Shown here: positions 1 through 38,422 of the stretch, piece by piece
How the letters are laid out: each line of letters begins with the position of its first letter
Position numbering within the stretch: the first letter of the stretch is position 1
From: a virus
Lineage: Duplodnaviria; Heunggongvirae; Uroviricota; Caudoviricetes
Virus record (IMG/VR): IMGVR_UViG_2925919700_000005
Coordinates: 1 to 38,422 of that record
Length of the DNA: 38,422 nucleotides
Strand: one strand, 5' to 3'
Made by a program: the position numbers and the translations under genes
The notes under the pieces: model-generated
What the model was told of the DNA's origin: nothing
Database searches by the model: none
The model's input: the letters and a program-made list of their open reading frames with translations, nothing else

Positions 1-10
1 CACCCGATTT

Positions 11-44
11 CCAATAAAAAAGCCCCATCACAAGGACAGGGCTT
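11..44 (-). terminator. Rho-independent terminator downstream of the 63..368 gene
   Basis: Inverted repeat AAGCCC (20-25) / GGGCTT (39-44); on the minus strand it is followed by a T-run (A-run 13-20 on plus). Confidence 0.5.
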
Positions 45-62
45 AGGAATCAATTACTTACA

Positions 63-368
63 TCACTTAATATCTTTCATTTTACGGATACGCGCGCTTG
101 CTTCCGGTAGTTCATCCAGTGTTACGTGATAAGCAAGCATACAGACAGGAGTCGGATCAAATCCCTCATGAGTATTGATCAGATGGCTATTCCCGCCTTT
201 AAACTCATCCTGTCCATCCCACATAGCGTACACGTCATCTTCTGCTACATAGATAATCAATCCAATAGGGGAGTTAGTAAGCTGGAAGATGCAGCCAGTA
301 GAATCAATGCGATGTTCCCGAACGTCATCAACAGTTTCAAAGTCAATCTTAATATCTTTAGTCTTCAT
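63..368 (-). CDS. hypothetical protein (101 aa)
   Basis: ORF with GAGGG Shine-Dalgarno ~7 nt upstream of the ATG (minus strand) and a terminator after the stop; no recognisable family. Confidence 0.55.
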   Translation of the reverse strand: MKTKDIKIDFETVDDVREHRIDSTGCIFQLTNSPIGLIIYVAEDDVYAMWDGQDEFKGGNSHLINTHEGFDPTPVCMLAYHVTLDELPEASARIRKMKDIK

Positions 369-667
369 GATTTGCCCTCGCGTGAAAAATATTTTCGATT
401 ATTTATAAAAAAGACTTGACAAAATCAAAAGGTACTGATCCACGGGTGAAATAAAGCGAGTTTTCGGCACCCCGGTTTTTGATGTGCGTGTGAGATTTCA
501 AAACAGGTGCAGTGCAGCCCACCAGCGCGGTCGCTACGCGACTATTAACACCAGCCAATCCCTTTCCTCGCCTCGATCTTTCCCTTCGTTATAAAGCGTT
601 TTAGGCGCTCTCCTGAATGCGCAGATCAGATAAATAATTTTACGCAAATTTAATGGAGGATAACCGG

Positions 668-1222
668 ATGAAAGAAGAATTAACCCTTACAGAAATTTCC
701 CGCTTATACGGCTATACAATTAACGCCGCTAAGAAATGGCAAGAACGAGGAATGCCATTTAACACCAATACACGACGCGTACCGCTCAAGGAAGGGACCG
801 AATGGATAGCAAAAAATATCATCAGTCCACTCAGGGAAACTACTGTCAAAGAACAAATTGACGTAGAGAAATTACGCCGCGAGAGAGCATTAGCGGACGC
901 AGCCGAACGAGAGAACCAGGAAGCAATGAATCTCCTGATTCCCGTCGGTTATATAGAACAGCAACTAGCGGAATATTGCGGGAAAGTGAAGCAGACTATT
1001 TTGCAGATCGCCACAATCGACGCTTTAGAAATTATCGAATCTGCCACTGACCAGAAAACATTGAAGAATAAGCTAAGGGAGATCATCGAGCGTCGTTTAA
1101 ATGAAGTAGGGGACTTGTTCGAAAATGCAGATTTGGGAGAAGACGAGGAAGAAGAATTACCATTAATGGATGAACCGGAAGAACAAGAACCAGAAGAAGA
1201 CGATGAATTTGATGTGTCTTAA
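668..1222 (+). CDS. terminase small subunit-like DNA-binding protein (lambda Nu1-like N-terminus, acidic C-terminus)
   Basis: N-terminus LTLTEISRLYGYTINAAKKWQERGMPF resembles the Nu1 winged-HTH (Nu1 has ...IRTIQNWQEQGMPV, recalled from memory). Start moved to ATG 668, which has a GGAGGA SD; the track start is 653. Confidence 0.55.
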   Translation: MKEELTLTEISRLYGYTINAAKKWQERGMPFNTNTRRVPLKEGTEWIAKNIISPLRETTVKEQIDVEKLRRERALADAAERENQEAMNLLIPVGYIEQQLAEYCGKVKQTILQIATIDALEIIESATDQKTLKNKLREIIERRLNEVGDLFENADLGEDEEEELPLMDEPEEQEPEEDDEFDVS

Positions 1223-1316
1223 AACGCGTTATAAATAATAGTGAGAAAGATGTTGAACGGGTCAACGTCTACGGGGGAGAACATCCCCCGCTTAACTTTT
1301 AAGAGGATATAAAACT

Positions 1317-1601
1317 ATGGCTACTTTTATTACCTATGCTGTCATCATTACTATTCTGGCTGCTATCTCTGCTTATAAACTCGGAACCGAACCGAAAGAA
1401 CGAGGCGAATTATTCTTAGGTGCGTTTGTTGCATTTGCTAGCCTTGCGTTAATTGTCGAAGGAATTTCTTATATTGTTGGCCTAGTTAGTATGACACTTT
1501 TTAACTTCCATCCAACTATTGCTATGCATTTGATGCTGACCGTACTTTGGGTATATTGCTTAATCGAATTTTTAACGTTTGTTTTCAAACAGACTAAATA
1601 A
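1317..1601 (+). CDS. small integral membrane protein (94 aa)
   Basis: AGAGGA SD; translation is dominated by hydrophobic helices. Confidence 0.6.
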   Translation: MATFITYAVIITILAAISAYKLGTEPKERGELFLGAFVAFASLALIVEGISYIVGLVSMTLFNFHPTIAMHLMLTVLWVYCLIEFLTFVFKQTK

Positions 1602-1758
1602 TATTGTAATCTGCCATTTCTCCTTATGTGGTTTTAACAGGGAATTTTCGAAAGAGAGTTCCCGATTAAAAGCCATAAAACACATTCAGTACAGTGTTTT
1701 CATAGTCAGTGACTATACAACATAAAAACATAACAAGTATAGATTGAGTATTAATCCT

Positions 1759-1785
1759 CCCGCCCTTCGGGGCGGTTATTTTTCT
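1759..1785 (+). terminator. Rho-independent terminator (UUCG-loop hairpin + T-run)
   Basis: CCCGCCC-TTCG-GGGCGG followed by TTATTTTT. Confidence 0.7.
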
Positions 1786-1851
1786 GGCTTTACTAGATAA
1801 TGTAGCATTATAACCTCATCTTTGTTGTGCAAACCTAACCTAAACTTACTA

Positions 1852-1877
1852 GGGACTCTTCGGAGTCCCTTTTTTTA
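1852..1877 (+). terminator. Rho-independent terminator (UUCG-loop hairpin + T7)
   Basis: GGGACTC-TTCG-GAGTCCC followed by TTTTTTT; abuts the 3' end of the leftward gene 1875..2816. Confidence 0.7.
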
Positions 1878-2816
1878 TTGGCAGTAAGAAAAGTTAGTAC
1901 CGTACATTTCATCATGAAGCATTGCAGCATTGCGTTTCTGTTCTTCTTCCTCATCTTCTACATCACTAGAAAAATGAGATTTGCCCTTAAAAGAACGAAG
2001 TAATTGCAGTGCAGCCATCGGATCACGCATCACATCGATTTTCAATTCTACTTCATCATTTGCGGCCTCATCAGCCGCGTTTTCAACTACTGCTACCGGA
2101 GCAACTTCTTTAGCTTTCAGTTCTTCAATCTCAGATTTCTGTGCTTCGATAATCTGGTCTTTTTCTTCCAGTGCAGCTTTCAGTTCTGCGATCTGTGCTT
2201 CCAGTGCAGCAAAGCGATCTTCAACAACCGGAGAAACAGCATTCACCTGTGCTTCCAGTTCCAGAAATGCTTCGCAAGATTCAATACGTTCTTTCTCTTC
2301 ACCTTCATAAGCAACCAGTTCTACAACTTCTTTTTCGGTAGCGTGGCTGTTAAAGAATACAGCAAAGTAAGGATTGCCAGATTTAGTGAAGTTCAGTTTA
2401 GCTTTTCCGGTAACTTCTTTACGACGACCGAAGGTGATCTGGCAATCAGCGGTATCCTGAAAATCCATGTTAGGAGCGGAAACGATAGCAGTATCACCAG
2501 CAATAACCAGGTGGAACAGTTCAGAAGAGTTCTTAACGGTAAAAGTAACGATGTGGTCTACTGCAACGTCTTTAGCAGGTTTAACGCGGTCGATTGCTTT
2601 ACGAATGCCGTTAGGCAGTTTACCGTCAACACCAAAGCCAGCCGCGATCAGTGCTTCACGATGTGCTTTAAAGCCAGCGAAAGCGGATTTCTGCTGTGCA
2701 AAGGAAACATGAGCAACAACTTTCGGCTGAATCTTCTTGTTTGCTTCTGTGCCAAATTTGATAACTGCTTTAGCGTTGGTTACTTCGTTAGTGAAAAAGT
2801 TAGCGGAAAATAACAT
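1875..2816 (-). CDS. hypothetical protein (313 aa) with central coiled coil and acidic C-terminal region
   Basis: Long ORF with strong AGGAG SD 9 nt upstream of the ATG; heptad-like segment EAQIAELKAALEEKDQIIEAQKSEIEELKAKE; plus-strand ORFs inside it are treated as shadows. Confidence 0.7.
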   Translation of the reverse strand: MLFSANFFTNEVTNAKAVIKFGTEANKKIQPKVVAHVSFAQQKSAFAGFKAHREALIAAGFGVDGKLPNGIRKAIDRVKPAKDVAVDHIVTFTVKNSSELFHLVIAGDTAIVSAPNMDFQDTADCQITFGRRKEVTGKAKLNFTKSGNPYFAVFFNSHATEKEVVELVAYEGEEKERIESCEAFLELEAQVNAVSPVVEDRFAALEAQIAELKAALEEKDQIIEAQKSEIEELKAKEVAPVAVVENAADEAANDEVELKIDVMRDPMAALQLLRSFKGKSHFSSDVEDEEEEQKRNAAMLHDEMYGTNFSYCQ

Positions 2817-2859
2817 TATAAATACTCCTGTGGAAAGTTAGTTTTAATTGTTCATTTCA

Positions 2860-2899
2860 AGCCTCCTTTGCTGCAACAAGGGAGGCTTTTTCTTTTTTA
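2860..2899 (+). terminator. GC hairpin with T-run between two leftward genes (plus-sense terminator or mRNA structure)
   Basis: AGCCTCC ... GGAGGCT followed by TTTTTCTTTTTT. Confidence 0.4.
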
Positions 2900-2928
2900 A
2901 AGCCATCATATAATTCTCAGTCAAAGTA

Positions 2929-3111
2929 TTAGTAAACCTCTGCGGTTATCTTTACTTTAATGTCATACTTCTTTAAGAGTTTGTGGAAGGTTGATTGATC
3001 AATACCTTCACCTTTAAACCATTCACCCATCACTACATCAGGTGTCAGTTCAAAATAACGCTTTGCCATTTCTAAAACGATTTCACGAGTGAACTTAACA
3101 GGTCGTGCCAT
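2929..3111 (-). CDS. small hypothetical protein (60 aa)
   Basis: AGGAGG SD immediately upstream (minus strand); ATATAAATAATAGTGAG box ~55 nt upstream. Confidence 0.55.
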   Translation of the reverse strand: MARPVKFTREIVLEMAKRYFELTPDVVMGEWFKGEGIDQSTFHKLLKKYDIKVKITAEVY

Positions 3112-3246
3112 CTTGAATCCTCCTAAATCTGGATTAATGATTTCTTAAAAAAGAGCGTTAACCGCTCACTATTATTTATATGGGGATTGTATTTTATTTT
3201 TCAACCCCTCACACTTATCTCTTATATATGTATTTATAACAGAGAT

Positions 3247-3403
3247 ATGTTAAAATGTTATTCAGATGTTATCAGACGTGTTAAATGTGTTAAACCGCAG
3301 CACGAATTGCTAAAGCGGAGAGCACGAATTAACCAAATTGATGTATATTCAATCAATTTAGCAAAAAGGCATAGCACTTTTTGCTAAAGCGGTGAGCATT
3401 AAT
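3247..3403. repeat. Phased TGTTA repeats plus two ~24-bp direct repeats (TTGCTAAAGCGG(A/T)GAGCA...)
   Basis: TGTTA recurs five times at ~9-12 bp spacing (3248-3293); TTGCTAAAGCGGAGAGCACGAATT (3307-3330) and TTGCTAAAGCGGTGAGCATTAATT (3380-3403). Confidence 0.6.
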
Positions 3404-3630
3404 TGAGCTATGAATTGTAAAGATTTGTTACAAGATTTTCTCTCAGATCCAAATCTTCACAGGCATATAACAATTTAACACGGTGATAACAATAGGAAGG
3501 AAAATCGGTAAATTTTCACTTTCAATACAAATATTATAACATATTTATCTCGAATTTTCAAGTATACCACCGATCCTACACAGTGTCAACAAAGGATTTT
3601 CAAACCTACACTAGCCCTACACTATGAAAA

Positions 3631-3870
3631 TTGCCCCTGAATTTTGCCCCTGAACCAAAATCCCCTAGATTTCACTATCCCATTTTTGCCCCTGAAACCT
3701 ACTATTTTTGCCCCTGAAATTCTGGGAAACAGTGATTTTGCCCCTCATTTTTGCCCCTGAAATGCCAATAATTGCCCCTGAAAATCTAATTTTTGCCCCT
3801 GAAATTTGCCCCAGAAAAGGATTGGTGAGAAAAACTCTTTATAAAACATTAACTTAGCGAGGGGCAAAAG
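3631..3870. repeat. Iteron-like array of ~9 direct copies of TTTTGCCCCTGAA with one inverted copy
   Basis: Copies at ~3631, 3642, 3683, 3705, 3736 (variant CTCA), 3748, 3772, 3790, 3805 (variant CCAGAA); inverted copy GAGGGGCAAAAG at 3859-3870; spacers are 10-30 bp and irregular. Confidence 0.8.
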
Positions 3871-4012
3871 CGGGGGATCGGGTGTGCATAGATATTATAT
3901 AACACATTCGCTACGCTCATGTGTAAAACCAAAAACAACAAATAACCAAAAAGATATTAGGAGGGCGTAGCCCGACTGCGCGAAGCGCTAACCAATTACT
4001 TCTAGTAACACT

Positions 4013-4240
4013 AATTTAAACTAGATGATACTAGATGGTCTTAGAAGGAATTAACTAGTTTGCTCGCTCGCTTCGCTCACTCTCAAACGTCTGCGACGCC
4101 ACTGCGTGGCATCGAGAATCACTTCTGAAAGGATTTTCTTGAAAGGGATTTTAAACTAGTTACTAACTGATTCTAGAAAGATAGTAATAATCACTTTGAA
4201 GATAATAGTAGTTAACTGGTTACTAGATGATTCTAGATCA
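4013..4240. repeat. Three copies of a ~17-25 bp ACTAGATGAT(A/T)CTAGA-type direct repeat flanking a GC-rich structured core
   Basis: ACTAGATGATACTAGATGG (4020-4038), AACTAGTTACTAACTGATTCTAGAAAG (~4153-4180), AACTGGTTACTAGATGATTCTAGATCA (~4212-4238); GC-rich inverted repeats in 3961-4110. Confidence 0.6.
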
Positions 4241-4266
4241 CTTTAATGATCATGAAAGGTATTGGT

Positions 4267-4296
4267 TATCCCTTCGGGATTGCAACCTTCGGTTGC
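4267..4296 (+). other. Two tandem UUCG-tetraloop hairpins
   Basis: ATCCC-TTCG-GGAT and GCAACC-TTCG-GTTGC back to back. Confidence 0.5.
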
Positions 4297-4500
4297 TAAA
4301 TTGCTTCCGGATTATTATTTCTCCAAAAGAAAGATTCTTATATTCTAAAGATACTTCTTCGTTTTGATGATGATTTAATCAAAATCTATGAAGGAGGCGA
4401 AGCCGACTGAATACCAATTCCTTTCAAATTAGACAAAAATTTCTCGTTATAAATAATAGTGAACTTACTTTGATTCACTTTCTTTTAGAGGATTTCCACT

Positions 4501-4953
4501 ATGATCAATACTAAAACTCCTTTCATTCTTCTGGGTCTGAACCATGATGATAATCTGGCTATGATGCATGTTTTCGCTAATCGTGGTTATAACATCATTC
4601 GTCATTCCGAAGACTCCAATTTCTCAACTGCTTTCTATGCTCTTAAACGTAATGGTCGCCCTACGGTGATCGTAGACTGCTTTACTGATGAAGGTCGTGA
4701 ACAATACAACAACATTCCGGCAATTATTGTTCGTGATGACCTGCCGTTTGATGTTCGTGAATATGACGTTGATTTAGGCTCTTACTATGGGATCGCCGAT
4801 CTTGACCAGATTATGGCTGATTATGGTAAACAACCCGCTCAGGAAGCCCCAGAACACGATGAACAAGACGAAGATGACGACGACTACACACCAATCTGTT
4901 TCTCTTCTCACGGTGGCTTCTACGGTTACGATGAAGGCTTAGATATGCTGTAA
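4501..4953 (+). CDS. hypothetical acidic protein (150 aa); N-terminal pattern faintly resembles a receiver/flavodoxin-like fold
   Basis: GAGGA SD; CGTTATAAATAATAGTGA box 40 nt upstream; C-terminal run EHDEQDEDDDDY; alternating hydrophobic strands FILLG / YNIIRH / VIVDC / PAIIV. Confidence 0.6.
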   Translation: MINTKTPFILLGLNHDDNLAMMHVFANRGYNIIRHSEDSNFSTAFYALKRNGRPTVIVDCFTDEGREQYNNIPAIIVRDDLPFDVREYDVDLGSYYGIADLDQIMADYGKQPAQEAPEHDEQDEDDDDYTPICFSSHGGFYGYDEGLDML

Positions 4954-4975
4954 TTTAGGTCAACCCTTTGGCGTC

Positions 4976-5017
4976 TTGTCAAGGGGTATTGACAAAATTT
5001 TCTGACTTTTTTATGAT
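4976..5017 (+). promoter_or_regulatory. Sigma70-like promoter (TTGACA, 17 bp spacer, TATGAT) overlapped by an inverted repeat TTGTCAA-N6-TTGACAA
   Basis: -35 TTGACA at 4989-4994, -10 TATGAT at 5012-5017; inverted TTGTCAA at 4976-4982; further TTGACA-like boxes at 5026 and 5045. Confidence 0.45.
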
Positions 5018-5073
5018 TATCGCACTTGACAATTTTGAACCTATTTGACCTAGATTTGTAAAGAGGATGTAAC

Positions 5074-5406
5074 ATGAAAGAATTTACCATCACTAAATCC
5101 CTGTATGACTGGACTGTTAAAATCTCCGGCAAAACCGTTTCTGTAAGCCCTAGCCATGTAGAAAATGATTGGGGCGTATCCCGTGAAACTATCTCCCGTA
5201 GTATGCATGTTCCGTTTGATCTGATGTCCTTAACTGGTATTCATGCAATGCTGGAAGTTCGCGAACAATTCGAAGCTGGTAATCACAATGCGACTCCAGT
5301 TAGCAATCACCTTCTTACTAATGAAGAACGTGAAATCATCGAAAACTGGCGTTATGAATATGCGATTCCTTATTATGAAGAAGACCAAGTAGAAATCGAT
5401 TGGTAA
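5074..5406 (+). CDS. hypothetical protein (110 aa)
   Basis: AGAGGA SD; compact ORF; no recognisable family. Confidence 0.6.
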   Translation: MKEFTITKSLYDWTVKISGKTVSVSPSHVENDWGVSRETISRSMHVPFDLMSLTGIHAMLEVREQFEAGNHNATPVSNHLLTNEEREIIENWRYEYAIPYYEEDQVEIDW

Positions 5407-5502
5407 TAAATTTCTATCATAAATAAAAATGTTCCGGTGGTGATGCCGGAACTAGGAGGACCAATATCATTATCGCAAAACCGTTTAAGGGGAATTACTA
5501 CT

Positions 5503-6333
5503 ATGAATACTGTTACTGCTATGAATACTGCTGTTAAAACTGCTTCCGTGTCTCTGGTTGTTGATAACACCAAACCGCTGACCATGTCTACTTTGCAGAT
5601 CGCGCAAATGATGGATCGCGTAGACCGCCACCGTGATATTAAGCGAACTGTTGACCGTCTCGTTTCTTCCGGTGTAATTGTCCACACGCCAACGGCGCGC
5701 GAACAACTGGAAGATAAATTTGGTCGTTCTCGTGAAATTGAAGTTTATCTTCTTGATGAACGTTCGTCATATATTGTTGTTGCTCAAATTTCGCCAGAAT
5801 TTACCGCTTTTATCGTTGATGAATGGAAGCGACTGAAAGAAGAAAATGAAAAACTTCGCTCTACTCCGGTTAACCCGTATGCAGACTTTGAAGAAACCGA
5901 TTGGATCGAACTGGCATTAAAGAAAACTCGCGAAAATAAAAAGCTGATTGAACTTCATGTTCGCAAATCCGTAGATAGCCATTCAATGACCCGTCTGTTA
6001 GGAGCTAAAAAGGGCGCTACGAAGGTTAAAGAAGCACTGACGGCCTTGCGTACTGCTGGCTACATTGAGCGCGTCTACGATGAAAATAACAAGCCGTGTG
6101 GGTATGTTGCTAATGACTCTTCTCTGTCTTTCTGCCGCATGAATGCTCACTACCAACTTGAGTTTACTGTTGATGTTCTTCCTGTGCTGGTTGAATTGGG
6201 TGTTCTGGAAGAAGAACAAAAAGCAACTCTGAATCTTCCTAAGCCGAACAACACTATTCTGATTCAAAATAAAGCTGCTAAACAGATTCGTGAATCAGGT
6301 AACGTAATTTCCCTTGTTGATTTTGGGATCTGA
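5503..6333 (+). CDS. Rha-family phage regulatory protein / antirepressor-like
   Basis: N-terminal segment LTMSTLQIAQMMDRVDRHRDIKRTVDRL matches the Rha-type DNA-binding pattern as I recall it; start chosen at ATG 5503 (AAGGGG SD) rather than the track's GTG 5437. Confidence 0.55.
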   Translation: MNTVTAMNTAVKTASVSLVVDNTKPLTMSTLQIAQMMDRVDRHRDIKRTVDRLVSSGVIVHTPTAREQLEDKFGRSREIEVYLLDERSSYIVVAQISPEFTAFIVDEWKRLKEENEKLRSTPVNPYADFEETDWIELALKKTRENKKLIELHVRKSVDSHSMTRLLGAKKGATKVKEALTALRTAGYIERVYDENNKPCGYVANDSSLSFCRMNAHYQLEFTVDVLPVLVELGVLEEEQKATLNLPKPNNTILIQNKAAKQIRESGNVISLVDFGI

Positions 6334-6339
6334 TTAATC

Positions 6340-6374
6340 GCCCGGCGCATAATTGCGCTGGGCTTTTTGTTTTT
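6340..6374 (+). terminator. Rho-independent terminator
   Basis: GCCCGGCGC-ATAATT-GCGCTGGGC (one G-U pair) followed by TTTTTGTTTTT. Confidence 0.7.
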
Positions 6375-6469
6375 ATAGATAACAGCATTTTTGCTGGCAT
6401 CTATAGACCAGTCAAGATTTGGACTCAGCTTCGAGATGAGCGCAGTTTTGCGCCGATTGTTTTACATAC

Positions 6470-6493
6470 AAAAAAGCCACTCCGAAGAGTGGC
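6470..6493 (-). terminator. Rho-independent terminator for the leftward gene pair
   Basis: GCCACTC-CGAA-GAGTGGC preceded by A6 on plus (T-run on minus). Confidence 0.65.
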
Positions 6494-6508
6494 AAAGAGA
6501 ATCAAAAC

Positions 6509-6742
6509 TCAAAAACCTGTTGCTTCTACGATCTGACCATCACCGATCTGAACATAGAATTTAATGTCTAACTTCTTAATATTCTTATAGAATTGGGCGA
6601 TTGAGATCCCATGTTCACTAAGAATCTGTTCTTTCGCTTCCTTACCACGATCCGCTGTATAATAAGCGTAGGCAATATCAGCCATTTGTTCAGCGTTAAA
6701 ACGGGCAGGACGACCGCGAGTAGCTTTAGTAGTCATAGTCAT
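6509..6742 (-). CDS. small basic protein with RGRP (AT-hook-like) motif; putative DNA-binding
   Basis: GGAGA SD; N-terminus MTMTTKATRGRPARF. Confidence 0.5.
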   Translation of the reverse strand: MTMTTKATRGRPARFNAEQMADIAYAYYTADRGKEAKEQILSEHGISIAQFYKNIKKLDIKFYVQIGDGQIVEATGF

Positions 6743-6770
6743 TTCTCCAAATTAAAGTGAATGTTCACCT

Positions 6771-7373
6771 TTATTTAGAGGACTTACATTTTATCGGAAA
6801 AAGTTCTCCATCGTCAATACTCATAAAGAACTCTGCCTTAATCCCGTACTTCTTCAACCGTGAATAGTATGTACCCCGACTTATATCAACCTTGCGAAGC
6901 ACTTCAAAGAACCCTTTAGGATCGTTGTAATAGTGGCTATAACGCACGTTAGCGAGTTCAACGAATAGTTCCCTTGTATCACCATAGCCTTTCTTGAAAG
7001 CCTCGTTACGATAGCGTGTAATTGCGTGATTCAATCTCTTCTGTTTCAACACTTCTCGGATCGGCTTCCACTGCAACCGATAGATAGGACCGTCATCCAC
7101 TCGATAATAACGCTTGATATCAAAATCAAACCAATCTCGGACTCTCCGAAACTCTGTATGTGATGTTCTATGCTTCTTAAAGAAGTTGTGAACGTCTGTA
7201 TAACCATTATCGCGGTAAAACTCTATTAAAATCTCTTTCGCTTCCTCACGACTAAAGCCAGATGTTGTGTAGTCGGTTTTTAAATGCTTATGCTTAACTG
7301 GTAAACGATATTCATGATCGGTACAAGACAAGGCTAATTCTAATTCATCTCTTTGTTGCTGATTAATTAGCAT
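6771..7373 (-). CDS. hypothetical protein (200 aa), transcribed divergently from the terminase large subunit gene
   Basis: AAGGGGGG SD upstream of the ATG (minus strand); basic and Tyr/Arg-rich; no recognisable family. Confidence 0.6.
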   Translation of the reverse strand: MLINQQQRDELELALSCTDHEYRLPVKHKHLKTDYTTSGFSREEAKEILIEFYRDNGYTDVHNFFKKHRTSHTEFRRVRDWFDFDIKRYYRVDDGPIYRLQWKPIREVLKQKRLNHAITRYRNEAFKKGYGDTRELFVELANVRYSHYYNDPKGFFEVLRKVDISRGTYYSRLKKYGIKAEFFMSIDDGELFPIKCKSSK

Positions 7374-7458
7374 ACAACCCCCTTTAATTAATACCCGTAT
7401 TTATCAAAATATCAACAATTTAATAAATACCTTCATATTTCGTAATGAGGGTAATTAC

Positions 7459-9363
7459 ATGAAACTGATTTCAAATAAGGCAAAATTAAAAAAGATTCTT
7501 AAAAATATCTCTGCGGCAATTCGCCCACCTAAAACGATGAAACCTAGCGAATGGGTAGAGGCTAATGTAGTTGCAACCGATGGTGTTAAAGCCGGATCGC
7601 TAATTAAATTGCATCCCTTCCAACGTGGAATGATGGACGCGATCACCGAAGACCGTAGAAAAATTGTGTTTAAATGTTCGGCACAGTTGGGTAAGACCAT
7701 GATTCTTAACGGAATTATCTTCCATCGGATCGCGAGTAACCCTACTAATATTGGGGTGTTGCAAAGTAACGTTAGAGAACTAAATTCTTGGATCGCTGGT
7801 AAGGTGAAGCCAGTATTAGAGGCAACGCCAGAATTAAAGGCGATGATCACCGACAAATCAGACCGTAATGCCGTTAACAACTCATCGATTATTCAGCTTC
7901 GTAACGGATCATTCATGTATTTCATGTCGCTGAACAGTCCATCACACTTGCGCGGTAAAACACTCCCTTTGATTATTCTTGATGAAGTTGATGCGGCTGA
8001 TGAGTCAGACGAAGGGAACCCGATCCAGCTAGCGGAACAACGCGCAACCACTTTCGGGGAAGATGCAAGGATCGTAATTGCTTCCACTCCAACCGCTCGT
8101 GATGGGGCGATTAACCAACAATGGGAACTCTCGGATAAGAGAAAATATCATGTCGTTTGCCAGCATTGCGGACACAAGCACGTAATGGAATGGAGTAACG
8201 TACATTTCGATTGGCATACGATTAACGGTAAATCATTACCCAACCCAGATACAGCCGTTTACCGTTGCCCTGAATGTGAAACCGACTGGACCGAAGGGGA
8301 TCGCCTACGTGCTGTTGCTCAGGGAGAATGGGTCGCCACCGAACCAAACGCGGAAGTAATCGGTTTTCATGCTAACCGCCTTATGTCTCCGTTTAGTTCT
8401 ATCCGTGCGTGTGTGGTGGACTTTGCTGATAGCTACGCGAATATGTCGCTGGCAACGTTCTATAATGTGGTGCTCGGTGAAACCTTCGATGATCTTAACG
8501 AAGACCGCACAGCCGACGAATTAGAAACGCTGAAAACTGATATTAGCCTAGACAATATTCCTGATGATGTACTGGCTCTGGTTGGTGGAGTTGACCAGCA
8601 AAAAGACCGTCTGGAATCTACCTTGCTGGGTATTTCTCGTAAAGGGCTATGCGTAGTTGATCACCGATCATTCTATGATGTGAACTGCGAACGCCACGAA
8701 TCACCAGCATATAACCAGCTTTACAACTTCCTGAAAGCGAAATTCTATACCCGATCCGGTCAACGAATCCCGATGTTATCTGCTTTCGTGGACTCATCGA
8801 ACGGACGAGCTACAAACGTGATCTATCGATTCTGCACACAATGGCAAAACCTAACAGCCATTAAAGGGGCAAGCAATGTTGATGCTCCAATCCTTCCGGT
8901 CAAGGACACAAGAACGGGTGGTTTTACTCTTAAAATTCTGGGCGTAAACAACCTTAAGACGATGATCCGTGAAATGATTAACCGGAACTTGAGAGACAGC
9001 GATCCTCATACGGTCTTCCAGATTGGTGACGTTCCTGATGACTATTGCGAGCAATTGTTATCTGAACAGTTGAAACGGCAGGGTAATACCACACGTTGGG
9101 TAAAAGTTGGTCAGCAACGAAACGAGGCTCTCGACTGCCTGGCTTACTCCTATGCTGCTTCTCGCCATGTACTCAATAAAATGTCATGGGAAAAACTCGA
9201 AGCCATCAAAGATAGTTTGAACCGTGAACCAGAAGAACCCGTAGAAGCTCCTAAATCGCAATCTAACGAGCAAATAGAAGAAACTAAGCCAATCACACGA
9301 CCGCAACGTCAAAACATCGCCAGACGTCCAAATAGAGGCCGTAGCTGGGTAACATCGTTCTAA
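7459..9363 (+). CDS. terminase large subunit (lambda gpA-like ATPase/nuclease)
   Basis: Walker A CSAQLGKT and Walker B LPLIILDEVD; Cys/His cluster CQHCGH...CPEC; 634 aa, immediately upstream of the portal gene. Confidence 0.9.
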   Translation: MKLISNKAKLKKILKNISAAIRPPKTMKPSEWVEANVVATDGVKAGSLIKLHPFQRGMMDAITEDRRKIVFKCSAQLGKTMILNGIIFHRIASNPTNIGVLQSNVRELNSWIAGKVKPVLEATPELKAMITDKSDRNAVNNSSIIQLRNGSFMYFMSLNSPSHLRGKTLPLIILDEVDAADESDEGNPIQLAEQRATTFGEDARIVIASTPTARDGAINQQWELSDKRKYHVVCQHCGHKHVMEWSNVHFDWHTINGKSLPNPDTAVYRCPECETDWTEGDRLRAVAQGEWVATEPNAEVIGFHANRLMSPFSSIRACVVDFADSYANMSLATFYNVVLGETFDDLNEDRTADELETLKTDISLDNIPDDVLALVGGVDQQKDRLESTLLGISRKGLCVVDHRSFYDVNCERHESPAYNQLYNFLKAKFYTRSGQRIPMLSAFVDSSNGRATNVIYRFCTQWQNLTAIKGASNVDAPILPVKDTRTGGFTLKILGVNNLKTMIREMINRNLRDSDPHTVFQIGDVPDDYCEQLLSEQLKRQGNTTRWVKVGQQRNEALDCLAYSYAASRHVLNKMSWEKLEAIKDSLNREPEEPVEAPKSQSNEQIEETKPITRPQRQNIARRPNRGRSWVTSF

Positions 9364-9435
9364 TAACTCGCCGTCCTTCGGGGCGGCTTACTCCTAAATA
9401 TTGTTAATCCAATAACAATTAAATAAGGGGTAATT

Positions 9436-9930
9436 ATGAGTTTAGAACTAATTCCCTTAGTAATTCGTAAAGGCGAAAAAATCACGCTGGCGAATGAAGA
9501 GGGTGTAACCATTCAGGTCGGAAATAGTAAAGCTATCGTTTATCAAGTCGATGATGCACCGGAAAATCACGAGATTAAAACATTAGATTTTGCCGAGGGT
9601 AAATATACCATCGTAATAACTTTTGATGAAGAACTGGTATCAATGCAGGAATTAACTGTTTTACCAGTCTTTGCCAAACAATCCAAAAAACAGTATCTGC
9701 GGGAAACTATCGCCTTAATCGAGCAAGTTATTTTCGCCCGTTTATCTGGGGACGAAGCCGCATTATCTGCAATGACCGTGAAAGGGAATACTTTCGCCTA
9801 TGAGTCATTGGGTGTTCTCCAGACTCTAAAAGTCGATTATGAACGTCAGTTATCTAAAGTAATTCAAGCCGAACGACGTAAACAGGGAATTAGCCCTATT
9901 AAAAATATCAAATTACGTCTTACGCGATAA
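9436..9930 (+). CDS. hypothetical head-assembly region protein (164 aa)
   Basis: AAGGGGTAATT-ATG initiation region; lies between the terminase and portal genes. Confidence 0.6.
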   Translation: MSLELIPLVIRKGEKITLANEEGVTIQVGNSKAIVYQVDDAPENHEIKTLDFAEGKYTIVITFDEELVSMQELTVLPVFAKQSKKQYLRETIALIEQVIFARLSGDEAALSAMTVKGNTFAYESLGVLQTLKVDYERQLSKVIQAERRKQGISPIKNIKLRLTR

Positions 9931-9940
9931 GGGGTAAATC

Positions 9941-11452
9941 ATGTTTAATCTTTTTCGACGCAAAAAGGCGGTAGAAACTCCAGTTAAAACTAATCACCGC
10001 CAGCAACAACAAAAAATCTTTATCGACAAACAAGTAGAAAAATTCCAGAAAGATTTGTCTAAGCGTTCTTTGGGCTTAGTCGGTGATCGCATTGATGGAC
10101 AGCTTCAACAAGACACCATTACAGGAACCTTCAATAAGGCTCTCAAATCGAACGGTAAGCGCCTTTATGATCAGGGTCGTACTCTGGCTATAAACAATGC
10201 TGTAGGTAAGCGATACAAGCAGTATATCGTTGACCAAGTTGTTGGTACGGGGCTTGATCCGAAACCATCAATCGTTAAATCAAATGGCAAACTTGACACC
10301 GCACTGAATAAGCAGATCGAGAATGCTTTCTGGAAGTGGGCGCAGAGTGCTAAACGCTTCTCTCGCAACGGTCGCTTTAACTTCCGTGAAATGCTGGCAA
10401 TGGCAGAATCTGAACGTGTTCAGGGTGGAGAATGCTTCATCGTTTTAACCAAAGAGAACAATGAGTTACAAGTTTCTATTCTGTCTGCTGATAGGTGCGA
10501 CTGGTCGCTTAGTCGTGAAATAAGCAAAGAACGTGCGATCTATCAGGGGATTGAGTATGACGTAGACACAATGCGCCCTGTAGCATACTGGTTTAGAAAA
10601 ATCAATCTACTGACTCAGACCTACACTGGCGAAAATTATCGCGTAGATGCTTCTCAGGTGTGCCACTACTACCAGCCACTGTGCGCGGAAAGTTTACGTG
10701 GTGTGACTGACTTCCTGCCAGTGATTAAGGATATTGCGCATCAAGAAGCGTTCCGCGAAACCGCGATCGTCCAGAAACGTATTGCGGCTAGTTCTATGGG
10801 CTTTATCGAACGTCCTAAAGATTCTGGTGACGATTTTGATACTGGTGAAGAGGATGAACAATATCAAGCGCCGGAAGTAGTACAGGACTTTGCACCGGGT
10901 ACTATTCAGGAATTGCCGGAAGGGGCAACAATCAAGAGCATTCAATCATCGCAAAATGGCGATGACTTTAACAGCTTCAATGATGCGATGTTCACTAGCG
11001 TATCAATGGGCTTAGGCGTGTTCAAACAGGGCTTAACAGGAGATTGTTCACAGATCAACTACTCAGCCGCACGTTTTGGTGAATTAACTCAGCGTAACCG
11101 CATTAAAGCACTGCAAAACAAATTAATTGAAACAGTGGTATTGCCAATTTTCGAAGCATATCTACGCCATTATTCCGCGCGTGGTATTGTTCCGATTCGT
11201 ATTACTGCAATTCCTCATATTATCGATAACACTACTATTATTCGTCCGCGTTTTGAATCCGTCGATCCTATTAAAGACGTAAACGCCGAGATTGCTTTAA
11301 TTCAAAATGGTCTTAAATCACGTACTGCTGTTATTCTTGAACGTGGTGATGATCCTGAAAAAGTATTCTCAGAGATTCAAGCCGAAAAGAGCGCACTAAA
11401 TATTATCGTTGATGGTGAGAGCAAGGATAACCCTTCTCAAACCGATCCCTAA
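9941..11452 (+). CDS. portal protein
   Basis: 503-aa ORF between the terminase large subunit and the protease/capsid gene, the canonical portal position; size and acidic C-terminus fit. Confidence 0.8.
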   Translation: MFNLFRRKKAVETPVKTNHRQQQQKIFIDKQVEKFQKDLSKRSLGLVGDRIDGQLQQDTITGTFNKALKSNGKRLYDQGRTLAINNAVGKRYKQYIVDQVVGTGLDPKPSIVKSNGKLDTALNKQIENAFWKWAQSAKRFSRNGRFNFREMLAMAESERVQGGECFIVLTKENNELQVSILSADRCDWSLSREISKERAIYQGIEYDVDTMRPVAYWFRKINLLTQTYTGENYRVDASQVCHYYQPLCAESLRGVTDFLPVIKDIAHQEAFRETAIVQKRIAASSMGFIERPKDSGDDFDTGEEDEQYQAPEVVQDFAPGTIQELPEGATIKSIQSSQNGDDFNSFNDAMFTSVSMGLGVFKQGLTGDCSQINYSAARFGELTQRNRIKALQNKLIETVVLPIFEAYLRHYSARGIVPIRITAIPHIIDNTTIIRPRFESVDPIKDVNAEIALIQNGLKSRTAVILERGDDPEKVFSEIQAEKSALNIIVDGESKDNPSQTDP

Positions 11453-11497
11453 TAACCAACGGGGGCGCAATGCCCCCAATTAATTAAAGGTGATTAA

Positions 11498-13507
11498 ATG
11501 CTTAAATTTCGCCGCGATCTTAACGGTTACGGTGGAGTTATTAACGAAGGGCATAACGATCAATACGAGTTTGAAATTGCTTTCTCAAGTACACAGCCTT
11601 ATCAGCGCCAATTTTGGGATGAGCAAAATCAAGAAATGGTGGTATTAGATGAAATTCTGGTACATACACCGGAAGCGGTTGATCTGTCTCGTCTGAATAA
11701 TAACGCTCCGTTGCTGTTCAATCATAATTTCGATAATCACATTGGTGTCGTTTGTAACGCTCGAATCGATGCGGATAACGTAGGCCGTGCTCTGGTTAAA
11801 TTCTCTAAGCATGGGACTTTGGCTAATGATATTCGTAATAAAGTCATTGAAGGTACGATGGAAAAAATTTCTGTCGGTTATGACATTAAAGAATATCACA
11901 TCGACTACGCTAAATCGCAACTCATTGTTTCTAAATGGATTCCTCACGAAATTTCGTGGGTCACGGTGCCAGCGGACGATTCGGTCGGTTTAAATCGCTC
12001 TCTAAATACTATCACAGTTAATTTGGAGGCTAAACGCGATATGACTAAAGAACAAATCGAACAAGTTAAAGACGAAGAAGAAAAAGAAGTCGCTCAGGTT
12101 GAAGAAACTCCGGTAGAAGAAAATAAAGAATCGGAAGTTGAAGAAACTCAAGAGCGCCAAGTTGAAGAGAATGAAGAAAATGAAAATCTCGAAGACGGAA
12201 AAGACGCTGAACATCCTGAAAGTGTTGATGATGATAGTTCAACTGTTCGGGAAGCAGAAGAAATAAAAGAAGAACGTGAAGCTGCTCCGGTTGAAGAAGA
12301 AAAAATCGAAGAAGTGGCTGAACGTTCCGAAGAAGACGAAGAAGAAATTCGCGAAATTGCACGCGAACTAAATATTGATGACGAAGAATTGAAACGCGCA
12401 TTGGCAAATAAAGAAATGACGCCGGAAGCATTCCGCACTAAGGCACTAAATAACATTACCAATGCTCAACGTAATAACGAACAAATTAAGGACTCTAAAA
12501 TGGAAAAAACTTTTGACCTGAACAACGTAATTCGCTCTCTGGTAGATGGTGAAGCTCTGGGTGCTAACGAAGCCGAGTTTTCTGCAATGGCTGCTACTGC
12601 AACTATGCAGCGTGGTCGTGCTGCTCGTGGTGGCTCTGTATTCGTTCCGGCTGCTGCTATGCGTGCTGCTGCTGCTGGTAACACCAAAGCCGATCTGACT
12701 GCTATCACCGACGAAAAACTGATGACTGAATCCTACATCGAAATGCTGATGCCGGAATCTGTTCTGGGTCGTCTGGGTGTGACTGTTTACAGTGGCTTGA
12801 ATGCTCCGACCGCTATTCCAAAAATGACTAAATCCAGCGTTGATGCTTTCGGCTTCGTTGATGAAAACGGTGCTGCGCCGGAAAGCAAAGCTGAATTTGC
12901 GAACGTGAAACTGTCTCCTAAGACTTTCGCTGGTGGCAACCCGATTAGCCGTCAGTCTCTGAAAACCGTTCCGGGTATCGCTACCCTGATCACTGACCAC
13001 ATTAACAAAGCTGTTCGTATCAAACTGGAACAACTGATTCTGTCTGACAAAGAAAATGCTCGTGGTCCGGCTGGTCTGGTTAAACAACTGGTAGACGGTG
13101 GTCGCGTAGAGAAGAAAGCTGCTTTCTCTTACAAAGATTTCCTGAAAGAAATTGCTAAACTGACCGACGCTGGCGTTCCTGCTCAGGCGATCAAGTTTGC
13201 GATGAGCGGTGCAACTGCTGCCGAACTGGAATCTACCCTGAAAGATAACGGCGTTTCCGGTTATATCATCGAAAACGGCAAACTGGCTGGTTACGAAGTA
13301 GTTACTTCTGGTGTTATTCCGGCAGATCACATCGTTCTGGGTGACTTCTCCGGCATCACTATCGGTGAGTGGGGCGGTCTGGAACTGGATATGGACGACA
13401 CTACCTACCGTGCACAGTCTGCTATCGTTCCGCGTATCTGGGTAGATCTGGATTATGTTGTTACTCAGCCGGAAGCTCTGAAAGTTCTTCACCTCTCCGC
13501 TGAATGA
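11498..13507 (+). CDS. prohead protease - scaffold-like acidic linker - major capsid protein fusion (HK97-type)
   Basis: N-terminal ~170 aa carry an S78-protease-like motif HEISWVTVPADD; aa ~190-330 are an E/K-rich coiled coil; the C-terminal ~330 aa look like an HK97-fold capsid protein; terminator follows. Confidence 0.75.
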   Translation: MLKFRRDLNGYGGVINEGHNDQYEFEIAFSSTQPYQRQFWDEQNQEMVVLDEILVHTPEAVDLSRLNNNAPLLFNHNFDNHIGVVCNARIDADNVGRALVKFSKHGTLANDIRNKVIEGTMEKISVGYDIKEYHIDYAKSQLIVSKWIPHEISWVTVPADDSVGLNRSLNTITVNLEAKRDMTKEQIEQVKDEEEKEVAQVEETPVEENKESEVEETQERQVEENEENENLEDGKDAEHPESVDDDSSTVREAEEIKEEREAAPVEEEKIEEVAERSEEDEEEIREIARELNIDDEELKRALANKEMTPEAFRTKALNNITNAQRNNEQIKDSKMEKTFDLNNVIRSLVDGEALGANEAEFSAMAATATMQRGRAARGGSVFVPAAAMRAAAAGNTKADLTAITDEKLMTESYIEMLMPESVLGRLGVTVYSGLNAPTAIPKMTKSSVDAFGFVDENGAAPESKAEFANVKLSPKTFAGGNPISRQSLKTVPGIATLITDHINKAVRIKLEQLILSDKENARGPAGLVKQLVDGGRVEKKAAFSYKDFLKEIAKLTDAGVPAQAIKFAMSGATAAELESTLKDNGVSGYIIENGKLAGYEVVTSGVIPADHIVLGDFSGITIGEWGGLELDMDDTTYRAQSAIVPRIWVDLDYVVTQPEALKVLHLSAE

Positions 13508-13647
13508 AATAACGTAGAACCTTCTGTACCTTCCCCCGATTTGGGGGAAGAAAATCTGATTCCATCTCAGGAAGAAGAATCCCAGACGGTTACGGCGAAA
13601 GCCCCAGCTAAAAAGGTGGGACGTCCACCGAAAGCAAAATAATAATT

Positions 13648-13676
13648 AGCCCTGCCTAACGGTGGGGCTTTTTTGT
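13648..13676 (+). terminator. Rho-independent terminator after the capsid gene
   Basis: AGCCCTGCC-TAAC-GGTGGGGCT stem followed by TTTTTTG. Confidence 0.7.
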
Positions 13677-13704
13677 ATGTAAATACTCCATAAAGGGGGT
13701 AACT

Positions 13705-13995
13705 ATGTTCAAATTATCAGAATCACAATTATCAAGAATGTTCCGAAGTGCTCCTGTATTTTCGGTGGAAGGTGGTAAATCAATTCGTGCTTATCATGAA
13801 ATTACTACTACCGACGAACAAGGGGTAATGACAGAAACAGAGTTTCTATTTTGTCGTGAGGGAGACTTAAAGCAAGGTGATATTGTCATTGTAGAAAATC
13901 AGCGTTTCAAAGTTCAATACGTTAAGCGCAATGGTGACAATACAACTGATTGCTTTATCACTCTGGCAGGGGGTACACATGCTCGCTACCGTTAA
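13705..13995 (+). CDS. putative head-tail connector/adaptor protein (96 aa)
   Basis: AAAGGGGGTAACT-ATG; position directly after the capsid gene; functional call is by position only. Confidence 0.5.
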   Translation: MFKLSESQLSRMFRSAPVFSVEGGKSIRAYHEITTTDEQGVMTETEFLFCREGDLKQGDIVIVENQRFKVQYVKRNGDNTTDCFITLAGGTHARYR

Positions 13996-14401
13996 TAACA
14001 TGCCTAGACTGAAAATCAAACGCGCCTTGCAAGATATTATCGAACAAGATTTAGGTCTGGCTTTAAACGTAGAACAAACTCAGCAAGGCTTTAGTGATGA
14101 CGTGGTTTGTTGGATCACCGGAATGAATGAGACTTACACGCGTGTTCGTGGCGGTAATGCAATGCAAGCTGAATGTGTTATCGAAATGCAATTGTATTCT
14201 CAGATTCATGAAACCAAAATTCATGAGGGTATTTGCCAGATAATCCAGATTCAGCCGGATAACCCACGATTTAAAGATTTGGGCTTCTCTATTTCAGATA
14301 TCACTCCAGTAGCTTCTAATACCGATTATGACGATGATTCTAGTGATGGGGGTATCGTTGGGACACTTAGCCTTAAATTTTCTTATCTAGCGCGTTTTTA
14401 A
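13979..14401 (+). CDS. putative head-tail joining / tail terminator-like protein (140 aa)
   Basis: ATG 13979 has an AGGGGG SD and overlaps the upstream stop (coupling); the track's 13931 start is in the same frame. Confidence 0.5.
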   Translation: MLATVNNMPRLKIKRALQDIIEQDLGLALNVEQTQQGFSDDVVCWITGMNETYTRVRGGNAMQAECVIEMQLYSQIHETKIHEGICQIIQIQPDNPRFKDLGFSISDITPVASNTDYDDDSSDGGIVGTLSLKFSYLARF

Positions 14402-14410
14402 GGGGTAATA

Positions 14411-15244
14411 ATGAATATTACACAAGATAACTTAGACATTTTCACGGGGTCGCATGTTGAAGTCTCCGTGTCTACTATGGTGGATAACCAGCCGGATTTT
14501 TTCGATCCTGCATTTAGTCCTATCGAGAACATCGCAGCATTCCCGACGATAACCGAATCCACAGAGATCCAGACGTTAGAAGAGTATGATCAGGACGCTA
14601 CGGGTAAACTTGCTGGCTATCGTAAACTTGAATCAACTACGTTAGTAGTAAACCGTGTTCTGGATGACGAACATCAAGACATGTTGATGAAAGCGGTGAA
14701 TGATAAAACTCCTTTACGCTTTCGTATGTTCTATGTTGTGAACTCTGGTTACAGTGCTGCTAACACAGGTTACTACGTCATCTTTGACGCTTTCGTCTCG
14801 TCACATAAAACAAAATCCGGCGATAACAAAGCTGTAACACTGGAATTTAAACTTGAACCAGATGGCGGGATTTTGGCAAGGGGTATTGCTACCGAAGGCC
14901 GGATCTTACGTCAGGGTGATTTTGGTATTGGTGCTGGTGTAAATCCATTCACTGGTCCGATTGATAGCGAAGCATTAGCCGGAAACCGTTTCGTAACTTA
15001 TCAGGGATCAAGCGCATCTAATCCATTTAGTGCTGATACTTCACTAATTCACGTTCAACCTAATGAAGATGGTGGATGGCAATTAACTTGCACCGCTTCC
15101 GGCGCACCACGTTTACGAGTTCGCACAGTCCAGAAAGACGGTAATTCGGGATGGGTGAAAGTGTATTCCACAGAAGAAAAACCGACACCAGCCGAGATTG
15201 AAGCCGTTTCTATCCATGACCGGATCGATTTCGGGGAATACTGA
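14411..15244 (+). CDS. virion structural protein (277 aa); C-terminus shares a KPTPAEI motif with the tail fibre
   Basis: AAGGGGTAATA-ATG; C-terminal EEKPTPAEIEAVS versus fibre DKPTPAEIGAYS; hairpin and T-rich tract follow. Confidence 0.55.
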   Translation: MNITQDNLDIFTGSHVEVSVSTMVDNQPDFFDPAFSPIENIAAFPTITESTEIQTLEEYDQDATGKLAGYRKLESTTLVVNRVLDDEHQDMLMKAVNDKTPLRFRMFYVVNSGYSAANTGYYVIFDAFVSSHKTKSGDNKAVTLEFKLEPDGGILARGIATEGRILRQGDFGIGAGVNPFTGPIDSEALAGNRFVTYQGSSASNPFSADTSLIHVQPNEDGGWQLTCTASGAPRLRVRTVQKDGNSGWVKVYSTEEKPTPAEIEAVSIHDRIDFGEY

Positions 15245-15317
15245 TTGCTTCTCTAAATAAAACATGACGCGGGAGGTTAACGCCTCCCTTATTCCTGTTT
15301 TATAGTGAGGTGATTCG

Positions 15318-18300
15318 ATGCAGTCGATCCAATTTAAACGAACAAATGTTTCTGGCAAAAAACCAACGCCGGAACAATTACAGGTCGGTGAGGTGGCAAT
15401 CAACCTTAAAGACCATGTTATTTTTACCAAAGACCGAGATCATGAAGTAGTTCAAATCTCTGTTTCTCCTGAAACTCACGCGGCACTAGAATCTAAAGTT
15501 GATGCTAACAAACAAGAATTGGATAGCACAATTGCAGTAAATGACCGCAATATTCACGCTAAAGTAGATGAAATTAAACAAACTACTGATTCTACTATCG
15601 CAGCAAATCACGCAGAAATTAACAATAAAGTTGATGTAATTAAACGCGAAACCGACGCGACAATCGAGGCCAATAAAAATAAAGCTGCTTCCGATCTTGC
15701 TGGTGTTAAAGCTGAATTGTCGGATACTATCAACGCTAATAAAAATGCGGCTGCTGTAGCAACTCAGGAACTGGACACCCGCATCAATAAAAAAGTTGAT
15801 GATATTAAATCCCGTACTGATGCAACCATCGCAAGCAATCACAAAGCAATCAATGACAAGGTTGATTTGATTAAGGCAGAAACTGACCGCACTATCGCAG
15901 CAAATCAAGCCTATGCGGAAAATCAGTTAACTGACACCTACAATAACCTTACTGGTGTGATTGCAGCTAATAAGCAAGAGGCAGCGGATAGCGTCGCAGC
16001 ATTAACCCGTGATGTTGAAGCCAAAAATTCAGCAATTCATAGCAAAGTTGACAATAACAAGTCTTACACTGATTCTGAACTTGCACGTTTAGAAAGCCGT
16101 ATTGATGCAGCCGATGGATCTGCTGATGGCAAGTACATCAAAAAACACGTAAACACTTATACTGATGGTTATTTGCTGTCTAAGACCGCAAACTATTTTG
16201 ATGATCCAAATGCGCGTAATCTTAATTACTTTGGTGCATTCCGCATGAATGACCTGGCGGGTCATATTGCAATGATCTTGCATGTTCCGCATCCATCTGG
16301 TGTTAATCATGCTCGTGGCTTTGAGTTCACTTATGGGTCTAATCCGGTTCATACGGTAAGAACATACGGCTATGATGAATTGGGTCATTTGGCATATTCT
16401 CACCGCATGTATCATGAAGGTGATAAACCTACTCCTGCCGAAATTGGCGCATATTCGAAAGCAGAAATTGACCGACTGTTCCAGAAGACGCTTAATTTTG
16501 GGATCGAGGGTGGTTGGTTTAAACTAGGCACTTTGACAATGCCACAGCAACACGGTCGTAGTGCTAAGATCCGCTTAGTTGGTGGTAACGGTTATAACGT
16601 CGGGATGAATGGACAAGCCAATATTATCGAATTGGTGATTCGATGCGGCAACAATAGCCCGAAAGGTGTTGTATTCAATGCGTATTATACTATTTGGCAT
16701 TATGAACAACATTTTTGCGCTATTCCAACCGATGGCGACAATTACGATCTTTACGCTTACTACGGTGCACATACAGGATTTGTTTTAGCAGAATATCAAG
16801 TTTCTTCCGGTGGTGTTTCTTTAAACCTGTTGGATACTCCTGAATATCTGGGTGGTGAAAAACCTGTTGCAGATGAAATTTTTGATGCTCTTAACATTTC
16901 ATCGTTCACTAACTTTAGCAACCGTGGAACGTTAAATTTTGCGGGAAACCATCAAGGCCAATATGACATTGAGCATTTGAACGAACAACAAACTAACAGC
17001 AAAAAGATGTTGCGTCGCTTCCGTAGTTCTGCTCCTGCCACTATCTGGCATGAGACAGTTGATGATAACGCATATCGTCTTGCTACTGGATACGAAGATA
17101 CAAATCAGGAATTATTGCTGACAGCAACAACCGGGTTACATGTCAAGAGATTAACATTGGATGGTGGTGCTGCTGGTGGAAATGCTGGTATTGATATTCG
17201 TCGAGGACCAAACGAATCAAGCCATTTTAATTTTATGGATTATCGAACTGGTCAAGATGTTCGTAATGGCTGGTTTGGTTTTGGTGATTTGACGACCAAA
17301 GATTTTATTTGGTGGAACGATAACGGTCAAAACTCGATAAACTTGATCGAAAACGGTGAATTGCATATTACTGGCGGTAAAGGCCAGAAAATTGTAATGA
17401 ATAGCGAAGTTGCATTATCTGAAAATGCTCGTTTGGCTGTTAAAGGTGGCAATTATGGCTTAATTTTTAGAAATGATGGTACTGGTTTCCATATACTGAC
17501 TACCGATTTAAAAGATTCTTTTGGAAATTGGAATAATCGTAGACCATTCAGCTATAATTTTGATGATGGTGGACTATATTTAGGTGGCACTGAAACTGCT
17601 CGTTGTTTGCATCTGGGAATTGATGGTAGCACCCGTCTTGAGGAGAACTTAGTTTTCAGGGCGGGATCTCGTCAATCAATGGACTATATTGAAATGATCC
17701 ATTGGGGTAACAGTAATACCGCTCGTGACAACGTTTTGAGTATGAAAGACTCGAAAGGATTCCTTGCTGAATTTGAACGCGTGGGTGGGACTAACGGCGT
17801 TAAAACCAGATTCTTTGGTGAAACCTTCACTGACGGTACATTATACCTAAATCAGATGAATAATAGCTCTGAACGATTCTCTATCAACAATTGGGGAAAT
17901 TCAGAAGTTGGACGCGCGGCAGTAATGGAAATCGGTGATTCCAAAGGTTATCACTTCTATACTGAACGCAGGACAGATAACAGTTTGGCGTTTGATGTTG
18001 CTGGCGCTTTTACTGTGCATGGACCTAACGGAATAACCATCAAAAACTCAACTGGTGCACGCCATATCTGGTTTAGAGATGATAGCGATGCAGAAAAGGC
18101 TGTTATCTGGGCTACAGATGAGGGTATTTTACATATACGAAATAATCATGGGGGTTCATTTAGTCATCACTTCCAGGGTGCAATGATTAAAGCGGGAGAG
18201 CAAGTTCCTTATAATAGTGAATACGCTCTTATCCGTGGTGAGGTTTCTGGTGGTGCATGGGATGACTGGCGCAACCGTCCTGCTGGTATTCTCTTAGATT

Positions 18301-18839
18301 GTCAGGATTCACATACCCAAGCATATTCAATTTGGAAAGCAACTCATTGGGGTGTTGATCATCTTGCGGCAATGGGTGTTCATGCTGGCGGTGGTCAAGC
18401 TACCGTAATGATGCATATGAACAAAGGCGGCTGGTATTCATGGTCTGCAAATGGTGATTTCACATCTAGTGCGTCGGTTTACTGTAACGATGTTTATATT
18501 CGTTCCGACCGTCGTCTGAAAATTAACGTTGAAGACTACGAAGAAAATGCGGTAGATAAGGTAAATAAACTAAAAGTTAAAACCTACGATAAAGTTAAGT
18601 CTCTTTCTGACCGCGAAGTCATCGCACATGAGATTGGTATTATCGCACAGGATTTACAAGAAATTTTACCGGAAGCTGTTAGCACTTCTAATGTCGGATC
18701 TCTTGATAACCCAGAAGAGATTTTAACAATTTCTAACTCTGCTGTGAACGCGCTTTTAATTAAAGCGGTCCAAGAAATGAGCGAAGAAAATAAACTTCTT
18801 CGTGAACGTCTTGCTGCAATTGAAGCTAAATTAGGGTAA
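15318..18839 (+). CDS. long tail fibre with C-terminal S74 intramolecular chaperone (autoproteolytic) domain
   Basis: N-terminal ~250 aa of ~22-residue repeats (KVDxIKxxTDxTIAANxxxIN); C-terminal YIRSDRRLKINVEDYE...LLIKAVQEMSEENKLLRERLAAIEAKLG is the S74 signature with a predicted cleavage at S|D. Confidence 0.85.
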   Translation: MQSIQFKRTNVSGKKPTPEQLQVGEVAINLKDHVIFTKDRDHEVVQISVSPETHAALESKVDANKQELDSTIAVNDRNIHAKVDEIKQTTDSTIAANHAEINNKVDVIKRETDATIEANKNKAASDLAGVKAELSDTINANKNAAAVATQELDTRINKKVDDIKSRTDATIASNHKAINDKVDLIKAETDRTIAANQAYAENQLTDTYNNLTGVIAANKQEAADSVAALTRDVEAKNSAIHSKVDNNKSYTDSELARLESRIDAADGSADGKYIKKHVNTYTDGYLLSKTANYFDDPNARNLNYFGAFRMNDLAGHIAMILHVPHPSGVNHARGFEFTYGSNPVHTVRTYGYDELGHLAYSHRMYHEGDKPTPAEIGAYSKAEIDRLFQKTLNFGIEGGWFKLGTLTMPQQHGRSAKIRLVGGNGYNVGMNGQANIIELVIRCGNNSPKGVVFNAYYTIWHYEQHFCAIPTDGDNYDLYAYYGAHTGFVLAEYQVSSGGVSLNLLDTPEYLGGEKPVADEIFDALNISSFTNFSNRGTLNFAGNHQGQYDIEHLNEQQTNSKKMLRRFRSSAPATIWHETVDDNAYRLATGYEDTNQELLLTATTGLHVKRLTLDGGAAGGNAGIDIRRGPNESSHFNFMDYRTGQDVRNGWFGFGDLTTKDFIWWNDNGQNSINLIENGELHITGGKGQKIVMNSEVALSENARLAVKGGNYGLIFRNDGTGFHILTTDLKDSFGNWNNRRPFSYNFDDGGLYLGGTETARCLHLGIDGSTRLEENLVFRAGSRQSMDYIEMIHWGNSNTARDNVLSMKDSKGFLAEFERVGGTNGVKTRFFGETFTDGTLYLNQMNNSSERFSINNWGNSEVGRAAVMEIGDSKGYHFYTERRTDNSLAFDVAGAFTVHGPNGITIKNSTGARHIWFRDDSDAEKAVIWATDEGILHIRNNHGGSFSHHFQGAMIKAGEQVPYNSEYALIRGEVSGGAWDDWRNRPAGILLDCQDSHTQAYSIWKATHWGVDHLAAMGVHAGGGQATVMMHMNKGGWYSWSANGDFTSSASVYCNDVYIRSDRRLKINVEDYEENAVDKVNKLKVKTYDKVKSLSDREVIAHEIGIIAQDLQEILPEAVSTSNVGSLDNPEEILTISNSAVNALLIKAVQEMSEENKLLRERLAAIEAKLG

Positions 18840-18877
18840 TTGGAAAGCGGGGAGAAATCTCCGCTAAGGATTCTTAT

Positions 18878-19174
18878 ATGGGATATTGGGTAAGTAGTGA
18901 AATTAATACTAAAATCGATGCTTTAAAATGGCATGTGTTTGATATTCCTAATGGATATGTTCCCGGACGTGCTGGTGTTGCCGTTTTGCGGCATACCGCT
19001 CGTGATGGTTGGGGCGATATGCATATTTTCGTTGACGGTGTGGTCGCCGCGCGTCGTCGTGGTGGTGGGGATTGGGGATTTACGGTTAATGCGTTTGTTC
19101 CTGCTGGATGTACTGTCACCTTTGGTCATGGGGGTGTCGGTGGTATTGAATACTTTAAATTTATGGAGTTTTAA
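18878..19174 (+). CDS. glycine-rich small protein, paralog 1 of 3 (98 aa)
   Basis: TAAGGA SD; shares M-x-x-W-V, W[FH]xIPNG[WY], GGGD and a basic aromatic C-terminus with the next two ORFs. Confidence 0.65.
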   Translation: MGYWVSSEINTKIDALKWHVFDIPNGYVPGRAGVAVLRHTARDGWGDMHIFVDGVVAARRRGGGDWGFTVNAFVPAGCTVTFGHGGVGGIEYFKFMEF

Positions 19175-19176
19175 TT

Positions 19177-19482
19177 ATGGCTGGATGGGTTGCTGGAAGA
19201 ATGGCTAATGCCATTAGCATTTATGCTAATGGCGGCTGGTTTGGTATCCCTAATGGTTGGGTGGCGGATTCATGCGGTATTGTGTCTGTTCATGCCGAAG
19301 CCGTTGGTGGCGGTGGTGACCTGGACGCAGAATTATATGTAAACGGTACTCTCGAATCAGGTCATCACGCTGGTAATGCAGGAAGTTGGGGAGCAAGTTC
19401 TTTAGTTGGTGCTGGCGCTACTGTCAGTTTTAGTATTGGTAAAGGAAGTTTAAACCACTTCCAATTTAGGAGAATGCAATAA
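19177..19482 (+). CDS. glycine-rich small protein, paralog 2 of 3 (101 aa)
   Basis: Starts 2 nt after the paralog-1 stop; GIPNGWVADSCGIVSVHAEAVGGGGD. Confidence 0.65.
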   Translation: MAGWVAGRMANAISIYANGGWFGIPNGWVADSCGIVSVHAEAVGGGGDLDAELYVNGTLESGHHAGNAGSWGASSLVGAGATVSFSIGKGSLNHFQFRRMQ

Positions 19483-19784
19483 TGGCATTTTGGGTAGATG
19501 GTGCTTTAGGTAATAGAGCAGGTAAAGCGAATCAAGGATGGTTTGATATTCCTAACGGTTGGACACCTGACGCTTTCGGCACGGTTTCATTTGGTGCTCA
19601 TTCTTCTGGTGGTGGCGGTGGTGACTCAGAATTGCTTTTGCATGGCTTTTGTGTGTCTGGAAGTCATAAGGGTCATGATTGGGGACAGATCCATTCTTGT
19701 ATTGTGCCGCAAGGGGCGGTAATTACCGTTAGCACAAATAGGGGGGTCGCTCATCTTCGTTATAGACGTTTGAGCAACCGCTAA
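19482..19784 (+). CDS. glycine-rich small protein, paralog 3 of 3 (100 aa)
   Basis: ATG overlaps the paralog-2 stop (TAATG); DIPNGWTPDAFGTVSFGAHSSGGGGGD. Confidence 0.65.
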   Translation: MAFWVDGALGNRAGKANQGWFDIPNGWTPDAFGTVSFGAHSSGGGGGDSELLLHGFCVSGSHKGHDWGQIHSCIVPQGAVITVSTNRGVAHLRYRRLSNR

Positions 19785-19838
19785 ATAAATAGAATTACGG
19801 GTATGTGCCCTATTGTTTAAAATAGAAGGAAAAGAATA

Positions 19839-20312
19839 ATGACTACTAAATTTGATATTTTCTCTGGTGGCCTCGTTGGTCTGTTTCTGCAAGAAGACGT
19901 AAGCAATAAAGACCTTGATGCTGAAACCTATCTGGAAATCCCAGAATGCGCAGCGTTCCCGGAAACTGGTGTAGAACGTTCTACGATCGATGTTCCTAAC
20001 TTCTCTGGTGCTTATAACCGTAAGCTGGTTGGTCGTATGTCTGTACCGGATATCGAACTTTCGATCAACTACATGCCGGGTAACGAAGTACACGAAAAAC
20101 TGATTAAAGCAACCGAAGACGGTAAGCGCGTACAGCTTAAAATTGCTTACTACATCGATGCTACGAAAAAATCTGGTGTACATATCGCTTATAACGGCTT
20201 CCTGTCTAAAACTACCATGACTGGTGGTGAGGATGCTGTAGTAGGCCGTACCTTCACCTTTGTAGTAGATGGTGCTCCGGTTAAACAAGCTGTTTTCCAG
20301 AAAGTCGTCTAA
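19839..20312 (+). CDS. major tail tube protein (lambda gpV N-domain-like)
   Basis: Lies directly before the chaperone and tape measure genes; IELSINYMPGN resembles lambda V TSFTLAWMPGE (from memory); AAGGAA SD; strong terminator follows. Confidence 0.6.
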   Translation: MTTKFDIFSGGLVGLFLQEDVSNKDLDAETYLEIPECAAFPETGVERSTIDVPNFSGAYNRKLVGRMSVPDIELSINYMPGNEVHEKLIKATEDGKRVQLKIAYYIDATKKSGVHIAYNGFLSKTTMTGGEDAVVGRTFTFVVDGAPVKQAVFQKVV

Positions 20313-20320
20313 TATTATCT

Positions 20321-20349
20321 AGCCATCCTTCGGGGTGGCTTTTTTGTTT
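20321..20349 (+). terminator. Rho-independent terminator after the tail tube gene
   Basis: AGCCATCC-TTCG-GGGTGGCT followed by TTTTTTGTTT. Confidence 0.75.
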
Positions 20350-20606
20350 CCAATTCTAAATAAACATATCGAATTAACTTAAGAGGAAACAAGAATGAAT
20401 ATTAATGAAATGTTAGCCGCACTCTCTCCGAAACGTGAATCTTTGACCATCGGTGGATTCACTTTCTATGCTCGCCCTATGTCAGTAAAAGAATTTAACG
20501 AACATGTTTTCAATACTGATAAAGAAGACCGTGATGAACGTTCTATTCTTCGTTGTATTGAAGATGAAGACGGTAAGCCAGTATTTGAATCTATGGAACA
20601 AGTTAA

Positions 20607-20615
20607 GGCACTGTA
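20607..20615. repeat. IS10 target-site duplication, left copy (GGCACTGTA)
   Basis: Identical 9-mer immediately flanks both ends of the element. Confidence 0.95.
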
Positions 20616-21944
20616 CTGAGAGATCCCCTCATAATTTCCCCAAAACGTAACCATGTGTGAATAGATTTTGAGTAAGCAGGGTTGCAGCCACGAGTGAGTC
20701 TTCCCTTGTTATTGTGTAGCCAGAATGCCGCAAAACTTCCATGCCTAAGCGAACTGTTGAGAGTACGTTTCGATTTCTGACTGTGTTAGCCTGGAAGTGC
20801 TTGTCCCAACCTTGTTTCTGAGCATGAACGCCCGCAAGCCAACATGTTAGTTGAAGCATCAGGGCGATTAGCAGCATGATATCAAAACGCTCTGAGCTGC
20901 TCGTTCGGCTATGGCGTAGGCCTAGTCCGTAGGCAGGACTTTTCAAGTCTCGGAAGGTTTCTTCAATCTGCATTCGCTTCGAATAGATATTAACAAGTTG
21001 TTTGGGTGTTCGAATTTCAACAGGTAAGTTAGTTGCTAGAATCCATGGCTCCTTTGCCGACGCTGAGTAGATTTTAGGTGACGGGTGGTGACAATGAGTC
21101 CGTGTCGAGCGCTGATTTTTTCGGCCTTTAGAGCGAGATTTATACAATAGAATTTGGCATGAGATTGGATTGCTTTTAGTCAGCCTCTTATAGCCTAAAG
21201 TCTTTGAGTGACTAGATGACATATCATGTAAGTTGCTGATAGGTTTCCAGTTTTCCGCTCCTAGGTCTGCATATTGTACTTTTCCTCTTACTCGACTTAA
21301 CCAGTACCAACCCAGCTTCTCAACGGATTTATACCATGGCACTTTAAAGCCAGCATCACTGACAATGAGCGGTGTGGTGTTACTCGGTAGAATGCTCGCA
21401 AGGTCGGCTAGAAATTGGTCATGAGCTTTCTTTGAACATTGCTCTGAAAGCGGGAACGCTTTCTCATAAAGAGTAACAGAACGACCGTGTAGTGCGACTG
21501 AAGCTCGCAATACCATAAGCCGTTTTTGCTCACGGATATCAGACCAGTCAACAAGTACAATGGGCATCGTATTGCCCGAACAGATAAAGCTAGCATGCCA
21601 ACGGTATACAGCGAGTCGCTCTTTGTGGAGGTGACGATTACCTAACAATCGGTCGATTCGTTTGATGTTATGTTTTGTTCTCGCTTTGGTTGGCAGGTTA
21701 CGGCCAAGTTCGGTAAGAGTGAGAGTTTTACAGTCAAGTAAGGCGTGGCAAGCCAACGTTAAGCTGTTGAGTCGTTTTAAGTGTAATTCGGGGCAGAATT
21801 GGTAAAGAGAGTCGTGTAAAATATCGAGTTCGCACATTTTGTTGTCTGATTATTGATTTTTGGCGAAACCATTTGATCATATGACAAGATGTGTATCTAC
21901 CTTAACTTAATGATTTTGATAAAAATCATTAGGGGATTCATCAG
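20616..21944 (-). mobile_element. IS10 insertion sequence, complete (1329 bp)
   Basis: Ends CTGAGAGATCCCCTCATAATTTCCCC (inside end, 20616) and ...AAAATCATTAGGGGATTCATCAG (outside end, 21944); length 1329 bp; encodes the 402-aa IS10 transposase. Confidence 0.97.
20629..21837 (-). CDS. IS10 transposase
   Basis: 402-aa translation MCELDILHDSLYQFCPELHLKRL...HGYVLGKL matches the IS10/Tn10 transposase as I recall it; start is 107 bp inside the outside end. Confidence 0.97.
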   Translation of the reverse strand: MCELDILHDSLYQFCPELHLKRLNSLTLACHALLDCKTLTLTELGRNLPTKARTKHNIKRIDRLLGNRHLHKERLAVYRWHASFICSGNTMPIVLVDWSDIREQKRLMVLRASVALHGRSVTLYEKAFPLSEQCSKKAHDQFLADLASILPSNTTPLIVSDAGFKVPWYKSVEKLGWYWLSRVRGKVQYADLGAENWKPISNLHDMSSSHSKTLGYKRLTKSNPISCQILLYKSRSKGRKNQRSTRTHCHHPSPKIYSASAKEPWILATNLPVEIRTPKQLVNIYSKRMQIEETFRDLKSPAYGLGLRHSRTSSSERFDIMLLIALMLQLTCWLAGVHAQKQGWDKHFQANTVRNRNVLSTVRLGMEVLRHSGYTITREDSLVAATLLTQNLFTHGYVLGKL

Positions 21945-21953
21945 GGCACTGTA
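21945..21953. repeat. IS10 target-site duplication, right copy (GGCACTGTA)
   Basis: Perfect copy of 20607-20615. Confidence 0.95.
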
Positions 21954-22070
21954 TACTAACGTTCGAAGTGAATTAATCGGTTTAGTTGCTCAAGCGTCAT
22001 TGATGCAAGATCCGGCAGTAATTGAAAACGAGGTAAAGTAAACCCGCTTCTGAATTTCTATTTCCGGCAA

Positions 22071-22412
22071 ATGATGAGATCGGGGCTTAGTAAAGATGAA
22101 ATGGATAATATGCCAATCACTCTGTTTTGGAAATTATACATTTTCGACACCTACTTAGAACCACAAAGCCCCGCGTTTCATGATATGCAGAATGCGATGT
22201 TGCAATATTCCATGTATATGACGTCGCAAGGAATGACACGCGAAACTGCACGTAAACTCAAGCCTAGCCAATTCCAATTAATTAGAGAAGAAAAACTCTT
22301 TAAAACTAAAGAAGAACTGGAAGAAATTGCACGCAAGAAAGAAGAAGAACGTAAAGCGGCAATGCTGAACATGTTTGATCCATCTTTGCTTGAGAAACTC
22401 AGAAGCGGTTAA
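22071..22412 (+). CDS. tail assembly protein (lambda T-like position), possibly the downstream part of a frameshifted chaperone
   Basis: This frame is -1 relative to the chaperone and open from 22026; ends just before the tape measure start. Confidence 0.5.
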   Translation: MMRSGLSKDEMDNMPITLFWKLYIFDTYLEPQSPAFHDMQNAMLQYSMYMTSQGMTRETARKLKPSQFQLIREEKLFKTKEELEEIARKKEEERKAAMLNMFDPSLLEKLRSG

Positions 22413-22423
22413 AGGGGTAATTT

Positions 22424-24853
22424 ATGACAAGACATATAGTAACAATAGAAGGGGATAATAAAGGTCTAAGGAGAAGTACCAATGAAGCCGCCGACCTTCT
22501 CGATAGTTTGTCTGAAAAGGCAAGTAATATTGATTTTGGTGGTGGCTTATCTGGTCTGACTGGGTCTCTTCGTGGGATCGCTGGCTCTGCTGGTTTGGCT
22601 GCTGGTGGTATCGGCTTAGTTGCGACCGCAGTGGTTGCAGCCGCTAAAGCTGGCGCGGAATACGTTAAACAGTATTCAGAAGTATCTAAGGCGACCGGAC
22701 TCTCGATTGAATCCCTTCAAAGACTGGAAAAGGAATTTTCTGGCACTGGCTTAACAGTTGAAAAATTTGGCGATATCAACAAAGACACCTTAGATAAGAT
22801 GGGTGATGCGTGGGCTAACGGTGGTGGTATTGCTGATGACTTAGAATCGGTTGGCCTTAAGTTAGAAAACTATGCTCACTTCATGACAGATCCGCAAGGT
22901 GGTATGAAAGCGGCGATCCAAGTGTTCTATGACATGAAGAAAGCCGGAAAATCAATGGCTGAAATCAAGTTCATGATGGAATCTTTAGCCAGTGATTCAA
23001 GCCATATGACCAGCCAGCTTGAGAAATATAATAGTGCTCAAGAGGCGATGATCGCTATTCAGAATCAATCTGTTAACGTCACCGAAGAAAACGCTAAAAA
23101 ATATGATAAATTTTCTCAGAATATTAATAAGCTGGAAAATAACCTGAAAGGTGTCGGCATGACCATTACTGGTCCTTTGGTTGATAGCTTAAACTGGTTA
23201 TTTGACTGGTTTAATATTGATTGGGAAAAGAGTTCTCTATTCAGGGCATTAGACCGACTGAATAAAGAAGGCAAGACCGCAACTGGCGGTATTCTTAACG
23301 CCAACCATAAAGACGCTCAAAAAATTATTGACAAGTACAATAAAGAAAAGCGTTGGAATAATCTGGCAGATTGGGAAAAGGCCGCGATCCGTGGTGCTGG
23401 TGTCGATCCTCGTACTGCTGGCTTTGATGTAGAAGCATATAAGAAACGTTTTGGTAATTCTTATAAGAAAAATGGCTCTCTGATTGTAGTCGATAACGGG
23501 GAACATCTAACCCGCAAGGCAGATCCTAACCGTGATTTGACTATCCCAACTACACCAACTCGACCAGCTTCATTGGGTAAGTCTGGCAACGAGAAGAAAG
23601 CCGAGGAAGAAGCCAAAAAGAAAGCGGAAGAGGCAGCTAAAAAGGCTAAGGAAGCCGCAGAAAAAGCACAGAAAGAACGTGAGGATGCAATCAAGCGTCT
23701 GAATGCACTTGATGTTAAATTGCAAGGGCAAGTCGCCGCGTCTATTGCTTCTCAAAACAAGCAATTAGAATCCAGTTTGAAAGATTTGGACACTGCTTTA
23801 GATCTGGGCTTAATCTCTCAGCAAGACGCAGCCGCGAAACGCCAATCCTTAATCGATCAGAATACTGAAAACGTATACAAAATGGTTTTAGGTGCTGATC
23901 CGGTTGATGCTTTGAATGCCTTAACACAATTGCAACAAATAAGGGACAACGAGCTAGAAAGCCATAAACGGTTACTTGATGGTAAAGCTATCTCCTACGA
24001 AGAATATATGCGTCGTGTGAACGATACCGAGCAAAACTATTCTCAGATTGAAAATTCTTTACAGGGAATGGATGGTTTTAAAACCAATCAGTTGACCAAT
24101 AGCTTAGACTATCAGGATTCAAATAACCCGTTTGCTAAATTTAATGCAATCGATAAAGAGAAATCGGAAGCGGAACAAGATTATAAAACCGATAAACTCA
24201 AGATTGACGGTATTAATGATCCGGCTAAACGGATGGAAGCATTAGAAAAACTCAATGAAAACCATCAAAAACGAATGGCTGCAATTGAGAAGAAATATGC
24301 TGATGCTCGACAGTCAATAGCCGATGATATGTATGGCGGTTTTGCTGCTGCAATGACTCTCTTCGGGCAGGAAAACACTAAAGCTATGCAGATGGCTTTC
24401 ACTGCTCATAAAGCATTCTCCATTGGACAAGCGACGGTGAACATGTGGACGGCTGCTACCGATGCATGGAACGATCCAACCAACGTAACCACAGGTCAAA
24501 AAATCGCTGCTGCTGCATTGGCTGTTTCTCAGAACATGGGGAGCATCGCAAACATCAAGTCTACTAACGTTAGCGGTATGGCTCATGATGGTATTGATAA
24601 CATCCCTCGTGAGGGTACATGGCTGCTTGATAAGGGTGAACGAGTAGTTGATCAGCGTACTAACGGTGATTTGAAAGACTTCTTATCTGCTCAAAAATCA
24701 GGCGGTGGTAACTCTCAGCCGATTGAAGTTAACGCACCTTTGAACATTAACGGCAACGTTAATAGCTCAGACAAGATGGTCATGGATGCTATCAAACGTC
24801 ATGCTAAGTTAGTTGCTCAGGCGGTAGAAGACGCACAGCGCCGTAAGATGTAA
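22424..24853 (+). CDS. tape measure protein
   Basis: 809 aa, directly downstream of the tube and chaperone genes; N-terminal Gly/Ala-rich hydrophobic segments and long K/E-rich helical regions; AAAGGGGTAATTT-ATG. Confidence 0.8.
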   Translation: MTRHIVTIEGDNKGLRRSTNEAADLLDSLSEKASNIDFGGGLSGLTGSLRGIAGSAGLAAGGIGLVATAVVAAAKAGAEYVKQYSEVSKATGLSIESLQRLEKEFSGTGLTVEKFGDINKDTLDKMGDAWANGGGIADDLESVGLKLENYAHFMTDPQGGMKAAIQVFYDMKKAGKSMAEIKFMMESLASDSSHMTSQLEKYNSAQEAMIAIQNQSVNVTEENAKKYDKFSQNINKLENNLKGVGMTITGPLVDSLNWLFDWFNIDWEKSSLFRALDRLNKEGKTATGGILNANHKDAQKIIDKYNKEKRWNNLADWEKAAIRGAGVDPRTAGFDVEAYKKRFGNSYKKNGSLIVVDNGEHLTRKADPNRDLTIPTTPTRPASLGKSGNEKKAEEEAKKKAEEAAKKAKEAAEKAQKEREDAIKRLNALDVKLQGQVAASIASQNKQLESSLKDLDTALDLGLISQQDAAAKRQSLIDQNTENVYKMVLGADPVDALNALTQLQQIRDNELESHKRLLDGKAISYEEYMRRVNDTEQNYSQIENSLQGMDGFKTNQLTNSLDYQDSNNPFAKFNAIDKEKSEAEQDYKTDKLKIDGINDPAKRMEALEKLNENHQKRMAAIEKKYADARQSIADDMYGGFAAAMTLFGQENTKAMQMAFTAHKAFSIGQATVNMWTAATDAWNDPTNVTTGQKIAAAALAVSQNMGSIANIKSTNVSGMAHDGIDNIPREGTWLLDKGERVVDQRTNGDLKDFLSAQKSGGGNSQPIEVNAPLNINGNVNSSDKMVMDAIKRHAKLVAQAVEDAQRRKM

Positions 24854-24856
24854 TTA

Positions 24857-24903
24857 AAAGCCCTCATAGTGATAAATAATCATAAAACTATGGGGGCTTT
24901 TTC
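24857..24903 (+). promoter_or_regulatory. Hairpin AAGCCCTCATAG...CTATGGGGGCTT that sequesters the GGGGG Shine-Dalgarno of the next gene; also terminator-like (T-run)
   Basis: 12-bp stem with one G-U pair and a 19-nt loop, followed by TTTTT; the right arm GGGGG lies 9 nt upstream of ATG 24905. Confidence 0.5.
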
Positions 24904-24904
24904 T

Positions 24905-25465
24905 ATGTTCAAATCCAAAAATATTAAAATCACAGATTTTACTCTTAAATCAAAACAACCTTTCTTCAAGGCGCAATCTATTTCTGGTAAGTTCCAGCGT
25001 CGCTTTACTGGTATTCATTTTTATGAAGCAGAATTTACAGCTAATTTCATGGCTCAGGATATTAACGAAGTAAAAGAATTTGTAGCACGTCACCTTTTTG
25101 GTCGTCCTTTTAGTGTGCCACTGTCTTACTTTTCAAAATATACAGGTGATGTACGCCAGATGGTTACGGCTGCTGCTGGTACTGCTCGCGGTGGGCGTAA
25201 GGTGAGAATCTCCAACTTCACCGGAACACTGAAAGCGGGAACTATCATCCAGTTTGAGAACCACAAGAAAATCTACACGATCACCGAAGATGTGAAATCA
25301 GGTGGTGAAATGAAACTCTTCCCTAACTTGCGTCAGAACGTCCTGGCGGGTGAGGTGATCAAGTATCAAAACGTAGAAGGCGAATTTGTTCTCAAAACTG
25401 AAAATATCGATTGGAAGATCGCCCAGATTGGCAAGATGAAATTCGAATTAGTGGAGAATGTATAA
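24905..25465 (+). CDS. minor tail protein (lambda gpM-like position)
   Basis: First gene after the tape measure; start chosen at ATG 24905 downstream of the hairpin; functional call by position only. Confidence 0.5.
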   Translation: MFKSKNIKITDFTLKSKQPFFKAQSISGKFQRRFTGIHFYEAEFTANFMAQDINEVKEFVARHLFGRPFSVPLSYFSKYTGDVRQMVTAAAGTARGGRKVRISNFTGTLKAGTIIQFENHKKIYTITEDVKSGGEMKLFPNLRQNVLAGEVIKYQNVEGEFVLKTENIDWKIAQIGKMKFELVENV

Positions 25466-26118
25466 TGGCAACTATTCAGGAATCATTCAGCAAACTATGC
25501 ACTAATCTGGACTTCATCGAGGTCTACAACGACCAGACAGGTCAGAATGTGTCTAGATTGACGCTACCGCAGCTTTTTTCCACTGGATCGATGTTTCACA
25601 TTATCGAAGTGATAACAGCGTCAGGGGACGTTCTACGGCTTACAGATGGGTATTTCGATTTGGACTATAACGGATTTACGTATCTCGCAACGGGTGATTT
25701 TCTTCAAATCTCATCGAATACCGAAGAGAAGGAGATCAACAACAACGGGATCAACGTAACTGTTTCTAACGTTCGCGAAGAATACATTACCCTGATTCGA
25801 AACAAGCAATTCGATAAATCAGATGTGAAAATCGAGATGGTTTTCCTGAACCCTAACACGGGCAAGGTTGAAACCACTTACCCTGTTTTCCGTGGGGTAG
25901 TCGATTCCATCGGGATTAACATCGAACATGAAGATGATGAGTGTAAAAACGAATCAGAATTTCAGCTTAATAGTATCTGGGAAGTTCTAGATAAAAACGC
26001 TCGTAGTCATGCTTCCGATGGTATCCACCGATCCTATGTTGGAAACGAGAACGATCTATTCTTCTCAAGGGCGGGTCGCTGGCAATCGGAAAGCAAGTGG
26101 CATTCATCGAAGAAATAA
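25465..26118 (+). CDS. minor tail protein (lambda gpL-like position)
   Basis: ATG overlaps the upstream stop (TAATG); GGAGA SD; position in the tail tip cluster. Confidence 0.5.
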   Translation: MATIQESFSKLCTNLDFIEVYNDQTGQNVSRLTLPQLFSTGSMFHIIEVITASGDVLRLTDGYFDLDYNGFTYLATGDFLQISSNTEEKEINNNGINVTVSNVREEYITLIRNKQFDKSDVKIEMVFLNPNTGKVETTYPVFRGVVDSIGINIEHEDDECKNESEFQLNSIWEVLDKNARSHASDGIHRSYVGNENDLFFSRAGRWQSESKWHSSKK

Positions 26119-26164
26119 TCCCTTCTCCCTAAGCCTAGTAAATAACAGCATGGAGGTATTCAAC

Positions 26165-26584
26165 ATGCTAAAAACTAGGCTTATCACCGATTACATCAAT
26201 TCTTTAATAGGTCAGGAGTTCGTTCAAGGCGAGAATGATTGCAATCTAATTGCATGTAAGATCATCGATATTCTCGCTGGTACTGACCTATATAATTCTC
26301 TTTATAAAAAATATTCAACTAAAGAAGAAGGCTTGAAAATCTGCAAAGAATTAAGCGGGTATTCAAATATCCTTCAACCAATTAAGAAACATTTCAAATT
26401 AGTCACTGATGATTTACAGGACGGCGACTTACTGGTCACAGCCCACAAATTAGGGAACCGCAAATATTATTCCGTAGTTCCTCATTATTCCGGTTATGGC
26501 CTCGTTGAAGAAGATGGTATCTGGATGACCATTCCTGTTTCAGACATTGAATATGAACAAGTTTATAGATTCGGGGGTGAATAA
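26165..26584 (+). CDS. tail assembly protein with NlpC/P60-like Cys-His motif (lambda gpK-like C-terminal domain)
   Basis: GGAGG SD; QGENDCNLIACKI (candidate catalytic Cys) and a downstream His (TAHKLG); stop overlaps the J start. Confidence 0.5.
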   Translation: MLKTRLITDYINSLIGQEFVQGENDCNLIACKIIDILAGTDLYNSLYKKYSTKEEGLKICKELSGYSNILQPIKKHFKLVTDDLQDGDLLVTAHKLGNRKYYSVVPHYSGYGLVEEDGIWMTIPVSDIEYEQVYRFGGE

Positions 26585-29500
26585 TGGGATTTGAAGTATT
26601 GGTAGGCGCGGTTATTGCTGGTGCGTCTGCTGGGATGGCTGCTGCTGCAACATTTTCTGTTATGACCGCAGTCGCTATCGGTATGGCTGCTGGTGCAATG
26701 ACCTTGATCGCTTCCACTGTAGGCGCACCAAAAACACCTAAAGTACAAAGCCCAGATAATGCGGTGACACTAGGAACATCAAACGATCCTAAGACAGTAT
26801 TACCCGTCCTTTTCGGTACTACCCGCACGGGTGCAATCTGCGTTTACAAAGCAATTTCACAGCGTGAAAACAACAAACTGGTACAAATTTTTGCTATTTC
26901 AGAAGGTGAGATCGATCACTTTAAAGCACTGCACATCGATAATAAAAATGTTCTCATTAGCCAGAATATGACAATTCGTGATGGTGTTCTCGATAAAGGA
27001 AACATTAAAGAAGAATACCGCAAAGTGTTAGAAGTCGAGTTTCGCACGGGTAAAAATCCTAACACCGCATTGGATTTAGCTAAACATCATTTGGGCGCAG
27101 ATTGGGATGATCGGTATCAGGGTAACGGCATTGCGACCATGTGTATTGTTTTACGTCGTGATGACAAATCTTTGGCTGCTGGTGTTGATATTCTCCAGCC
27201 TAATAGCCAGGTAGCGGTCGATGTTATGGGCTTAAAAATCCGTAACCTCGAAACCAATGCTATTGAGGCAAGCACTAACGGCGTGGACCAGATTTTCCAT
27301 TACCTAACAAATGAAAAATATGGTCTATCAGTACCAATTGAAAACATTAACGTTGATTCATTCCTGAAAGTACGTAAGCAAGTACGCCAGATGGATTTGC
27401 ATTCAAACGGTGCATGTGATCCGAACGCCAGCTTTAAAGAGAACTTGACTAGCCTTATGCAGACTTTCGGCGGGGTAATGTTCGAATCCTTCGGAAGAAT
27501 TACCCTGAAACTGGATGCTCCTGATATTGTTAAGCATACCTTCAATGAAGACAATATTATGATGGGTAAAGTATCACTGAAAACAGGTGGCACTAACGGT
27601 TATTTCAATACCATTAACGCGATGTATCAAGAACCATCAATTGACTATTCCGAGCAAATGCTACGTTATCCGGCTGATGCTGAAAACGATGCTACTATTC
27701 GTCAAGATGGTCGAATTATCGCTAAAGATATTGAATATCGTTTTGTTAAGTCTAAAGCCCAGATTGATAAACTCGCGAGCATTGAGCGAAATAAATCTCG
27801 TATCACTCAGGTTATCAGCTTCATGACTACTGACGCATTCACTGCCGAAGTGTGGGATGTTATTAGCGTTACCTATGATGAATTGAAACTGAATAATTCA
27901 CTTTGGCGCATTACTGCAATTGATCGCTCGATTGATTCTGGTATTGCTGGGATGATGACTATCACCGCCACAGAATATAATTCTCAGGTTTATACTGACC
28001 TGAACTATGCGGCGACTCCAGACAATAGACCTACCGGTTTACCGGATTCAATGACAGTACAGAAACCGACTAATTTCAGAATTAAGGCAACTGGTGAGAC
28101 AATCCACGGTAAAAACGTAACTTTGACATGGGACGCACCGGAAGATTTTAACCGCTACGGTTTCCAGATTGATTATCGTGTGAGTGGATCACCTAACTGG
28201 ATTAAGCTGGGACAGACTTCACAGCAAATTTTCAATATCAATGCACTGGCAAAAGATCGCTCCTACGATTATCGCGTTTGTGCTTTCGGTATTATTGCTC
28301 GTTCCGAATGGGTGGAACTGGTTAACCAGAATCCAGAAGTTACCTATGAACTGCCTACTCCAGTGATCCGCATCAAAAATCAGGGTAGTTCACCTGGTAC
28401 TTTCGAAGGCAATGATCTGATTATCGAATGGGAAAATCAGCAACAATTAGATGTGATGATCAACGGCGAAGCTAACAAGTTTAGTGACCTGTTTGAAGCA
28501 TACATTATCAAGGTGACTAACAAGGCTGGTAAGTCTATTCAGTACCGTACCCGCGATCCTGAATCATGGACCTATACGCTTGATATGAACCAGTTTAACG
28601 GCCTTTCCCGTGAATTGACGGTAGAAGTATCGGCTAAGGGCTATAACAACTCAGAGAGCGCCCCAGCGCGTTTAGTGGCTATCAACCCACAACATAAGCC
28701 GATGAAAGGTTTTAGTGCGCGTGGTGGCTTTAATACTGCGTTTGTTAGCTGGGCGGATGACGTAGAACATGACTATGCAGGGTCAATCATTCAGTATGCA
28801 ACCGATAACACTTTCTCCGATGCAAGGGCAGTGACTACCAATAGCGTTAGTCATACTTCCTTTGATTTGGCTGACGGTGATTATTATATCCGTGGTGCTC
28901 ACTACGATATTTTCGGTATGGATGATGCTGTTTGGTCTGAACCGTATTTCATGCAAATGAAATCTACCATTAGCTGGGACGATCAGGACAAAGAAGCACT
29001 TGAAGACCTGATTGGTTTACAAGATCGCTTAGATGAAACTATCGCGGATGCTATTGCTCAAGCTGGCGCTAATGCCGATGCTAAAATTGATGCAATGCAT
29101 AAGCAAATCACTACCGAAACCGGAAAGACGGTCCAAGCCTCAGCCGATACTCTCAAGAGTCTGATTGCTACCAGCGAGCAAGCTAGCTCCACTAAGATTG
29201 ATCAGGTTAAAGCTGAACTGAAAGGCGATATCACCAATGAAGTTAGCGCATCTGCTACTACCCTGAAACAAGCAATTGCTACCAGTGAGGCAGCAAGCGC
29301 AAGTAAGATCGACCAAGTTCGGGTAGAAATGGATGGCAAGATTGCTGGTGTGAATCAGGAAGCAGATGTAAAAATCGATGCTTTGAAAGGAACCATTAAC
29401 AGCAAATACAATCTAGCGGTTAATGCAGATGGTCGCGTGGCTGGTATTCATATGAGCGCAACCAACGATCCGGCGCAACCGACGAGAATCATCTTTACGG

Positions 29501-30360
29501 CTGATAAAATCGCGGTAGCTCCACAGAACGGATCGGAAGTATGCCCGTTTGGTATCGAAGATAACAAAGTTTATCTCGATAATGCGATGATTCGTAATGC
29601 TGCAATTGGCACAGCCCAGATTAGTGATGCTAGTATCACCACGGCTAAAATCGGCACAGCCCAGATTAACGGCGCTCACATCCAACACGCACAGATCGGA
29701 ACAGGTCATATTATTGATGGCTCTATCGATAATGCTAAAATTGGTAACTATATCCAGTCTTATAACTGGAATGGTAACGATGGATGGTATATCGGGAAGG
29801 ATGGCACTTGTCATTTTAGACACGCTAACATTCGTGGTCATTTGGTGGCTGATTCCGGCGAAATGAACAACGTAACGATTAATTCAAGTTGCCGCATTTT
29901 GGGTATGCTTGATGCTAATCAGGTGCGTGGTGACTTCGTGAAAGCTATTGGTCGTCGATTCCCACATTGGGACGAAAACCCATCATTGGGCTATCCCGGT
30001 TATCCGCAAGGTACAATCACTGTTCGAATTGAAGATGATCACCCGTTTGATCGTCAGATTATCGTTCCGGCTATTAGCTTTGGTGGTCTTAATGCGCGTG
30101 AAGGCTCGAATAACAATACTTACTATGATAACTGTCGCTTGATTGTTCGCAAGAACGGTGCTGAATTATATAACCGTGCATATGGTAGACAGACTGGATT
30201 GTATAGTGCTGTTATTGATATGCCAGCCGGACACGGACCAGTTACGCTAACTTTTGAAGTAAGTTCAAGCGCAATCAACAACTGGACTCCCAGCACATGG
30301 ATCAGCGATCTAACGGTAATGGTAACTAAGAAAGCCGCTACTGGTATTTCTGTTTCTTAA
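26584..30360 (+). CDS. central tail fibre / host specificity protein (lambda J-like) with an N-terminal gpI-like Gly/Ala-rich segment
   Basis: C-terminus DDHPFDRQIIVPAISFGG...MPAGHGPVTLTFEVSS...DLTVMVTKKAATGISVS closely parallels the lambda J receptor-binding C-terminus (from memory); fibronectin-III-like repeats mid-protein; N-terminal 90 aa resemble the lambda I C-terminal region. Confidence 0.9.
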   Translation: MGFEVLVGAVIAGASAGMAAAATFSVMTAVAIGMAAGAMTLIASTVGAPKTPKVQSPDNAVTLGTSNDPKTVLPVLFGTTRTGAICVYKAISQRENNKLVQIFAISEGEIDHFKALHIDNKNVLISQNMTIRDGVLDKGNIKEEYRKVLEVEFRTGKNPNTALDLAKHHLGADWDDRYQGNGIATMCIVLRRDDKSLAAGVDILQPNSQVAVDVMGLKIRNLETNAIEASTNGVDQIFHYLTNEKYGLSVPIENINVDSFLKVRKQVRQMDLHSNGACDPNASFKENLTSLMQTFGGVMFESFGRITLKLDAPDIVKHTFNEDNIMMGKVSLKTGGTNGYFNTINAMYQEPSIDYSEQMLRYPADAENDATIRQDGRIIAKDIEYRFVKSKAQIDKLASIERNKSRITQVISFMTTDAFTAEVWDVISVTYDELKLNNSLWRITAIDRSIDSGIAGMMTITATEYNSQVYTDLNYAATPDNRPTGLPDSMTVQKPTNFRIKATGETIHGKNVTLTWDAPEDFNRYGFQIDYRVSGSPNWIKLGQTSQQIFNINALAKDRSYDYRVCAFGIIARSEWVELVNQNPEVTYELPTPVIRIKNQGSSPGTFEGNDLIIEWENQQQLDVMINGEANKFSDLFEAYIIKVTNKAGKSIQYRTRDPESWTYTLDMNQFNGLSRELTVEVSAKGYNNSESAPARLVAINPQHKPMKGFSARGGFNTAFVSWADDVEHDYAGSIIQYATDNTFSDARAVTTNSVSHTSFDLADGDYYIRGAHYDIFGMDDAVWSEPYFMQMKSTISWDDQDKEALEDLIGLQDRLDETIADAIAQAGANADAKIDAMHKQITTETGKTVQASADTLKSLIATSEQASSTKIDQVKAELKGDITNEVSASATTLKQAIATSEAASASKIDQVRVEMDGKIAGVNQEADVKIDALKGTINSKYNLAVNADGRVAGIHMSATNDPAQPTRIIFTADKIAVAPQNGSEVCPFGIEDNKVYLDNAMIRNAAIGTAQISDASITTAKIGTAQINGAHIQHAQIGTGHIIDGSIDNAKIGNYIQSYNWNGNDGWYIGKDGTCHFRHANIRGHLVADSGEMNNVTINSSCRILGMLDANQVRGDFVKAIGRRFPHWDENPSLGYPGYPQGTITVRIEDDHPFDRQIIVPAISFGGLNAREGSNNNTYYDNCRLIVRKNGAELYNRAYGRQTGLYSAVIDMPAGHGPVTLTFEVSSSAINNWTPSTWISDLTVMVTKKAATGISVS

Positions 30361-30378
30361 AATTTAATTCTAATAATT

Positions 30379-30418
30379 AATCCCGCTTAATTCTTTTGGG
30401 TTAGGCGGGATTATTTTT
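30379..30418 (+). terminator. Rho-independent terminator after the J-like gene
   Basis: AATCCCGC ... GCGGGATT followed by TTATTTTT. Confidence 0.7.
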
Positions 30419-30462
30419 ATCTAAATAATTCTGCCATTAAATTATAAAATATCGGGGGCGTA

Positions 30463-30741
30463 ATGACTGAAATTATATATGGCGGTATCGGTGTTATCGC
30501 CTTAATTTGTGGTGGTCTTTGGAGACTTCACCGAAATCAATTAGCAACAGAAAATAGATTGTCGAAATTAGAGTCCAATGATGCATTGTTTAATCAGAAG
30601 TTTGAAACAATGCAAAGTAACCACGACCAGATCGCCGAGAGAGTTTATCGCATGGAACAAACACTACACGGTATAGAGAAGAAAGTGGTTGCGATGGACG
30701 CCAAATTTGACCAAGTTCTCGACATACTCAAACAAAAATAA
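30463..30741 (+). CDS. membrane protein with one N-terminal TM helix and a coiled coil (holin- or spanin-like)
   Basis: TM segment IIYGGIGVIALICGGLW followed by a coiled-coil region; ATCTAAATAATTCTG box upstream; lies four genes upstream of the endolysin. Confidence 0.5.
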   Translation: MTEIIYGGIGVIALICGGLWRLHRNQLATENRLSKLESNDALFNQKFETMQSNHDQIAERVYRMEQTLHGIEKKVVAMDAKFDQVLDILKQK

Positions 30742-30759
30742 TAATAAAGGGGTGAATAT

Positions 30760-30930
30760 ATGAAGAATAAACTTAAGAAATATTTTGGTTATCTCTTGAT
30801 TATCGCCCTCACTTATAACGTAGCAATTAGACCTCTGCTAACGTCCTTTGGGCTTGAACTCCCGGCTATGACCGTGGATGAGCAATTGCTAAGGACACTG
30901 GCGGGGGTCTTTTCGTTATTAGGGGGCTAA
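30760..30930 (+). CDS. small membrane protein (56 aa), below the ORF-track cutoff
   Basis: AAGGGG SD 8 nt upstream of the ATG; translation MKNKLKKYFGYLLIIALTYNVAIRPLLTSFGLELPAMTVDEQLLRTLAGVFSLLGG; stop abuts the next start. Confidence 0.45.
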   Translation: MKNKLKKYFGYLLIIALTYNVAIRPLLTSFGLELPAMTVDEQLLRTLAGVFSLLGG

Positions 30931-30931
30931 C

Positions 30932-31615
30932 ATGGCAACCAGTACCAATAAACGAAACGCTCTAAGGACTAAGAAAGCGTTACGCCAATGGACTGATAAA
31001 GCAACCGATACATTCGAAAGGGCGATAGGGGAAGGGGCGATCTTTGCTTCCAGAGCACTCCAGAAGAAGATTAACAAGAATGTTGATAGACCTACTCGCT
31101 GGACTCAGCAAGCTGTAGGTAATACCAACTACAAGAACCGATCAGGGACGAGACACCAAATCTTCATCAAGGGCGCAAGGGATAAGGACAAGAAGATCGG
31201 CAGTCAAGACGACTATCTGAAACACTATTTCGATGGTGGCAAAATCAATAAGCTAGTGCCAATAGCTAACGGTAAGGTCTTAGACTCCCACGGGAACATT
31301 AAGGCCATTAAAGGCGGTAAGATGATGCGTAACATCGAAAATGGCAACTTCATCAAGGTAGAGAACAAGGAAGGGACTTTTATCATGAAGAAGTACAAGC
31401 CTAAGAAATCCCGAACCAAACGCGCTAGGAATGGATCGGCGGTGGCAAAACGTCGCTTAGAGAAACGCATACAGAAACAGAGCAAGCGAATTGTTGCCGT
31501 TAAGTCAGATAAAATTTCTACTCGTTATTCGACGCTAGGATCGTGGGAAAGCAACGAGGAAATGATGCTTAAGAACATTAATAAGCACATTAAATCGCGC
31601 ATGAGATACGTTTAA
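30932..31615 (+). CDS. highly basic hypothetical protein (227 aa)
   Basis: AGGGGG SD; Lys/Arg-rich throughout; no recognisable family. Confidence 0.6.
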   Translation: MATSTNKRNALRTKKALRQWTDKATDTFERAIGEGAIFASRALQKKINKNVDRPTRWTQQAVGNTNYKNRSGTRHQIFIKGARDKDKKIGSQDDYLKHYFDGGKINKLVPIANGKVLDSHGNIKAIKGGKMMRNIENGNFIKVENKEGTFIMKKYKPKKSRTKRARNGSAVAKRRLEKRIQKQSKRIVAVKSDKISTRYSTLGSWESNEEMMLKNINKHIKSRMRYV

Positions 31616-31653
31616 TCCATAAATACCCTCATAGAATCTTATGGGGGTATAAC
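31616..31653 (+). promoter_or_regulatory. Second copy of the CCCTCATA...TATGGGGG hairpin, sequestering the SD of the 31654 gene
   Basis: ACCCTCATA-GAATCT-TATGGGGGT; the right arm is the SD 7 nt upstream of ATG 31654. Confidence 0.45.
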
Positions 31654-32001
31654 ATGGCTAAAAATATTTTTACTGAATTTCCTACTTATCCGGTCGATCA
31701 GCTTTCCGGTATTTTTATTAATGGCATTAGCCCAGAATCCATGACACATGATTTTGAGGCGAAGAGAGTTAAACATAAACAATATAAAGAATGTATCCGC
31801 GATCATGAAAAAGGGACCGTGTTTTGTGTCGCTACATTGGCTAAACGTCCTAAGTATCGTTTTCGTGTAGGACAAGAAGTTGATGTGGTTAATCCTTATA
31901 GCTTTAACTGTCTGGGCGATGCACGCGCGGTGTGTGTAGGCACTGCTCCTTATTATATCAAGGGTATGCGCTTTATTGGTTATATCTTCGAAATGATCTA
32001 A
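31654..32001 (+). CDS. hypothetical protein (115 aa)
   Basis: ORF with GGGGG SD; Cys-containing; no recognisable family. Confidence 0.55.
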   Translation: MAKNIFTEFPTYPVDQLSGIFINGISPESMTHDFEAKRVKHKQYKECIRDHEKGTVFCVATLAKRPKYRFRVGQEVDVVNPYSFNCLGDARAVCVGTAPYYIKGMRFIGYIFEMI

Positions 32002-32010
32002 GGGGGTAAT

Positions 32011-32364
32011 ATGTTAAGTAAGCATTTTTCTCGCAAGGAATTTAAATGTAAATGCGGAAAATGTGATTATGATACAATCGACGCTGAATTACTGGTGATT
32101 CTTGAGGATGTACGCGAACACTTCGGGAAACCAGTAATTATTAACAGTGGGAACCGTTGTCCGACTCATAACAAGAATGTAGGCGGTGCAACCAACAGCT
32201 ATCACGTTCGAGGTCGTGCGGCTGACATTGTGGTCAAGGGTGTCTCCCCTGATATTGTCCATGCTTATCTTGATGGGAAATATCCTACTCAATACGGCTT
32301 AGGCAAATATAAAACCTTTACGCATATTGATTCCAGATCAAAAAAATCACGGTGGAATGGATAA
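32011..32364 (+). CDS. endolysin, peptidase M15 family (zinc D-Ala-D-Ala carboxypeptidase / L-Ala-D-Glu peptidase type)
   Basis: SYHVRGRAADIVV (S-x-H-x-x-G-x-A-x-D) and a downstream THID motif form the Zn-binding H-D-H pattern; N-terminal FSRKEFKCKCGKC is typical of this family; AGGGGGTAAT-ATG. Confidence 0.8.
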   Translation: MLSKHFSRKEFKCKCGKCDYDTIDAELLVILEDVREHFGKPVIINSGNRCPTHNKNVGGATNSYHVRGRAADIVVKGVSPDIVHAYLDGKYPTQYGLGKYKTFTHIDSRSKKSRWNG

Positions 32365-32396
32365 AACAAAAGCGCCTCTAGTGGGCGCTTTTTTGT
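32364..32396. terminator. Bidirectional rho-independent terminator between convergent genes
   Basis: AAGCGCC-TCTAGT-GGGCGCTT flanked by an A-run upstream and a T-run downstream. Confidence 0.7.
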
Positions 32397-33886
32397 TATA
32401 TGGCAATTGTTTTAGTTGCATAGCTGAACTTGTCGGTTAGATAATAGCGGATTCTCTCAAGTGCATGTTTTACCGCATAATTTTTATGCTTGACTTTTCC
32501 GTTACGACCGAATATACACAGATGATCGATAAGATCCCAGACCGTTGCAATGTCTTTCGAACCATGTTTACGCAATGCACGACCGATACTCTGACGAACG
32601 ATAGTTGATTCCTTCACGGGATGACCGAAAATAACATGGTGCAAATTCTTAATTGAAACACCAGTAGAGAAAACACCATAGGATGCAACGCAAATGATCC
32701 CTGTTTCCCCTTCCGCTAATTTCTTAAATTCATCACGTTCTTCTGTCTTAACTCCACCGTCAATATAATAAACCTTGTCGTGTACCTTCTGTAACGCGTC
32801 ATACATAAGTTTTCCGTGCTTAGTATTGCGGAACATCAGGAATACGTTTTCTCCCTTCTTAGCGAGTTTTAGCGCCAAATTACAAGCAAACTTATTTCGT
32901 CGTGGATTAGACGTAATATACTTGATCTCTTCCGCATATTCTCTACCCTTAACCGCGCTACATTCCTCATCGGTATAACGAAGGAAAAGACAGTTAATTT
33001 TCAGTTTTGTCACCTGCCCTTCTTCCATCAGGCGGTCAATACTCACGATCTTAGAAATATCACCGAAAAGCCCGACATACTGCATTAAATGGCACTTTGA
33101 TTCTTTCGGGGAACCAGTCATGCCGATCTTAAATTGGCAATGATTCATTCCGTTAATGATATTGGTAATATTTTTGGCACTAGCCTTATGCGATTCATCA
33201 ACTATCAACATTCCATATTGTTTGAACCATTCAGGAGGCATCTTGCACGCTGATTGCCAGGTACTAACCGTGATTAACCTGTCTCCCGGATGTTTCCCGC
33301 TACCACTCATCATTGTATGAATTGCTTCATAAGGGAATAGCCTATAATCGATGAAATCATCCCTCATTTGAACCACTAGCGATGTAGTAGGGACAATGAT
33401 TAACACTTTTCCGGTGTAATGCTCTAAGTACCAACGAGACAGCATACAAGCAATCAATGACTTACCCGCACTGGTAGGAAGAACCAGCATTCTACGGCGA
33501 TTATGAATACCCTGAAAGACTGCCTCCCTTTGATACCAGTAAGGATTGATTTTATTGGAACCGGAATACACTTCTAGGGAATCAATCCATTCATTAATCG
33601 CGTCTTTGGTTACATCTTCCTTCTCAAGCAATCGCGGGTCAATCCAGACTGAATAGCCCATATTTTTAACGAAGACACCCAACGTTTTTAATAGTCCAAT
33701 TGGTAGGGTATTTTCATGCGTAAACAGTCTTATTCGTCCATCCCAGCCGGAATACTTGTAGCGGGGGCTAAACCTAGCCCCTTCAACCTCAAACGAGAAA
33801 TAATCCCTTAATTCCATTCCGATAGAAGGAGAGCAATCAACCTTAACGAAACTGTAATCTTGAAAATGAATTTTAATATCTTGCAT
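32396..33886 (-). CDS. UvsW-like SF2 DNA helicase
   Basis: Walker A LPTSAGKS, IIVPTT, DExH box IVDESH and VWDLIDH; overall resemblance to T4 UvsW as recalled; start set to ATG 33886, overlapping the upstream stop. Confidence 0.8.
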   Translation of the reverse strand: MQDIKIHFQDYSFVKVDCSPSIGMELRDYFSFEVEGARFSPRYKYSGWDGRIRLFTHENTLPIGLLKTLGVFVKNMGYSVWIDPRLLEKEDVTKDAINEWIDSLEVYSGSNKINPYWYQREAVFQGIHNRRRMLVLPTSAGKSLIACMLSRWYLEHYTGKVLIIVPTTSLVVQMRDDFIDYRLFPYEAIHTMMSGSGKHPGDRLITVSTWQSACKMPPEWFKQYGMLIVDESHKASAKNITNIINGMNHCQFKIGMTGSPKESKCHLMQYVGLFGDISKIVSIDRLMEEGQVTKLKINCLFLRYTDEECSAVKGREYAEEIKYITSNPRRNKFACNLALKLAKKGENVFLMFRNTKHGKLMYDALQKVHDKVYYIDGGVKTEERDEFKKLAEGETGIICVASYGVFSTGVSIKNLHHVIFGHPVKESTIVRQSIGRALRKHGSKDIATVWDLIDHLCIFGRNGKVKHKNYAVKHALERIRYYLTDKFSYATKTIAI

Positions 33887-34455
33887 TAGTTCCACTCCAC
33901 ACTTGCAATATTCTTTATATTGTTTAGTGATTTATTGCAGTAGTGGAATGTTTCAGTTTTGCCGTATTCAATCCCGCCTATACCCACATCCAGTAATCTC
34001 TTTATTGCTCTTTCAGTGGCTAAAGCATGTTTCATTGATGGCATTTCACCAGCAAAGACAATATCAAAGTTATGACCGGGATTGCGTACACCCAGATTAA
34101 TGCGTCGCTTGATGATTGACTTTGTTACACCAAATTTACCAATATCCCCTGATTTCATTACATAGAGATAAGGCACACCCGCTTTATATTGAAAGTAATC
34201 ACTTTTGAGACATGCACAGCGTTTACCTTCATTAAGCAGGTTGGTAGCTGATTTGTCGGCTCTATTGCCGCATCGGGTACATGTAAGAGCAATTCTTGAA
34301 TGAAGCCCTTTAAACTCACCCAGAAAGCCATGAAAGACTAACGGTAAGTCCTTCTCTTTGATGTGAGTCAGAATGCGTTGTTCTAATGCCGATGGAGTTA
34401 CAGCACGGGAGGATTTAGGAGTAAAAACAATATCTTTAGCCATTACTGGAATCAT
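33886..34455 (-). CDS. GIY-YIG-like (T5orf172-type) protein with N-terminal zinc ribbon; possible homing endonuclease or DNA-binding nuclease
   Basis: CTRCGN...CAC Cys cluster followed by YLYVMKSGDIGKFGVTKSIIKRR (GIY-YIG-like Y-x-Y...K-F-G-x-T...R pattern). Confidence 0.5.
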   Translation of the reverse strand: MIPVMAKDIVFTPKSSRAVTPSALEQRILTHIKEKDLPLVFHGFLGEFKGLHSRIALTCTRCGNRADKSATNLLNEGKRCACLKSDYFQYKAGVPYLYVMKSGDIGKFGVTKSIIKRRINLGVRNPGHNFDIVFAGEMPSMKHALATERAIKRLLDVGIGGIEYGKTETFHYCNKSLNNIKNIASVEWN

Positions 34456-34609
34456 ATAGACCTCACTTTTTTAACTTATAGGCATAACCTCAATATGGTT
34501 GGTTTGGGATTTAGGGTCGCGTATTATACACATTCAGATAGAGAATGCAATAGTAAGACAATTTTCTCTAATAAATAGTAGTGAGCTTATTATTTTAGAG
34601 GAAACTACT

Positions 34610-35785
34610 ATGAAACTTGCTTACGCTGCCGAAATTCCTTTTGTTAAGAAAACTCGCGGTTTATCGCCGGAAGAGTACCAACAACGAATCATCGCTAAAC
34701 TGGAACCTGCTTTCGTATTTGGTGGATTTATCCTACCGTGGAAGGGTAATCACACTTACTTTCGAATCTACAATTTAGATACACAAGAATATAAGGACTA
34801 CAAATTACGCAAACTGGAAGATACTAACGGGGGTGAGTTACTCCAGACTGAAAAGGCTGTATGGTTGAAAATGGAATCTCGTTGTAATGAGAAGGGAAAG
34901 AAATTCCTCGGATGGCAAGGAGAATGGAAAGGGCGCAACAAGACAAAATCCCGTGTTTTGTGCCCTGAACACAATCAAATCATGACGCCATCTCTATTAC
35001 ATGCTCTCAAAGATGATTTCGATTTTGATTGCAAAATCTGTATGGCTGAAAAATCCCAACGGGTAAGAAGTGGCAAGACTTTTGATGAAGTTATTAAGGA
35101 CAAAGAGACAATCATCAATGCACGTTGCGAGAGTACGCCTTACACCTTCAAAGGATTCATCATAAACACCCCACACCTAAAGGATGTTAAATTTAAAACC
35201 TATTGCAAGACACATAATCACGAATGGGAATCTCATTTAAGATGTGCTGATTCTTTCACTTGTCCGCTTTGCATTAAAGACCAACTGGTGCAACTGTCTA
35301 ACCGGACTTATCAGGGTAAGGCTAGTTTCTATATTCAATTATTAGATGACAAATTTATTAAATTTGGAATCACTACCCGGAAACCAGAAGAACGAATGAG
35401 AGAGCAAACCAGAAAGAGCAACTTCACTCACCGCTTAATCTTTACTCATGAGTTTGAGGATGGTTGGAAAGCCGTTGATTTAGAGCATGAAGTAAAACAA
35501 CGCTTCAAGACTCATGCAGCACCCTACAAAGATTTCAAGGATGGATGGTCGGAAACTCTGACTATTGATGAGTTACCACACTTACAGCAACTGGTTTATG
35601 ACTACCTAACCAATCAACCGGACGAGGCTAATATGTGGGTATCCCAGAAAGATGTATTTGATGACGATACATTCAAGCTACATACTCACTTCTACGGCAT
35701 CAATAAACCGGAATTTTTCTGTATTGATGACGACAGTCCTGATTTAATGGATGAATACTTTAATACTCTCTTAGACGCTGTCTAA
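34610..35785 (+). CDS. multi-zinc-finger protein with C-terminal GIY-YIG/T5orf172-like domain
   Basis: Several C/H clusters (CPEHN...CKIC; CKTHNHEWESHLRCADSFTCPLC) then FYIQLLDDKFIKFGITTRKPEERMREQ; TAATAAATAGTAGTGAG box 25 nt upstream; start set at ATG 34610 (track start is TTG 34499). Confidence 0.55.
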   Translation: MKLAYAAEIPFVKKTRGLSPEEYQQRIIAKLEPAFVFGGFILPWKGNHTYFRIYNLDTQEYKDYKLRKLEDTNGGELLQTEKAVWLKMESRCNEKGKKFLGWQGEWKGRNKTKSRVLCPEHNQIMTPSLLHALKDDFDFDCKICMAEKSQRVRSGKTFDEVIKDKETIINARCESTPYTFKGFIINTPHLKDVKFKTYCKTHNHEWESHLRCADSFTCPLCIKDQLVQLSNRTYQGKASFYIQLLDDKFIKFGITTRKPEERMREQTRKSNFTHRLIFTHEFEDGWKAVDLEHEVKQRFKTHAAPYKDFKDGWSETLTIDELPHLQQLVYDYLTNQPDEANMWVSQKDVFDDDTFKLHTHFYGINKPEFFCIDDDSPDLMDEYFNTLLDAV

Positions 35786-35795
35786 CGCAATTAAA

Positions 35796-35832
35796 TTAAA
35801 AAGGGGTACATCTGTACCCCTTAACTGTTTTA
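35796..35832. terminator. Palindromic hairpin GGGGTACA-TC-TGTACCCC between convergent genes (terminator-like)
   Basis: Perfect 8-bp inverted repeat around a central TC, A-run upstream and T-rich downstream. Confidence 0.55.
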
Positions 35833-35858
35833 GCTCGTTATACGTCGATTTAGGCCGC

Positions 35859-37538
35859 TTAAATTCCAAATTCCTGTAATGGACCTGGTATTTCCTCTTC
35901 TGGTTTCCAGTTCTTATCTGTCAGCATGTCTAAACATGGATGCAGAACAAGCCCGTTACTCTCCAGAATCTGCCTATCATTGATAGTTTTCAAATCGACA
36001 AAGATTTGTCCTTTCCTCGTTCCTCTTGAATTTTCTATTACAACTCTCTGGGTCTTTCCATCGATGTATTCCAGTACAAACAAGTTTTTGTTTCTGTCAA
36101 TCCTGCTACACCCGATCCGCTTTAGAGCTTGCTTAATCTTAAACCGGACCTTTAGTCGTTCCTCGTTGTAAACATCTTCTAAATCAAATTCTGCGAGCTT
36201 CTCCCAGCCTTGAGAGTCAACAGAATACATTTCCTCTTCTGCCATCTTGATCTGATTGTAGAGTGTTTCACGCTCGCTATTGAGGGTAGTAATCTGATCG
36301 GCTAGTTCCTTCGTTGCTCCTGTCATAGCAGAAAGGGCAATCAGGTTATCAATCTTGCGTGATATTTCATCAACCTGTACTTTCAACGCCGGAACCGGAT
36401 TAGCCTTATCCTCAGCAATCCAGATTTTATCAGCCAGCAATTGCAATACAGCTTTCTCTAATTGATCACCTCGAAAACTCCAGTTTGGATGCTCGCAATC
36501 AAGTCTACGTGAACGGGTCGCATCACATGTATAACGATACTGGTCAGAACGTTTGTTCGTTCCCTTCACTTTAACCATAGCGCAACCGCAATGATCACAT
36601 TTCAATAGGCCAATACCACTAAGCAGGGGGATCGGTTTAACTTCTTCCTTGTCTCCAAAGTTCCATGCTCTAGCACCAATATTTTTCTTAAGGTGATAGA
36701 ACGTAGCATCATCAATAACACGAGGGTAATAATCCTTTAACTCATAGTTAACACCATCAACAGAGACCTCCTTGATACCAATCAAAGCGCGGGTATGAAA
36801 CAACCTTTCAACCATTGCCCGTGACCATTTTGAATGCTTCTTGTTGCTTACTGCTGGTGGTGGTGCATATGTCTCGTTAAGGTGATCCAGTATTTCGGCG
36901 GTTGAACGTCCATTCTTCCGTAATTCCACAATCTCCTGAACAACAGGGAAGTACACCGGATGAGGCAGCACATAACCGGAAGTGGTATCAGTCCACCACA
37001 TATTCTTTCCAACTTCCTCGATTGCCACTGCCGGATTCTGGGGATTTTCTTGATGCGATTTAATCTTAATCAGTGCGCTTGAATTAGTACGATTGCGCTT
37101 AGTCTGGCTTTCCTCATTACCACGGATGAATAAAAGGATGGAGAACATCAGGTCCATCGGGTTAGCGGTAACAGTATCCAGCGAGTAGATCTTGTTATCC
37201 ATGCCAGTAACAATGGTTATCCCCCTACGGATTATCGAAAGGAATAACTCCTGCGCACTGACAATATCGGCACGGGATAAACGGTCCAAGTTTTCAATGA
37301 ATAGCCAGCTACCAACAGGAACGGATCTACCAATTGCATCAAGGAAACGAGATAGCGCCCCTGTTTTAGAGTTAGCACCTTTAAACGCAGATACACCCAG
37401 ATCCTGATAATCATTTACCAGTTCTAAGTCATACTTTGCCGCAATCTCTCTCGCCATCCTGATTTGTCGTTCATAACTCGAACCATCACTCTGACGCATA
37501 GACGAGAAGCGAATATACGAATATAGTTTAGTTTTCAT
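35859..37538 (-). CDS. large serine recombinase (resolvase/invertase-type catalytic domain + recombinase domain + zinc ribbon)
   Basis: N-terminal YIRFSSMRQSDGSSYERQ (catalytic Ser motif), ENLDRLSRAD, Cys cluster CDHCGCAMV...YRYTCD, C-terminal coiled coil; 559 aa. Confidence 0.85.
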   Translation of the reverse strand: MKTKLYSYIRFSSMRQSDGSSYERQIRMAREIAAKYDLELVNDYQDLGVSAFKGANSKTGALSRFLDAIGRSVPVGSWLFIENLDRLSRADIVSAQELFLSIIRRGITIVTGMDNKIYSLDTVTANPMDLMFSILLFIRGNEESQTKRNRTNSSALIKIKSHQENPQNPAVAIEEVGKNMWWTDTTSGYVLPHPVYFPVVQEIVELRKNGRSTAEILDHLNETYAPPPAVSNKKHSKWSRAMVERLFHTRALIGIKEVSVDGVNYELKDYYPRVIDDATFYHLKKNIGARAWNFGDKEEVKPIPLLSGIGLLKCDHCGCAMVKVKGTNKRSDQYRYTCDATRSRRLDCEHPNWSFRGDQLEKAVLQLLADKIWIAEDKANPVPALKVQVDEISRKIDNLIALSAMTGATKELADQITTLNSERETLYNQIKMAEEEMYSVDSQGWEKLAEFDLEDVYNEERLKVRFKIKQALKRIGCSRIDRNKNLFVLEYIDGKTQRVVIENSRGTRKGQIFVDLKTINDRQILESNGLVLHPCLDMLTDKNWKPEEEIPGPLQEFGI

Positions 37539-37550
37539 ACCATTTCCAAA

Positions 37551-37587
37551 ACAAAAAGCCCCTACCGCGTATTATAACGATAGGGGC
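37551..37587 (-). terminator. Rho-independent terminator immediately upstream of the recombinase start
   Basis: GCCCCTA ... TAGGGGC with a T-run on the minus strand (A-run 37551-37557 on plus). Confidence 0.55.
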
Positions 37588-37603
37588 ATTGGTTAGTAAG
37601 TCA

Positions 37604-37849
37604 TTAATATTTCTTTCCAGTTAGTTTTGCATCACGTTTATTAATATCCTCGATATGACTCCATACACACGCAGTAATAAAGTCGTCATCGTCACCAACT
37701 CCGGCAACCTGTGCTAATTCAGTACACAGTTGATTTAAAGAAGGTGCAACGGCAGCACGCTTGACACTATCACCCTGTACATATTGTTCGGCATTTGCAG
37801 CACCAACCAAACCCAGAGCAAGAACGATACCAGCGATAATCTTTTTCAT
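37604..37849 (-). CDS. small secreted (periplasmic) protein with signal peptide
   Basis: MKKIIAGIVLALGLVGAANA|EQ: classic signal peptide with AxA cleavage site; two Cys in the mature part; AGAGGA SD. Confidence 0.65.
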   Translation of the reverse strand: MKKIIAGIVLALGLVGAANAEQYVQGDSVKRAAVAPSLNQLCTELAQVAGVGDDDDFITACVWSHIEDINKRDAKLTGKKY

Positions 37850-37890
37850 AATTGAATCCTCTTTGAATGAATTACGATATATTTATATCG

Positions 37891-38016
37891 TTAAAAATTG
37901 ATGCTAATTACCAGACCAAACACAACCGCACCAATCAAATCAATCCAGTTAATACACAATCCGCTATATTCTTTCTTGAATGTCTTGGATGAAATGCCAT
38001 CATGAAATTGTTTCAT
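37891..38016 (-). CDS. small membrane peptide (41 aa), below the ORF-track cutoff
   Basis: GGGGTGAG SD; translation MKQFHDGISSKTFKKEYSGLCINWIDLIGAVVFGLVISINF with a C-terminal TM helix. Confidence 0.4.
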   Translation of the reverse strand: MKQFHDGISSKTFKKEYSGLCINWIDLIGAVVFGLVISINF

Positions 38017-38022
38017 TGCTCA

Positions 38023-38100
38023 CCCCATACTAACGACAAGACAAGAAAGACTAATCATAGTTGTGAGACTTCCTCCCACGAATGAGATAAAAGCTAACAT
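38023..38100 (-). CDS. small hydrophobic peptide (25 aa), below the ORF-track cutoff
   Basis: GGAGA SD; translation MLAFISFVGGSLTTMISLSCLVVSM (25 residues; stop 38023-38025 included); a terminator-like hairpin (38115-38135) lies upstream on the minus strand. Confidence 0.35.
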
Positions 38101-38152
38101 GTTTGATTCTCCATTTAAAAAGCGGTGGGAATTGCACCCACCAAATTAGAAA

Positions 38153-38422
38153 TTACTTCTTGCTAATAAACTCTTTGTGGATAAAATCTAAGACTTCCTT
38201 TAACTTCTTATCGGTGTCAATCATCGCCGGAAGTTCTTCTTTAATATCGCGAGGAAGATACACATTACCTTTCCAGAACAAGCAACCACATTGAGCAATC
38301 GAATAGCTGAACATCCATTCACAATCTTGTTCTATCTCCCAGAATCTAACCTGCTCATCTTCGAGTTGAAGTTCGATTCCACGGCGGCGAGCATAGTTAT
38401 GGATTGCTTTGGTAATGTTCAT
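38153..38422 (-). CDS. hypothetical protein (89 aa or longer; start at or beyond the window edge)
   Basis: ORF runs to the last base of the window; Cys-rich (CEW...CGC); may be 5'-truncated by the window. Confidence 0.45.
   Translation of the reverse strand: MNITKAIHNYARRRGIELQLEDEQVRFWEIEQDCEWMFSYSIAQCGCLFWKGNVYLPRDIKEELPAMIDTDKKLKEVLDFIHKEFISKK

Follow-up and report, generated by a model that had tools for sequence, protein, structure and literature searches.

The intergenic region that precedes the gene at position 5074 is, on balance, probably explained as a strong sigma70 promoter of a Rha-containing cassette, with the conspicuous inverted repeat over its -35 element being part of a hairpin of the upstream transcript and with operator control possible in addition. 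All positions refer to the window, i.e. the whole 38.4-kb stretch of DNA that was analyzed. The promoter itself is well supported as a genuine, strong and ordinary sigma70 promoter, although its activity and start are predictions from sequence, and by its predicted strength it ranks among the top three promoters of the prophage family. Its regulation by a protein is possible; the structural and comparative evidence for and against it is described below.

Prophage family and its regulatory region

The element is a prophage of ~38 kb with hicB as its insertion site, carried by ~1% of complete E. coli genomes; relatives occur in Salmonella and also in Proteus. This E. coli/Salmonella prophage family is uncharacterised. 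Among the genes of the element is one for a large serine recombinase, and the GpA terminase and Portal_2 portal set the element apart from P2-like phages. The best match of the terminase is only 44.5% identical, and a terminase search of species-representative genomes returned no matches. Among sequenced phages, neither close nor distant matches were found to the region, to the 110-aa protein or to 136 nt of intergenic DNA. A pattern scan of species-representative genomes produced only chance matches in unrelated phyla, and nothing usable was found in the literature on the prophage or on rha regulation.

Neither a CI/Cro switch nor a replication module was recognisable in the prophage family, and no CI, Cro, Arc, Mnt or LexA-type match was obtained among the proteins searched. 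The window encodes Rha and several uncharacterised HTH-like small proteins (60, 77 and 200 aa); searches of the neighbouring small proteins against Pfam, PHROGs, NCBIfam and PADLOC recovered Rha/Ant only. Known RNA families are absent from 4850-5150; the sole RNA-family match across the whole window is RNA-OUT of IS10. The leftward promoter of the family occurs in two subtypes, A and B, which differ in their repeat/operator motifs, and in relatives with type B it carries an operator-like palindrome, TTGAC-N4-GTCAA, with a variable centre. The 60-aa HTH protein was considered as the determinant of these subtypes and rejected, as its distribution does not follow types A and B.

A near-consensus sigma70 promoter upstream of the 5074 gene

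The original prediction placed a near-consensus sigma70 promoter before the 5074 gene, and this is borne out by the rarity of such sites in the window, by invariance in 37 variants and by equivalents in distant relatives. The -35 hexamer TTGACA (4989-4994, plus strand) matches the consensus at all six positions and is invariant in the 37 E. coli-type variants, while the -10 hexamer TATGAT (5012-5017, plus strand), which is preceded by a T-run and separated from the -35 by a 17-nt spacer, matches at five of six. Transcription is predicted to start at 5024-5025 (plus strand), judging from the -10 position and a purine located 7 nt downstream of it; a purine immediately precedes (C/T)TTGACAA in all lineages. 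The predicted start lies ~50 nt upstream of the ATG at 5074, which forms with the Shine-Dalgarno sequence AGAGGA (5061-5066) the translation start of the first gene (5061-5076, plus strand). The sequence agrees with the original description of the promoter and the boxes.

Sites with at least 11 of 12 consensus matches number three on both strands of the 38.4-kb window, and TTGACA-17-TATGAT is the only one on the plus strand. Promoter-like sites are under-represented, 12 being found in the first 12 kb against 29 expected. Hexamers with 11 of 12 matches, the 17-nt spacer, a ribosome-binding site before the gene and conservation of the whole unit in relatives assign the site to the sigma70 class. 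An SOS box (CTGT-N8-ACAG) is absent from 4950-5075, which rejects a LexA-controlled promoter, and no antisense (sar-like) promoter was detected. A candidate IHF site was also rejected: it matches WATCAANNNNTTR only with two mismatches, as do 524 sites in the window, and is absent in the Salmonella relatives.

The 120-nt intergenic region forms a conservation island between mosaic genes, with 76-100% identity where the flanking genes drop to 36-60%. The lysogenic strain UTME-12 (NZ_CP157095) matches the window at 100% across 4945-5080. The -35, the T-run and the -10 are invariant across the 37 unique E. coli-type variants, and the promoter spacers of relatives measure 16-18 nt. The Salmonella relatives keep TTGACA with an 18-nt spacer and have an extended -10 (TGATAACAT or TGATAGCAT), which reads TG-A-TAACAT or TG-A-TAGCAT. 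In L065, the -35 position is occupied by TTGCAA. The most distant relatives, L063 and L064, are otherwise dissimilar and possess at the same position TTGACA-17-TAGTAT with a TG motif (TG-T-TAGTAT). Since different -10 elements occur at the same place in relatives, it is the promoter function, beyond the sequence alone, that is conserved.

The cassette and its neighbours

Upstream of the region lies a gene for a 150-aa protein with an acidic C-terminal tail (4501-4953, plus strand), which has no Pfam, PHROG or NCBIfam match. This family is conserved in the E. coli, Salmonella and Proteus relatives and is mosaic in its middle part; a candidate promoter of its own (TAGACA-16-AATAAT) is located at 4430. 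The first gene of the cassette (5074-5406, plus strand) encodes 110 aa and belongs to no family by the family searches. Its slot is variable, as relatives carry unrelated genes of 48, 57-64 or 68 aa there. The second gene is Rha/Ant-like (5437-6333, plus strand, the ORF beginning with a GTG at 5437) and matches phrog_63 'anti-repressor Ant' at 5.6e-15; its relatives match PF09669 Phage_pRha, are named 'Rha family transcriptional regulator' in RefSeq and start there at an ATG equivalent to ~5503. A strong intrinsic terminator (6340-6373, plus strand), whose 10-bp stem contains 8 G-C pairs and precedes TTTTTGTTTT, closes the cassette.

E. coli and Salmonella share the syntenic order of 150-aa gene, promoter, small gene and Rha. 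A moron-like anatomy is evident: the cassette is enclosed by its own promoter (4989-5017) and its own terminator (6340-6373), and its variable first gene is exchanged among relatives while the promoter region stays constant. The product of the first gene was rejected as an Arc-like autoregulator, as it is replaced by unrelated genes in front of which the promoter is unchanged.

The inverted repeat as part of a longer predicted hairpin

The inverted repeat TTGTCAA-GGGGTA-TTGACAA (4976-4995, unstranded) is perfect in the window, its arms being 4976-4982 and 4989-4995 around GGGGTA at 4983-4988. The description of the -35 element as one arm of a repeat thus holds; the repeat itself sits inside a longer imperfect palindrome (4958-4993), of which, by the predicted fold, it is better read as a part. 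This longer palindrome had been overlooked, as had the AGGTCAA at 4957-4963 as a fifth box.

On the plus strand, the palindrome would form an RNA stem-loop spanning 4952-4999 with its core at 4958-4993. In the predicted core stem, GGTCAACCCTTTGGC (4958-4972) pairs with GTCAAGGGG-TA-TTGAC (4978-4993) around the loop GTCTT, and an A-U extension pairs 4952-4956 with 4995-4999. Within the stem, GTCAAGGGGT pairs with ACCCTTTGGC and the TTGAC of the -35 pairs with GTCAA (4959-4963), the -35 box falling within the 3' arm. The fold has a predicted energy of -19.1 kcal/mol (z = -3.52), and none of 200 shuffles was as stable. It contains two G.U pairs, so the hairpin could work only as plus-strand RNA.

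Most relatives are predicted to adopt this fold too, and L055, L057 and L065 combine the same right arm with other left arms into different hairpins (CCCCCU/AGGGGG in the Salmonella relatives L055, L057 and L062, and CACCCTTTGA/TCAAGGGGTG in L065). A compensatory change from C:G to A:U is seen in L001 and a change from U.G to C.G in L043, L058 and L059, and one-sided disruptions of the stem occur in L014/L015, L044, L081, L084 and L029. Paired cells amount to 88.9%, against 36-55% with the partners slid, and include one compensatory pair. Covariation is weak, since 200 of 500 shuffles equal the count of both-sided changes, so that the shuffle control is not significant.

The hairpin resembles a terminator in being a stable G+C-rich stem-loop that begins 4 nt beyond the upstream gene's stop codon. 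No U-run is found within 0-2 nt of the stem, where the tail reads AAAAUUUUCUGACUUUUUU (AAAAUUUUCUGAC...); a U-rich tail follows the A-U-extended stem only. The terminator scan did not call the hairpin, and a d'Aubenton-Carafa-type score computed by hand is negative. These three observations make a terminator role doubtful, and the structure is predicted not to be a canonical terminator.

The cluster of TTGACA-like boxes

The two further TTGACA-like boxes that were described after the promoter are present (TTGACAA at 5026-5032 and TTGACC at 5045-5050). Altogether, five of the 22 window copies of TTGACMW and three of the seven copies of TTGACAA fall within 4957-5051. The motif TTGNCAA is palindromic except for its centre base, making 'inverted' and 'direct' nearly equivalent for these boxes. 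In the E. coli-type variants, variation is patchy: the promoter spacer (4996-5003) and 5033-5042 vary, and the boxes are invariant.

The individual boxes differ in their distribution. The AGGTCAA box (4957-4963, minus strand; reverse complement TTGACCT) forms the hairpin's outer 5' arm, where it is predicted to pair with the TTGAC of the -35; it is invariant in the E. coli-type variants and absent in the Salmonella relatives L055, L057 and L062. The TTGACCT box (5045-5051, plus strand), which mirrors it about a centre at 5004, is kept in the E. coli lineage only and is likewise absent in Salmonella. The left arm of the inverted repeat becomes CTGTCAA or AAGTCAA in L011, Salmonella and L065, its outer TT being lost as CTGTCAA in Salmonella and as AAGTCAA in L065, and the spacer of the repeat is 6 or 7 nt in relatives. 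The TTGACAA box at about +2 to +8 (5026-5032, plus strand) does not vary in any E. coli, Salmonella or L065 variant, and its distance from the -35 is 36-37 nt despite differing flanks.

Neither downstream box is acceptable as the -35 of an extra promoter. No suitable -10 exists 16-18 nt away in E. coli or Salmonella, and for the +2 to +8 box this holds in every lineage; Salmonella lacks the TAGATT found 19 nt away, which L081/L015 do not conserve either. Divergent promoters from the minus-strand boxes also lack a -10. The 5' untranslated region has no significant structure (z = +0.7). The invariant TTGACAA at +2 to +8 is thus explained by neither the promoter nor RNA structure, which keeps an operator reading alive and makes this box the best operator candidate of the region.

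A second such element is the 17-mer GTCAAGGGG-TR-TTGACA, which is constant while the left arm of the hairpin changes; this constancy also keeps an operator reading alive. No copy of the 17-mer in promoter context was found elsewhere in the window: matches with three mismatches at 13817 and 14875 were rejected, being inside structural genes, and other copies of AAGGGGT are mostly Shine-Dalgarno sequences. A similar 17-mer is present at the leftward promoter of L010 and L039, and some relatives have GTCAAGGG-TA-TTGACA, with no hairpin partner, at a second promoter as well, showing that pairing alone does not account for the G-run.

Alternative explanations

A tentative alternative, which we consider unlikely but well worth keeping in view, is that TTGTCAA-N6-TTGACAA is the operator of a dimeric repressor that occludes the -35, with the boxes at 5026, 5045 and 4957 as auxiliary operators, possibly for cooperative binding or looping, and with Rha (by autoregulation) or a small paralogous HTH protein as candidate binders. 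Dyad symmetry does lie over a core promoter element, and the perfect 7-bp arms coincide with the -35; although perfect 7-bp inverted repeats with 3-10 nt spacers are common (42 in the window versus 23.7 +/- 6.8 in shuffles), 1.2% of window positions lie within such an arm, so an overlap with the best promoter's -35 would be a ~1% coincidence. The density of TTGACMW (five boxes in 95 bp versus 22 across the window) points the same way, as do two 8-bp repeats nested about 5004 with equal 12-nt inner spacers, an arrangement unique in the window, for which even the more lenient 7+7 criterion gives an expectation of 0.2 centres per shuffle. Salmonella keeps TGTCAA and the -35 although its hairpin stem uses other bases, the +2 to +8 box is invariant, L063 and L064 lack both Rha and that box, and the type B leftward palindrome suggests that a TTGAC-reading protein may exist in the family. 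The geometry speaks against this repressor: conserved arms at a conserved spacing around a free centre are not what relatives possess, as the arm spacer varies between 6 and 7 nt, the outer TT of the left arm is not conserved, the distance from the second to the fourth box ranges over 42-44 nt, and the first and fifth boxes are absent in Salmonella. Moreover, the longer hairpin accounts for the arms, and the half-site order (GTCAA then TTGAC) is opposite to that of the type B palindrome, so one dimer could not bind both. A CI/Cro/Arc/Mnt-like protein was not recognised, nor a promoter-context copy of the 17-mer elsewhere in the window. The operator control that had originally been proposed is therefore a possibility only: the 17-mer and the +2 to +8 box are constant, while the arms are largely explained by the hairpin, the spacer and left arm vary, and no cognate protein was found. 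In a more elaborate version, to which we give somewhat less credence, the boxes at 4957, 4976, 4989, 5026 and 5045, symmetric about 5004, would constitute a multi-site operator at which an unrecognised regulator wraps or loops the promoter, and the hairpin would add a second, transcription-coupled control. The candidate regulator could be Rha itself or a paralogous 60-, 77- or 200-aa HTH protein.

It is less probable still that the promoter is constitutive and has no dedicated cis-regulation, the boxes and palindromes being chance and historical residue of promoter-module duplication or of recombination linkers in a mosaic phage, and the conservation reflecting recent common ancestry and a role of the segment as a joint for recombination. 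Identity among the E. coli variants is 89-100% across the region, which provides little depth, 7-bp inverted repeats are common in the window, and the formal covariation test is not significant. Other promoters of the phage, at relative positions of about -1430 and +1540 to +1800, also have TTGACAA at the -35, and the cassette has the moron-like promoter and terminator described above. On the other hand, variation is patchy, leaving the boxes invariant while 4996-5003 and 5033-5042 vary; the +2 to +8 box survives in Salmonella and L065 with changed flanks and a changed -10; and the hairpin is rebuilt from other bases in three lineages. Two further candidates appear very improbable. One is an activator site of the P2 Ogr / P4 Delta type, in which TGT-N12-ACA (4977-4994) would serve a weak promoter with the -10 GACAAT (5028-5033) from a dyad at about -55. 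Such a motif is present, centred at 4985.5 and ~55 nt upstream of the start predicted from GACAAT, but its spacing is N13 in several E. coli and all Salmonella relatives, measured from the sigma70 start the dyad's centre is at about -38, the place is already taken by a near-consensus sigma70 promoter, the phage with its GpA terminase and Portal_2 portal is unlike P2, and the window lacks a small ORF with the two CxxC motifs of the Ogr/Delta zinc finger. Variable spacing, wrong position and the lack of an Ogr-like gene effectively refute it. The other, to which we attach equally little weight, is an invertible promoter or recombination site whose crossovers for a serine recombinase would be the repeats 4956-4963/5045-5052 and 4976-4983/5025-5032. 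Nested perfect 8-bp repeats do flank the promoter core, and a large serine recombinase is encoded. Yet the segment has the same orientation and is collinear over its full length in each of the 53 E. coli genomes and at every locus retrieved; the repeats, 8 bp long and 41-81 nt apart, are too short for known invertases; and the outer pair is absent in Salmonella.

Comparison with known regulatory systems

The promoter resembles lambda PL/OL2 and PR/OR2 and P22 Pant with Oarc/Omnt in its strong TTGACA -35, its 17-nt spacing and its location in a regulatory region, and further in a G-rich conserved segment that abuts and overlaps the -35. In contrast to these systems, homologues of CI, Cro, Arc or Mnt were not found here, the repeat geometry is not conserved, and the window has no series of same-sequence operators elsewhere. 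The P22 immI arc-ant operon shares the order of a promoter, a small gene, an Ant/Rha-like gene of ~270-300 aa and a terminator, as well as a very strong promoter that would need restraint in the lysogen. It differs in that the first gene here is variable (unrelated genes of 110, 48, 57-64 or 68 aa) behind a constant promoter, which makes an Arc-like autoregulator unlikely, and in that the Rha match is to PF09669/phrog_63 and not to P22 Ant specifically.

Like the morons of Hendrix and Juhala, the cassette has its own promoter and terminator and a first gene that is swapped among relatives; unlike them, it is located in the only plausible regulatory region of the phage and not among late genes, and its Rha-like gene belongs to the conserved content of the family rather than being inserted occasionally. 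The hairpin is comparable to intrinsic terminators that overlap the next promoter, being stable, G+C-rich in its core, placed straight after a stop codon and followed by T-rich sequence, and flanking A/T tracts can extend its stem. It differs from them by four A residues between the core stem and the first T-run, by the lack of a consensus-scan call and by an arm that contains the -35 of the next promoter. The rha gene of phages phi80/P22 is described as IHF-regulated in Pfam PF09669; the likeness here consists of the Rha-family downstream gene and a TCAA-N4-TTG element at 4960-4970.

Proposed model and its implications

In the model that we favour, the sigma70 promoter, with its predicted start near 5024, would transcribe an autonomous cassette composed of a variable small gene and a Rha/antirepressor-like gene up to the terminator at 6340-6373. 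The cassette sits in the small regulatory region of the prophage. The hairpin would most likely act at the 3' end of the upstream transcript, where it could terminate weakly or partially, insulate, or stabilise or help to process the RNA, and would separate upstream transcription from the promoter. If a regulator exists, its likeliest contacts would be the TTGACAA at +2 to +8 and the 17-mer, and it would act as a repressor that keeps RNA polymerase from binding or from escaping the promoter. As leftward operators differ between the subtypes and this region does not, such a regulator would be common to all members or host-encoded. The boxes at +2 to +8 and +21 are unaccounted for in this model, and protein regulation may thus be the more important feature of the region.

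The direct value of these findings is modest: an ordinary promoter, possibly regulated, is located in an unstudied prophage. It is a predicted strong promoter of a family without a recognisable CI/Cro switch or replication module, and its predicted target is a Rha/antirepressor-like cassette with a freely interchangeable first gene. There is also a lesson of method, as a short inverted repeat at a -35 element can be the tip of a longer hairpin of the upstream transcript, and thus an 'operator' should not be called on dyad symmetry alone. If the boxes prove to be operators, the 120-nt region would be a natural entry point to the silencing and induction of the prophage, and, should the multi-site operator be true, the site would be the core of the lysis-lysogeny switch in a family that lacks CI/Cro-type genes.

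Conserved, very probable promoter upstream of the 110-aa gene

Between the end of a 150-aa ORF (stop codon 4951-4953, + strand) and the ATG at 5074, the 120-nt intergenic region contains a −35 element TTGACA (4989-4994, +), located 17 nt before a −10 element TATGAT (5012-5017, +), and the sequence AGAGGA (5061-5066, +). It also carries several similar boxes: AGGTCAA (4957-4963), TTGTCAA (4976-4982) separated by GGGGTA from the TTGACAA starting at 4989, a further TTGACAA (5026-5032, +) and TTGACCT (5045-5051, +). The coordinates and strings of the original prediction proved right when the sequence was re-read. With 11 of 12 consensus matches in a consensus scan, this is one of three sites in the whole window that have at least 11 matches, the others being located at 3589 (−) and 3561 (−). 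In every sequence feature compared here, the site agrees with a σ70 promoter.

Taken alone, perfect inverted repeats of 7 bp around a short spacer are not rare (42 in the window versus 23.7 ± 6.8 in shuffles). The arms of such repeats cover only 1.2% of positions, and therefore an arm on the −35 element of the best promoter is a coincidence of about 1%. Three of the seven TTGACAA copies and five of the 22 TTGACMW copies in the window fall within 4957-5051. Since TTGNCAA is palindromic except for its centre base, 'inverted' and 'direct' are nearly the same description of these boxes.

We compared about 43 distinct intergenic versions, drawn from prophages in IMG/VR, from assemblies of E. coli, and from relatives in Salmonella that were reached via homologues of the neighbouring 200-aa protein. 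In mosaic relatives, the intergenic region is 76-100% identical and the flanking genes fall to 36-60%. Unique variants of the E. coli type number 37; all share the −35 element, the T-run plus −10 element, GCACTTGACAA and TTTGACC without change, and they differ in the promoter spacer 4996-5003 and at 5033-5042. The Salmonella relatives keep TTGACA, here 18 nt before an extended −10 element (TG-A-TAACAT or TAGCAT); another relative, L065, has TTGCAA-17-TATGAT. In the two most distant relatives (L063 and L064), this position is occupied by TTGACA-17-TAGTAT with TGn, and the sequence is otherwise dissimilar. The near-consensus σ70 promoter of the original prediction is thus well supported as a conserved functional feature by its score and its conservation in relatives; we infer its activity and consider the promoter very probably real. 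An invertible promoter was rejected, as every genome compared is collinear.

Predicted hairpin overlapping the −35 element

Folding of the + strand RNA of 4945-5012 predicts a long stem-loop (−19.1 kcal/mol, z = −3.52; none of 200 shuffles equally stable). In its core stem, GGUCAACCCUUUGGC (4958-4972) pairs with GUCAAGGGG-UA-UUGAC (4978-4993) around the loop GUCUU, and A-U pairs between 4952-4956 and 4995-4999 lengthen the stem. The two arms of the originally predicted repeat are not paired with each other in this fold: GTCAAGGGGT pairs with ACCCTTTGGC, and TTGAC of the −35 element with GTCAA of the AGGTCAA box. The hairpin works only as + strand RNA because two pairs are G.U, and the 2-nt bulge predicted in one half speaks against a symmetric DNA site for a protein.

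Most E. coli variants are predicted to fold in this way, with a compensatory C:G to A:U change in L001 and a U.G to C.G change in L043, L058 and L059. In three Salmonella versions (L055, L057 and L062), the right arm is retained but is part of another, shorter hairpin (CCCCCU/AGGGGG), and L065 builds one from CACCCTTTGA/TCAAGGGGTG. In a covariation test, 88.9% of cells were paired versus 36-55% with partners slid; the formal test is weak, with only one pair changing on both sides and a non-significant shuffle control. One-sided disruptions occur in L014/L015, L044, L029, L081 and L084.

The hairpin differs from a canonical terminator: AAAAUUUU follows the core stem, and the terminator scan did not list it. 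Its d'Aubenton-Carafa-type score, worked out by hand, is negative. We infer that the hairpin is likely a 3'-end structure of the upstream transcript, acting in weak termination, insulation, stabilisation or processing, and lean slightly towards a functional RNA structure. No known RNA family was found at the promoter region, and no significant structure in the 5'UTR.

Prophage and cassette context

The window is prophage DNA: out of 5,426 complete genomes of E. coli, 53-57 carry it on the chromosome. In NZ_AP042682, the element (about 37.5 kb) sits between two halves of the antitoxin gene hicB, which is split by the insertion. Relatives in other genomes adjoin different host genes; the insertion was considered over window 1-38422, L033 14288-14596 and L040 14041-14160. 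The element encodes a small terminase subunit (653-1222), a GpA-type large terminase (7459-9363), portal, capsid, tail, an M15 endolysin, and a large serine recombinase (35859-37538) used by the prophage. No CI/Cro-type repressor or replication genes were recognised in the element, and no close sequenced phage was found (best terminase match 44.5% identical).

The two terminase genes are not adjacent; the roughly 6 kb between them comprise small genes, regulatory genes, 1.4 kb of repeat-containing non-coding DNA and the studied cassette. Downstream of the promoter, the cassette comprises a 110-aa gene without family, a Rha/Ant-like gene (phrog_63, 5.6e-15; PF09669 in relatives) and a strong intrinsic terminator (6340-6373). 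It has its own promoter and terminator, the genes beyond the terminator converge on it, and no good σ70 promoter lies in the 85 nt that precede the large terminase gene; the cassette is therefore an autonomous unit. The start codon of the Rha-like gene is uncertain (GTG 5437 or ATG ~5503) because of a tandem 18-nt repeat, TTACTACTATGAATACTG / TTACTGCTATGAATACTG, at the gene start (5495-5530).

Within the non-coding stretch (3112-4500), a direct repeat of about 15 nt (TTTTTGCCCCTGAAA) occurs in seven or more copies, 13-43 nt apart (3629-3817), which look like iterons, a putative origin or other multi-site protein-binding array. Three small proteins (2929-3111, 6509-6742 and 6771-7373, all −) without a match to a known family share the motif G-I-[SD]-x-[AS]-x-[FY]-[HY]-K-x-[IL]-K-K-[LY]-[DG]-I-K, resembling a resolvase/transposase-type helix-turn-helix (HTH); two of the three bear an N-terminal (R)GRP/ARP-x-[RK]-F arm, and the 77-aa protein is highly conserved in E. 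coli, Salmonella and Proteus relatives.

Elsewhere, an IS10-type insertion among the tail genes (20629-21899) contains a 402-aa DDE transposase and an RNA-OUT match (21830-21899, 97 bits). A block between the endolysin and recombinase genes (32396-35785) encodes two CapR-domain proteins and a 499-aa UvsW-like helicase; the prophage in NZ_AP042682, collinear in other respects, lacks this block, which may have been inserted as cargo or for defence. A 280-nt G+C-rich, apparently non-coding region (369-652) preceding the small terminase gene could be a cos/pac region; TTGACAA at 416-422, without a −10 element, is found at the equivalent place in relatives from both E. coli and Salmonella.

Leftward promoter subtypes

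The leftward early promoter has two subtypes. In type A, present in the window (3533-3622), three CCTACAC repeats (3575, 3605 and 3616) are interleaved with tandem near-consensus promoters at 3589 and 3561 (−; TTGACA-17-TATACT and TTGAAA-17-TATAAT), which face the 60-aa HTH-like gene at 2929-3111. Type B (L007, L010, L013, L014, L016, L029, L033, L037-L039, L043-L045, L047, L057-L059, L061 and L062) lies about 0.5-0.9 kb upstream of the studied promoter. Its −35 element and spacer are covered by a palindrome of 14 bp, TTGAC-N4-GTCAA, whose arms are conserved and whose centre varies; the palindrome looks like a classic operator. This suggests two immunity-like subtypes in the prophage family. 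Any regulator of the studied region must be family-wide or host-encoded, because the region is the same in both subtypes.

Candidate operator sequences

The hairpin right arm plus −35 element, GTCAAGG(G)(G)-TR-TTGACA, is constant while the left arm differs between lineages, and in L010 and L039 the leftward promoter has a similar 17-mer without a complementary partner. Being kept with a changed or absent partner, it is constrained by something besides pairing. Two other copies of the 17-mer in the window, with three mismatches, lie inside structural genes without promoter context. No E. coli, Salmonella or L065 version lacks the TTGACAA at about +2 to +8 of the inferred transcript; it stays 36-37 nt from the −35 element although the flanks and −10 differ, and in none of the lineages examined is it suitably spaced from a −10 element downstream. 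The E. coli lineage has two nested perfect 8-bp inverted repeats with common centre 5004, TAGGTCAA/TTGACCTA and TTGTCAAG/CTTGACAA, their inner spacers both 12 nt. This arrangement is unique in the window (0.2 such centres expected in one shuffle, even under a laxer 7+7 criterion); the outer pair is absent in Salmonella, and the inner pair's separation ranges from 42 to 44 nt among relatives.

The original prediction read the region as an operator-controlled early promoter. This reading is partly supported: the promoter is conserved, but the arm spacing of the proposed operator varies and the arms sit in a longer hairpin. An operator at the promoter is possible, and some protein-mediated control through the boxes is a tentative reading. 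L063 and L064 lack Rha, the hairpin and the +2 box together, a single contrast that fits Rha autoregulation. The 110-aa product was rejected as an Arc-like autoregulator, its slot being swapped for unrelated 48-, 57-64- or 68-aa genes behind the same promoter. An Ogr/Delta-type site was also rejected: the TGT-N12-ACA motif is present in the window, but is N13 in relatives, wrongly positioned and without a zinc-finger ORF. The IHF candidate is only a two-mismatch match, one of 524 such in the window, and no LexA box was found at the promoter.

The site resembles the classical strong phage promoters λ PL/PR and P22 Pant, in which regulatory sequence overlaps the −35 element, here a candidate one; the gene order is similar to that of the P22 immI arc-ant operon, and the cassette has moron anatomy. 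The site is not assignable to any specific operator-repressor system: the arm spacing varies, no cognate protein was recognised, and the window has no other copy with promoter context. Overall, this prophage family, itself unstudied, has here a real but ordinary kind of element, a strong predicted promoter that a hairpin overlaps, and its one invariant box at the inferred transcription start is worth footprinting.

Follow-up and report, generated by a model that had tools for sequence, protein, structure and literature searches.

The question raised by this locus is whether a G-rich sequence repeated ahead of many of its start codons marks true translation starts, and what kind of element it is. 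The window (the whole stretch of 38,422 nucleotides that was analysed) represents an uncharacterised E. coli prophage of ~37 kb, with a GC content of 42% and hicB as its insertion site. The prophage is temperate, with a terminase and portal of the lambda type. Its tail-fibre cassette is 85–96% identical to that of T-even phages, indicating DNA exchange between the two. The G-run motif is a real but ordinary Shine-Dalgarno (SD) sequence in which G replaces the usual central A, and it belongs to a known class rather than being a new kind of element.

Occurrence of the motif and choice of start codons

The original prediction was that at least ten genes share a highly uniform G-rich context, and the motif is present before all ten of the listed ATGs (5503, 7459, 9436, 9941, 13705, 14411, 22424, 30760, 30932 and 32011). 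The uniformity holds for a shared consensus, [T/A][T/A]A(A/G)GGGG-T-A-A-(T/A) with a spacer of 4–8 nt (10 at 5503), but not for one exact decamer, since AAGGGGTAAT with at most one mismatch is found at only five of the ten: exactly at 9436, 14411 and 22424, and with one mismatch at 9941 and 32011. The sites at 5503, 7459, 13705, 30760 and 30932 are looser. Those five decamer matches are part of nine in the window, against 2.5 ± 1.6 in shuffled sequences, a count matched by none of 100 shuffles. Two copies were rejected as ribosome-binding sites: an exact AAGGGGTAAT at 13820–13829 within gene 13705, where the in-frame ATG is only 2 nt further on, and a match at 4981–4990 that overlaps the -35 hexamer of a sigma-70-like promoter.

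When scored as a run of at least four G ending 4–10 nt before a start, the motif is found at 15 of the 39 phage genes, against 0.44 expected from the density of such runs (109, both strands). The list of ten was also too short, as six sites were missed: 7373 (minus strand), 13979, 24905, 26584, 30463 and 31654. By the same measure, G-runs precede 5 of 54 host genes (9%) and 9 of 70 lambda genes (13%), compared with 38% in the prophage (p=0.0016 and p=0.0034). A T directly follows the run at 11/15 start sites vs 23/94 other runs (p=4e-4), and TAA does so at 6/15 vs 3/94 (p=2e-4); nothing is conserved except the SD and the A/T spacer. Terminator stems account for some of the G-runs in the window (1273, 9380, 11461, 13664, 20332).

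The class is concentrated in the region between 7459 and 32364 (13 of 24 genes, mostly virion and lysis genes, vs 2 of 15 elsewhere). The remaining 24 of the 39 genes have AGAGGA, GGAG, AAGGTGAT or no SD in its place; AGAGGA(T) is favoured in early-looking genes, and GGAG occurs in eight genes of the window, four of them in the late block. The gene for the major capsid protein, presumably expressed more than any other, has AAGGTGAT and no G-run, so that the class is not a simple tag for high expression.

All ten listed starts coincide with the RefSeq (PGAP) starts of L001, a 93%-identical prophage used for comparison. At nine of them there is no in-frame ATG, GTG or TTG between the ATG and the nearest in-frame stop upstream, a test that is independent of any model of the ribosome-binding site. 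At 5503, in-frame alternatives are present at 5437, 5440 and 5443, but this start is upheld because the orthologues (MNT... start) in three diverged relatives have an in-frame stop 9–27 nt upstream of the same ATG. The same test upholds the G-run-marked starts at 13979 (not 13931) and 24905 (not 24869). The motif therefore does point to correct starts, as had been proposed, but it is not a universal signal: with 24 of 39 genes lacking it, a missing motif is no argument against a start.

Pairing with 16S rRNA and exchange with canonical sites

Paired by RNAduplex with GAUCACCUCCUUA, the 3' tail of E. coli 16S rRNA, all 15 G-run sites have energies between −8.0 and −14.5 kcal/mol, averaging −10.2. 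They form the strongest class in the window, the GAGG and GGAG sites of the prophage giving −7.3 and −8.2 kcal/mol. The duplexes have 5–9 paired bases; those of the 5-G sites contain a single G·U wobble, and six of the 4-G sites bulge out one base. GGGGG(U) would pair with 3'-CCUCC(A)-5' of the rRNA tail, the replacement of the central A by G turning that one internal pair into a G·U wobble, while AAGGGG may shift upstream by one register and pair with 3'-UUCCUC-5'. The T that follows the run would pair with the next rRNA base, and its enrichment there (p=4e-4) is as predicted by rRNA base pairing. The G-run sites stand where an SD should be, before genuine starts, with 4–8 nt from run end to ATG at 14 of the 15; the spacer at 5503, of 10 nt, is at the long end of the SD range. 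An A/T-rich spacer of 4–8 nt would bring the ATG to the P site. Where a TAA stop abuts the motif (9941, 14411, 22424, 32011), terminating ribosomes could re-initiate, giving translational coupling; from the sequence, we infer both ribosome binding and coupling at G-run sites.

The individual sites (plus strand unless stated, RNAduplex values in kcal/mol) can be followed along the map together with their counterparts in related prophages from E. coli, Salmonella, Providencia and other lineages. AAGGGGA (AAGGGGAATT; 5487–5493; −8.3) lies 10 nt before start 5503, of a Rha/Ant-like regulator. AAGGGGG (7378–7384, minus strand; −11.9) precedes a 200-aa ORFan starting at 7373, and is AAAGGAGGTGTGA in Salmonella relatives and GGAGG in some relatives. 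The large terminase (7459) has GAGGGT (TGAGGGTAAT; 7447–7452; −6.1), with three G only. The head-tail joining protein (9436) has AAGGGGTAAT (9425–9434; −8.6), identical across the E. coli, Salmonella and Providencia lineages, and the portal (9941) has AAGGGGTAAA (9929–9938; −8.6), with the upstream TAA overlapping the motif and TAAGGGGTAAATC in the window corresponding to TAAGAGGTGAGAA in relatives. At 13705, AAGGGGGTA (AGGGGGTAAC; 13693–13701; −12.1) is replaced in relatives by GGAGGG, AGGAGG or GGAGA. Inside the 3' end of that gene, AGGGGGTA (13968–13975; −10.8) serves start 13979, with CAGGGGGTACAC in the window vs CAGGAGGTACAC in Providencia. AAGGGGTAAT recurs at 14400–14409 before 14411 (−8.5; upstream TAA overlapping the motif; GCGAGGTTCTA in relatives) and at 22412–22421 before the tape measure protein at 22424 (−8.0).

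Further on, GGGGG (24892–24896; −8.4) precedes the distal tail protein at 24905, and GGGGGTGA (26573–26580; −14.5) the tail tip protein at 26584, where TCGGGGGTGAATA in the window contrasts with TTGGAGGTGAATAA / GGAGGTGAATAA or AGGAGGATGAATAA in relatives. Start 30463 has GGGGG (30454–30458; −8.6), kept in a Salmonella relative; start 30760 has AAGGGGTGA (AAGGGGTGAA; 30747–30755; −12.5); and start 30932 has AGGGGG (TAGGGGGCTAAC; 30921–30926; −9.3), with AGGGGGGTAAT or TGGGGGTTTAGC in relatives. GGGGGTA (31643–31649; −9.8) precedes 31654, with GGAGG in one E. coli-lineage relative, and AAGGGGGTAAT (32000–32010; −12.5), again with the upstream TAA overlapping the motif, precedes the M15 peptidase endolysin at 32011.

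Overall, Salmonella, Providencia and other relatives have GGAGG, GAGG or AAGAGGTGA at orthologous sites, evolutionary evidence that the G-run and the canonical GGAGG/GAGG are interchangeable. The sequence comparisons show that the motif is complementary to the rRNA, suitably placed, more frequent before starts than chance predicts, a guide to correct starts, and exchanged for canonical SDs at orthologous sites; it is very probably the SD, in a G-for-A variant, of a subset of prophage genes, mostly those for virion and lysis proteins. It shares with the canonical E. coli SD (UAAGGAGGUGAUC against the 16S 3' end) the location 4–10 nt before the ATG, complementarity to GAUCACCUCCUUA, an A/T-rich spacer and exchange with GGAGG/GAGG at the prophage's orthologous sites; it differs in the central G and in its frequency (38% of genes vs 9% of 54 host genes). 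Among the SD classes that Prodigal scores are GGxGG and AGGxGG, with one internal mismatch (PMC2848648). The 5-G sites of the prophage correspond to x=G with the 5–10 bp spacer (PMC2848648), whereas its 4-G sites (AAGGGGT) fit only shorter motifs, the shifted register AAGGGG:UUCCUC being the better description.

The enrichment to 38%, vs 9% in the host and 13% in lambda, is beyond what SD function alone explains. The uniformity of the motif is most simply seen as lineage history: canonical GGAGG/GAGG sites may have drifted by A-to-G transitions, with pairing kept through wobble, to become frozen within the E. coli lineage while differing in Salmonella and Providencia kin.

Predicted hairpins over some SDs, and the ATAAATA box

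At four starts (7459, 13705, 24905, 31654) the SD is paired in a predicted local hairpin, so these sites are probably subject to regulation and not open at all times. One of the four is a terminator-like hairpin, AAAAGCCCTCATAGT / ACTATGGGGGCTTTT, at 24856–24901, the longest inverted repeat in the window, which begins 3 nt past the tape-measure stop codon and holds the SD of 24905 in its 3' arm (MFE −21.7, z −4.7, P(SD paired) 0.99); each of four lineages has its own equivalent. A 12-bp hairpin, AUACCCUCAUAG/UUAUGGGGGUAU, covers the SD of 31654 (31623–31650; z −3.9, P 0.96), with a box, ATAAATA, at its foot (31619–31625). For the terminase, a box, ATAAATAC, is followed by UACCUUCAU/AUGAGGGUA (7423–7453 in all; z −3.0, P 0.82), the SD at 7447–7452 being within the 3' arm of the hairpin at 7428–7453. 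At 13705, box GTAAATAC precedes a UACUCC/GGGGUA hairpin (13680–13701; P(SD paired) 0.45), and in relatives the 5' arm matches whatever SD variant is there. The pairs of 5' arm and facing SD variant seen in relatives across the hairpins are CUCC/GGGG, CUUUC/GAGGG, CUCCU/AGGAG and UCUC/GGAGA, and CCUCAU/AUGAGG vs UCUCGU/ACGAGG.

A tentative reading, which would add a layer to the SD and is not a strict rival of it, is that in the first genes of several late units the G-run (+TA) forms the 3' arm of a hairpin, the 5' arm being an anti-SD-like CCCTC/CCTTC/CTCC directly after a T4-late-promoter-like (A/C/G)TAAATA. In read-through RNA the SD would be occluded, whereas RNA begun 6 nt past the box would be without that 5' arm and could be translated. 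The hairpins at 24905 and 31654 start 3–8 nt past the upstream stop, so a terminating ribosome could open them too. The folding evidence for this layer lies in the z-scores (−3.0 to −4.7 over the four sites, in single-sequence folds), the pairing probabilities (0.82–0.99 outside 13705) and the matching arms in relatives. Against it, RNAalifold finds only 1–2 compensatory pairs in alignments of five lineages, and 10 of the 15 G-run sites have no SD-pairing hairpin.

All 16 copies of ATAAATA in the window are intergenic, whereas shuffles contain 3.1 ± 1.8 copies between genes and 8.9 ± 2.8 within coding sequence (0/500 and 0/200 as extreme), and (A/C/G)TAAATA stands 20–60 nt upstream of most genes that follow an intergenic gap. 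Upstream of the terminase gene, TAATAAATAC is the sole invariant non-coding block in four lineages, and relatives have boxes at the corresponding positions. Consensus sites of the sigma-70-like type are under-represented, and the best one in the late region (10 of 12) lies inside the tail-tip gene. AT-rich words are, however, generally enriched between genes, and in lambda 9 of 15 ATAAATA copies are intergenic. A NATAAATA box is present upstream of late genes, as expected of a late promoter, but also upstream of early-looking genes, a misfit with a purely late signal.

The T4 late-promoter box is at −13..−6 (PMC1524935), which would place the anti-SD pentamer at −5..−1, just outside the predicted transcript. 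In T4 itself, an SD-sequestering leader hairpin combined with a late promoter is known for e, soc, 49 and I-TevI (PMC3014915). The prophage shares with this arrangement a NATAAATA-like box at the hairpin foot, a 5' arm pairing with the SD, and a predicted start 6 nt past the box that would leave out the 5' arm. Unlike T4, the prophage is temperate and 37 kb long, its terminase and portal are of the lambda type, its box precedes early-looking genes too, and its arrangement is predicted from sequence. Searches of the early and ORFan proteins against PHROGs, Pfam and PDB sequences detected no gp55-, gp33- or clamp-like protein, although a diverged analogue may be encoded. The AlphaFold model of a 150-aa early protein is not sigma-like: its alpha/beta fold is generic and matched nothing significantly.

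A second likeness is to the start region of the lambda S (holin) gene, where GGGGG is a near-consensus SD with access controlled by an upstream stem-loop, sdi (bioRxiv 10.1101/2025.05.14.654169). At 31654, 24905 and 13705 the GGGGG is similarly part of a hairpin's 3' arm, facing a C-rich 5' arm. Unlike lambda S, the prophage has no dual-start motif, and the likeness is without an established sequence relationship. Inspection by eye shows no obvious hydrophobic, membrane-spanning segment in the product of 31654, which therefore does not resemble a holin.

Other readings and the prophage family

The G-run class could also be a post-transcriptional regulon, the run being the site of an RNA-binding protein or nuclease of phage or host, or allowing late messages to escape from factors that target canonical SDs, such as the GGAG-specific endoribonuclease T4 RegB or the GGA-binding CsrA. 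Its concentration in virion and lysis genes, the preference of early-looking genes for AGAGGA(T), and the DNA exchange with T-even phages would suit such a role, but orthologous late genes of relatives freely use GGAGG/GAGG, GGAG occurs within the late block itself, conservation is limited to the SD and A/T spacer, and a search among the prophage proteins found no candidate factor, making this very improbable. That G-runs lie near ATGs fortuitously, or as halves of GC-rich terminator stems with no initiation role, has in its favour the stems listed above and the terminator-like stem around the SD at 24892, but is already refuted by the statistics (15 vs 0.44; 0/100 shuffles), the fixed spacing, the rRNA complementarity, and the retention of sites across 87–99% identical relatives while neighbouring bases vary.

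With the motif taken as an SD, the box is a better lead than the G-run itself. It is conceivable, though on balance doubtful, that the whole family of lambda-like temperate prophages (E. coli, Salmonella, Providencia and Leclercia) is run from -35-less, T4-late-type (A/C/G)TAAATA promoters by way of an unrecognised phage factor, with the G-run SD of the first gene in several late units occluded by an anti-SD arm at −5..−1. If so, only box-initiated transcripts, or read-through RNA opened by ribosomes, would be translated, and 'GGGGGTA' would owe its form in part to pairing with the 'TACCCYC' beside the box.

The prophage and its relatives

Almost the whole 38,422-bp window is prophage (41.8% G+C), and a 24-kb query from it detects prophages of 92–95% identity in 12 of 5,426 complete E. 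coli genomes. The copy in strain OkiPb01713 interrupts the antitoxin gene hicB and has a 559-aa serine recombinase at its end; in L001, a 93%-identical prophage with RefSeq annotation, hicB is split by the prophage (5688–5996 and 43469–43588) and the adjoining toxin gene hicA is intact. By gene content the element is a siphovirus-like temperate phage. It encodes a small-terminase-like protein, a GpA-type large terminase, a lambda-type portal and a protease-capsid fusion; the major tail, tape measure, distal tail and tail-tip proteins; and an M15 endolysin, a UvsW-like helicase and a Rha/Ant-like regulator.

Among 50,697 phage records there is no close isolated relative, the top portal match (37.6%) being Escherichia phage DCP80 (PQ671644.1). 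This 141-kb genome is filed under Tevenvirinae, and its positions 1–17645 carry a terminase-portal-capsid module homologous to that of the prophage rather than T4-type head genes; either the genome is a hybrid, or its assembly or classification is at fault. A scan of species-representative genomes with the tail-tip protein gave no match and the IMG/VR scan returned E. coli-lineage copies only, while diverged relatives were gathered via protein matches. Compared with these (L003–L005 and L042), divergence is mosaic: head genes are 62–65% identical between E. coli and Salmonella members, and the tail-module protein queried (gene 25465) 87–89%. Free-standing homing-endonuclease-like genes of GIY-YIG, DUF723/CapR and NUMOD3 types stand between late genes of relatives (L001, 18530–19552 and 23502–24539; L005, 13727–14773; L042, 10599–11372), and the window has none. 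Of the four, three begin ATG GAA ATT AGG, and one has GATAAATACTATTAAT upstream.

An IS10/ISVsa5 copy of 1,329 bp (20616–21944), flanked by a 9-bp target duplication (GGCACTGTA, 20607–20615 and 21945–21953), breaks gene 20395. Two short genes precede the tape measure, and this is the first of them; judged by its position it is a tail-assembly chaperone, and the insertion probably leaves the prophage defective for tail assembly. The two genes (29704–30383 in L001; 20395–20619 plus 21945–22412 in the window) resemble the G/GT chaperone pair. As the second ORF (annotated start 22110), which has no Shine-Dalgarno (SD) sequence, is open from just before the first gene's stop (...GAAAACGAGGTAAAGTAA), a programmed -1 frameshift between them is suggested.

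About 11 iterons (TTTCAGGGGCAAAAAT, minus-strand reading; 3629–3817), spaced by 13, 21–22 or 42–43 bp, lie in a gene-free 1.4-kb region (3112–4500), adjoining the window's two best sigma-70-like promoters (3589–3533, minus strand); they may serve as an origin, an operator or a partition array. The neighboring 150-aa early protein (4501–4953) varies from 43 to 96% identity over 75 clusters among otherwise similar E. coli/Shigella prophages, a diversity reminiscent of immunity-region proteins. It is predicted to have an alpha/beta domain, without structural match, and an acidic disordered tail.

G-run sites as Shine-Dalgarno signals

The original prediction described a highly uniform G-rich decamer, AAGGGGTAAT, as a shared ribosome-binding context. 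A G-rich stretch does precede all ten ATGs listed (5503, 7459, 9436, 9941, 13705, 14411, 22424, 30760, 30932 and 32011), but only five match the decamer with at most one mismatch; the others are looser (the site of 7459 is GAGGGT only), so that it holds as a consensus, not as a uniform sequence. At this stringency the window has 9 copies, against 2.5 ± 1.6 in shuffles, none of 100 of which reached 9. Runs of at least four G ending 4–10 nt before the start codon occur at 15 of 39 phage gene starts (0.44 expected from run density), including six that had been missed: 7373 (minus strand), 13979, 24905, 26584, 30463 and 31654. Alignment on the run gives the consensus [T/A][T/A]A(A/G)GGGG-T-A-A-(T/A), with T directly after the run at 11/15 sites (23/94 for other runs, p=4e-4) and TAA at 6/15 (3/94 elsewhere).

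Two further copies stand apart. An exact AAGGGGTAAT inside gene 13705 (13820–13830) has its G-run only 2 nt before an in-frame ATG (13828), too tight a spacing for a normal SD; chance probably accounts for it, although a weak internal start is conceivable. Within 4981–5017 (CAAGGGGTATTGACA), a near-copy overlaps the -35 hexamer of the best plus-strand sigma-70-like promoter (TTGACA-17-TATGAT), upstream of the 110-aa ORFan 5074.

Against the E. coli 16S 3' tail (GAUCACCUCCUUA), the G-run sites pair with -8.0 to -14.5 kcal/mol (mean -10.2); pairing at the prophage's GAGG (-7.3) and GGAG (-8.2) sites is weaker. GGGGGU differs from GGAGGU by a G in place of the A, which makes a G·U wobble, and AAGGGG may also pair one register upstream. 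The best evidence on what the motif is comes from orthologous sites in relatives, namely Salmonella and Providencia prophages (portals 62–65% identical) and other lineages (tail proteins 47–64%). Canonical SDs stand at these sites: TAAGAGGTGAGAA at the portal, CAGGAGGTACAC at 13979, TTGGAGGTGAATAA and AGGAGGATGAATAA at 26584, and AAAGGAGGTGTGA at 7373. Members of the E. coli lineage keep the G-runs almost unchanged, with GGAGG now and then. The variant is already known: the lambda S gene uses GGGGG as a near-consensus SD (bioRxiv 10.1101/2025.05.14.654169) and the bins of Prodigal include GGxGG and AGGxGG (PMC2848648). Both the rRNA pairing and the canonical SDs of relatives support the predicted ribosome-binding role, and the motif is very probably an ordinary SD signal. 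It belongs to a variant class already on record, is enriched in this prophage lineage and is nothing new.

With one classifier applied to all gene sets, G-run sites precede 15/39 genes here and 17/41 in L001, compared with 5/54 E. coli host genes (p=0.0016 vs the window), 9/70 in lambda (p=0.0034), 1/14 in DCP80, and from 2/24 to 6/21 at six loci of diverged relatives. On this comparison the G-run is a lineage-enriched SD flavor, despite the low GC content. Its distribution is uneven, with 13/24 genes of the virion and lysis block (7459 to 32364) and 2/15 elsewhere. The tail-fiber cassette, 85–96% identical to T-even phages, has no G-run SDs and evidently brought its own along. This DNA identity to T-even long-tail-fiber regions spans ∼16400–19800, taking in the distal portion of the 1,173-aa tail fiber and three small genes after it, which retain their non-G-run SDs; it suggests that a temperate prophage and T4-like phages exchanged DNA recently. 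The capsid gene uses AAGGTGAT, and the G-run is therefore not simply a tag of high expression. The simplest candidate account is drift, in which G-runs would arise by A-to-G transitions that keep rRNA pairing. The sites are a further example of SDs tolerating such changes via G·U wobble, and of SD flavor as a trait of lineage, not host.

Start-codon choice

All ten starts proposed from the motif are RefSeq starts in L001, an agreement that is not fully independent because PGAP models ribosome-binding sites too; a test blind to such sites is thus more telling. For nine of the ten, reading upstream from the chosen ATG reaches an in-frame stop before any other in-frame ATG, GTG or TTG. The exception, 5503, has alternatives at 5437, 5440 and 5443 in the window, and is supported by the orthologous start (MNT...) in Providencia and Salmonella relatives, where an in-frame stop lies 9–27 nt upstream. 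The same test settles 13979 (not 13931) and 24905 (not 24869). Since it leaves the chosen starts in place, the motif is a sound guide. For annotation, the G-run marks true starts reliably across this prophage family. It resolves 5503, 13979 and 24905 against longer ORFs, and these are starts that gene finders with down-weighted GGxGG could mis-call.

At 34499–35785, the mechanical TTG start (34499) is probably wrong; an ATAAATA box (34571) and an AGAGGAA SD lie before ATG 34610, which gives a 391-aa endonuclease-like protein matching in length a 390-aa gene in the Salmonella relative L042.

ATAAATA boxes and predicted occlusion of Shine-Dalgarno sites

Leader folding predicts that some G-run SDs are not free. 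The window's longest inverted repeat (24856–24901; z -4.7, P(SD paired) 0.99), a terminator-like hairpin beginning 3 nt past the tape-measure stop codon, has the SD of 24905 in its 3' arm; the SD of 31654 is in a 12-bp hairpin (z -3.9), and those of 7459 and 13705 in shorter ones. In diverged relatives every orthologous leader is predicted to fold its own SD-occluding hairpin, with arms matching the SD variant present. RNAalifold on MAFFT alignments of five lineages finds only 1–2 compensatory pairs. Two exact copies of CCCTCATAG (24861 and 31626) are both 5' arms of hairpins; as a repeated element it was rejected, its one-mismatch count (7 vs 5.4) not exceeding chance.

The 5' arms (CCCTC, CCTTC, CTCC) stand directly after a box, ATAAATA(C). 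ATAAATA occurs at 630, 1231, 2818, 4449, 5419, 7423, 19785, 24872, 31619 and 34571, and on the minus strand at 400, 3173, 3231, 3542, 7398 and 37880; CTAAATA/GTAAATA at 9395, 11397, 13680, 15254, 20357, 26139 and 30422. (A/C/G)TAAATA precedes nearly all genes that follow an intergenic gap, by 20–60 nt, and is kept at orthologous places in relatives. The signal of ATAAATAC lies in placement and not number, as there is no global excess at one mismatch (52 vs 53). The box lacks the -7 T of the sigma-70 -10 hexamer and a conserved -35, and sigma-70-like sites are rarer than chance in both window halves (28 vs 44–46 in shuffles).

A longer box, TATAAATA(A/G)TAGTGA, occurs at 1230–1244, 3166–3180 (minus strand), 4448–4462 and 34570–34584. 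Three of the four copies have a hairpin and a T-rich stretch close after, before the next gene's SD (3153–3167, 4459–4480 and 1272–1290). Salmonella relatives show co-variation in these leader hairpins (GUUGA..UCAAC vs GGUGA..CACC), which may be promoter-proximal terminators or attenuators.

The box agrees with the T4-type late promoter NATAAATA, placed at -13..-6 (PMC1524935); with T4 spacing, the anti-SD arm would lie at -5..-1, outside the predicted transcript. Such a layout, here predicted, is the one by which T4 e, soc, 49 and I-TevI sequester their SDs (PMC3014915). An added layer, in which a T4-late-type box and an SD-occluding hairpin couple transcription start to translation, is nevertheless rather unlikely. 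In its favor, with ORF 34499 taken to start at 34610, all 16 ATAAATA copies fall between genes (shuffles, 3.1 ± 1.8 intergenic and 8.9 ± 2.8 coding), and TAATAAATAC is the one non-coding block ahead of the terminase gene that does not vary across four lineages. However, AT-rich words are commoner between genes in general (9 of 15 lambda ATAAATA copies are intergenic), the box also precedes early-looking genes, and no gp55- or gp33-like protein was found. PHROGs, Pfam and PDB sequence searches gave no sigma factor or activator among the ORFans; the model of the 150-aa protein (AlphaFold, pLDDT 65) has a generic alpha/beta fold (best Foldseek match E = 0.02), that of the 200-aa protein (pLDDT 41) is unusable, and the P1 late-promoter literature offered no usable consensus. 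Reading of the boxes by gp55 of a superinfecting T-even phage is a weak alternative, as T4 shuts off cytosine-containing DNA through Alc and host-DNA degradation.

Overall, the box and hairpin architecture is a more valuable by-product than the G-run motif itself. If real, it would point to an uncharacterized transcription factor, and to a temperate phage, without a sequenced, isolated relative, that couples transcription start to translation in the manner of T4.

Follow-up and report, generated by a model that had tools for sequence, protein, structure and literature searches.

The short boxes located in front of the structural and lysis genes of an E. coli prophage are conserved, promoter-like signals that resemble the late promoters of phage T4, yet no recognisable gene for the T4-type factor that reads such promoters was found in this element, which may therefore depend on an infecting T4-like phage. 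The window analysed here is the whole stretch of 38,422 nucleotides (IMGVR_UViG_2925919700_000005:1-38422). It corresponds to a complete 38.4-kb element, from attL to attR (1-38422), inserted in the E. coli gene ycdX, and carries terS, an iteron region, small regulators, virion genes, lysis genes, UvsW, two genes for CapR-domain nuclease-like proteins and a large serine recombinase.

Location of the boxes in the element

We first verified seven CTAAATA-type boxes which an earlier note had placed in front of structural and lysis genes. This observation was confirmed, since all seven boxes were found at the positions given: TAATAAATACC (7421-7431), GTATGTAAATACTC (13675-13688), CTCTAAATAAAAC (15251-15263), CTAAATAAATAGAAT (19781-19795), TCTAAATAAACAT (20355-20367), ATCTAAATAATTCTG (30419-30433) and TCCATAAATACCC (31616-31630), and all seven share TAAATA. 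However, the end of these boxes lies 17-55 nt before the ATG rather than 30-45 nt as the note had stated. Of the seven, several of which the note had described as lying directly after rho-independent terminators, three directly follow an intrinsic-terminator-like hairpin plus T-run (13648-13669, 20321-20340 and 30378-30413), while the hairpin at 15271-15288 lies downstream of its box and not upstream. These boxes belong to a larger set of about 21 boxes with a nearly invariant TAAATA core and the consensus t[A/C]TAAATA. The sites missing from the note were 9393, 26137, 5418, 629 and 34570, and 7405, 6779, 3180, 3238, 407 and 37887 on the minus strand.

Comparison of the boxes of the structural and lysis genes with those of relatives (designated L020 to L026; L020 and L021 are from Salmonella) showed that boxes are kept at orthologous sites. 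The box AATAAATA (7422-7429, + strand) is located 29 nt before the TerL ATG (7459), and TTAATAAATAC is invariant in 17 distinct relatives, including L020 and L021. The box CCTAAATA (9393-9400, +) is located 35 nt before gene 9436 (head-tail joining-like), just after the stem-loop at 9370-9387, and orthologous boxes are present in L020, L021, L022 and L023. The box TGTAAATA (13678-13685, +) is located 19 nt before gene 13705, directly after the terminator at 13648-13669; L020 and L022 keep GTAAATACTCC while L021 has TATAAATA. The box TCTAAATA (15252-15259, +) is located 58 nt before the fibre gene (15318), followed by the hairpin at 15271-15288 in the presumed 5' leader, and its orthologues are TCCTAAATAAAAC in L022 and TCATAAATACC in L020. 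Overlapping boxes GCTAAATA and AATAAATA (19780-19791, +) are located 47-51 nt before the tail tube gene (19839), and a box precedes the tube gene in the window, in L021, L023, L024, L025 and L026, and in DCP80, a phage-database record. A second TCTAAATA box (20355-20362, +) is located 32 nt before the tail chaperone gene (20395), directly after the terminator at 20321-20340, and L021 has TTATAAATAAACG and L023 has TTCTAAATAAAGT at the orthologous site. A weaker candidate, AGTAAATA (26137-26144, +), is located 20 nt before gene 26165. The box TCTAAATA is also found 35 nt before the holin-like gene (30420-30427, +; gene at 30463), directly after the terminator at 30378-30413, and CATAAATA (31618-31625, +) is located 28 nt before gene 31654.

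The boxes of the other genes lie on both strands. The box GATAAATA is located 16 nt before the terS-like gene (629-636, +; gene at 653), whose assignment rests on phrog_57 (E = 2e-16), and 24 nt before the divergent gene of 200 aa (7398-7405, - strand; gene 7373-6771), where it is conserved in relatives and reads TATAAATAC in L020 and L021. The exact T4 octamer TATAAATA, in the family TATAAATAATAGTGAG, precedes gene 1317 (1230-1237, +) and gene 3111-2929 (3173-3180, -). The latter copy is one arm of a 15-nt perfect inverted repeat with 4448-4462 and also has a -35-like TTGAAA at 18 nt, and a second exact TATAAATA lies upstream of the same gene (3231-3238, -). An exact TATAAATA (TATAAATAATAGTGAA) is located 45 nt before gene 4501 (4448-4455, +), which also fits TAGACA-16-AATAAT, and L022 has TTATAAATAATAG at the orthologous site. 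The box CATAAATA (5418-5425, +) is located 11 nt before the annotated GTG of the Rha/Ant-like gene, whose true start may lie further downstream, and TCATAAATA is also present before the Rha genes of L020 and L022. The box TCTAAATA (6772-6779, -) is located 29 nt before the HTH gene of 77 aa (6742-6509), with CTCTAAATAATAG (L020), ATCTAAATAATAG (L021) and CTCTAAATAATAT (L022) at the orthologous site. The box AATAAATA (AATAAATAGTAGTGAG; 34570-34577, +) is located 32 nt before the GIY-YIG/CapR-domain gene (ATG 34610), and exact TATAAATA octamers are located 30 nt before the gene of an 81-aa secreted protein (37880-37887, -; gene 37849-37604) and 31 nt before gene 368-63 (400-407, -).

Placement, promoter layout and conservation

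We then tested whether the boxes could be due to chance. The total number of [A/C]TAAATA in the window was only mildly above expectation (28 against 18.9 ± 4.1, with 1 of 100 shuffles reaching 28), whereas their placement was not random. TAAATA was the top-ranked 6-mer in sense-oriented windows from -90 to -12 before start codons and occurred in 19 of 28 such windows, against 2 of 28 for the reverse complement, while two thousand dinucleotide-preserving shuffles of those windows gave a mean of 3.7, a standard deviation of 1.7 and a maximum of 10. When controls were computed in the same way, TAAATA was present in 11 of 22 sense windows of an RB49 late region, two of these boxes being CTAAATA, but in 1 of 18 windows of an RB49 early region, 0 of 12 of a T4 early/middle region and 0 of 18 of the E. 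coli genes flanking the element. The frequency in the element thus equals or exceeds that of a genuine RB49 late region. The boxes sit 16-80 nt before start codons, similar to RB49 late genes (18-55 nt), except for the 11 nt from the annotated GTG at 5418.

It is unlikely, in view of these results, that the boxes are RNA-level signals of 5' leaders (a processing or translational-control site), binding sites for a DNA-binding protein or a by-product of AT-rich intergenic composition. The modest excess in total count and the proximity of some boxes to the start codon (11-20 nt at 5418, 629, 13678 and 26137) would fit this possibility, but strand bias and placement survived the shuffles, AT-rich control regions lacked the box (with the counts given above), boxes are conserved where the flanking sequence diverges, and several boxes sit just downstream of terminators, where an RNA signal would not be transcribed without a new start.

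The layout of the boxes was then compared to that of known promoters. Information content was near zero from -45 to -10 across 19 aligned boxes, and only 3 of 21 boxes had a -35-like hexamer at 16-18 nt. Only 3 of 21 boxes (4448, and 3180 and 3238 on the minus strand) reached a combined sigma-70 score of 9 of 12 or more (9-10 of 12) and could also work with sigma-70, while all the structural and lysis boxes scored 8 of 12 or less, with poor -10 hexamers and no TGn. The CTAAATA and TAAATA hexamers lack the -7 T that sigma-70 needs. Sigma-70-like promoters were depleted in the structural region (25 found against 40.9 ± 6.0 in shuffles), but near-consensus ones exist elsewhere in the element: two in tandem at 3533-3589 on the minus strand (TTGACA-17-TATACT and TTGAAA-17-TATAAT, both with TG), which form a contrast class of ordinary host promoters, and one at 4989-5017 on the plus strand (TTGACA-17-TATGAT), before the HTH gene of 110 aa, which has no TAAATA box.

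T4 late promoters consist of TATAAATA at -13 to -6 with no -35 element; of 50 sites, 32 are perfect and 9 have an A at -13, while those of Aeromonas phage Aeh1 (CTAAATA) use (a/g)C at -13/-12 (PMC2988020; PMC1524935). The element has 7 exact TATAAATA, all intergenic. Among the 19 aligned boxes, the base before TAAATA was an A in 10, a C in 6, a G in 2 and a T in 1. The boxes at 9393, 15252, 19780, 20355, 30420 and 6779 match the Aeh1 7-mer, but Aeh1 uses C almost exclusively and has a divergent gp55 of its own, whereas A and C coexist in the present element, the host of which is E. coli and not Aeromonas. T4-family late promoters have an AT-rich segment between the box and the start site; in the element, positions +6 to +12 after the T of TAAATA were about two-thirds A/T, barely above the intergenic background of 63% A/T.

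Conservation extends to relatives across Enterobacterales. TAAATA was again the top sense upstream 6-mer in relatives with 81-50% TerL identity (8/11, 8/13, 12/20, 10/19 and 6/13 windows), and was still present before the terS-TerL operon and the tube gene at 40% identity.

The interpretation given in the earlier note, a second and late promoter class, was only partly supported: the promoter reading fits these results, but the boxes do not form a separate family confined to late genes. The same TAAATA core is shared with the TATAAATAATAGTGAG boxes of the left arm and also precedes 10 non-structural genes on both strands. The note had noticed neither the similarity to T4-family late promoters nor the absence of a cognate factor. 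Two classes remain possible but improbable, in which the TATAAATAAT-type boxes would be ordinary, weak sigma-70 promoters (-10 hexamer TATAAA or AATAAT) for early or accessory genes and the CTAAATA boxes would be a late class that needs an activator. In this window the base before TAAATA was an A in 9 of 10 non-structural boxes but a C or a G in 7 of 9 structural and lysis boxes (p = 0.005), the two boxes flanking the iteron region have -35-like hexamers at proper spacing, and four boxes share an extended TATAAATA(A/G)TAGTGA(G/A) sequence. However, this bias did not hold in relatives (pooled p = 0.24), and A and C swap at orthologous sites, the chaperone box being TTCTAAATAAAC in the window and TTATAAATAAACG in L021. 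Furthermore, most ATAAATA boxes have no -35, the six core positions are equally invariant in both groups, and no second conserved element that an activator could bind was seen near the CTAAATA boxes.

Search for a cognate factor and links to T4-like phages

We searched the element for a factor that could read the boxes. No significant similarity was found by tblastn with T4 gp55, gp45 and RpbA (best E-values of about 3, 0.3 and 0.4, respectively), gp33 was not detected, and no sigma factor or RNA polymerase family was found with Pfam, PHROGs or NCBIfam in the ORFs scanned, each listed ORF of 50 aa or more having gone through at least one library except 19177-19482, 19482-19784 and 22071-22412. 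No DNA polymerase or CI-like repressor was recognised either. The predicted structure of the 200-aa protein encoded next to TerL (pLDDT 77) matched no PDB fold and has no sigma-like fold. No non-structural protein other than terS was conserved in the stretches examined from all the relatives that keep the box.

Several genes link the element to T4-like phages. UvsW is 84% identical at the DNA level to that of RB49-group phages, the distal fibre is up to 96% identical to gp37, and the best phage homologues of the GIY-YIG/CapR protein are from RB49-type phages, while relatives carry gp38, a gp36 domain and Endonuclease VII. Exchange of fibre genes between unrelated phages is common, however, and does not prove dependence. 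No isolated phage of this family was found among 50,697 phage records, although about 1% of complete E. coli genomes carry the element. The only phage-database relative was in the chimeric record DCP80, in which the first 30.7 kb is an integrase-less cousin of the element joined to 98%-identical T4-like sequence with duplicated blocks. This looks like a co-assembly from a lysate of a T4-like phage, but it could simply reflect a contaminating induced prophage.

The alternative that the element is an autonomous temperate phage is almost as likely as the reading we favour. In this case, the boxes would be its own late or general promoters, read by host RNA polymerase redirected by an element-encoded factor that current profiles do not recognise, either a very divergent gp55-like sigma or a new RNA polymerase-binding protein, made from one of the few sigma-70 promoters. 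The element encodes terS, TerL, portal, a protease-capsid fusion, tube, tape measure, distal tail protein, tip, fibre and lysis genes and an integrase, which is the usual make-up of an autonomous temperate phage, and small phage regulators often escape detection. It also has an iteron-type origin-like region, a few near-consensus sigma-70 promoters that could drive a first-stage regulator, and DNA-binding proteins of unknown role (three paralogous HTH domains, a Rha-like protein and two CapR-domain proteins), none of which could be assigned as repressor, replication initiator or late regulator. The box tolerates both A and C at -12, unlike the logos of coliphage T4 relatives. Against this alternative are the negative searches and structure comparison described above, the lack of a candidate regulator conserved in the examined flanks of the relatives that keep the box, and the absence of isolated phages, and a non-homologous factor converging on exactly the T4 octamer and -10-only layout would be a coincidence.

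A proposed gp55-class promoter family and a possible T4-like helper

Our best explanation, to which we give a probability of about 0.4, is that the boxes are promoters made of a -10 element only, of the type used for late genes in the T4 family, and that a single gp55-class promoter family drives most of the element, with the factor probably coming from a T4-like helper. The analysis itself establishes the motif, the absence of conservation at -35, the strand-specific placement, often after terminators, the conservation at orthologous sites, and the existence of one family which includes the left-arm boxes and precedes roughly two-thirds of the transcription units. Only a few genes have ordinary sigma-70 promoters: the 110-aa HTH/Rha operon, the transcripts leaving the iteron region and probably the CapR-like/UvsW operon. 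The mechanism is inferred from sequence alone: E. coli RNA polymerase core carrying a gp55-class sigma would open these promoters by reading the non-template strand of the octamer, transcription would start about 6-7 nt downstream, and initiation would be boosted by a DNA-loaded sliding clamp, as in T4. The -13 to -6 register and recognition by gp55 are likewise inferred. The source of the factor is a further inference. Since the complete element has no detectable gp55, gp33, gp45 or any sigma factor, yet carries several genes recently exchanged with T4-like phages, the factor is most probably supplied in trans by an infecting T4-like phage, RB49-like Krischviruses being the leading candidates because the strongest sequence links are to them. 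Two further points weigh against this reading. C at -12, found in 6 of 19 boxes, is rare in coliphage T4 relatives, and T4 gp55 inserts an adenine at -12 into a specific pocket; moreover, classical T-even phages degrade host DNA containing ordinary cytosine and block its transcription, which would work against a chromosomal element.

The boxes share with the late promoters of T4 and its relatives (gp55 sigma, gp33 co-activator, gp45 sliding clamp) an 8-bp -10-like element with variation tolerated at -13, the lack of a -35 element, a location before virion and lysis genes, often after terminators, and use on either strand. They differ in lying in an integrated, siphovirus-type element with a lambda-like tail module and no T4-type replisome, in also preceding non-structural genes, and in having a C or a G at -12 in 8 of 19 boxes. 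Phage satellites (P4-like, PICI, capsid-forming PICI and the PLE of Vibrio cholerae) are also integrated elements, which wait for a helper phage as is inferred for this element. Like PLE, this element carries CapR-domain, homing-endonuclease-derived proteins. Recognisable replication and repressor genes are lacking. However, satellites lack most or all virion genes, whereas this element encodes terminase, portal, capsid, a complete tail, a fibre and lysis genes, and our literature searches found no report of a satellite using T4-type late promoters. Virophages such as Sputnik, which have their own capsid genes, lack their own transcription machinery and place the late-promoter motif of their giant-virus host before essentially all of their genes, offer an analogy of logic only, as they are eukaryotic and have no sequence or structural relationship to this element, whose dependence on a helper is inferred.

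On the reading we favour, the element stays largely silent until a T4-like phage arrives. A bolder possibility, still doubtful, is that this prophage family, widespread in Enterobacterales, may be a hyperparasite of gp55-encoding lytic phages (T4-like; RB49-type in E. coli). It would be a complete siphovirus-type genome that has outsourced transcription, and probably replication, to the helper, with nearly all of its genes behind the helper's late promoter. It would remain silent in the chromosome until a T4-like phage infects, and then build and release its own virions, which carry T4-type fibre tips, and would be the bacterial counterpart of a virophage.

Gene content of the element

The results of our comparison with E. 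coli chromosomes showed that the 38,422-bp window is a complete mobile element, since the gene ycdX is cut exactly at window position 1 and resumes exactly after position 38422. The element was found in 63 of 5,426 complete E. coli genomes, at 80-99% identity. ORF listing and profile searches identified a terS-like gene (653-1222), a 1.39-kb non-coding region (3112-4500), a Rha/Ant-like regulator (5437-6333), and genes for TerL (7459), the portal (9941), a protease-capsid fusion (11498), the fibre (15318-18839), the tail tube (19839), the tape measure (22424) and the tail tip (26584). These are followed by a lysis region that includes an M15 peptidase (30463-32364), a UvsW helicase (32396-33895, minus strand), two CapR-domain nuclease-like genes (33886-34455, minus strand, and 34610-35785) and a large serine recombinase (35859-37538, minus strand). 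No sigma factor, RNA polymerase, DNA polymerase, primase or CI-like repressor was recognised when each listed ORF of 50 aa or more, except 19177-19482, 19482-19784 and 22071-22412, was scanned with at least one of the Pfam, PHROGs and NCBIfam profile libraries. No isolated phage in a collection of 50,697 records is a close relative, the best TerL match having 44.5% identity.

The tail assembly chaperone gene of this copy is interrupted by an IS10 insertion (20616-21944; transposase 20629-21837 on the minus strand) flanked by a 9-bp target duplication, GGCACTGTA. Its RNA-OUT (21830-21899, 97 bits) was the only Rfam hit in the window. Relatives have an intact 102-aa gene at this place, so this copy of the element is probably defective for tail assembly. 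E. coli carriers such as UTME-12 and VTB96775v are without the IS10 insertion. The non-coding region at 3112-4500 holds at least eight copies of TTTTGCCCCTGAAA at a spacing of roughly 21 bp (3629-3817) and repeats of ACTAGATGATnCTAGA, and is bracketed by a perfect 15-nt inverted repeat (3166-3180 and 4448-4462) that contains the TATAAATAATAGTGA boxes. It looks like an iteron-type origin or regulatory hub, and a gap of about 0.85-1.15 kb lies at the same relative place in L022, L023, L024 and L026, four of the related loci that we retrieved.

Distribution and anatomy of the TAAATA boxes

The seven boxes that the earlier note had placed upstream of structural and lysis genes were all present where it put them, and all share TAAATA, so that its observation is confirmed and proved broader than it had reported. 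The ends of these boxes lie 17-55 nt before the start codons, and three of them directly follow terminator-like hairpins (13648-13669, 20321-20340 and 30378-30413). We then made an unbiased count of k-mers in sense-oriented windows from -90 to -12 before genes that have an upstream gap. TAAATA was by far the most frequent 6-mer and occurred in 19 of 28 such windows, out of 33 occurrences on both strands of the whole element, whereas its reverse complement occurred in 2 windows. Dinucleotide-preserving shuffles of the same windows gave 3.7 ± 1.7, with a maximum of 10 in 2,000. The total number of [A/C]TAAATA was only modestly high (28 against 18.9 ± 4.1), and the signal is therefore in placement and orientation. 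Windows without a box include those of the IS10 transposase, the integrase, the capsid gene and the genes that have ordinary sigma-70 promoters. Four CTAAATA copies lie inside coding sequence (window 11396-12452, plus strand), at the end of the portal gene and in the first half of the capsid gene (11396, 12002, 12368 and 12446), while the capsid gene has no box in its own 45-nt upstream gap; these copies could be chance or internal starts.

Alignment of 19 sites showed that information content is essentially zero from -45 to -10 and that the six core positions are nearly invariant. The base before the core is A in 10 sites, C in 6, G in 2 and T in 1, and the base before that is T in 10. Seven sites are the exact octamer TATAAATA, and all seven are intergenic. 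Only three boxes (4448, and 3180 and 3238 on the minus strand) have a -35-like hexamer at 16-18 nt, while every structural or lysis box scores 8 of 12 or less against the sigma-70 consensus. As read directly from the sequence, CTAAAT and TAAATA lack either the -11 A or the -7 T that sigma-70 requires. Recognition by sigma-70 was thus rejected for the structural and lysis boxes, which have no -35, a poor -10 and no TGn, but remains possible for the three left-arm boxes. The consensus sequences of the other E. coli sigma factors (sigma-S, 28, 32, 24 and 54) do not appear to fit TAAATA.

By contrast, near-consensus sigma-70 promoters were found at 3589-3533 (minus strand, two in tandem) and at 4989-5017 (plus strand), and a perfect TATAAT precedes the CapR-like/UvsW operon (34523-34528, minus strand). 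The few near-consensus sigma-70 promoters are confined to these three places, namely the transcripts leaving the iteron region (followed by about 350 nt without an ORF), the 110-aa HTH/Rha operon and the CapR-like/UvsW operon, and these are likely the genes expressed by the host polymerase alone. Sigma-70-like matches were depleted relative to shuffles in all three scans, while terminator-like hairpins were enriched in the two arms. Several boxes are followed within 0-40 nt by a GC-rich hairpin (3153-3167 on the minus strand, 1272-1290 and 15271-15288 on the plus strand). After the 3180 box the hairpin starts at about the expected transcription start and is followed by a T-run, and it could be a 5' stabiliser or an attenuator for read-through from the upstream sigma-70 promoters.

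The late promoters of T4 consist of the 8-bp element TATAAATA at -13 to -6, with no -35 element. Of 50 sites in T4, 32 are perfect and 9 have A at -13, while Aeromonas phage Aeh1 uses (a/g)C at -13/-12, that is CTAAATA, and the T at -13 is poorly conserved in RB49 and other relatives (PMC2988020; PMC1524935). When the same upstream-window count was applied to control regions, TAAATA was found in 11 of 22 sense windows of an RB49 late region, 1 of 18 of an RB49 early region, 0 of 12 of a T4 early/middle region and 0 of 18 of the E. coli genes flanking the element. The RB49 late boxes are mostly (T/A)ATAAATA, with two CTAAATA, and sit 18-55 nt before start codons. The element (19 of 28) therefore carries the signature of a T4-family late region, and at higher density. 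Chance or AT-richness was rejected as an explanation, as dinucleotide shuffles, antisense counts and AT-rich control regions all lack the signal.

Conservation and the search for a cognate factor

A scan of species-representative genomes with a single protein returned no relative, and a scan of IMG/VR gave only near-identical copies; distant relatives were obtained by a protein search followed by retrieval of the contigs. TerL homologues showed a large family in Salmonella, Citrobacter, Enterobacter, Kluyvera, Pantoea, Serratia, Providencia, Edwardsiella and Cedecea, at 36-81% identity, and seven loci were retrieved. TAAATA was again the top sense upstream 6-mer in the five closer relatives (8/11, 8/13, 12/20, 10/19 and 6/13 windows), and in the two 40%-identity relatives, whose operons are more compact, it still precedes the terS-TerL operon and the tube gene. 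Boxes sit at orthologous places while their flanks differ, as for TerL, with AATAAATAC, TCTAAATAC or CATAAATAC in different relatives. The tube gene has a box in the window and in six relatives, and the chaperone box is TTCTAAATAAAC here and TTATAAATAAACG in the Salmonella relative L021. A and C at -12 are therefore interchangeable over evolutionary time.

The earlier note had read the boxes as a separate, late class of promoters. Within this window, A dominates before non-structural genes (9 of 10) while C or G dominates before structural and lysis genes (7 of 9; p = 0.005), but the pooled relatives do not show this split (p = 0.24), and these sites are not independent samples. We conclude that the boxes described in that note as a second family and the TATAAATAATAGTGAG boxes form one family, possibly graded in strength. 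The interpretation of the boxes as promoters is supported, whereas the reading of a separate late class is only partly supported.

We next looked for a factor that could read the boxes. Searches by tblastn with T4 gp55, gp45 and RpbA found nothing in the window, and the Pfam, PHROGs and NCBIfam scans found no sigma factor among the ORFs scanned. The 200-aa protein encoded divergently from TerL (6771-7373, minus strand) was modelled from 24 homologues (pLDDT 77) and compared with the PDB, where structures of T4 late-transcription complexes, which have been determined, should be present; no match had E ≤ 0.001, and nothing resembled sigma or gp55. Its C-terminal 60 residues share a motif (for example ISRGTYYSRLKKYGIK and IDQSTFHKLLKKYDIK) with the 60-aa protein (2929-3111, minus strand) and the 77-aa protein (6509-6742, minus strand), and, as read from the sequences, the three look like paralogous HTH DNA-binding domains. 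Apart from terS, no non-structural protein of the window is conserved across the parts examined in the relatives that keep the box, which excluded the right arms of distant relatives.

Links to T4-like phages and possible dependence on a helper

Two stretches of the element show recent exchange with T4-like phages at the DNA level. The UvsW gene, over the stretch 32519-33706, is 84% identical to RB49-group phages, and the distal fibre region (16181-19800) is 79-96% identical to gp37 regions of T4-like phages. The fibre stretch includes three tandem paralogous ORFs of about 100 aa (18878-19784) that also occur after gp37 in some T4-like phages. Relatives carry gp38, a gp36 domain and Endonuclease VII, and the best phage homologues of the GIY-YIG/CapR-domain protein are all RB49-type and other T4-like phages. 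The 89-aa ORF at the right end (38153-38422, minus strand) belongs to phrog_6147 (E = 4e-32), and its homologues, about 55% identical, are found in 418 records, with the best matches in lytic myoviruses of about 150 kb (Phapecoctavirus, Justusliebigvirus, Campylobacter phages), making it another gene shared with large virulent phages.

The only phage-database relative is in the record of Escherichia phage DCP80 (PQ671644.1), a 141-kb "complete genome" classified as Gaprivervirus that appears chimeric. Its first 30.7 kb or so (1-30720) is an integrase-less, syntenic cousin of this element, with an ori-like non-coding region, TerL, portal, capsid, tail, Endonuclease VII, lysis genes and terS; GTTATAAATAA boxes are present, and no integrase was found. 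It is joined abruptly, at position 30721, to sequence 98% identical to Gaprivervirus phages. We considered a true hybrid phage and judged it unlikely, as the 98% T4-like identity starts abruptly and the T4-like part contains T4-type capsid genes and duplicated blocks in which rIIA, genes 46/47, rpbA and spackle each appear twice. We read this record as a co-assembly from a lysate of a T4-like phage, which is suggestive of co-occurrence but is not proof.

Our analysis establishes a conserved, oriented, -10-only motif that matches the T4 late class and lies before most transcription units of an element without a recognisable cognate factor. That RNA polymerase carrying a gp55-class sigma opens these promoters, and that this factor comes from an infecting T4-like phage, are inferences from sequence. 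In this view, the iteron region, the UvsW gene and the kilobase-scale stretches of homology to helper genomes may let the element replicate and acquire clamps during infection. RB49-type phages have unmodified cytosine DNA, and would therefore not be expected to shut off transcription of cytosine-containing DNA as T4 does. However, the element looks like a full temperate phage, C at -12 is unusual for coliphage T4 relatives, T4 gp55 holds an adenine at -12 in a pocket, and orphan regulators are common in phages. We give a probability of about 0.4 to gp55-class promoters whose reader is most probably supplied by a T4-like helper; dependence on a helper as such is possible but more doubtful, and an unrecognised factor encoded by the element is nearly as likely as the main reading.

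Literature searches for a described T4 satellite, a prophage in ycdX, a T4-dependent prophage or CTAAATA promoters outside T4-like phages found nothing relevant, and no paper in the literature searched describes this element. The promoter class itself is known, and the best-supported description of our findings is that of T4-type late promoters in a non-T4 integrated element, with a substantial chance that they mark a new kind of parasitism on T4-like phages.

T4-type late transcription, which uses a promoter with only a -10 element, a minimal sigma factor and the replication clamp as activator, has been regarded as confined to T4-related phages. Finding its promoter across an integrated, unrelated-looking prophage family that lacks the factor points either to an unknown second solution for reading this promoter or to a new kind of phage-on-phage parasitism aimed at the best-known lytic coliphages. 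If the latter is true, it would matter for phage therapy with T4-like phages, because lysates could carry hitchhiking elements, of which the DCP80 record may be an example. It would also affect annotation, as about 1% of complete E. coli genomes carry the element, currently labelled almost entirely "hypothetical", and it would affect how gene exchange between temperate and virulent phages is understood.

Follow-up and report, generated by a model that had tools for sequence, protein, structure and literature searches.

Does translation of a phage capsid gene end at its stop codon, or could some ribosomes continue into the open frame behind it? The question is raised by a 38,422-nt stretch of a Caudoviricetes virus (IMG/VR record IMGVR_UViG_2925919700_000005), hereafter the window. 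Here a 669-aa ORF terminates at TGA 13505-13507, according to both the ORF list and the sequence, and the same frame then stays open up to tandem stops just before an intrinsic terminator. An earlier description made from the letters of the window (the sequence-only reading) had proposed that the ORF joins an S78-type prohead protease, an E/K-rich linker and an HK97-like capsid domain, and had speculated that low-level readthrough could give an extended capsid subunit. The features of the locus are collected in Table 1.

The fusion of protease, acidic linker and HK97-type capsid protein is real, and it is an ordinary gene of a known type. Profile searches placed both Pfam domains in the single ORF above their cut-offs, as the sequence-only reading had anticipated: Peptidase_S78 with 39.4 bits (cut-off 21, E = 8.6e-10; aa 40-162 correspond to profile positions 23-149 of 165) and Phage_capsid (PF05065) with 92.7 bits (cut-off 24.2) over aa 411-664. 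In the translation of the protease domain, EISWVTVPAD follows downstream of His76 (LLFNHN) and Ser125 (KISVGY), the two residues that we take, by eye from the family motifs, to be the likely catalytic ones. The linker is charged and rich in glutamate, as had been noted, but it is not balanced between Glu and Lys; with 48 Glu residues and a net charge of -36 it is strongly acidic. End-to-end PHROG matches belong to the 'major head protein' and 'major head and protease protein' families (phrog_617 covers aa 23-664 with E = 2e-91; phrog_4523, 'major head and protease protein', matches with E = 8.4e-37). Both ends of the protein are covered by tblastn in at least 30 phages, and the same fused architecture is annotated in VP882, phiHAP-1, ep3, Arya, PPpW-3, RcCronus and R4C. 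Proteins from E. coli that are 100% identical to the fusion bear the name 'phage major capsid protein'. The capsid portion matches PDB 8GTA, the capsid of roseophage R4C (E = 1.4e-24, 253 residues aligned), which is the 268-aa mature chain only, derived from a comparable fused gene; residue 11 of this chain aligns with aa 410 of the fusion protein. Homologues with separate protease and capsid genes, which the sequence-only reading had counted as refuting evidence, have no bearing on the findings described here.

Codon usage changes sharply within the ORF. The codon adaptation index (CAI), computed with the weights of Sharp and Li and approximate in its absolute values, rises from 0.32 to 0.74 at position 12500 and falls from 0.74 to 0.32 precisely at the TGA; the value of 0.74 for 12500-13504 is the highest in the window. 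AAGGA and the ATG at 12500 are kept, via different codons, both in close relatives and in clades that are only ~35% identical. A scan for ribosome-binding sites and start codons also found a second in-frame ATG within the linker (12041, M182), with GGAGG upstream at 12025-12029. The step in codon usage and the conserved internal ribosome-binding sites suggest that the abundant capsid protein is mostly started at the internal ATG 12500, and several nested proteins probably arise from the fused gene named 'major capsid protein'. Low codon adaptation past the TGA fits rare translation of the extension. We found no description in the literature of the capsid protein itself, as opposed to a scaffold, being produced from an internal start.

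Table 1. Features of the fused capsid gene and its downstream region (positions in the window).
Feature	Position	Strand	Basis or remark
Fusion ORF, 669 aa: prohead protease, acidic linker and HK97-fold major capsid protein	11498..13507	+	ORF list, Pfam, PHROG
Peptidase_S78 (HK97 gp4-type) protease domain, aa 40-162	11615..11983	+	PF04586
Glu-rich acidic linker, presumed scaffold, aa 171-334	12008..12499	+	composition
Internal ribosome-binding site TAAGGA (12487-12492), 7-nt spacer, in-frame ATG 12500 (M335)	12487..12502	+	
Capsid (HK97-fold) portion, 335 aa	12500..13504	+	Pfam, PDB 8GTA match, CAI
Putative leaky-stop context TGA AAT	13505..13510	+	comparison with relatives
In-frame extension, 44 codons	13508..13639	+	open in every relative
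Conserved predicted RNA structure, begins 10 nt past TGA	13518..13591	+	single-sequence and alignment folds agree
Outer helix of predicted structure	13518-21/13588-91 and 13523-26/13583-86	+	
Hairpin 1, CTTCCCCC/GGGGGAAG, loop GATTT	13530-13537/13543-13550	+	
Inner hairpin of predicted structure	13555-57/13576-78 and 13560-63/13570-73	+	
Small hairpin GGC-GAAA-GCC	13594..13603	+	found in long and short sequence classes
Hairpin 2, GGTGG-GACGT-CCACC, within VGRPP codons	13615..13629	+	-8.1 kcal/mol
Tandem stops TAA TAA closing the extension	13640..13645	+	TAATAA or TGATAA in every haplotype
Intrinsic terminator: 9-bp stem (13648-56/13661-69), 4-nt loop, T6 run	13648..13675	+	terminator scan

The frame behind the TGA is open for exactly 44 codons, the number given by the sequence-only reading. 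It encodes NNVEPSVPSPDLGEENLIPSQEEESQTVTAKAPAKKVGRPPKAK (13508-13639) and is terminated by TAA TAA. The first 28 residues are acidic (net -7) and the last 16 are basic (net +6). An A-tract that precedes the terminator may in part account for the lysine-rich end. Pfam gave no match for the extension, and no minus-strand ORF of at least 40 aa lies over 13508-13700. The earlier caution that so short an open stretch may arise by chance was justified: 9.5% of 132-nt shuffles stay open, and at least 44 sense codons follow 13% of the long open frames in the window. With a chance of ~10% in a single sequence, the significance of the open stretch comes only from comparison with relatives.

Close relatives were drawn from IMG/VR, metagenomes and E. 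coli genomes. Together with the window, 36 IMG/VR contigs, 13 metagenome contigs and 11 complete E. coli genomes gave ~61 independent loci in related E. coli prophages, representing 32 distinct nucleotide haplotypes. The curated phage collection held no phage near-identical by DNA, and species-representative genomes yielded only five distant loci, with the close clade unrepresented. Every relative keeps frame 0 open, for 27, 28, 33, 42, 43, 44 or 45 codons, and in all 29 haplotypes tested the other two frames (+1 and +2) are closed. At least six events changed the length of the extension, each by a multiple of three ((1/3)^6 = 0.0014), and at least 62 substitution events made no stop (P ~0.065); both probabilities are rough because the haplotypes are related and recombine. 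The extension closes in tandem stops just before the intrinsic terminator in every haplotype. Extensions of 27-45 codons are unannotated in RefSeq. A search of ~5.8 billion clustered proteins with an extension profile found none fused to a capsid protein via a sense codon; its sole match was one 33-aa ORF called from TTG.

TGA followed by A is invariant across the ~61 loci and 32 haplotypes. The hexanucleotide is TGAACT in most relatives and TGAAAT in the window. The codon before TGA is GAA, GAC or GAG among relatives, and TGA-A is kept despite these varied flanking codons and two very different capsid C-termini (...KVLHISAE and ...TVVQKKVD). TAA is the stop of 25 of the 28 plus-strand ORFs in the window and, among relatives at a greater distance, of 45 out of 46. 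Among six characterised phages that have the fused gene, five end it in TAA with an immediate terminator and no extension, and the extension seen here is absent from R4C, Arya, ep3, phiHAP-1, VP882 and PPpW-3. The readthrough hexanucleotide of phage Qbeta is UGAACU (PMC13517186), and readthrough at this site amounts to 3-5% (PMC13517186; PMC7026636). Judged by its sequence context, the capsid stop is of a conserved, putatively leaky type.

On balance, we lean towards selected low-level UGA readthrough that adds a disordered, acidic-then-basic tail to a minority of capsid subunits. The invariant TGA-A, the kept frame, the tandem stops that close it and the differing 3' ends of relatives strengthen the speculation of the sequence-only reading, but the extension shows no constraint at the amino-acid level. 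The locus could be a nested head-assembly gene whose 3' end is a selected readthrough cassette. Translation from 11498 would produce protease, acidic scaffold and capsid protein in a single chain, and nearly all ribosomes would terminate at UGA 13505. A small fraction (~1-5%, by analogy with Qbeta) would accept Trp-tRNA at UGA-A, read the 44 codons and stop at TAA TAA. The long form would consist of the capsid protein, Trp and a flexible tail of ~4.9 kDa, acidic at first and with a lysine/arginine-rich end. At Qbeta-like levels of 3-5%, a T=7 head with its ~415 subunits would have ~12-20 copies of the tail, if the long form is incorporated into capsids. Since the C-termini of HK97-fold proteins lie on the outer surface in T7, P22 and encapsulins, the tail would most likely be exposed on the capsid exterior. 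The window has no tRNA gene and thus no phage suppressor tRNA.

The 8-bp hairpin that had been noticed 22 nt downstream of the TGA is present, with a folding energy of -15.9 kcal/mol and z = -3.8. The sequence-only reading had considered its spacing longer than that of typical recoding signals; this objection loses much of its weight, as hairpin 1 is nested in a larger conserved predicted structure whose outer helix starts much closer to the stop. The short sequence class has an 11-bp hairpin (-14.9 kcal/mol), also 10 nt past the UGA, whose sequence looks unrelated to that of the long class. At the locus behind one of the five short-class haplotypes, the capsid gene is frameshifted. Known viral readthrough stimulators start at +12 and +13 (PMC13517186), and the spacing of the predicted structure is, by this analogy, within their range. 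Within the readthrough reading, the structure would be the likely modulator. Pairing of hairpin 2 is kept as GGCGG...CCGCC in two loci (L099 and L115), and the hairpin is missing from the other tail variants. A covariation test found no compensatory pairs in the long class, the outer helix included; the short-class hairpin has one compensatory pair over five haplotypes, which falls short of significance, as 104 of 500 shuffles do equally well.

RNA pairing is the strongest visible constraint on this region, so that a structured 3' UTR would explain much of the conservation without translation. The 140 nt from TGA to terminator would then be untranslated, holding for example mRNA-stabilising hairpins or a processing site, and the open frame would be incidental. 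This is the main rival of readthrough because the extension peptide lacks amino-acid-level constraint. Substitutions are distributed 18:22:22 over the three codon positions, with no third-position excess; single-step changes comprise 7 synonymous and 13 non-synonymous ones, against an expectation of 24% synonymous; and the replacement score (-0.23 vs -0.35 expected) is no better than in other frames. The AT-hook-like tail proposed by the sequence-only reading did not hold up in relatives, where the GRP core occurs in only two of four tail variants: GRP/RGRKP is found in VGRPPKAK and KRGRKPKE and is missing from KKQRKTKE and KKERKTKAK. An untranslated region is further favoured by the fold of 13495-13680, far better than that of shuffles (z -4.2, single sequence), by almost invariant paired positions and varying loops (3 of 52 paired vs 24 of 50 unpaired columns are variable; Fisher p = 1e-6), by a 27-nt deletion that takes out exactly one hairpin, and by the pair-preserving changes in hairpin 2 and the short-class hairpin. 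The low codon adaptation of the extension and the hairpins that are common directly past the capsid stop in relatives point the same way. Left unexplained are the length changes, all of them multiples of three, the fact that frame 0 alone stays stop-free in 32 haplotypes, the absence of TAA and TAG at this stop in a phage that otherwise prefers TAA, the tandem stops that close the frame, and the identical 10-nt distance between UGA and structure in the two classes. We regard an untranslated, structured 3' end as rather unlikely.

The terminator (-15.5 kcal/mol) is nearly invariant in relatives and begins 2 nt past the tandem stops. Its position suggests another explanation, in which readthrough is real and the arrival of the ribosome, rather than the peptide, is selected. 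A ribosome at TAA TAA would cover the 5' arm of the stem, and RNA polymerase would proceed into the head-completion, head-tail and tail genes; the peptide would be a by-product. Readthrough frequency would set the share of transcripts that pass the terminator and the ratio of capsid to downstream structural genes, and the leakiness of the stop would be tuned by the RNA structure 10 nt downstream, by Trp-tRNA and by RF2 levels. Masking by a ribosome would account for a frame that stays open although its peptide is unconstrained. When only a few bp separate a terminator from the stop codon before it in E. coli, termination is almost fully repressed, and its efficiency returns to ~0.9 beyond 30 bp (PMC4824070); here 140 nt separate the TGA from the terminator stem, and the extension stop, at only 2-5 nt, lies in the repression range. 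From the terminator up to 15277 there is no promoter-like site, so that genes 13705-15244 are transcribed only if polymerase passes the terminator. A sister clade (~42% identical) has comparable Ala/Lys tails, either fused in frame or in the -1 frame, with candidate slippery heptamers found in that clade only (A_AAA_AAG in L144, A_AAA_AAA in L036); the -1-frame tails stop 5-7 nt and the in-frame tails 14-23 nt before their terminators. However, the -1-frame tail of DCP80 ends 26 nt from the terminator. Only the leading ribosome counts, moreover, and readthrough of a few percent would add little to an intrinsic terminator leak of ~10%. The acidic-then-basic composition is kept across unrelated cassettes, hinting at a role of the peptide, and late-operon antitermination may render the terminator irrelevant. 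A Pfam search for an antiterminator or late regulator gave nothing for the early ORFs of the window. Taken together, we consider terminator masking improbable as the selected function.

We give little credence to a decaying remnant, that is, an ancestral in-frame C-terminal tail cut by a nonsense mutation to TGA, with the downstream codons drifting. The short in-frame fused tails of the ~42% identical relatives and the neutral-looking substitution pattern agree with it, but drift predicts frameshifts and stops, and 32 haplotypes hold none despite at least 62 substitutions and at least six indels; conservation also extends to the TGA-A context and the RNA structure.

An independent small gene (the 33-aa ORF starting from TTG in DLGEE), selenocysteine insertion and in-frame hopping are scarcely credible, each having one superficial point in its favour (a 33-aa 'hypothetical protein', MGEENLIPPQ..., in nr; a UGA and hairpin that look SECIS-like; GAA as the codon ahead of the stop and again as codon 4 of the extension): the TTG sits in the loop/3' arm of hairpin 1 without a ribosome-binding site, is TCG in L091 and L154, is missing in the 27/28-codon class and has only a TTA at the comparable position in L001, so that no start codon is conserved; no Rfam family, SECIS among them, matched beyond weak chance-level matches to unrelated families, the loops GAUUU and GAAA lack fdhF-type features and the hairpin differs between classes; and hopping to GAA is impossible at loci with GAC or GAG before the stop. 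A -1 frameshift of the T7 10A/10B type was likewise rejected, as the extension is in frame 0, the +1 and +2 frames are closed and the window has no slippery heptamer.

Readthrough into a minor capsid form, the reading we prefer, would have several implications. We found no described case of stop readthrough in a tailed-phage capsid gene; if confirmed, this would be, as far as the literature search shows, the first readthrough capsid extension in a tailed dsDNA phage. The stop is accompanied by a candidate bacterial readthrough-stimulating RNA structure, a kind of element not established so far. The locus resides in E. coli prophages, which are easily induced and mutated, and it could offer a natural system for asking what role minor extended capsid subunits play. 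Its geometry also makes readthrough-dependent terminator masking a directly testable regulatory idea. Should the region be merely a structured 3' UTR, it would be a minor curiosity.

Several known systems share parts of this arrangement. R4C gene 006, VP882, phiHAP-1 and ep3 likewise have an S78 protease, a charged linker and an HK97-fold capsid protein in one ORF; the window differs from the characterised fused-gene phages in its extension. Further parallels among nested or fused head genes are lambda C/Nu3 and HK97 gp4 with the gp5 delta domain. Lambda, HSV-1 and HFTV1 are known to have in-frame internal starts from which a C-terminal product is made in greater abundance. Unlike in nested head genes, the internal start here would yield the capsid protein itself, not a scaffold.

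The distance from extension stop to terminator stem is in the range of near-full repression described for tR2 by Li et al. 2016. In contrast to that system and to classical attenuation, the stop would be reached only via readthrough of an upstream UGA, a combination not described before. The UGA, the short spacer (10 nt) and the extended conserved stem-loop predicted here resemble the type II viral signals of alphaviruses and coltiviruses, which differ in acting on eukaryotic ribosomes and in a UGA-C context. We know of no bacterial readthrough signal that is stimulated by structure.

The closest counterpart by mechanism is Qbeta A1. It uses the same host translation system, and its coat gene also ends in UGA followed by A, within the hexanucleotide present in most relatives of the window. 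As in Qbeta, only some of the subunits, a minority, are predicted from sequence to be extended at the C-terminus. Qbeta is a small ssRNA phage with a coat fold unrelated to HK97, and its folded extension of ~200 aa is essential for infectivity. By comparison, the 27-45 aa extension is probably disordered and poorly constrained; it belongs to a tailed dsDNA prophage, would be attached to a protein of the HK97 fold and has a transcription terminator behind it.

Capsid extensions derived by frameshifting are known in T7, T3, A2, A118 and PSA, and the recoding route varies between relatives, being -1, +1 or in frame (PMC5009743). The systems compared were T7 10A/10B, T3, Lactobacillus A2 gp5A/5B and Listeria A118/A500/PSA. 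As predicted for the window, they have a major and a minor extended capsid form that arise by recoding near the 3' end of the gene, and the occurrence of both in-frame and -1-frame tails in the sister clade resembles the variation in this group. The route proposed here differs, being in-frame stop readthrough, and so does the product, a short low-complexity extension with no Ig-like domain. If confirmed, the fused capsid gene would represent an intermediate between Qbeta A1, made by readthrough, and T7 10B, made by frameshifting.

The fusion gene of the window encodes an S78-type prohead protease (Peptidase_S78, aa 40-162) and an HK97-like capsid domain (Phage_capsid, aa 411-664) in one ORF. 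This organization was proposed in a sequence-only reading of the window and is confirmed by HMM domains, each of which exceeds its curated Pfam cut-off. Two PHROG families, 'major head protein' and 'major head and protease protein', also match the protein from end to end. The linker (aa 171-334), initially described as E/K-rich, is instead glutamate-rich by composition, with a net charge of -36 and no E/K balance. Judged from annotation, the protease/linker/capsid fusion is a common and known gene architecture: it is already annotated in VP882, phiHAP-1, ep3, Arya, PPpW-3, RcCronus and R4C, and in actinophages such genes are routinely labelled 'Major capsid protease fusion'. The closest solved relative is the capsid of roseophage R4C (PDB 8GTA, E 1.4e-24), in whose virion a 268-aa mature chain, produced from a fused gene, is present 415 times (PDB 8GTA). 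Proteins identical to the capsid gene product are present in many E. coli genomes, among them that of strain FDAARGOS_1267 (NZ_CP069522), and the window DNA is matched in 53 of 5,426 complete genomes; these matches identify the window as a prophage of E. coli.

Features of the fusion gene, its 3' extension and neighbouring regions of the window
Feature	Position	Strand	Remarks
GC-rich hairpin	11460-11478		between portal stop and fusion gene start
Fusion ORF	11498-13507	+	669 aa; stop TGA at 13505-13507
Internal start signal	12025-12043	+	GGAGG, then in-frame ATG 12041
Internal start signal	12487-12502	+	TAAGGA, 7-nt spacer, in-frame ATG 12500 (M335)
In-frame extension	13508-13639	+	44 codons, ...KAPAKKVGRPPKAK
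Hairpin 1	13530-37/13543-50	+	8 bp, GC-rich, -15.9 kcal/mol, 22 nt past stop
Tandem stops TAA TAA	13640-13645	+	close the extension
Intrinsic terminator	13648-13669, then T6	+	9-bp stem, strong; starts 2 nt past tandem stops
Terminator-like hairpin	15271-15306		overlaps the sole + strand promoter-like site; just upstream of tail-fibre gene at 15318
Tail-tube gene	19839-20312		codon adaptation 0.61 (approximate); transposase ORF directly follows
IS-type DDE transposase ORF	20629-21837	-	PF01609, E 1.5e-24; inside tail gene cluster
428-aa ORF	34499-35785		CapR homology domain (PF21817) and MUG113 domain (PF13455)

The frame of the fusion gene indeed stays open for 44 codons past its TGA, and the terminator is located downstream of this extension, not directly after the TGA. 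In a single sequence such a run is unremarkable, as the original caveat about chance anticipated: 9.5% of shuffles stay open, and of the window's long open frames 13% are followed by a run of at least 44 codons. With the window included, the junctions collected comprise ~61 loci and 32 nucleotide haplotypes; their sources are IMG/VR (36 contigs), metagenomes (13 contigs) and complete E. coli genomes (11). All ~61 loci have a TGA stop followed by A, a frame 0 that is open for 27, 28, 33, 42, 43, 44 or 45 codons without exception, and a closing TAATAA or TGATAA shortly before the terminator. Frames +1 and +2 are interrupted by stops in 29 of the 29 haplotypes tested. Six or more changes in length (48, 27, 3, 3, 3 and 3 nt) are all divisible by three (chance ~0.0014), and none of the 62 or more substitution events introduced a stop (P ~0.065); both probabilities are rough, since the haplotypes are related and mosaic. 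The cassette is found behind two very different capsid C-termini, of the 667-671-aa type and the 690-aa type.

TAA is the stop codon of 25 of the 28 + strand ORFs in the window and of 45 of the 46 more distant relatives of the capsid gene. In Arya, ep3, phiHAP-1, VP882 and PPpW-3 the fused gene ends with TAA followed by a terminator hairpin within ~10-25 nt, and in R4C its tandem stops, TGA TGA, overlap the following gene; an in-frame extension is absent from all six of these characterised fused-gene phages. Most haplotypes of the studied clade have the stop hexanucleotide TGAACT, which is also the readthrough site of Qbeta, where normal Trp-tRNA gives 3-5% readthrough (PMC7026636, PMC13517186). 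No tRNA genes were found in the window, and no protein of the database searched has a sense codon replacing the TGA.

The 186 nt around the extension are predicted to fold at -63.4 kcal/mol versus -45.6 +/- 4.2 for shuffles (z -4.2). Single-sequence and alignment folds share a predicted outer helix, hairpin 1 (the stable GC-rich hairpin seen in the initial reading), an inner hairpin and a small hairpin with a GAAA loop. The outer helix is predicted to start at 13518, 10 nt past the TGA, and therefore hairpin 1, once considered too distant from the stop for a typical recoding signal, is part of a larger predicted element with spacing in the range of known readthrough stimulators (PMC13517186). 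Only 3 of 52 paired columns are variable versus 24 of 50 unpaired ones (p = 1e-6), and the 27-nt deletion removes precisely the inner hairpin. The 27/28-codon class differs in sequence, yet has an 11-bp hairpin (-14.9 kcal/mol), likewise 10 nt from the TGA. One compensatory and two pair-preserving changes in this hairpin are not significant with five sequences, and the compensatory one comes solely from a locus (L030/L122, IMGVR_UViG_2877285697_000006) whose capsid domain shifts frame between start and stop, either by frameshift or by sequencing error. No Rfam family was matched, SECIS elements included.

With moderate confidence, we favour a selected readthrough cassette over an untranslated 3' UTR, because four features coincide: a leaky stop that never varies and has a Qbeta-like context, a conserved predicted structure starting 10 nt after it, a frame kept through indels, and tandem stops. 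The main rival, a structured UTR whose frame is open by coincidence, accounts for the RNA conservation and leaves both the preserved frame and the stop identity unexplained; we regard it as rather unlikely. Under readthrough, the ribosome would read UGA as Trp and continue through the extension, yielding a capsid-Trp-extension product with the junction peptide VLHLSAEWNNVEPSVPSPDLGEENLIPSQEEESQTVTAK and a mass ~4.9 kDa above that of the normal capsid protein, and the extended form could be placed in capsids as minor subunits. Readthrough itself, its level, the incorporation of the long form into capsids, and the position of its tail on the capsid and the tail's function are all inferences.

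Unrelated cassettes encode peptides of common composition, with an acidic first part and a basic end (KKVGRPPKAK, KKQRKTKE, KKERKTKAK, KRGRKPKE). The GRP core is not conserved among the tail variants, and the AT-hook label suggested for the tail was therefore rejected. No purifying selection at the amino-acid level was detected in the extension: substitutions are spread evenly across codon positions, and synonymous changes and replacement scores are near expectation.

A ribosome halted at the tandem stops would mask the 5' arm of the terminator stem. A stop codon this near a terminator almost abolishes termination in E. coli, whereas at the 140-nt distance of the TGA there is no such interference (PMC4824070). 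The window scan found no promoter-like site between the terminator and 15277. Hence readthrough could also adjust how much transcription reaches the head-completion and tail genes.

Elsewhere in the window, the hairpin upstream of the fusion gene means that stable hairpins bracket the capsid gene. The prophage copy may have been disrupted by the transposase insertion, and the 428-aa ORF may be a prophage regulator or a defence-related gene.

The codon adaptation index, whose absolute values are approximate, is 0.32 over the protease part, resembling most genes of the phage, rises to 0.74 near 12500 and returns to 0.32 directly past the TGA. This two-fold step is likewise present in enterobacterial relatives. 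AAGGA and ATG at the capsid junction are kept via differing codons, both among close relatives and in clades with no more than ~35% identity, and the lysine codon there is always AAG, the rarer one. Internal start signals are also seen in L003, L019, L025, L046, L048, L049 and L078. Since equal translation of both halves would give no such step, most capsid protein is probably initiated internally, at ~12500. Such a start inside the fusion gene would resemble the nested protease/scaffold genes of lambda, HSV-1 and HFTV1.

Relatives with ~42% identity in the capsid domain have short Ala/Lys-rich tails, either fused in frame (L035, L037, L066, L142, L143) or encoded in the -1 frame and ending shortly before the terminator (L033/L045, L036, L034, L144 and Escherichia phage DCP80, L148). 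The heptamers A_AAA_AAG (L144) and A_AAA_AAA (L036) precede the -1-frame tails a few codons before TAA; either frameshifting or transcriptional slippage may give rise to these tails. An 8-bp hairpin lies 5-6 nt past the stop in both L034 and L144, and the differences between its two versions preserve pairing. DCP80 (GenBank PQ671644.1, 4194-8753) is classed as a 141-kb T4-like Straboviridae phage and yet carries, close to its left end, a lambda-type portal with the fused protease-capsid module, which may reflect chimeric assembly or prophage contamination. The parallel between the sister-clade tails and recoded capsid tails is only suggestive in this small sample; known frameshift extensions of capsid proteins occur in T7, T3, A2, A118 and PSA, and in the literature on such extensions the choice of recoding route is viewed as chance (PMC5009743).

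Follow-up and report, generated by a model that had tools for sequence, protein, structure and literature searches.

Attempts to reprogram the host range of T-even phages are aimed mainly at their long tail fibres and gp38 adhesins. The polarity of the T4 fibre is established, and from this polarity it can be deduced that the C-terminus of gp36 abuts the N-terminus of gp37. In several homologous fibres, a C-terminal intramolecular chaperone is removed by autocleavage directly N-terminal of a conserved Ser, which uncovers the docking face for gp38 (PMC7917993, PMC4690869). The gp37 of fPS is cleaved at DVYIR^SDGRLKI (PMC7917993), and in pb1 of phage T5, where the conserved pair is Ser1264/Lys1269, the mature form ends at residue 1263 and an S1264A exchange stops the cleavage (PMC4690869). 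A different kind of fibre attachment is found in DT57C and T5, where the lateral fibres are held at a ring of the tube-like protein TTMP immediately above the distal tail protein. The fibre protein LtfA has short N-terminal strands there, which are followed by a long trimeric coiled coil from near residue 40. Here we describe a fibre of the T-even type that is encoded in a lambda-like prophage, next to a paralogue of the tail tube protein and three small genes in the position of gp38.

A lambda-like prophage with the fibre gene ahead of the tail tube gene

The window, by which we mean the whole stretch of 38,422 nucleotides, represents a lambda-like prophage of E. coli, with ycdX as the insertion site. 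It encodes a GpA-type terminase, a tube protein of 157 aa, a tail assembly chaperone, a tape measure protein and a J-type tip with the lambda Ig_GpJ_C domain, and no gp34- or gp35-type gene and no free-standing gp36 was found in it. The head-joining genes are followed by the gene of a 277-aa protein (14411..15244, + strand), which we term the anchor, then by the fibre gene (15318..18839, +), the three small genes (18878..19784, +) and the tail tube gene (19839..20312, +). This order is kept in related prophages, and the succession of anchor gene, variable fibre cassette and tube gene is found in relatives from E. coli, Salmonella, Proteus and metagenomes. The original prediction had placed the fibre gene ahead of the tail tube gene and had called this unlike the side-fibre genes of lambda; the order is right and unusual, and the contrast is real, as stf lies after J. 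A lambda Stf-type side fibre is ruled out by the gene position, the lack of a Tfa and the clear homology to gp37. Of the complete E. coli genomes, about 1% have the module, which is also present in the Salmonella and Proteus relatives. A search of plasmids returned nothing but copies of IS10.

The 157-aa tail tube protein is recognized by its match to phrog_158 (E 6.7e-20), a weak Pfam match to lambda-type tube proteins and the name given by PGAP in a sibling prophage. Its gene is followed by a strong terminator-like hairpin (20321-20340, consensus scan) and by the tail assembly chaperone gene (20395..20615, +), which in comparison with the intact gene of L001 is broken after codon 74 of 102 by an IS10. 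The ends of the IS10 (20616-21944) are flanked by the 9-bp duplication GGCACTGTA. As the insertion lies inside the tail assembly chaperone gene, the present copy of the prophage may make no tails at all. Of the neck proteins, those of 96 aa and 140/156 aa had no match in Pfam and PHROGs, except that the 96-aa protein showed a weak hint of the lambda FII type, and nothing above noise was obtained when the 140-aa protein was compared with the PDB sequences.

The fibre is of the T-even gp37 type

The fibre gene is one uninterrupted frame of 1173 codons, and 15318 is the earliest start codon past the upstream stop. It has 78-96% DNA identity to gp37 genes of Straboviridae, and the protein matches phrog_1699 ("long tail fiber distal subunit", E 5e-135) and is, over aa 285-1173, 81% identical to gp37 of Krischvirus G37-3. 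These similarities identify the protein as a distal half-fibre of the T-even gp37 type that carries an intramolecular chaperone at its C-terminus, which is a kind already known. It had previously been described as a tail fibre with an S74 chaperone, which is correct, but this specific identity had been missed.

The N-terminus (aa 1-50; 15318..15467, +) carries the gp37-type joint motif IQFKR..G..P....L..GE.AIN..D..IFTKD. Residues 1-47 are 45% identical to aa 4-50 of T4 gp37 (E 1.5e-11), and in the alignment the motif is kept by every compared fibre that is encoded immediately 3' of an anchor or gp36 gene. Behind a repeat region, a knob domain (aa 268-400; 16119..16517, +) that ends with MYHEGDKPTPAEIGAY...TLNFG corresponds to aa 71-185 of G37-3 gp37 with 62% identity. 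A Gp34_trimer-type trimerisation domain (aa 646-746; 17253..17555, +) was recognized by Pfam (PF21446, E 3.4e-14), and T4 gp34 fragments were matched in the PDB sequence search as well. The distal tip (aa 830-1062; 17805..18503, +), predicted to be bared by cleavage, has 95.3% aa identity to aa 731-963 of Tequatrovirus IME340 gp37 and about 96% DNA identity to several Tequatrovirus gp37 genes, and aa 1015-1161 match a fragment of S16 gp37 (PDB 6f45_A, E 6.6e-9).

The repeats of about 22 residues that had been noticed near the N-terminus are real on the protein level. In aa 55-265 (15480..16112, +), BLOSUM autocorrelation peaks at a lag of 22 (z 9.2, as compared to 2.8 at most in a control region elsewhere in the fibre), and additional peaks at 33, 44 and 55 point to an underlying period of 11 residues. 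The repeats have diverged too far to be visible as tandem repeats in the DNA, where Tandem Repeats Finder detected none in this region but a trivial 15-bp match. An Apolipoprotein-type helical profile of Pfam matches the segment weakly. Among the fibres compared, the segment is present only in those of prophages and absent from gp37 of G37-3, IME340 and T4. It is predicted to be an inserted alpha-helical coiled-coil spacer of about 210 aa, built from 22-residue (2x11) repeats.

At the C-terminus (aa 1063-1173; 18504..18836, +), the expected S74 signature is present: positions 1-57/58 of the Peptidase_S74 profile (PF13884) match aa 1063-1121 with E 1.9e-14 and 54.1 bits, the curated Pfam threshold being 22 bits. 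The segment YIRSDRRLK starts at aa 1060, which makes S1063 the conserved Ser, with K1068 at the S+5 position (SDRRLK), and the motif [ND]D[VI]YIR-SD.R[LV]K is kept in all eight S74 fibres compared. A cut between Ser and Asp of this segment had been proposed, but as the homologues (gp37 of fPS and S16, pb1 of T5) are cut N-terminal to the conserved Ser, the cleavage is predicted one residue earlier. Autocleavage at R1062^S1063 would give products of 1062 aa and 111 aa.

Three small paralogues in the position of gp38

The fibre gene is directly followed by three genes on the + strand, which the original prediction for the fibre had not covered. They encode proteins of 98 aa (18878..19174), 101 aa (19177..19482) and 100 aa (19482..19784), which have 28-43% identity among themselves. 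The first is 78% identical to QBO64851 and the third 94% identical to QBO64853 of G37-3, and the second is predicted to consist of an N-terminal helix and, behind it, a C1q/TNF-like jelly roll. The family is very small (19 clusters in a set of 1.8 billion representative proteins) and carries no annotation; Pfam and PHROGs had no match for it. Ankyrin and NHL repeat proteins were dismissed as relatives, their profile matches being spurious and due to low complexity. The N-terminal segment contains a mostly conserved Trp, and a motif GW[VI].S resembles gp38 at the motif level. A homology of the N-termini to the three Trp "prongs" of gp38 was rejected, the family HMM scoring about zero against gp38 and Gp38_N.

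No gp38 was detected in the window by tblastn with IME340 gp38 and the 168-aa Gp38_N protein, and none in positions 1-164,732 of the 167,832 (98%) of the Krischvirus G37-3 genome, where, as in G2248 and in the window, the trio occupies the gp38 position. According to a preprint, other Krischviruses have gp38 elsewhere in the genome. Sibling prophages without the trio (L017, L018) encode the 168-aa Gp38_N-domain protein instead, and among 5426 E. coli genomes 23 contain the trio, 19 a Gp38_N gene and none both. It may therefore be that the trio products form the tip of the fibre in place of gp38.

The alternative is that the gp37-like tip, once cleaved, needs no partner to bind the receptor, and that the trio has a different role, for instance in assembly, or consists of unrelated accessory genes carried along with the 3' end of the fibre gene. 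T5 pb1 and endosialidases, once the chaperone is released, do bind their receptors directly (PMC4690869). The trio has no sequence similarity to gp38, its family is as small and unannotated as stated, and in G2248 it is 97% conserved beside a very different gp37 tip. Against this stands that the trio is found in the gp38 slot and never together with the Gp38_N adhesin, that the preceding tip shares 95% identity with a tip for which pairing with gp38 is known, and that the predicted C1q/TNF-like fold is that of many trimeric fibre heads. Furthermore, the sequences contain no signal peptide or membrane segment, and the number of three genes and their order are fixed in three lineages, including Salmonella prophages and Krischvirus phages. 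A trio that is not part of the tip is a serious possibility, though somewhat less likely than not.

A tail tube paralogue as probable fibre socket

The 277-aa protein consists of a tail-tube-fold domain (aa ~7-160; 14429-14890), a Gly-rich invariant segment (aa ~158-193) and a C-terminal knob with a gp36-like tail (aa ~189-277; 14975-15241), which ends with KVYSTEEKPTPAEIEAVSIHDRIDFGEY at the stop codon. A weak terminator-like hairpin, found by the consensus scan only, lies between its gene and the fibre gene (15271..15288, +). Residues 7-159 match the tail tube protein of the same prophage in blastp (E 9e-9), and the protein matches phrog_158 ("major tail protein", E 2.6e-10). The N-terminal domain is modelled by AF2 with a pLDDT of 76-92, the C-terminal half poorly (29-63), and the best Foldseek matches in the PDB are the tube proteins of lambda (gpV, 8k36/7t2e), YDC107 and 80alpha (E ~1e-7). 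Judging from sequence and modelled fold, the anchor and the tail tube protein of this prophage are paralogues, and the anchor may form rings within the tail tube.

The C-terminal end of the anchor resembles that of gp36. The last 28 aa align end-to-end with the C-terminus of the gp36-like protein of Krischvirus G37-3 (46% identity), and T4 gp36 terminates with ..DSVQDFGYY, the anchor similarly with ..KPTPAEI..IDFGEY. In homologues of 465-698 aa, additional gp36-like repeats (GDTMTG.L.AP, VYS..NKPTPA..GAV) precede the same ..DFG.. end. In all eight aligned pairs, which come from T4, IME340, G37-3, DCP80, a metagenomic relative, Proteus, Salmonella and the present window, the protein with the ..DFG.. 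end precedes a fibre that starts with the gp37-type motif. As a tail tube paralogue with a gp36-like end, the anchor is probably the socket of the fibre rather than a second fibre.

The heptapeptide KPTPAEI had been pointed out in both proteins and taken as a sign of a common attachment module. It is indeed present in both, and any shared 7-mer arose in only 5 of 3000 shuffles. The motif class occurs three times in the six-frame translation of the whole window, and four KPTP-type copies are found in the gp36-like protein of G37-3. In the fibre, KPTPAEI is situated within the gp37-like body. Around it, a module of about 90 aa is weakly homologous between fibre aa 268-400 and anchor aa 189-277 (hhalign E 4e-5, probability 70%), and the knob of the fibre thus appears to be an internal copy of the C-terminal module of the anchor. 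The link of the neighbour to attachment is retained, but KPTPAEI is a generic fibre motif and not a dedicated attachment module.

The anchor could also be explained in the manner of T5, with the tube paralogue as the last ring, placed where the tube meets the distal tail protein, and with fibres that radiate from the tail tip. The TTMP ring of DT57C and T5 holds lateral fibres in just this way, lateral fibres of siphoviruses are normally distal, and the layout of LtfA resembles that of the fibre with its aa 1-50 and the coiled coil of aa 55-265. However, no gene like that of the LtfC collar was recognized, the joint sequences are of the gp36/gp37 type and not of the T5 type, and the TTMP gene of T5 lies 3' of the tube gene, whereas in all relatives examined the anchor gene lies 5' of it, right after the head-joining genes. 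We regard such a distal arrangement as rather unlikely. It is improbable that the 277-aa protein is merely a minor tail tube protein or one decorated in the way of lambda gpV, which bears a C-terminal Ig domain, with the fibre attached elsewhere and the motif being a common fibre-type domain: outward-facing C-terminal domains are common in tube proteins, the KPTP-type motif is generic, and the AF2 confidence is low for the C-terminal half, but the match to gp36 ends extends up to the stop codon, relatives enlarge the anchor to a fibre-like protein with the same end, and its gene is always directly 5' of a fibre with a gp37-type N-terminus, while a separate and better-matching tube gene adjoins the chaperone genes.

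Proposed assembly

The sequences show the homologies and the order of the domains, a synteny that is kept among relatives, and trio and Gp38_N genes that exclude each other. The physical joint, the ring, its position on the tail, the cleavage and the role of the trio are inferred as follows. The fibre would be a trimeric lateral fibre with the gp37-type joint at aa 1-50, the coiled coil, a gp37-like shaft and a T2/S16-type tip, which the S74 chaperone would fold before it cleaves itself off. This fibre would not be mounted on gp36, gp35 and gp34 of a myovirus baseplate but on a lambda-like siphovirus tail. The anchor may have arisen by duplication of the tube protein, the C-terminus having turned into a gp36-like connector. 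It would form a specialised ring within the tube or at one of its ends, and its C-terminal stubs would receive the N-termini of the fibres by a joint of the gp36-gp37 kind. A tube-type ring is hexameric and the fibre trimeric, a mismatch that counts against the proposed joint of fibre and ring.

The gene order suggests that the ring is situated at the head-proximal end of the tube, near the neck; since the identity of the tail terminator is soft, this argument is soft as well. The anchor could equally be positioned at the tail-tip end, like the tube-like TTMP ring of T5-like phages. The tip that is exposed by the release of the chaperone is probably capped by the trio products, which may form a 1:1:1 heterotrimer of C1q/TNF-like jelly rolls and take the part that gp38 has in T2-type phages. 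Taken together, a cleaved T-even gp37-type fibre that sits on a ring of tube paralogues via a gp36/gp37-type joint and has a tip capped by the trio is rather likely. For the family of these enterobacterial siphovirus prophages, it can be proposed only tentatively that the tube paralogue with its gp36-like connector is a socket on the tube, maybe at the neck end, and that the trio is a heterotrimeric receptor-binding head on the cleaved gp37 tip. This mounting of the fibre and this arrangement of the tip would be new.

If the trio is a second, heterotrimeric tip for the gp37 shaft, it would be a new exchangeable specificity cassette. It would replace the single-chain gp38 adhesin by a head not characterised so far, which a few Krischvirus phages share, and would explain how some of these phages do without gp38. 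If the tube paralogue is the socket, it would be a new way of mounting fibres on a non-contractile tail, and the gp36/gp37 joint would be a connector that is portable across phage morphotypes.

Comparison with known systems

Like Stf and Tfa of lambda, the present fibre would be an accessory lateral fibre on a lambda-like tail with a J-type central fibre, but Stf needs the Tfa chaperone, whereas the fibre described here has its own. With pb1 or LtfA, LtfC and TTMP of T5 and DT57C it shares the S74 chaperone and the layout of a short N-terminal part ahead of a coiled coil, which is trimeric there and predicted here, and, as a siphovirus lateral fibre, it would share the tube-like ring at the anchor site. 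In contrast, no sequence relationship of the attachment parts was detected, the collar gene was not recognized, and the fibre gene does not follow the tip genes. The T5 tip binds the O-antigen directly, without a separate adhesin.

The gp37 and gp38 systems of the T2/S16 type (S16, PDB 6f45; IME340; fPS) have a homologous shaft and tip, the latter with up to 95% aa identity, and they share the C-terminal S74 chaperone with the site DVYIR^SD.RLK and the N-terminal joint motif. They differ in that here three paralogues of about 100 aa are found instead of gp38, that a coiled coil of about 210 aa is inserted past the N-terminal joint, and that the prophage encoding the fibre is that of a lambda-like siphovirus and lacks gp34, gp35 and a free-standing gp36. 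The gp36-gp37 junction of T4, IME340 and Krischvirus is the same in that an upstream protein ending with ..DFG.[YF] at its stop codon is followed by a gene that starts with the joint motif, but in the prophage the gp36-like end is part of a protein with a tail tube domain instead of a free trimeric connector. The closest whole module is the locus of the Krischvirus phages vB_EcoM_G37-3 and G2248. These are lytic myoviruses with gp34-, gp35- and gp36-type genes upstream, and their corresponding genes are all annotated as hypothetical, but they carry the trio in the same order as the prophage, with 83-97% DNA identity.

A gp37-type fibre in a lambda-like prophage

The fibre gene at 15318..18839 (+) encodes 1173 residues in one uninterrupted frame. 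Pfam places a Peptidase_S74 domain at residues 1063-1121 (E 1.9e-14, above threshold), a Gp34_trimer domain at residues 646-746 and, as a weak match, a helical repeat at residues 80-249. The N-terminal repeats of about 22 residues are recovered by similarity autocorrelation of residues 55-265, where lag 22 comes top (z 9.2; also 33, 44 and 55) against a z of 2.8 at most in a control region, while a tandem-repeat search at the DNA level did not find these repeats, which are too diverged. They are coiled-coil repeats that occur only in the prophage fibres and are absent from the T-even proteins compared, and residues 55-265 are an inserted spacer with an estimated length of about 30 nm (0.15 nm per residue).

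From residue 285 to its end, the fibre shares 81% identity with the gp37-type protein of the Krischvirus vB_EcoM_G37-3, and its residues 1-47 are 45% identical to residues 4-50 of T4 gp37. The tip (residues 830-1062) has 95.3% identity to gp37 of the Tequatrovirus IME340, the chaperone is 93-95% identical to its counterparts in both G37-3 and IME340, and residues 1015-1161 have a match of known structure in the S16 gp37 fragment 6f45. At the DNA level, window positions ~16180-19800 are 78-96% identical to loci for gp37, the distal subunit of the long tail fibre, in Straboviridae myoviruses. Judged by these DNA and protein identities, the fibre is a gp37 of the T2/S16 type and thus of a well-known kind, in which according to the literature autocleavage of the chaperone exposes a docking face for the gp38 adhesin. 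The original prediction had put this cut between Ser and Asp of YIRSDRRLK, in which the Ser is residue 1063 and Lys1068 follows five residues downstream. Characterised homologues are cut before the conserved Ser, as in T5 pb1, which matures to residue 1263 and in which S1264A blocks cleavage (PMC4690869), and in the gp37 proteins of fPS (DVYIR^SDGRLKI) and S16 (DLNVS^SDRRIKK) (PMC7917993), and the predicted products are therefore residues 1-1062 and a chaperone of 111 residues.

At window positions 16380-16517 (fibre residues ~355-400), the fibre contains MYHEGDKPTPAEIGAYSKAEIDRLFQKTLNFG, which is like a gp36-type C-terminal end (..KPTPAE..IDFG..*) and yet continues in frame; this suggests that the Krischvirus-type gp37 originated when the two sides of an old fibre joint were fused.

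The genes around the fibre are those of another kind of phage. E. coli chromosomal prophages match the window at 92-94% identity, and the best match, from strain UTME-8 (NZ_CP157115), lies within ycdX, has a large serine recombinase at its end and is free of IS10; at the DNA level, the genes for head, neck and tube were found in no isolated phage. A GpA-type terminase is followed by a 164-aa protein, portal, protease-capsid fusion, a 96-aa and a ~140-aa protein, then by the gene for the 277-aa putative anchor, the fibre, three ~100-aa genes and the 157-aa tail tube protein (19839..20312), and finally by tail assembly chaperones, tape measure protein and a J-type tip. The fibre gene indeed precedes the tail tube gene, as had been noted. 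The central tail tip protein (26584-30360) has a lambda-type Ig_GpJ_C receptor-binding domain (E 2e-36), and given this domain and the gene order the window is a lambda-like siphovirus, with a primary receptor binder of the J type besides the lateral fibre. The capsid gene and the tail tube gene are each followed immediately by a strong terminator-like hairpin (13648-13669 and 20321-20340, respectively), and the gap between anchor and fibre genes has only a weak one (15271-15288).

A complete IS10/ISVsa5 (20616-21944, 1329 bp, transposase on the minus strand), flanked by a 9-bp target duplication (GGCACTGTA, 20607-20615 and 21945-21953), splits a 102-codon tail assembly chaperone gene at codon 74 and truncates its product to 74 of 102 residues. 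This prophage copy is therefore probably unable to assemble tails; its fibre, anchor and small genes are all intact. Beside the serine recombinase, positions 32396-35785 hold cargo that is absent from the closest sibling, UTME-8, namely genes for a UvsW-like helicase (498 aa, minus strand), a CapR-domain protein (188 aa) and a protein with CapR and MUG113 (GIY-YIG-like) domains (428 aa), and these genes may form an island that serves defence or regulation.

A tail tube paralogue as the likely fibre anchor

The 277-aa protein encoded upstream of the fibre (14411..15244) is, by its sequence, paralogous to the tail tube protein of the prophage itself. Its residues 7-159 match that protein in blastp (E 9e-9), both match phrog_158 ('major tail protein'), and its N-domain is confidently modelled by AF2, with lambda gpV and other siphovirus tube proteins as closest structures. 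Its final 28 residues, KVYSTEEKPTPAEIEAVSIHDRIDFGEY, align end-to-end with the Krischvirus gp36-type C-terminus, ELYHEGHKPTPAEVGAVPLNAVIDFGTF; gp36 of T4 and of IME340 ends in ..VIKDSVQDFGYY*. In all eight aligned pairs (8/8), the next gene begins with the gp37-type motif IQFKR..G..P....L..GE.AIN..D..IFTKD.

The original prediction had derived a common module of fibre and anchor from the motif KPTPAEI. The motif is common to both proteins (any shared 7-mer arose in 5 of 3000 shuffles), and with this and the Pfam and autocorrelation results the observations behind the original prediction hold. The module itself stands in part: a stretch of ~90 residues that precedes the end of the anchor shows weak homology to fibre residues ~298-396 (hhalign E 4e-5, probability 70%), but KPTPAEI is a generic fibre motif, with four copies of its type in the gp36-like protein of G37-3, and the functional pairing is more likely that of the anchor's C-terminus with the fibre's N-terminus.

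The anchor family comprises 83 protein clusters, all of them Enterobacterales prophage-derived and unannotated, and some members are longer (465-482 aa), with extra gp36-like repeats ahead of the same end. A 698-aa version with a long fibre segment is found in the record of Escherichia phage DCP80 (PQ671644.1), which is labelled Gaprivervirus (141 kb) and at its start (1-21560) carries a ~20 kb siphovirus head-tail module of the window's prophage family; the record is apparently either a chimeric assembly or contaminated by a prophage. Conservation within the family is highest at anchor residues 158-193 (GIATEGRILRQGDFGIGAGVNPFTGPIDSEALAGNRF, window 14882-14990), which include most of the invariant residues and where AF2 pLDDT is below 40; this stretch probably matters for the ring or connector role and probably mediates an interaction instead of serving as a passive linker.

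The tube paralogue would form a specialised ring, the C-terminal stubs of which would serve as built-in gp36. Such a ring could sit at the distal end of the tail, as the precedent of T5/DT57C favours, where a tube-like TTMP ring at the tip holds the lateral fibres, but gene order favours the neck end, because the anchor gene directly follows the head-joining genes and precedes the tube gene. The order of anchor, fibre cassette and tube gene is kept in E. coli, Salmonella, Proteus and metagenomic relatives, and Megablast against 5426 complete E. coli genomes finds the anchor gene in 52. The cassette itself varies. Some relatives have an S74 fibre together with three small genes, and others combine an S74 fibre with a Gp38_N gene located downstream of the tube gene; a pair of proteins of 198 and 675 aa and a 1053-aa fibre that lacks an S74 domain are also seen.

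Three small proteins in the adhesin position

The three small genes (18878..19174, 19177..19482 and 19482..19784) are paralogues with 28-43% mutual identity, and the same order of this trio is found in Salmonella prophages and, among 50,697 phage records, in four Krischvirus-type phages, where it lies between gp37 and the holin gene, the canonical gp38 position. The family forms 19 clusters among 1.8 billion representative proteins and has no match in Pfam or PHROG.

The role proposed for the trio is that of a heterotrimeric head on the fibre tip after cleavage. Four findings lead to this proposal: no gp38 was found in the 98% of the G37-3 genome checked, sibling prophages in which the trio is missing have a gene for a 168-aa protein with a genuine Gp38_N attachment domain (E 1e-15), the trio and this gene were not found together, and the window's tip is 95% identical to that of IME340, which pairs with canonical gp38. 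Complete E. coli genomes hold the trio in 23 cases, the Gp38_N gene in 19 and both in none, an exclusivity that tracks two prophage sub-lineages and not many independent events. The caveats are substantial, as the trio has no sequence similarity to gp38, G2248, another Krischvirus, carries the same trio after a very different tip, and the predicted-fold scores are moderate. The 168-aa protein (12922-13428 in L017 and 12795-13301 in L018, both sibling E. coli prophages) is encoded after the tail tube gene and not adjoining the fibre, differs in its C-terminal part from the glycine-rich adhesin of T2 type, and is apparently an uncharacterised, short form of gp38; strain VTB96775v is one carrier of its gene.

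Relation to known systems

That unrelated phages swap fibre modules is classical knowledge, and as a member of the gp37/S74 class this fibre is quite ordinary. Neither the trio nor the mounting by a tube paralogue was found described in the literature searched, the coverage of which is incomplete. An unannotated trio in the adhesin position is unusual, and so is the proposed mounting, by a tube paralogue that is fused to a gp36-type connector and whose gene stands, in a siphovirus, between the neck genes and the tube gene.

Follow-up and report, generated by a model that had tools for sequence, protein, structure and literature searches.

We analysed a 38,422-nucleotide stretch of viral DNA (hereafter the window), which corresponds to a siphovirus-type Escherichia coli prophage with a lambda-family portal, a protease-capsid fusion and a large serine recombinase. 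The window also encodes a J-like central tip protein with a GpJ C-terminal receptor-binding domain. Other E. coli chromosomes hold the same prophage family with identical gene order; at the nucleotide level the prophage was not found in phage or plasmid collections, and the nearest relative of its terminase is only 44% identical. Directly downstream of a side tail fibre gene lie three small tandem genes, designated ORFs A, B and C and referred to collectively as the cassette. Their coordinates are given in Table 1 together with those of the neighbouring features.

Table 1 Features of the side tail fibre gene and the downstream cassette (positions within the window)
Feature	Position	Strand	Description
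Side tail fibre gene	15318..18839	+	1173 aa; mosaic; PHROG long tail fibre distal subunit (E 5e-135)
Mature fibre distal end	17800..18503	+	aa 828-1062, ending ...NDVYIR; T2/T6-type gp37 'base', the gp38 dock in related phages
Self-cleaving intramolecular chaperone	18504..18839	+	aa 1063-1173, begins SDRRLK; PF13884; aligns to S16 gp37 (PDB 6F45)
Last ~19 codons of the fibre (...EENKLLRERLAAIEAKLG)	18783..18839	+	nucleotide identity to G2248 and prophage L003 begins at 18783
Hairpin	18846..18865	+	8 bp, GAAA loop, between fibre stop and ORF A; no T-run behind it
ORF A	18878-19174	+	98 aa; ends FKFMEF; predicted N-terminal helix (residues 2-15, with Trp4), then predicted C1q/TNF-like jelly roll
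ORF B	19177-19482	+	101 aa; paralog of ORF A; C-terminus FQFRRMQ; positional orthologs in every intact locus
ORF C	19482-19784	+	100 aa; paralog; highest conservation among A, B and C; C-terminus LRYRRLSNR

A preliminary description of this DNA, made from the sequence alone, had reported three tandem, paralogous, glycine-rich genes of about 100 codons at this site, and our analysis confirmed all three on the plus strand. Pairwise BLASTP among the products gave E values of 1e-9 (A/B), 9e-15 (B/C) and 4e-8 (A/C), so that the three are clearly paralogous, far beyond chance. Glycine accounts for 17-20% of each protein, and A, B and C share the motif F-x-IPNG-[WY] as well as Trp4 and a number of glycines, these residues being invariant. 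The described N-terminal M-x-x-W-V holds for all three, whose N-terminal helices read GYWVSSEIN (A), AGWVAGRMA (B) and AFWVDGALG (C). By contrast, the remaining shared features attributed to the trio apply to B and C but not to A: instead of W[FH]xIPNG[WY], A carries WHVFDIPNGY; where B and C have a GGGGD tract, the aligned position of A reads DGWGD, and its GGGD lies elsewhere; and the C-terminus, basic and aromatic in B and C, is aromatic but acidic in A. Trp4 is invariant across a 27-sequence enterobacterial alignment, and some divergent members of the family have L, Y, M or Q in its place. The translational coupling had been described correctly, with a 2-nt gap from the stop codon of A to the ATG of B and a TAATG overlap between B and C, and a Shine-Dalgarno-like AGGA/GGAG is located 8-13 nt 5' of each of the three starts. 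No signal peptide or membrane segment was apparent on reading the sequences of A, B and C. ORFs in other frames overlap the three genes.

Comparison with orthologs yielded dN/dS values of 0.07-0.37 for A, B and C (5-60% synonymous divergence and beyond), indicating that all three are real, constrained genes and that the overlapping ORFs in other frames are therefore noise. Over the same comparisons, hypervariable segments were absent from all three proteins. Two allele classes of A and B were observed, and against the second E. coli allele class dN was 0.04 for C and 0.14-0.17 for A and B. Recombination also occurs within the cassette, as in locus L022, which combines A from one class with B and C from the other.

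The product of the upstream fibre gene harbors the Pfam domains Gp34_trimer and Peptidase_S74 (PF13884, residues 1063-1121, E 1.9e-14), the latter with the Ser-Lys dyad motif SDxxLK at the cleavage site, which bears out the self-cleaving chaperone proposed in the preliminary description. Through nucleotide matches to G37-3, IME340 and G2248, we delimited the mosaic parts of this fibre: a prophage-specific N-terminus; a T-even gp37-like shaft from about position 16404, resembling that of Krischvirus G37-3; and a T6/IME340-type distal part with its chaperone (17800-18794), which has 96% nucleotide identity to gp37 of the Tequatrovirus phages IME340, FL33 and NBG2. The last mosaic part is a short 3' tail that recurs in other fibres followed by the cassette. 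From position 18783 onward, including the whole cassette, the window matches both prophage L003 and Krischvirus G2248 at 96% nucleotide identity. Among E. coli phages and prophages, the ...EENKLLRERLAAIEAKLG tail of the fibre moves with the cassette and not with the fibre tip, the upstream tips being unrelated, whereas gp38-linked fibres carry the terminal sequence ...EEIKELKTPLFTKIARKISKYFKF instead. A third kind of fibre tail is found at the Salmonella loci, which rules out a functional dependence of the cassette on the last 15 residues of the fibre. Four fibre terminal types were distinguished among the E. coli cassette loci, and the fibres of G2248, UPWr_E1 and L003 possess an additional distal module of ~85 aa beyond the canonical gp37 base, because of which any docking surface would need to be re-created in G2248-type fibres. 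The hairpin between the fibre stop codon and ORF A has an RNA fold energy of -13.3 kcal/mol (z -3.2), and in G2248 a putative terminator has been annotated at the corresponding place. A consensus terminator scan did not call this hairpin, and a promoter and terminator scan around the cassette returned nothing meaningful.

We then compared 31 loci, comprising the window, other E. coli prophages, three Krischviruses plus phage KFS-EC, two Salmonella prophages and nine divergent metagenome contigs (25-45% identity). The divergent loci were located via contigs encoding the protein relatives; a search for related loci gave close relatives only in viral and metagenome contigs, and nothing in genome contigs. 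Exactly three members in the order A-B-C were present in all 26 complete loci, down to about 25% identity, with intergenic gaps of 0-4 nt or short overlaps, and three loci cut by contig ends (L021, L027 and L028) agree as far as their sequence reaches. In 29 of the 29 loci where it is visible, the upstream gene ends in a Peptidase_S74-type chaperone domain (...R/SDxxLK, the slash marking the cleavage site), and YIR/SDRRLK at the fibre cleavage site is conserved across loci. The settings include siphovirus prophages, Krischvirus myoviruses and one T7-type podovirus fibre context (L034), assigned as such because its fibre has a T7-tail-fibre N-terminal domain besides S74. The first, second and third genes cluster by position, with A forming one clade and B and C lying near each other, so that the triplication is older than all known members. 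The C-termini are likewise position-specific, being F-K-F-M-E-F in A and F-+-F-R-R-M-x in B and C.

This comparison of copy number and divergence among relatives, which had been proposed as a check, argues against the earlier suggestion of a diversifying small-protein family, since the copy number and the A-B-C order are fixed, the triplication is ancient and the genes are under purifying selection. The fixed trio is what an obligate three-subunit assembly would give, and it is the opposite of a diversifying family. A further version of that suggestion, that the family is diversifying rapidly or decaying, without a set function, or that the ORFs are spurious, could draw on the small, glycine-rich nature of the ORFs with their alternative-frame overlaps, and on two decayed cassettes, namely that of KFS-EC (an A-C deletion fusion with a frameshift) and that of prophage L014 (a shortened B). 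It is, however, contradicted by the dN/dS values and the invariant number and order of the genes, as well as by about 15 divergent clusters that retain length and motifs and by a confident AlphaFold2 (AF2) model of ORF A, and we consider it barely credible.

To place the family more broadly, a word-indexed search of 5.8 billion proteins was used, which returned 31 clusters, all from Escherichia, Shigella or Salmonella and all named 'hypothetical'. An exhaustive HMM profile search of 1.84 billion representatives gave 23 matches, of which about 15 are relatives of ~100 aa; the long matches (P0039, P0046, P0053 and similar) were rejected as unrelated repeat proteins summing weak matches, two of which were inspected. 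By tblastn with C against 50,697 phage records, the intact cassette was detected solely in G2248, G37-3 and UPWr_E1, with a remnant in KFS-EC. The cassette was also present in 23 of 5,426 complete E. coli genomes, always on the chromosome and, among the matches listed, annotated throughout as three hypothetical proteins. Pfam, NCBIfam and PADLOC scans of A, B and C produced no match (no Pfam family at E <= 0.1, C1q included), and a PHROG scan produced no usable one, its sole match being a family of unknown function (E 0.0014). A profile search of PDB sequences with the family gave no meaningful match, the 'Pizza' designer-protein matches that it returned being spurious, and no paper describing these genes was found in a literature search. 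The A/B/C family, its predicted fold and the proposed three-subunit solution are thus unannotated in every library searched; the general arrangement, in which a self-processed fibre receives its cap or adhesin from another gene, is already known from gp38.

The structure prediction that had been suggested for these proteins was run on the ORF A monomer, using the 27-sequence alignment, and gave a confident model (pLDDT 83) with a helix at residues 2-15 followed by a beta-sandwich. The N-terminal 20 residues have a low pLDDT of 61-66 in this monomer model, and the glycine runs appear in it as short turns. Structural matches to the model included collagen VIII NC1 (score 7.9), C1QTNF5 (7.8) and C1q A and C (7.7), as well as many TNF ligands and Bacillus BclA. 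ORF A is therefore predicted to form a compact C1q/TNF-like jelly roll behind an N-terminal helix, a fold which, in the model, is typical of trimeric distal knobs. C1q/TNF-like domains are characteristically trimeric, and C1q A/B/C and lymphotoxin alpha1-beta2 are heterotrimers of paralogs. C1q itself comprises about 130 residues on a collagen stalk, whereas the jelly roll of ORF A has about 80 residues and is preceded by a short helix; the two probably have an independent origin or are extremely distantly related. In a Foldseek comparison with predicted viral structures, the matches were mostly unnamed phage proteins, among which tail fibre proteins were the commonest named category and two were C1q-domain proteins.

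In most T-even-like phages, the chaperone of gp37 cleaves itself off and one monomer of the gp38 adhesin then caps the fibre (PMC9569957). The attachment domain of S16 gp38 has three helices, each with a conserved Trp at its apex, and docking takes place through these three residues (PMC6851490); a T2-type fibre lacking gp38 is not infective, plaques being formed only if gp38 is supplied (PMC12892980, Fig. 6A). The fibre of the window ends in this type of base: the last 150 aa of its mature part are 97.3% identical to gp37 of IME340, which is followed there by the gp38 adhesin, and its chaperone domain is 93% identical to that of IME340, a phage without the cassette. Similarly, the last 150 aa of the mature fibre of prophage L013, which carries A-B-C, are 92% identical to gp37 of Tequatrovirus EO1, where gp38 is the next gene, and 416 T-even phage records, those of PP01, AR1 and RB51 among them, share this type of fibre end. 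Near-identical fibre ends are thus paired with gp38 in some genomes and with A-B-C in others. The slot after gp37 is occupied by gp38 in Tequatrovirus; the place between gp37 and dc5/holin is taken by the cassette in G2248, G37-3 and UPWr_E1.

No homology between the two solutions was detected. A comparison of the 27-sequence family profile with RB32 gp38 using hhalign gave a probability of 0.3%, and gp38 tblastn found nothing in the window. When the gp38 helices SGWVGSSAV, RWMSQAAG and CWMSQFAG were scored against a profile of the A/B/C N-termini, one of the three, the first, showed a resemblance (top 0.1-0.4% of 805 background windows), a likeness that may serve as a lead rather than a test. 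The cassette resembles gp38 (T2/T6/S16/PP01-type, PDB 6F45) in being encoded directly after a gp37-type fibre with a self-cleaving S74 domain, in its glycine richness and in being partnered by fibre ends that are 92-97% identical. The known gp38, however, is a single monomer of ~260 aa with a three-helix attachment domain, a beta-helix, a polyglycine-II sandwich and hypervariable loops, whereas the cassette encodes three proteins of ~100 aa, each combining a single helix with a predicted jelly roll and lacking hypervariability. The polyglycine-II sandwich that characterizes gp38 is not seen in the AF2 model of ORF A, which is a beta-sandwich jelly roll.

Krischvirus provided a natural comparison between the two. 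In at least 30 Krischvirus records, among them RB49, Phi1, JSE, ECD7 and GEC-3S, gp38 is located about 55 kb from gp37 at a site flanked by genes of 291 nt and 222 nt, consistent with a recent report (bioRxiv 10.64898/2026.04.02.716166). For the gp38-bearing members, the region after gp37 was checked directly in RB49, where the cassette is absent (dc5 follows, then holin) and gp38 is at the distant site. In G2248, G37-3 and UPWr_E1, the cassette is intact and the distant site, recognized by its orthologous flanks, is empty, with a 61-nt spacer; a gp38 tblastn over the whole 170-kb G2248 genome was negative. The fibre base of G37-3 is of the type found in RB32, RB49 and IME340. In these genomes, the cassette and gp38 are mutually exclusive within Krischvirus. 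A broken cassette (A-C deletion plus frameshift) together with a 259-aa gp38 at the distant site was found in KFS-EC, the single case of this combination. Given that T2-type fibres depend on gp38 for infectivity (PMC12892980), the lytic phages that carry the cassette must replace the gp38 function, and the cassette is the sole candidate at the locus for doing so.

Based on these observations, we somewhat favour a model in which A, B and C assemble into a trimeric knob at a ratio of 1:1:1; placed on the fibre once the chaperone has been cleaved off, this cap would be a split analogue of gp38. The three proteins would be made in equal amounts from the coupled ORFs, while the homotrimeric fibre would fold with the help of its C-terminal Peptidase_S74 chaperone, which would then cut itself off at ...YIR/SD. 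An A-B-C trimer could dock on the exposed three-fold end of the fibre via three helices, each headed by the conserved Trp, mirroring the docking of T2/S16-type gp38, in which three Trp residues on three helices enter three equivalent pockets of gp37; the use of Trp-tipped helices on a three-fold base by the cassette is proposed by analogy. Consistent with such a docking element are the invariance of Trp4 in the enterobacterial alignment, the low pLDDT of the N-terminus in the monomer model and the likeness to the first gp38 helix; the replacement of Trp in some divergent members and the restriction of this likeness to one of three gp38 helices count against it. The jelly-roll knob would become the distal, host-facing end of the fibre and act as an adhesin or contribute to one. 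Hetero-oligomerisation, fibre docking, virion presence and receptor binding of A-B-C are all inferred, and it is the invariant gene trio that suggests an A-B-C trimer. The stricter form of the model, an obligate A-B-C heterotrimeric C1q/TNF-like knob on a homotrimeric fibre, is held more tentatively, as is the possibility that it represents a third way to build the receptor-binding tip of T-even-type and other S74 fibres, beside the needle of T4 gp37 and the monomeric gp38 cap. On the same tentative footing, the product would be a heterotrimeric adhesin, whose three different subunits would present an asymmetric binding face on a symmetric fibre. To our knowledge, no heterotrimeric phage adhesin has been described.

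The preliminary description had listed fibre-tip adhesins or accessory receptor-binding modules among its possibilities, and this is the reading best supported by context, since the cassette occupies the gp38 slot, follows a gp38-binding-type fibre end (97% identical base), excludes gp38 in Krischvirus and has, in ORF A, a predicted knob-type fold. Nevertheless, the conservation of the cassette beside swapped tips, with no hypervariability, is as compatible with a generic capping or assembly function as with a specific adhesin. One such role, which we consider unlikely, is that of non-virion assembly factors that help to fold, trimerise or mature the tip, or assist in freeing the S74 domain, and leave the fibre afterwards in the manner of T4 gp38, Mu/lambda Tfa and Pam3 gp25. 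Strong conservation next to exchangeable fibre tips would suggest such a generic function, the last ~19 codons of the chaperone domain always move with the cassette in E. coli, and an S74 domain is always present where the cassette occurs. T4 gp38, lambda/Mu/P2 Tfa and Pam3 gp25 are also, like the cassette genes, small genes immediately downstream of a fibre gene, and Pam3 gp25 is a trimeric beta-sandwich chaperone absent from virions (PMC9608196). These chaperones, however, are encoded by a single gene and serve fibres that have no intramolecular chaperone, whereas the cassette is a fixed trio after an S74 fibre. In IME340, which has no cassette, this fibre end and its chaperone domain are nonetheless functional, and the Salmonella loci keep the cassette despite their different chaperone tail. 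The S74 fibres of T5 pb1 and the K1F endosialidase are known to fold by the intramolecular chaperone alone. Matches of A, B and C to the Tfa or T4-gp38 chaperone families are absent from Pfam, PHROG and NCBIfam, the cassette excludes the adhesin-type gp38, and the predicted fold of ORF A is of the distal knob type and not of a known fibre chaperone type. The earlier argument, by which the presence of a self-cleaving chaperone speaks against a simple assembly factor, is reasonable, the situation being as in T2/S16-type gp37 with gp38 (PMC9569957, PMC6851490).

The composition of the knob itself admits a further alternative, in which A, B and C are each homotrimeric and represent three alternative caps, so that different fibres of one virion have different specificities. 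C1q/TNF-like domains are commonly homotrimeric, a virion carries 3-6 fibres, and the two allele classes of A and B and the intra-cassette recombination in L022 would fit such a scheme. Under this scheme the number and order of the genes should vary; yet three genes in fixed order with position-specific C-termini persist across deep divergence, and their tight translational coupling suggests equimolar synthesis, which leaves alternative caps as an improbable arrangement. A single-gene counterpart of the proposed knob is Pam3 gp24 (myocyanophage, PDB 7YPX), a trimer with N-terminal trimerising and docking helices followed by TNF-like and glycine-rich host-recognition domains, which its authors superposed on S16 gp38 (PMC9608196). 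Unlike the cassette, Pam3 gp24 is a homotrimer of one protein of ~280 aa that is attached to the baseplate and needs the chaperone gp25; it does not cap a second fibre, and its sequence is unrelated to A, B and C.

Accessory genes often adjoin fibre genes, and the tip of the fibre is swapped independently of the cassette, both of which would also be expected if the cassette were cargo unrelated to the fibre (a moron, or a superinfection exclusion, anti-defence or lysis accessory module) that hitch-hikes beside a recombination-prone gene. We regard such cargo as very improbable. The cassette occurs only directly after S74 fibres, on siphovirus-, myovirus- and podovirus-type backbones, and it anticorrelates with gp38. 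In addition, the proteins have no signal peptide or membrane segment, and thus no envelope route for receptor masking; PADLOC returned no match; and in the prophage the cassette lies inside the tail operon, distant from any lysis genes. A collar role like that of T5 p132 was also considered and was ruled out, given that the cassette is found after myovirus gp37 as well and moves with the 3' end of the fibre gene.

At present, gp37, gp38 and gp12 are the proteins from which host range is read and engineered in T-even-like phages, and on which receptor-prediction models are trained. In the phages and prophages of this study the fibre end is of the gp38 type, yet gp38 is missing and an unannotated three-gene module is carried in its place. 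If this module is a tip adhesin, it would be a missing determinant in host-range prediction for these phages and a compact, exchangeable part for fibre engineering, and a three-fold fibre would be capped by three small, different subunits and not by one asymmetric monomer. The 96% nucleotide identity between the parts concerned indicates that fibre parts are exchanged directly between temperate siphovirus prophages and lytic T4-like phages. Since three cultured phages (G2248, G37-3 and UPWr_E1) carry the intact module, the idea is directly testable.

Comparison of the side tail fibre gene with its relatives revealed a patchwork whose junctions are sharp at the nucleotide level, joining prophage-type sequence to segments resembling those of Krischvirus and Tequatrovirus phages. 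This structure shows that temperate siphoviruses have recently exchanged fibre sequence with lytic T4-like phages.

Features of the fibre region and the rest of the window
Feature	Position	Strand	Remarks
Tail-tube-like gene	14411-15244		277 aa; N-terminal half tube-like; just upstream of fibre; PHROG 158
Fibre gene	15318-18839		Patchwork
Fibre N-terminus			Prophage-type
Fibre shaft	from ~16404		Krischvirus G37-3-like
Fibre tip and chaperone	17800-18794		Tequatrovirus IME340-like
Fibre 3' tail	from 18783		G2248-like
Hairpin	18846-18865		8-bp, GAAA tetraloop; between fibre stop codon and ORF A
Tube protein gene	19839-20312		157 aa; downstream of fibre and cassette; PHROG 158
IS10 copy	20616-21944		1329 bp
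IS10 transposase ORF	20629-21837	-	
Central tail tip protein	26584-30360		1258 aa; lambda GpJ C-terminal receptor-binding domain, PF12421, E 2e-36
UvsW-like helicase	32396-33895	-	UvsW_N, ResIII and Helicase_C
Large serine recombinase	35859-37538	-	

We observed further variation at the fibre C-termini of G2248, CUVET21-37 and UPWr_E1 (loci L002, L003 and L006), where the canonical T2-type terminal domain is internal and is followed, before the self-cleavage site of the chaperone, by an additional module of ~85 aa. This module likewise begins with an ...SWG... motif and ends in ...RDIYIR; it resembles a terminal module that has been duplicated or stacked.

The three-gene cassette (ORFs A, B and C) lies downstream of the fibre. 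Locus L022 (1425-2331) shows recombination inside it, since its A is the window-type allele whereas its B and C both belong to the second allele class. Phage KFS-EC retains a remnant (L005 4379-4808) in which residues 1-89 of A are joined, at the codons of a glycine run, to C from residue ~47, with a frameshift after the fusion. At the distant site where Krischvirus phages usually carry gp38, it also encodes a 259-aa gp38 adhesin (L038 7142-7918) that MH560358.1 labels 'hypothetical'. One divergent locus from metagenomic data (L032 1375-4083; L033 2497-3177) has, directly after the cassette, a gene for a 902-aa protein that contains an alanine-rich, coiled-coil-like stretch, had no match in Pfam and may be a second fibre.

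The hairpin preceding ORF A (-13.3 kcal/mol, z -3.2) lacks a 3' T-run, and the equivalent site in G2248 carries a terminator annotation; a possible role of the hairpin is to reduce or stabilise expression of the cassette compared with that of the fibre. Fibre and cassette are bracketed by two tail-tube-like genes of the same PHROG. In T5, p140 forms a tube-like ring to which the side fibres are anchored, and by analogy the 277-aa protein could be such a ring.

Since the central tail tip protein carries a GpJ receptor-binding domain, the phage would have two distinct devices for recognising its host: one is this central tip, the other the capped side fibres. At its right end, the window harbors the UvsW-like helicase and the large serine recombinase, the latter probably the prophage integrase.

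Bordered on both sides by a 9-bp target duplication (GGCACTGTA), the IS10 copy splits a gene of ~102 aa that follows the tail tube gene and is whole in the related E. coli prophage L003. From its position, we guess that this gene may encode a tail assembly chaperone, in which case the prophage may have lost the capacity to assemble tails.
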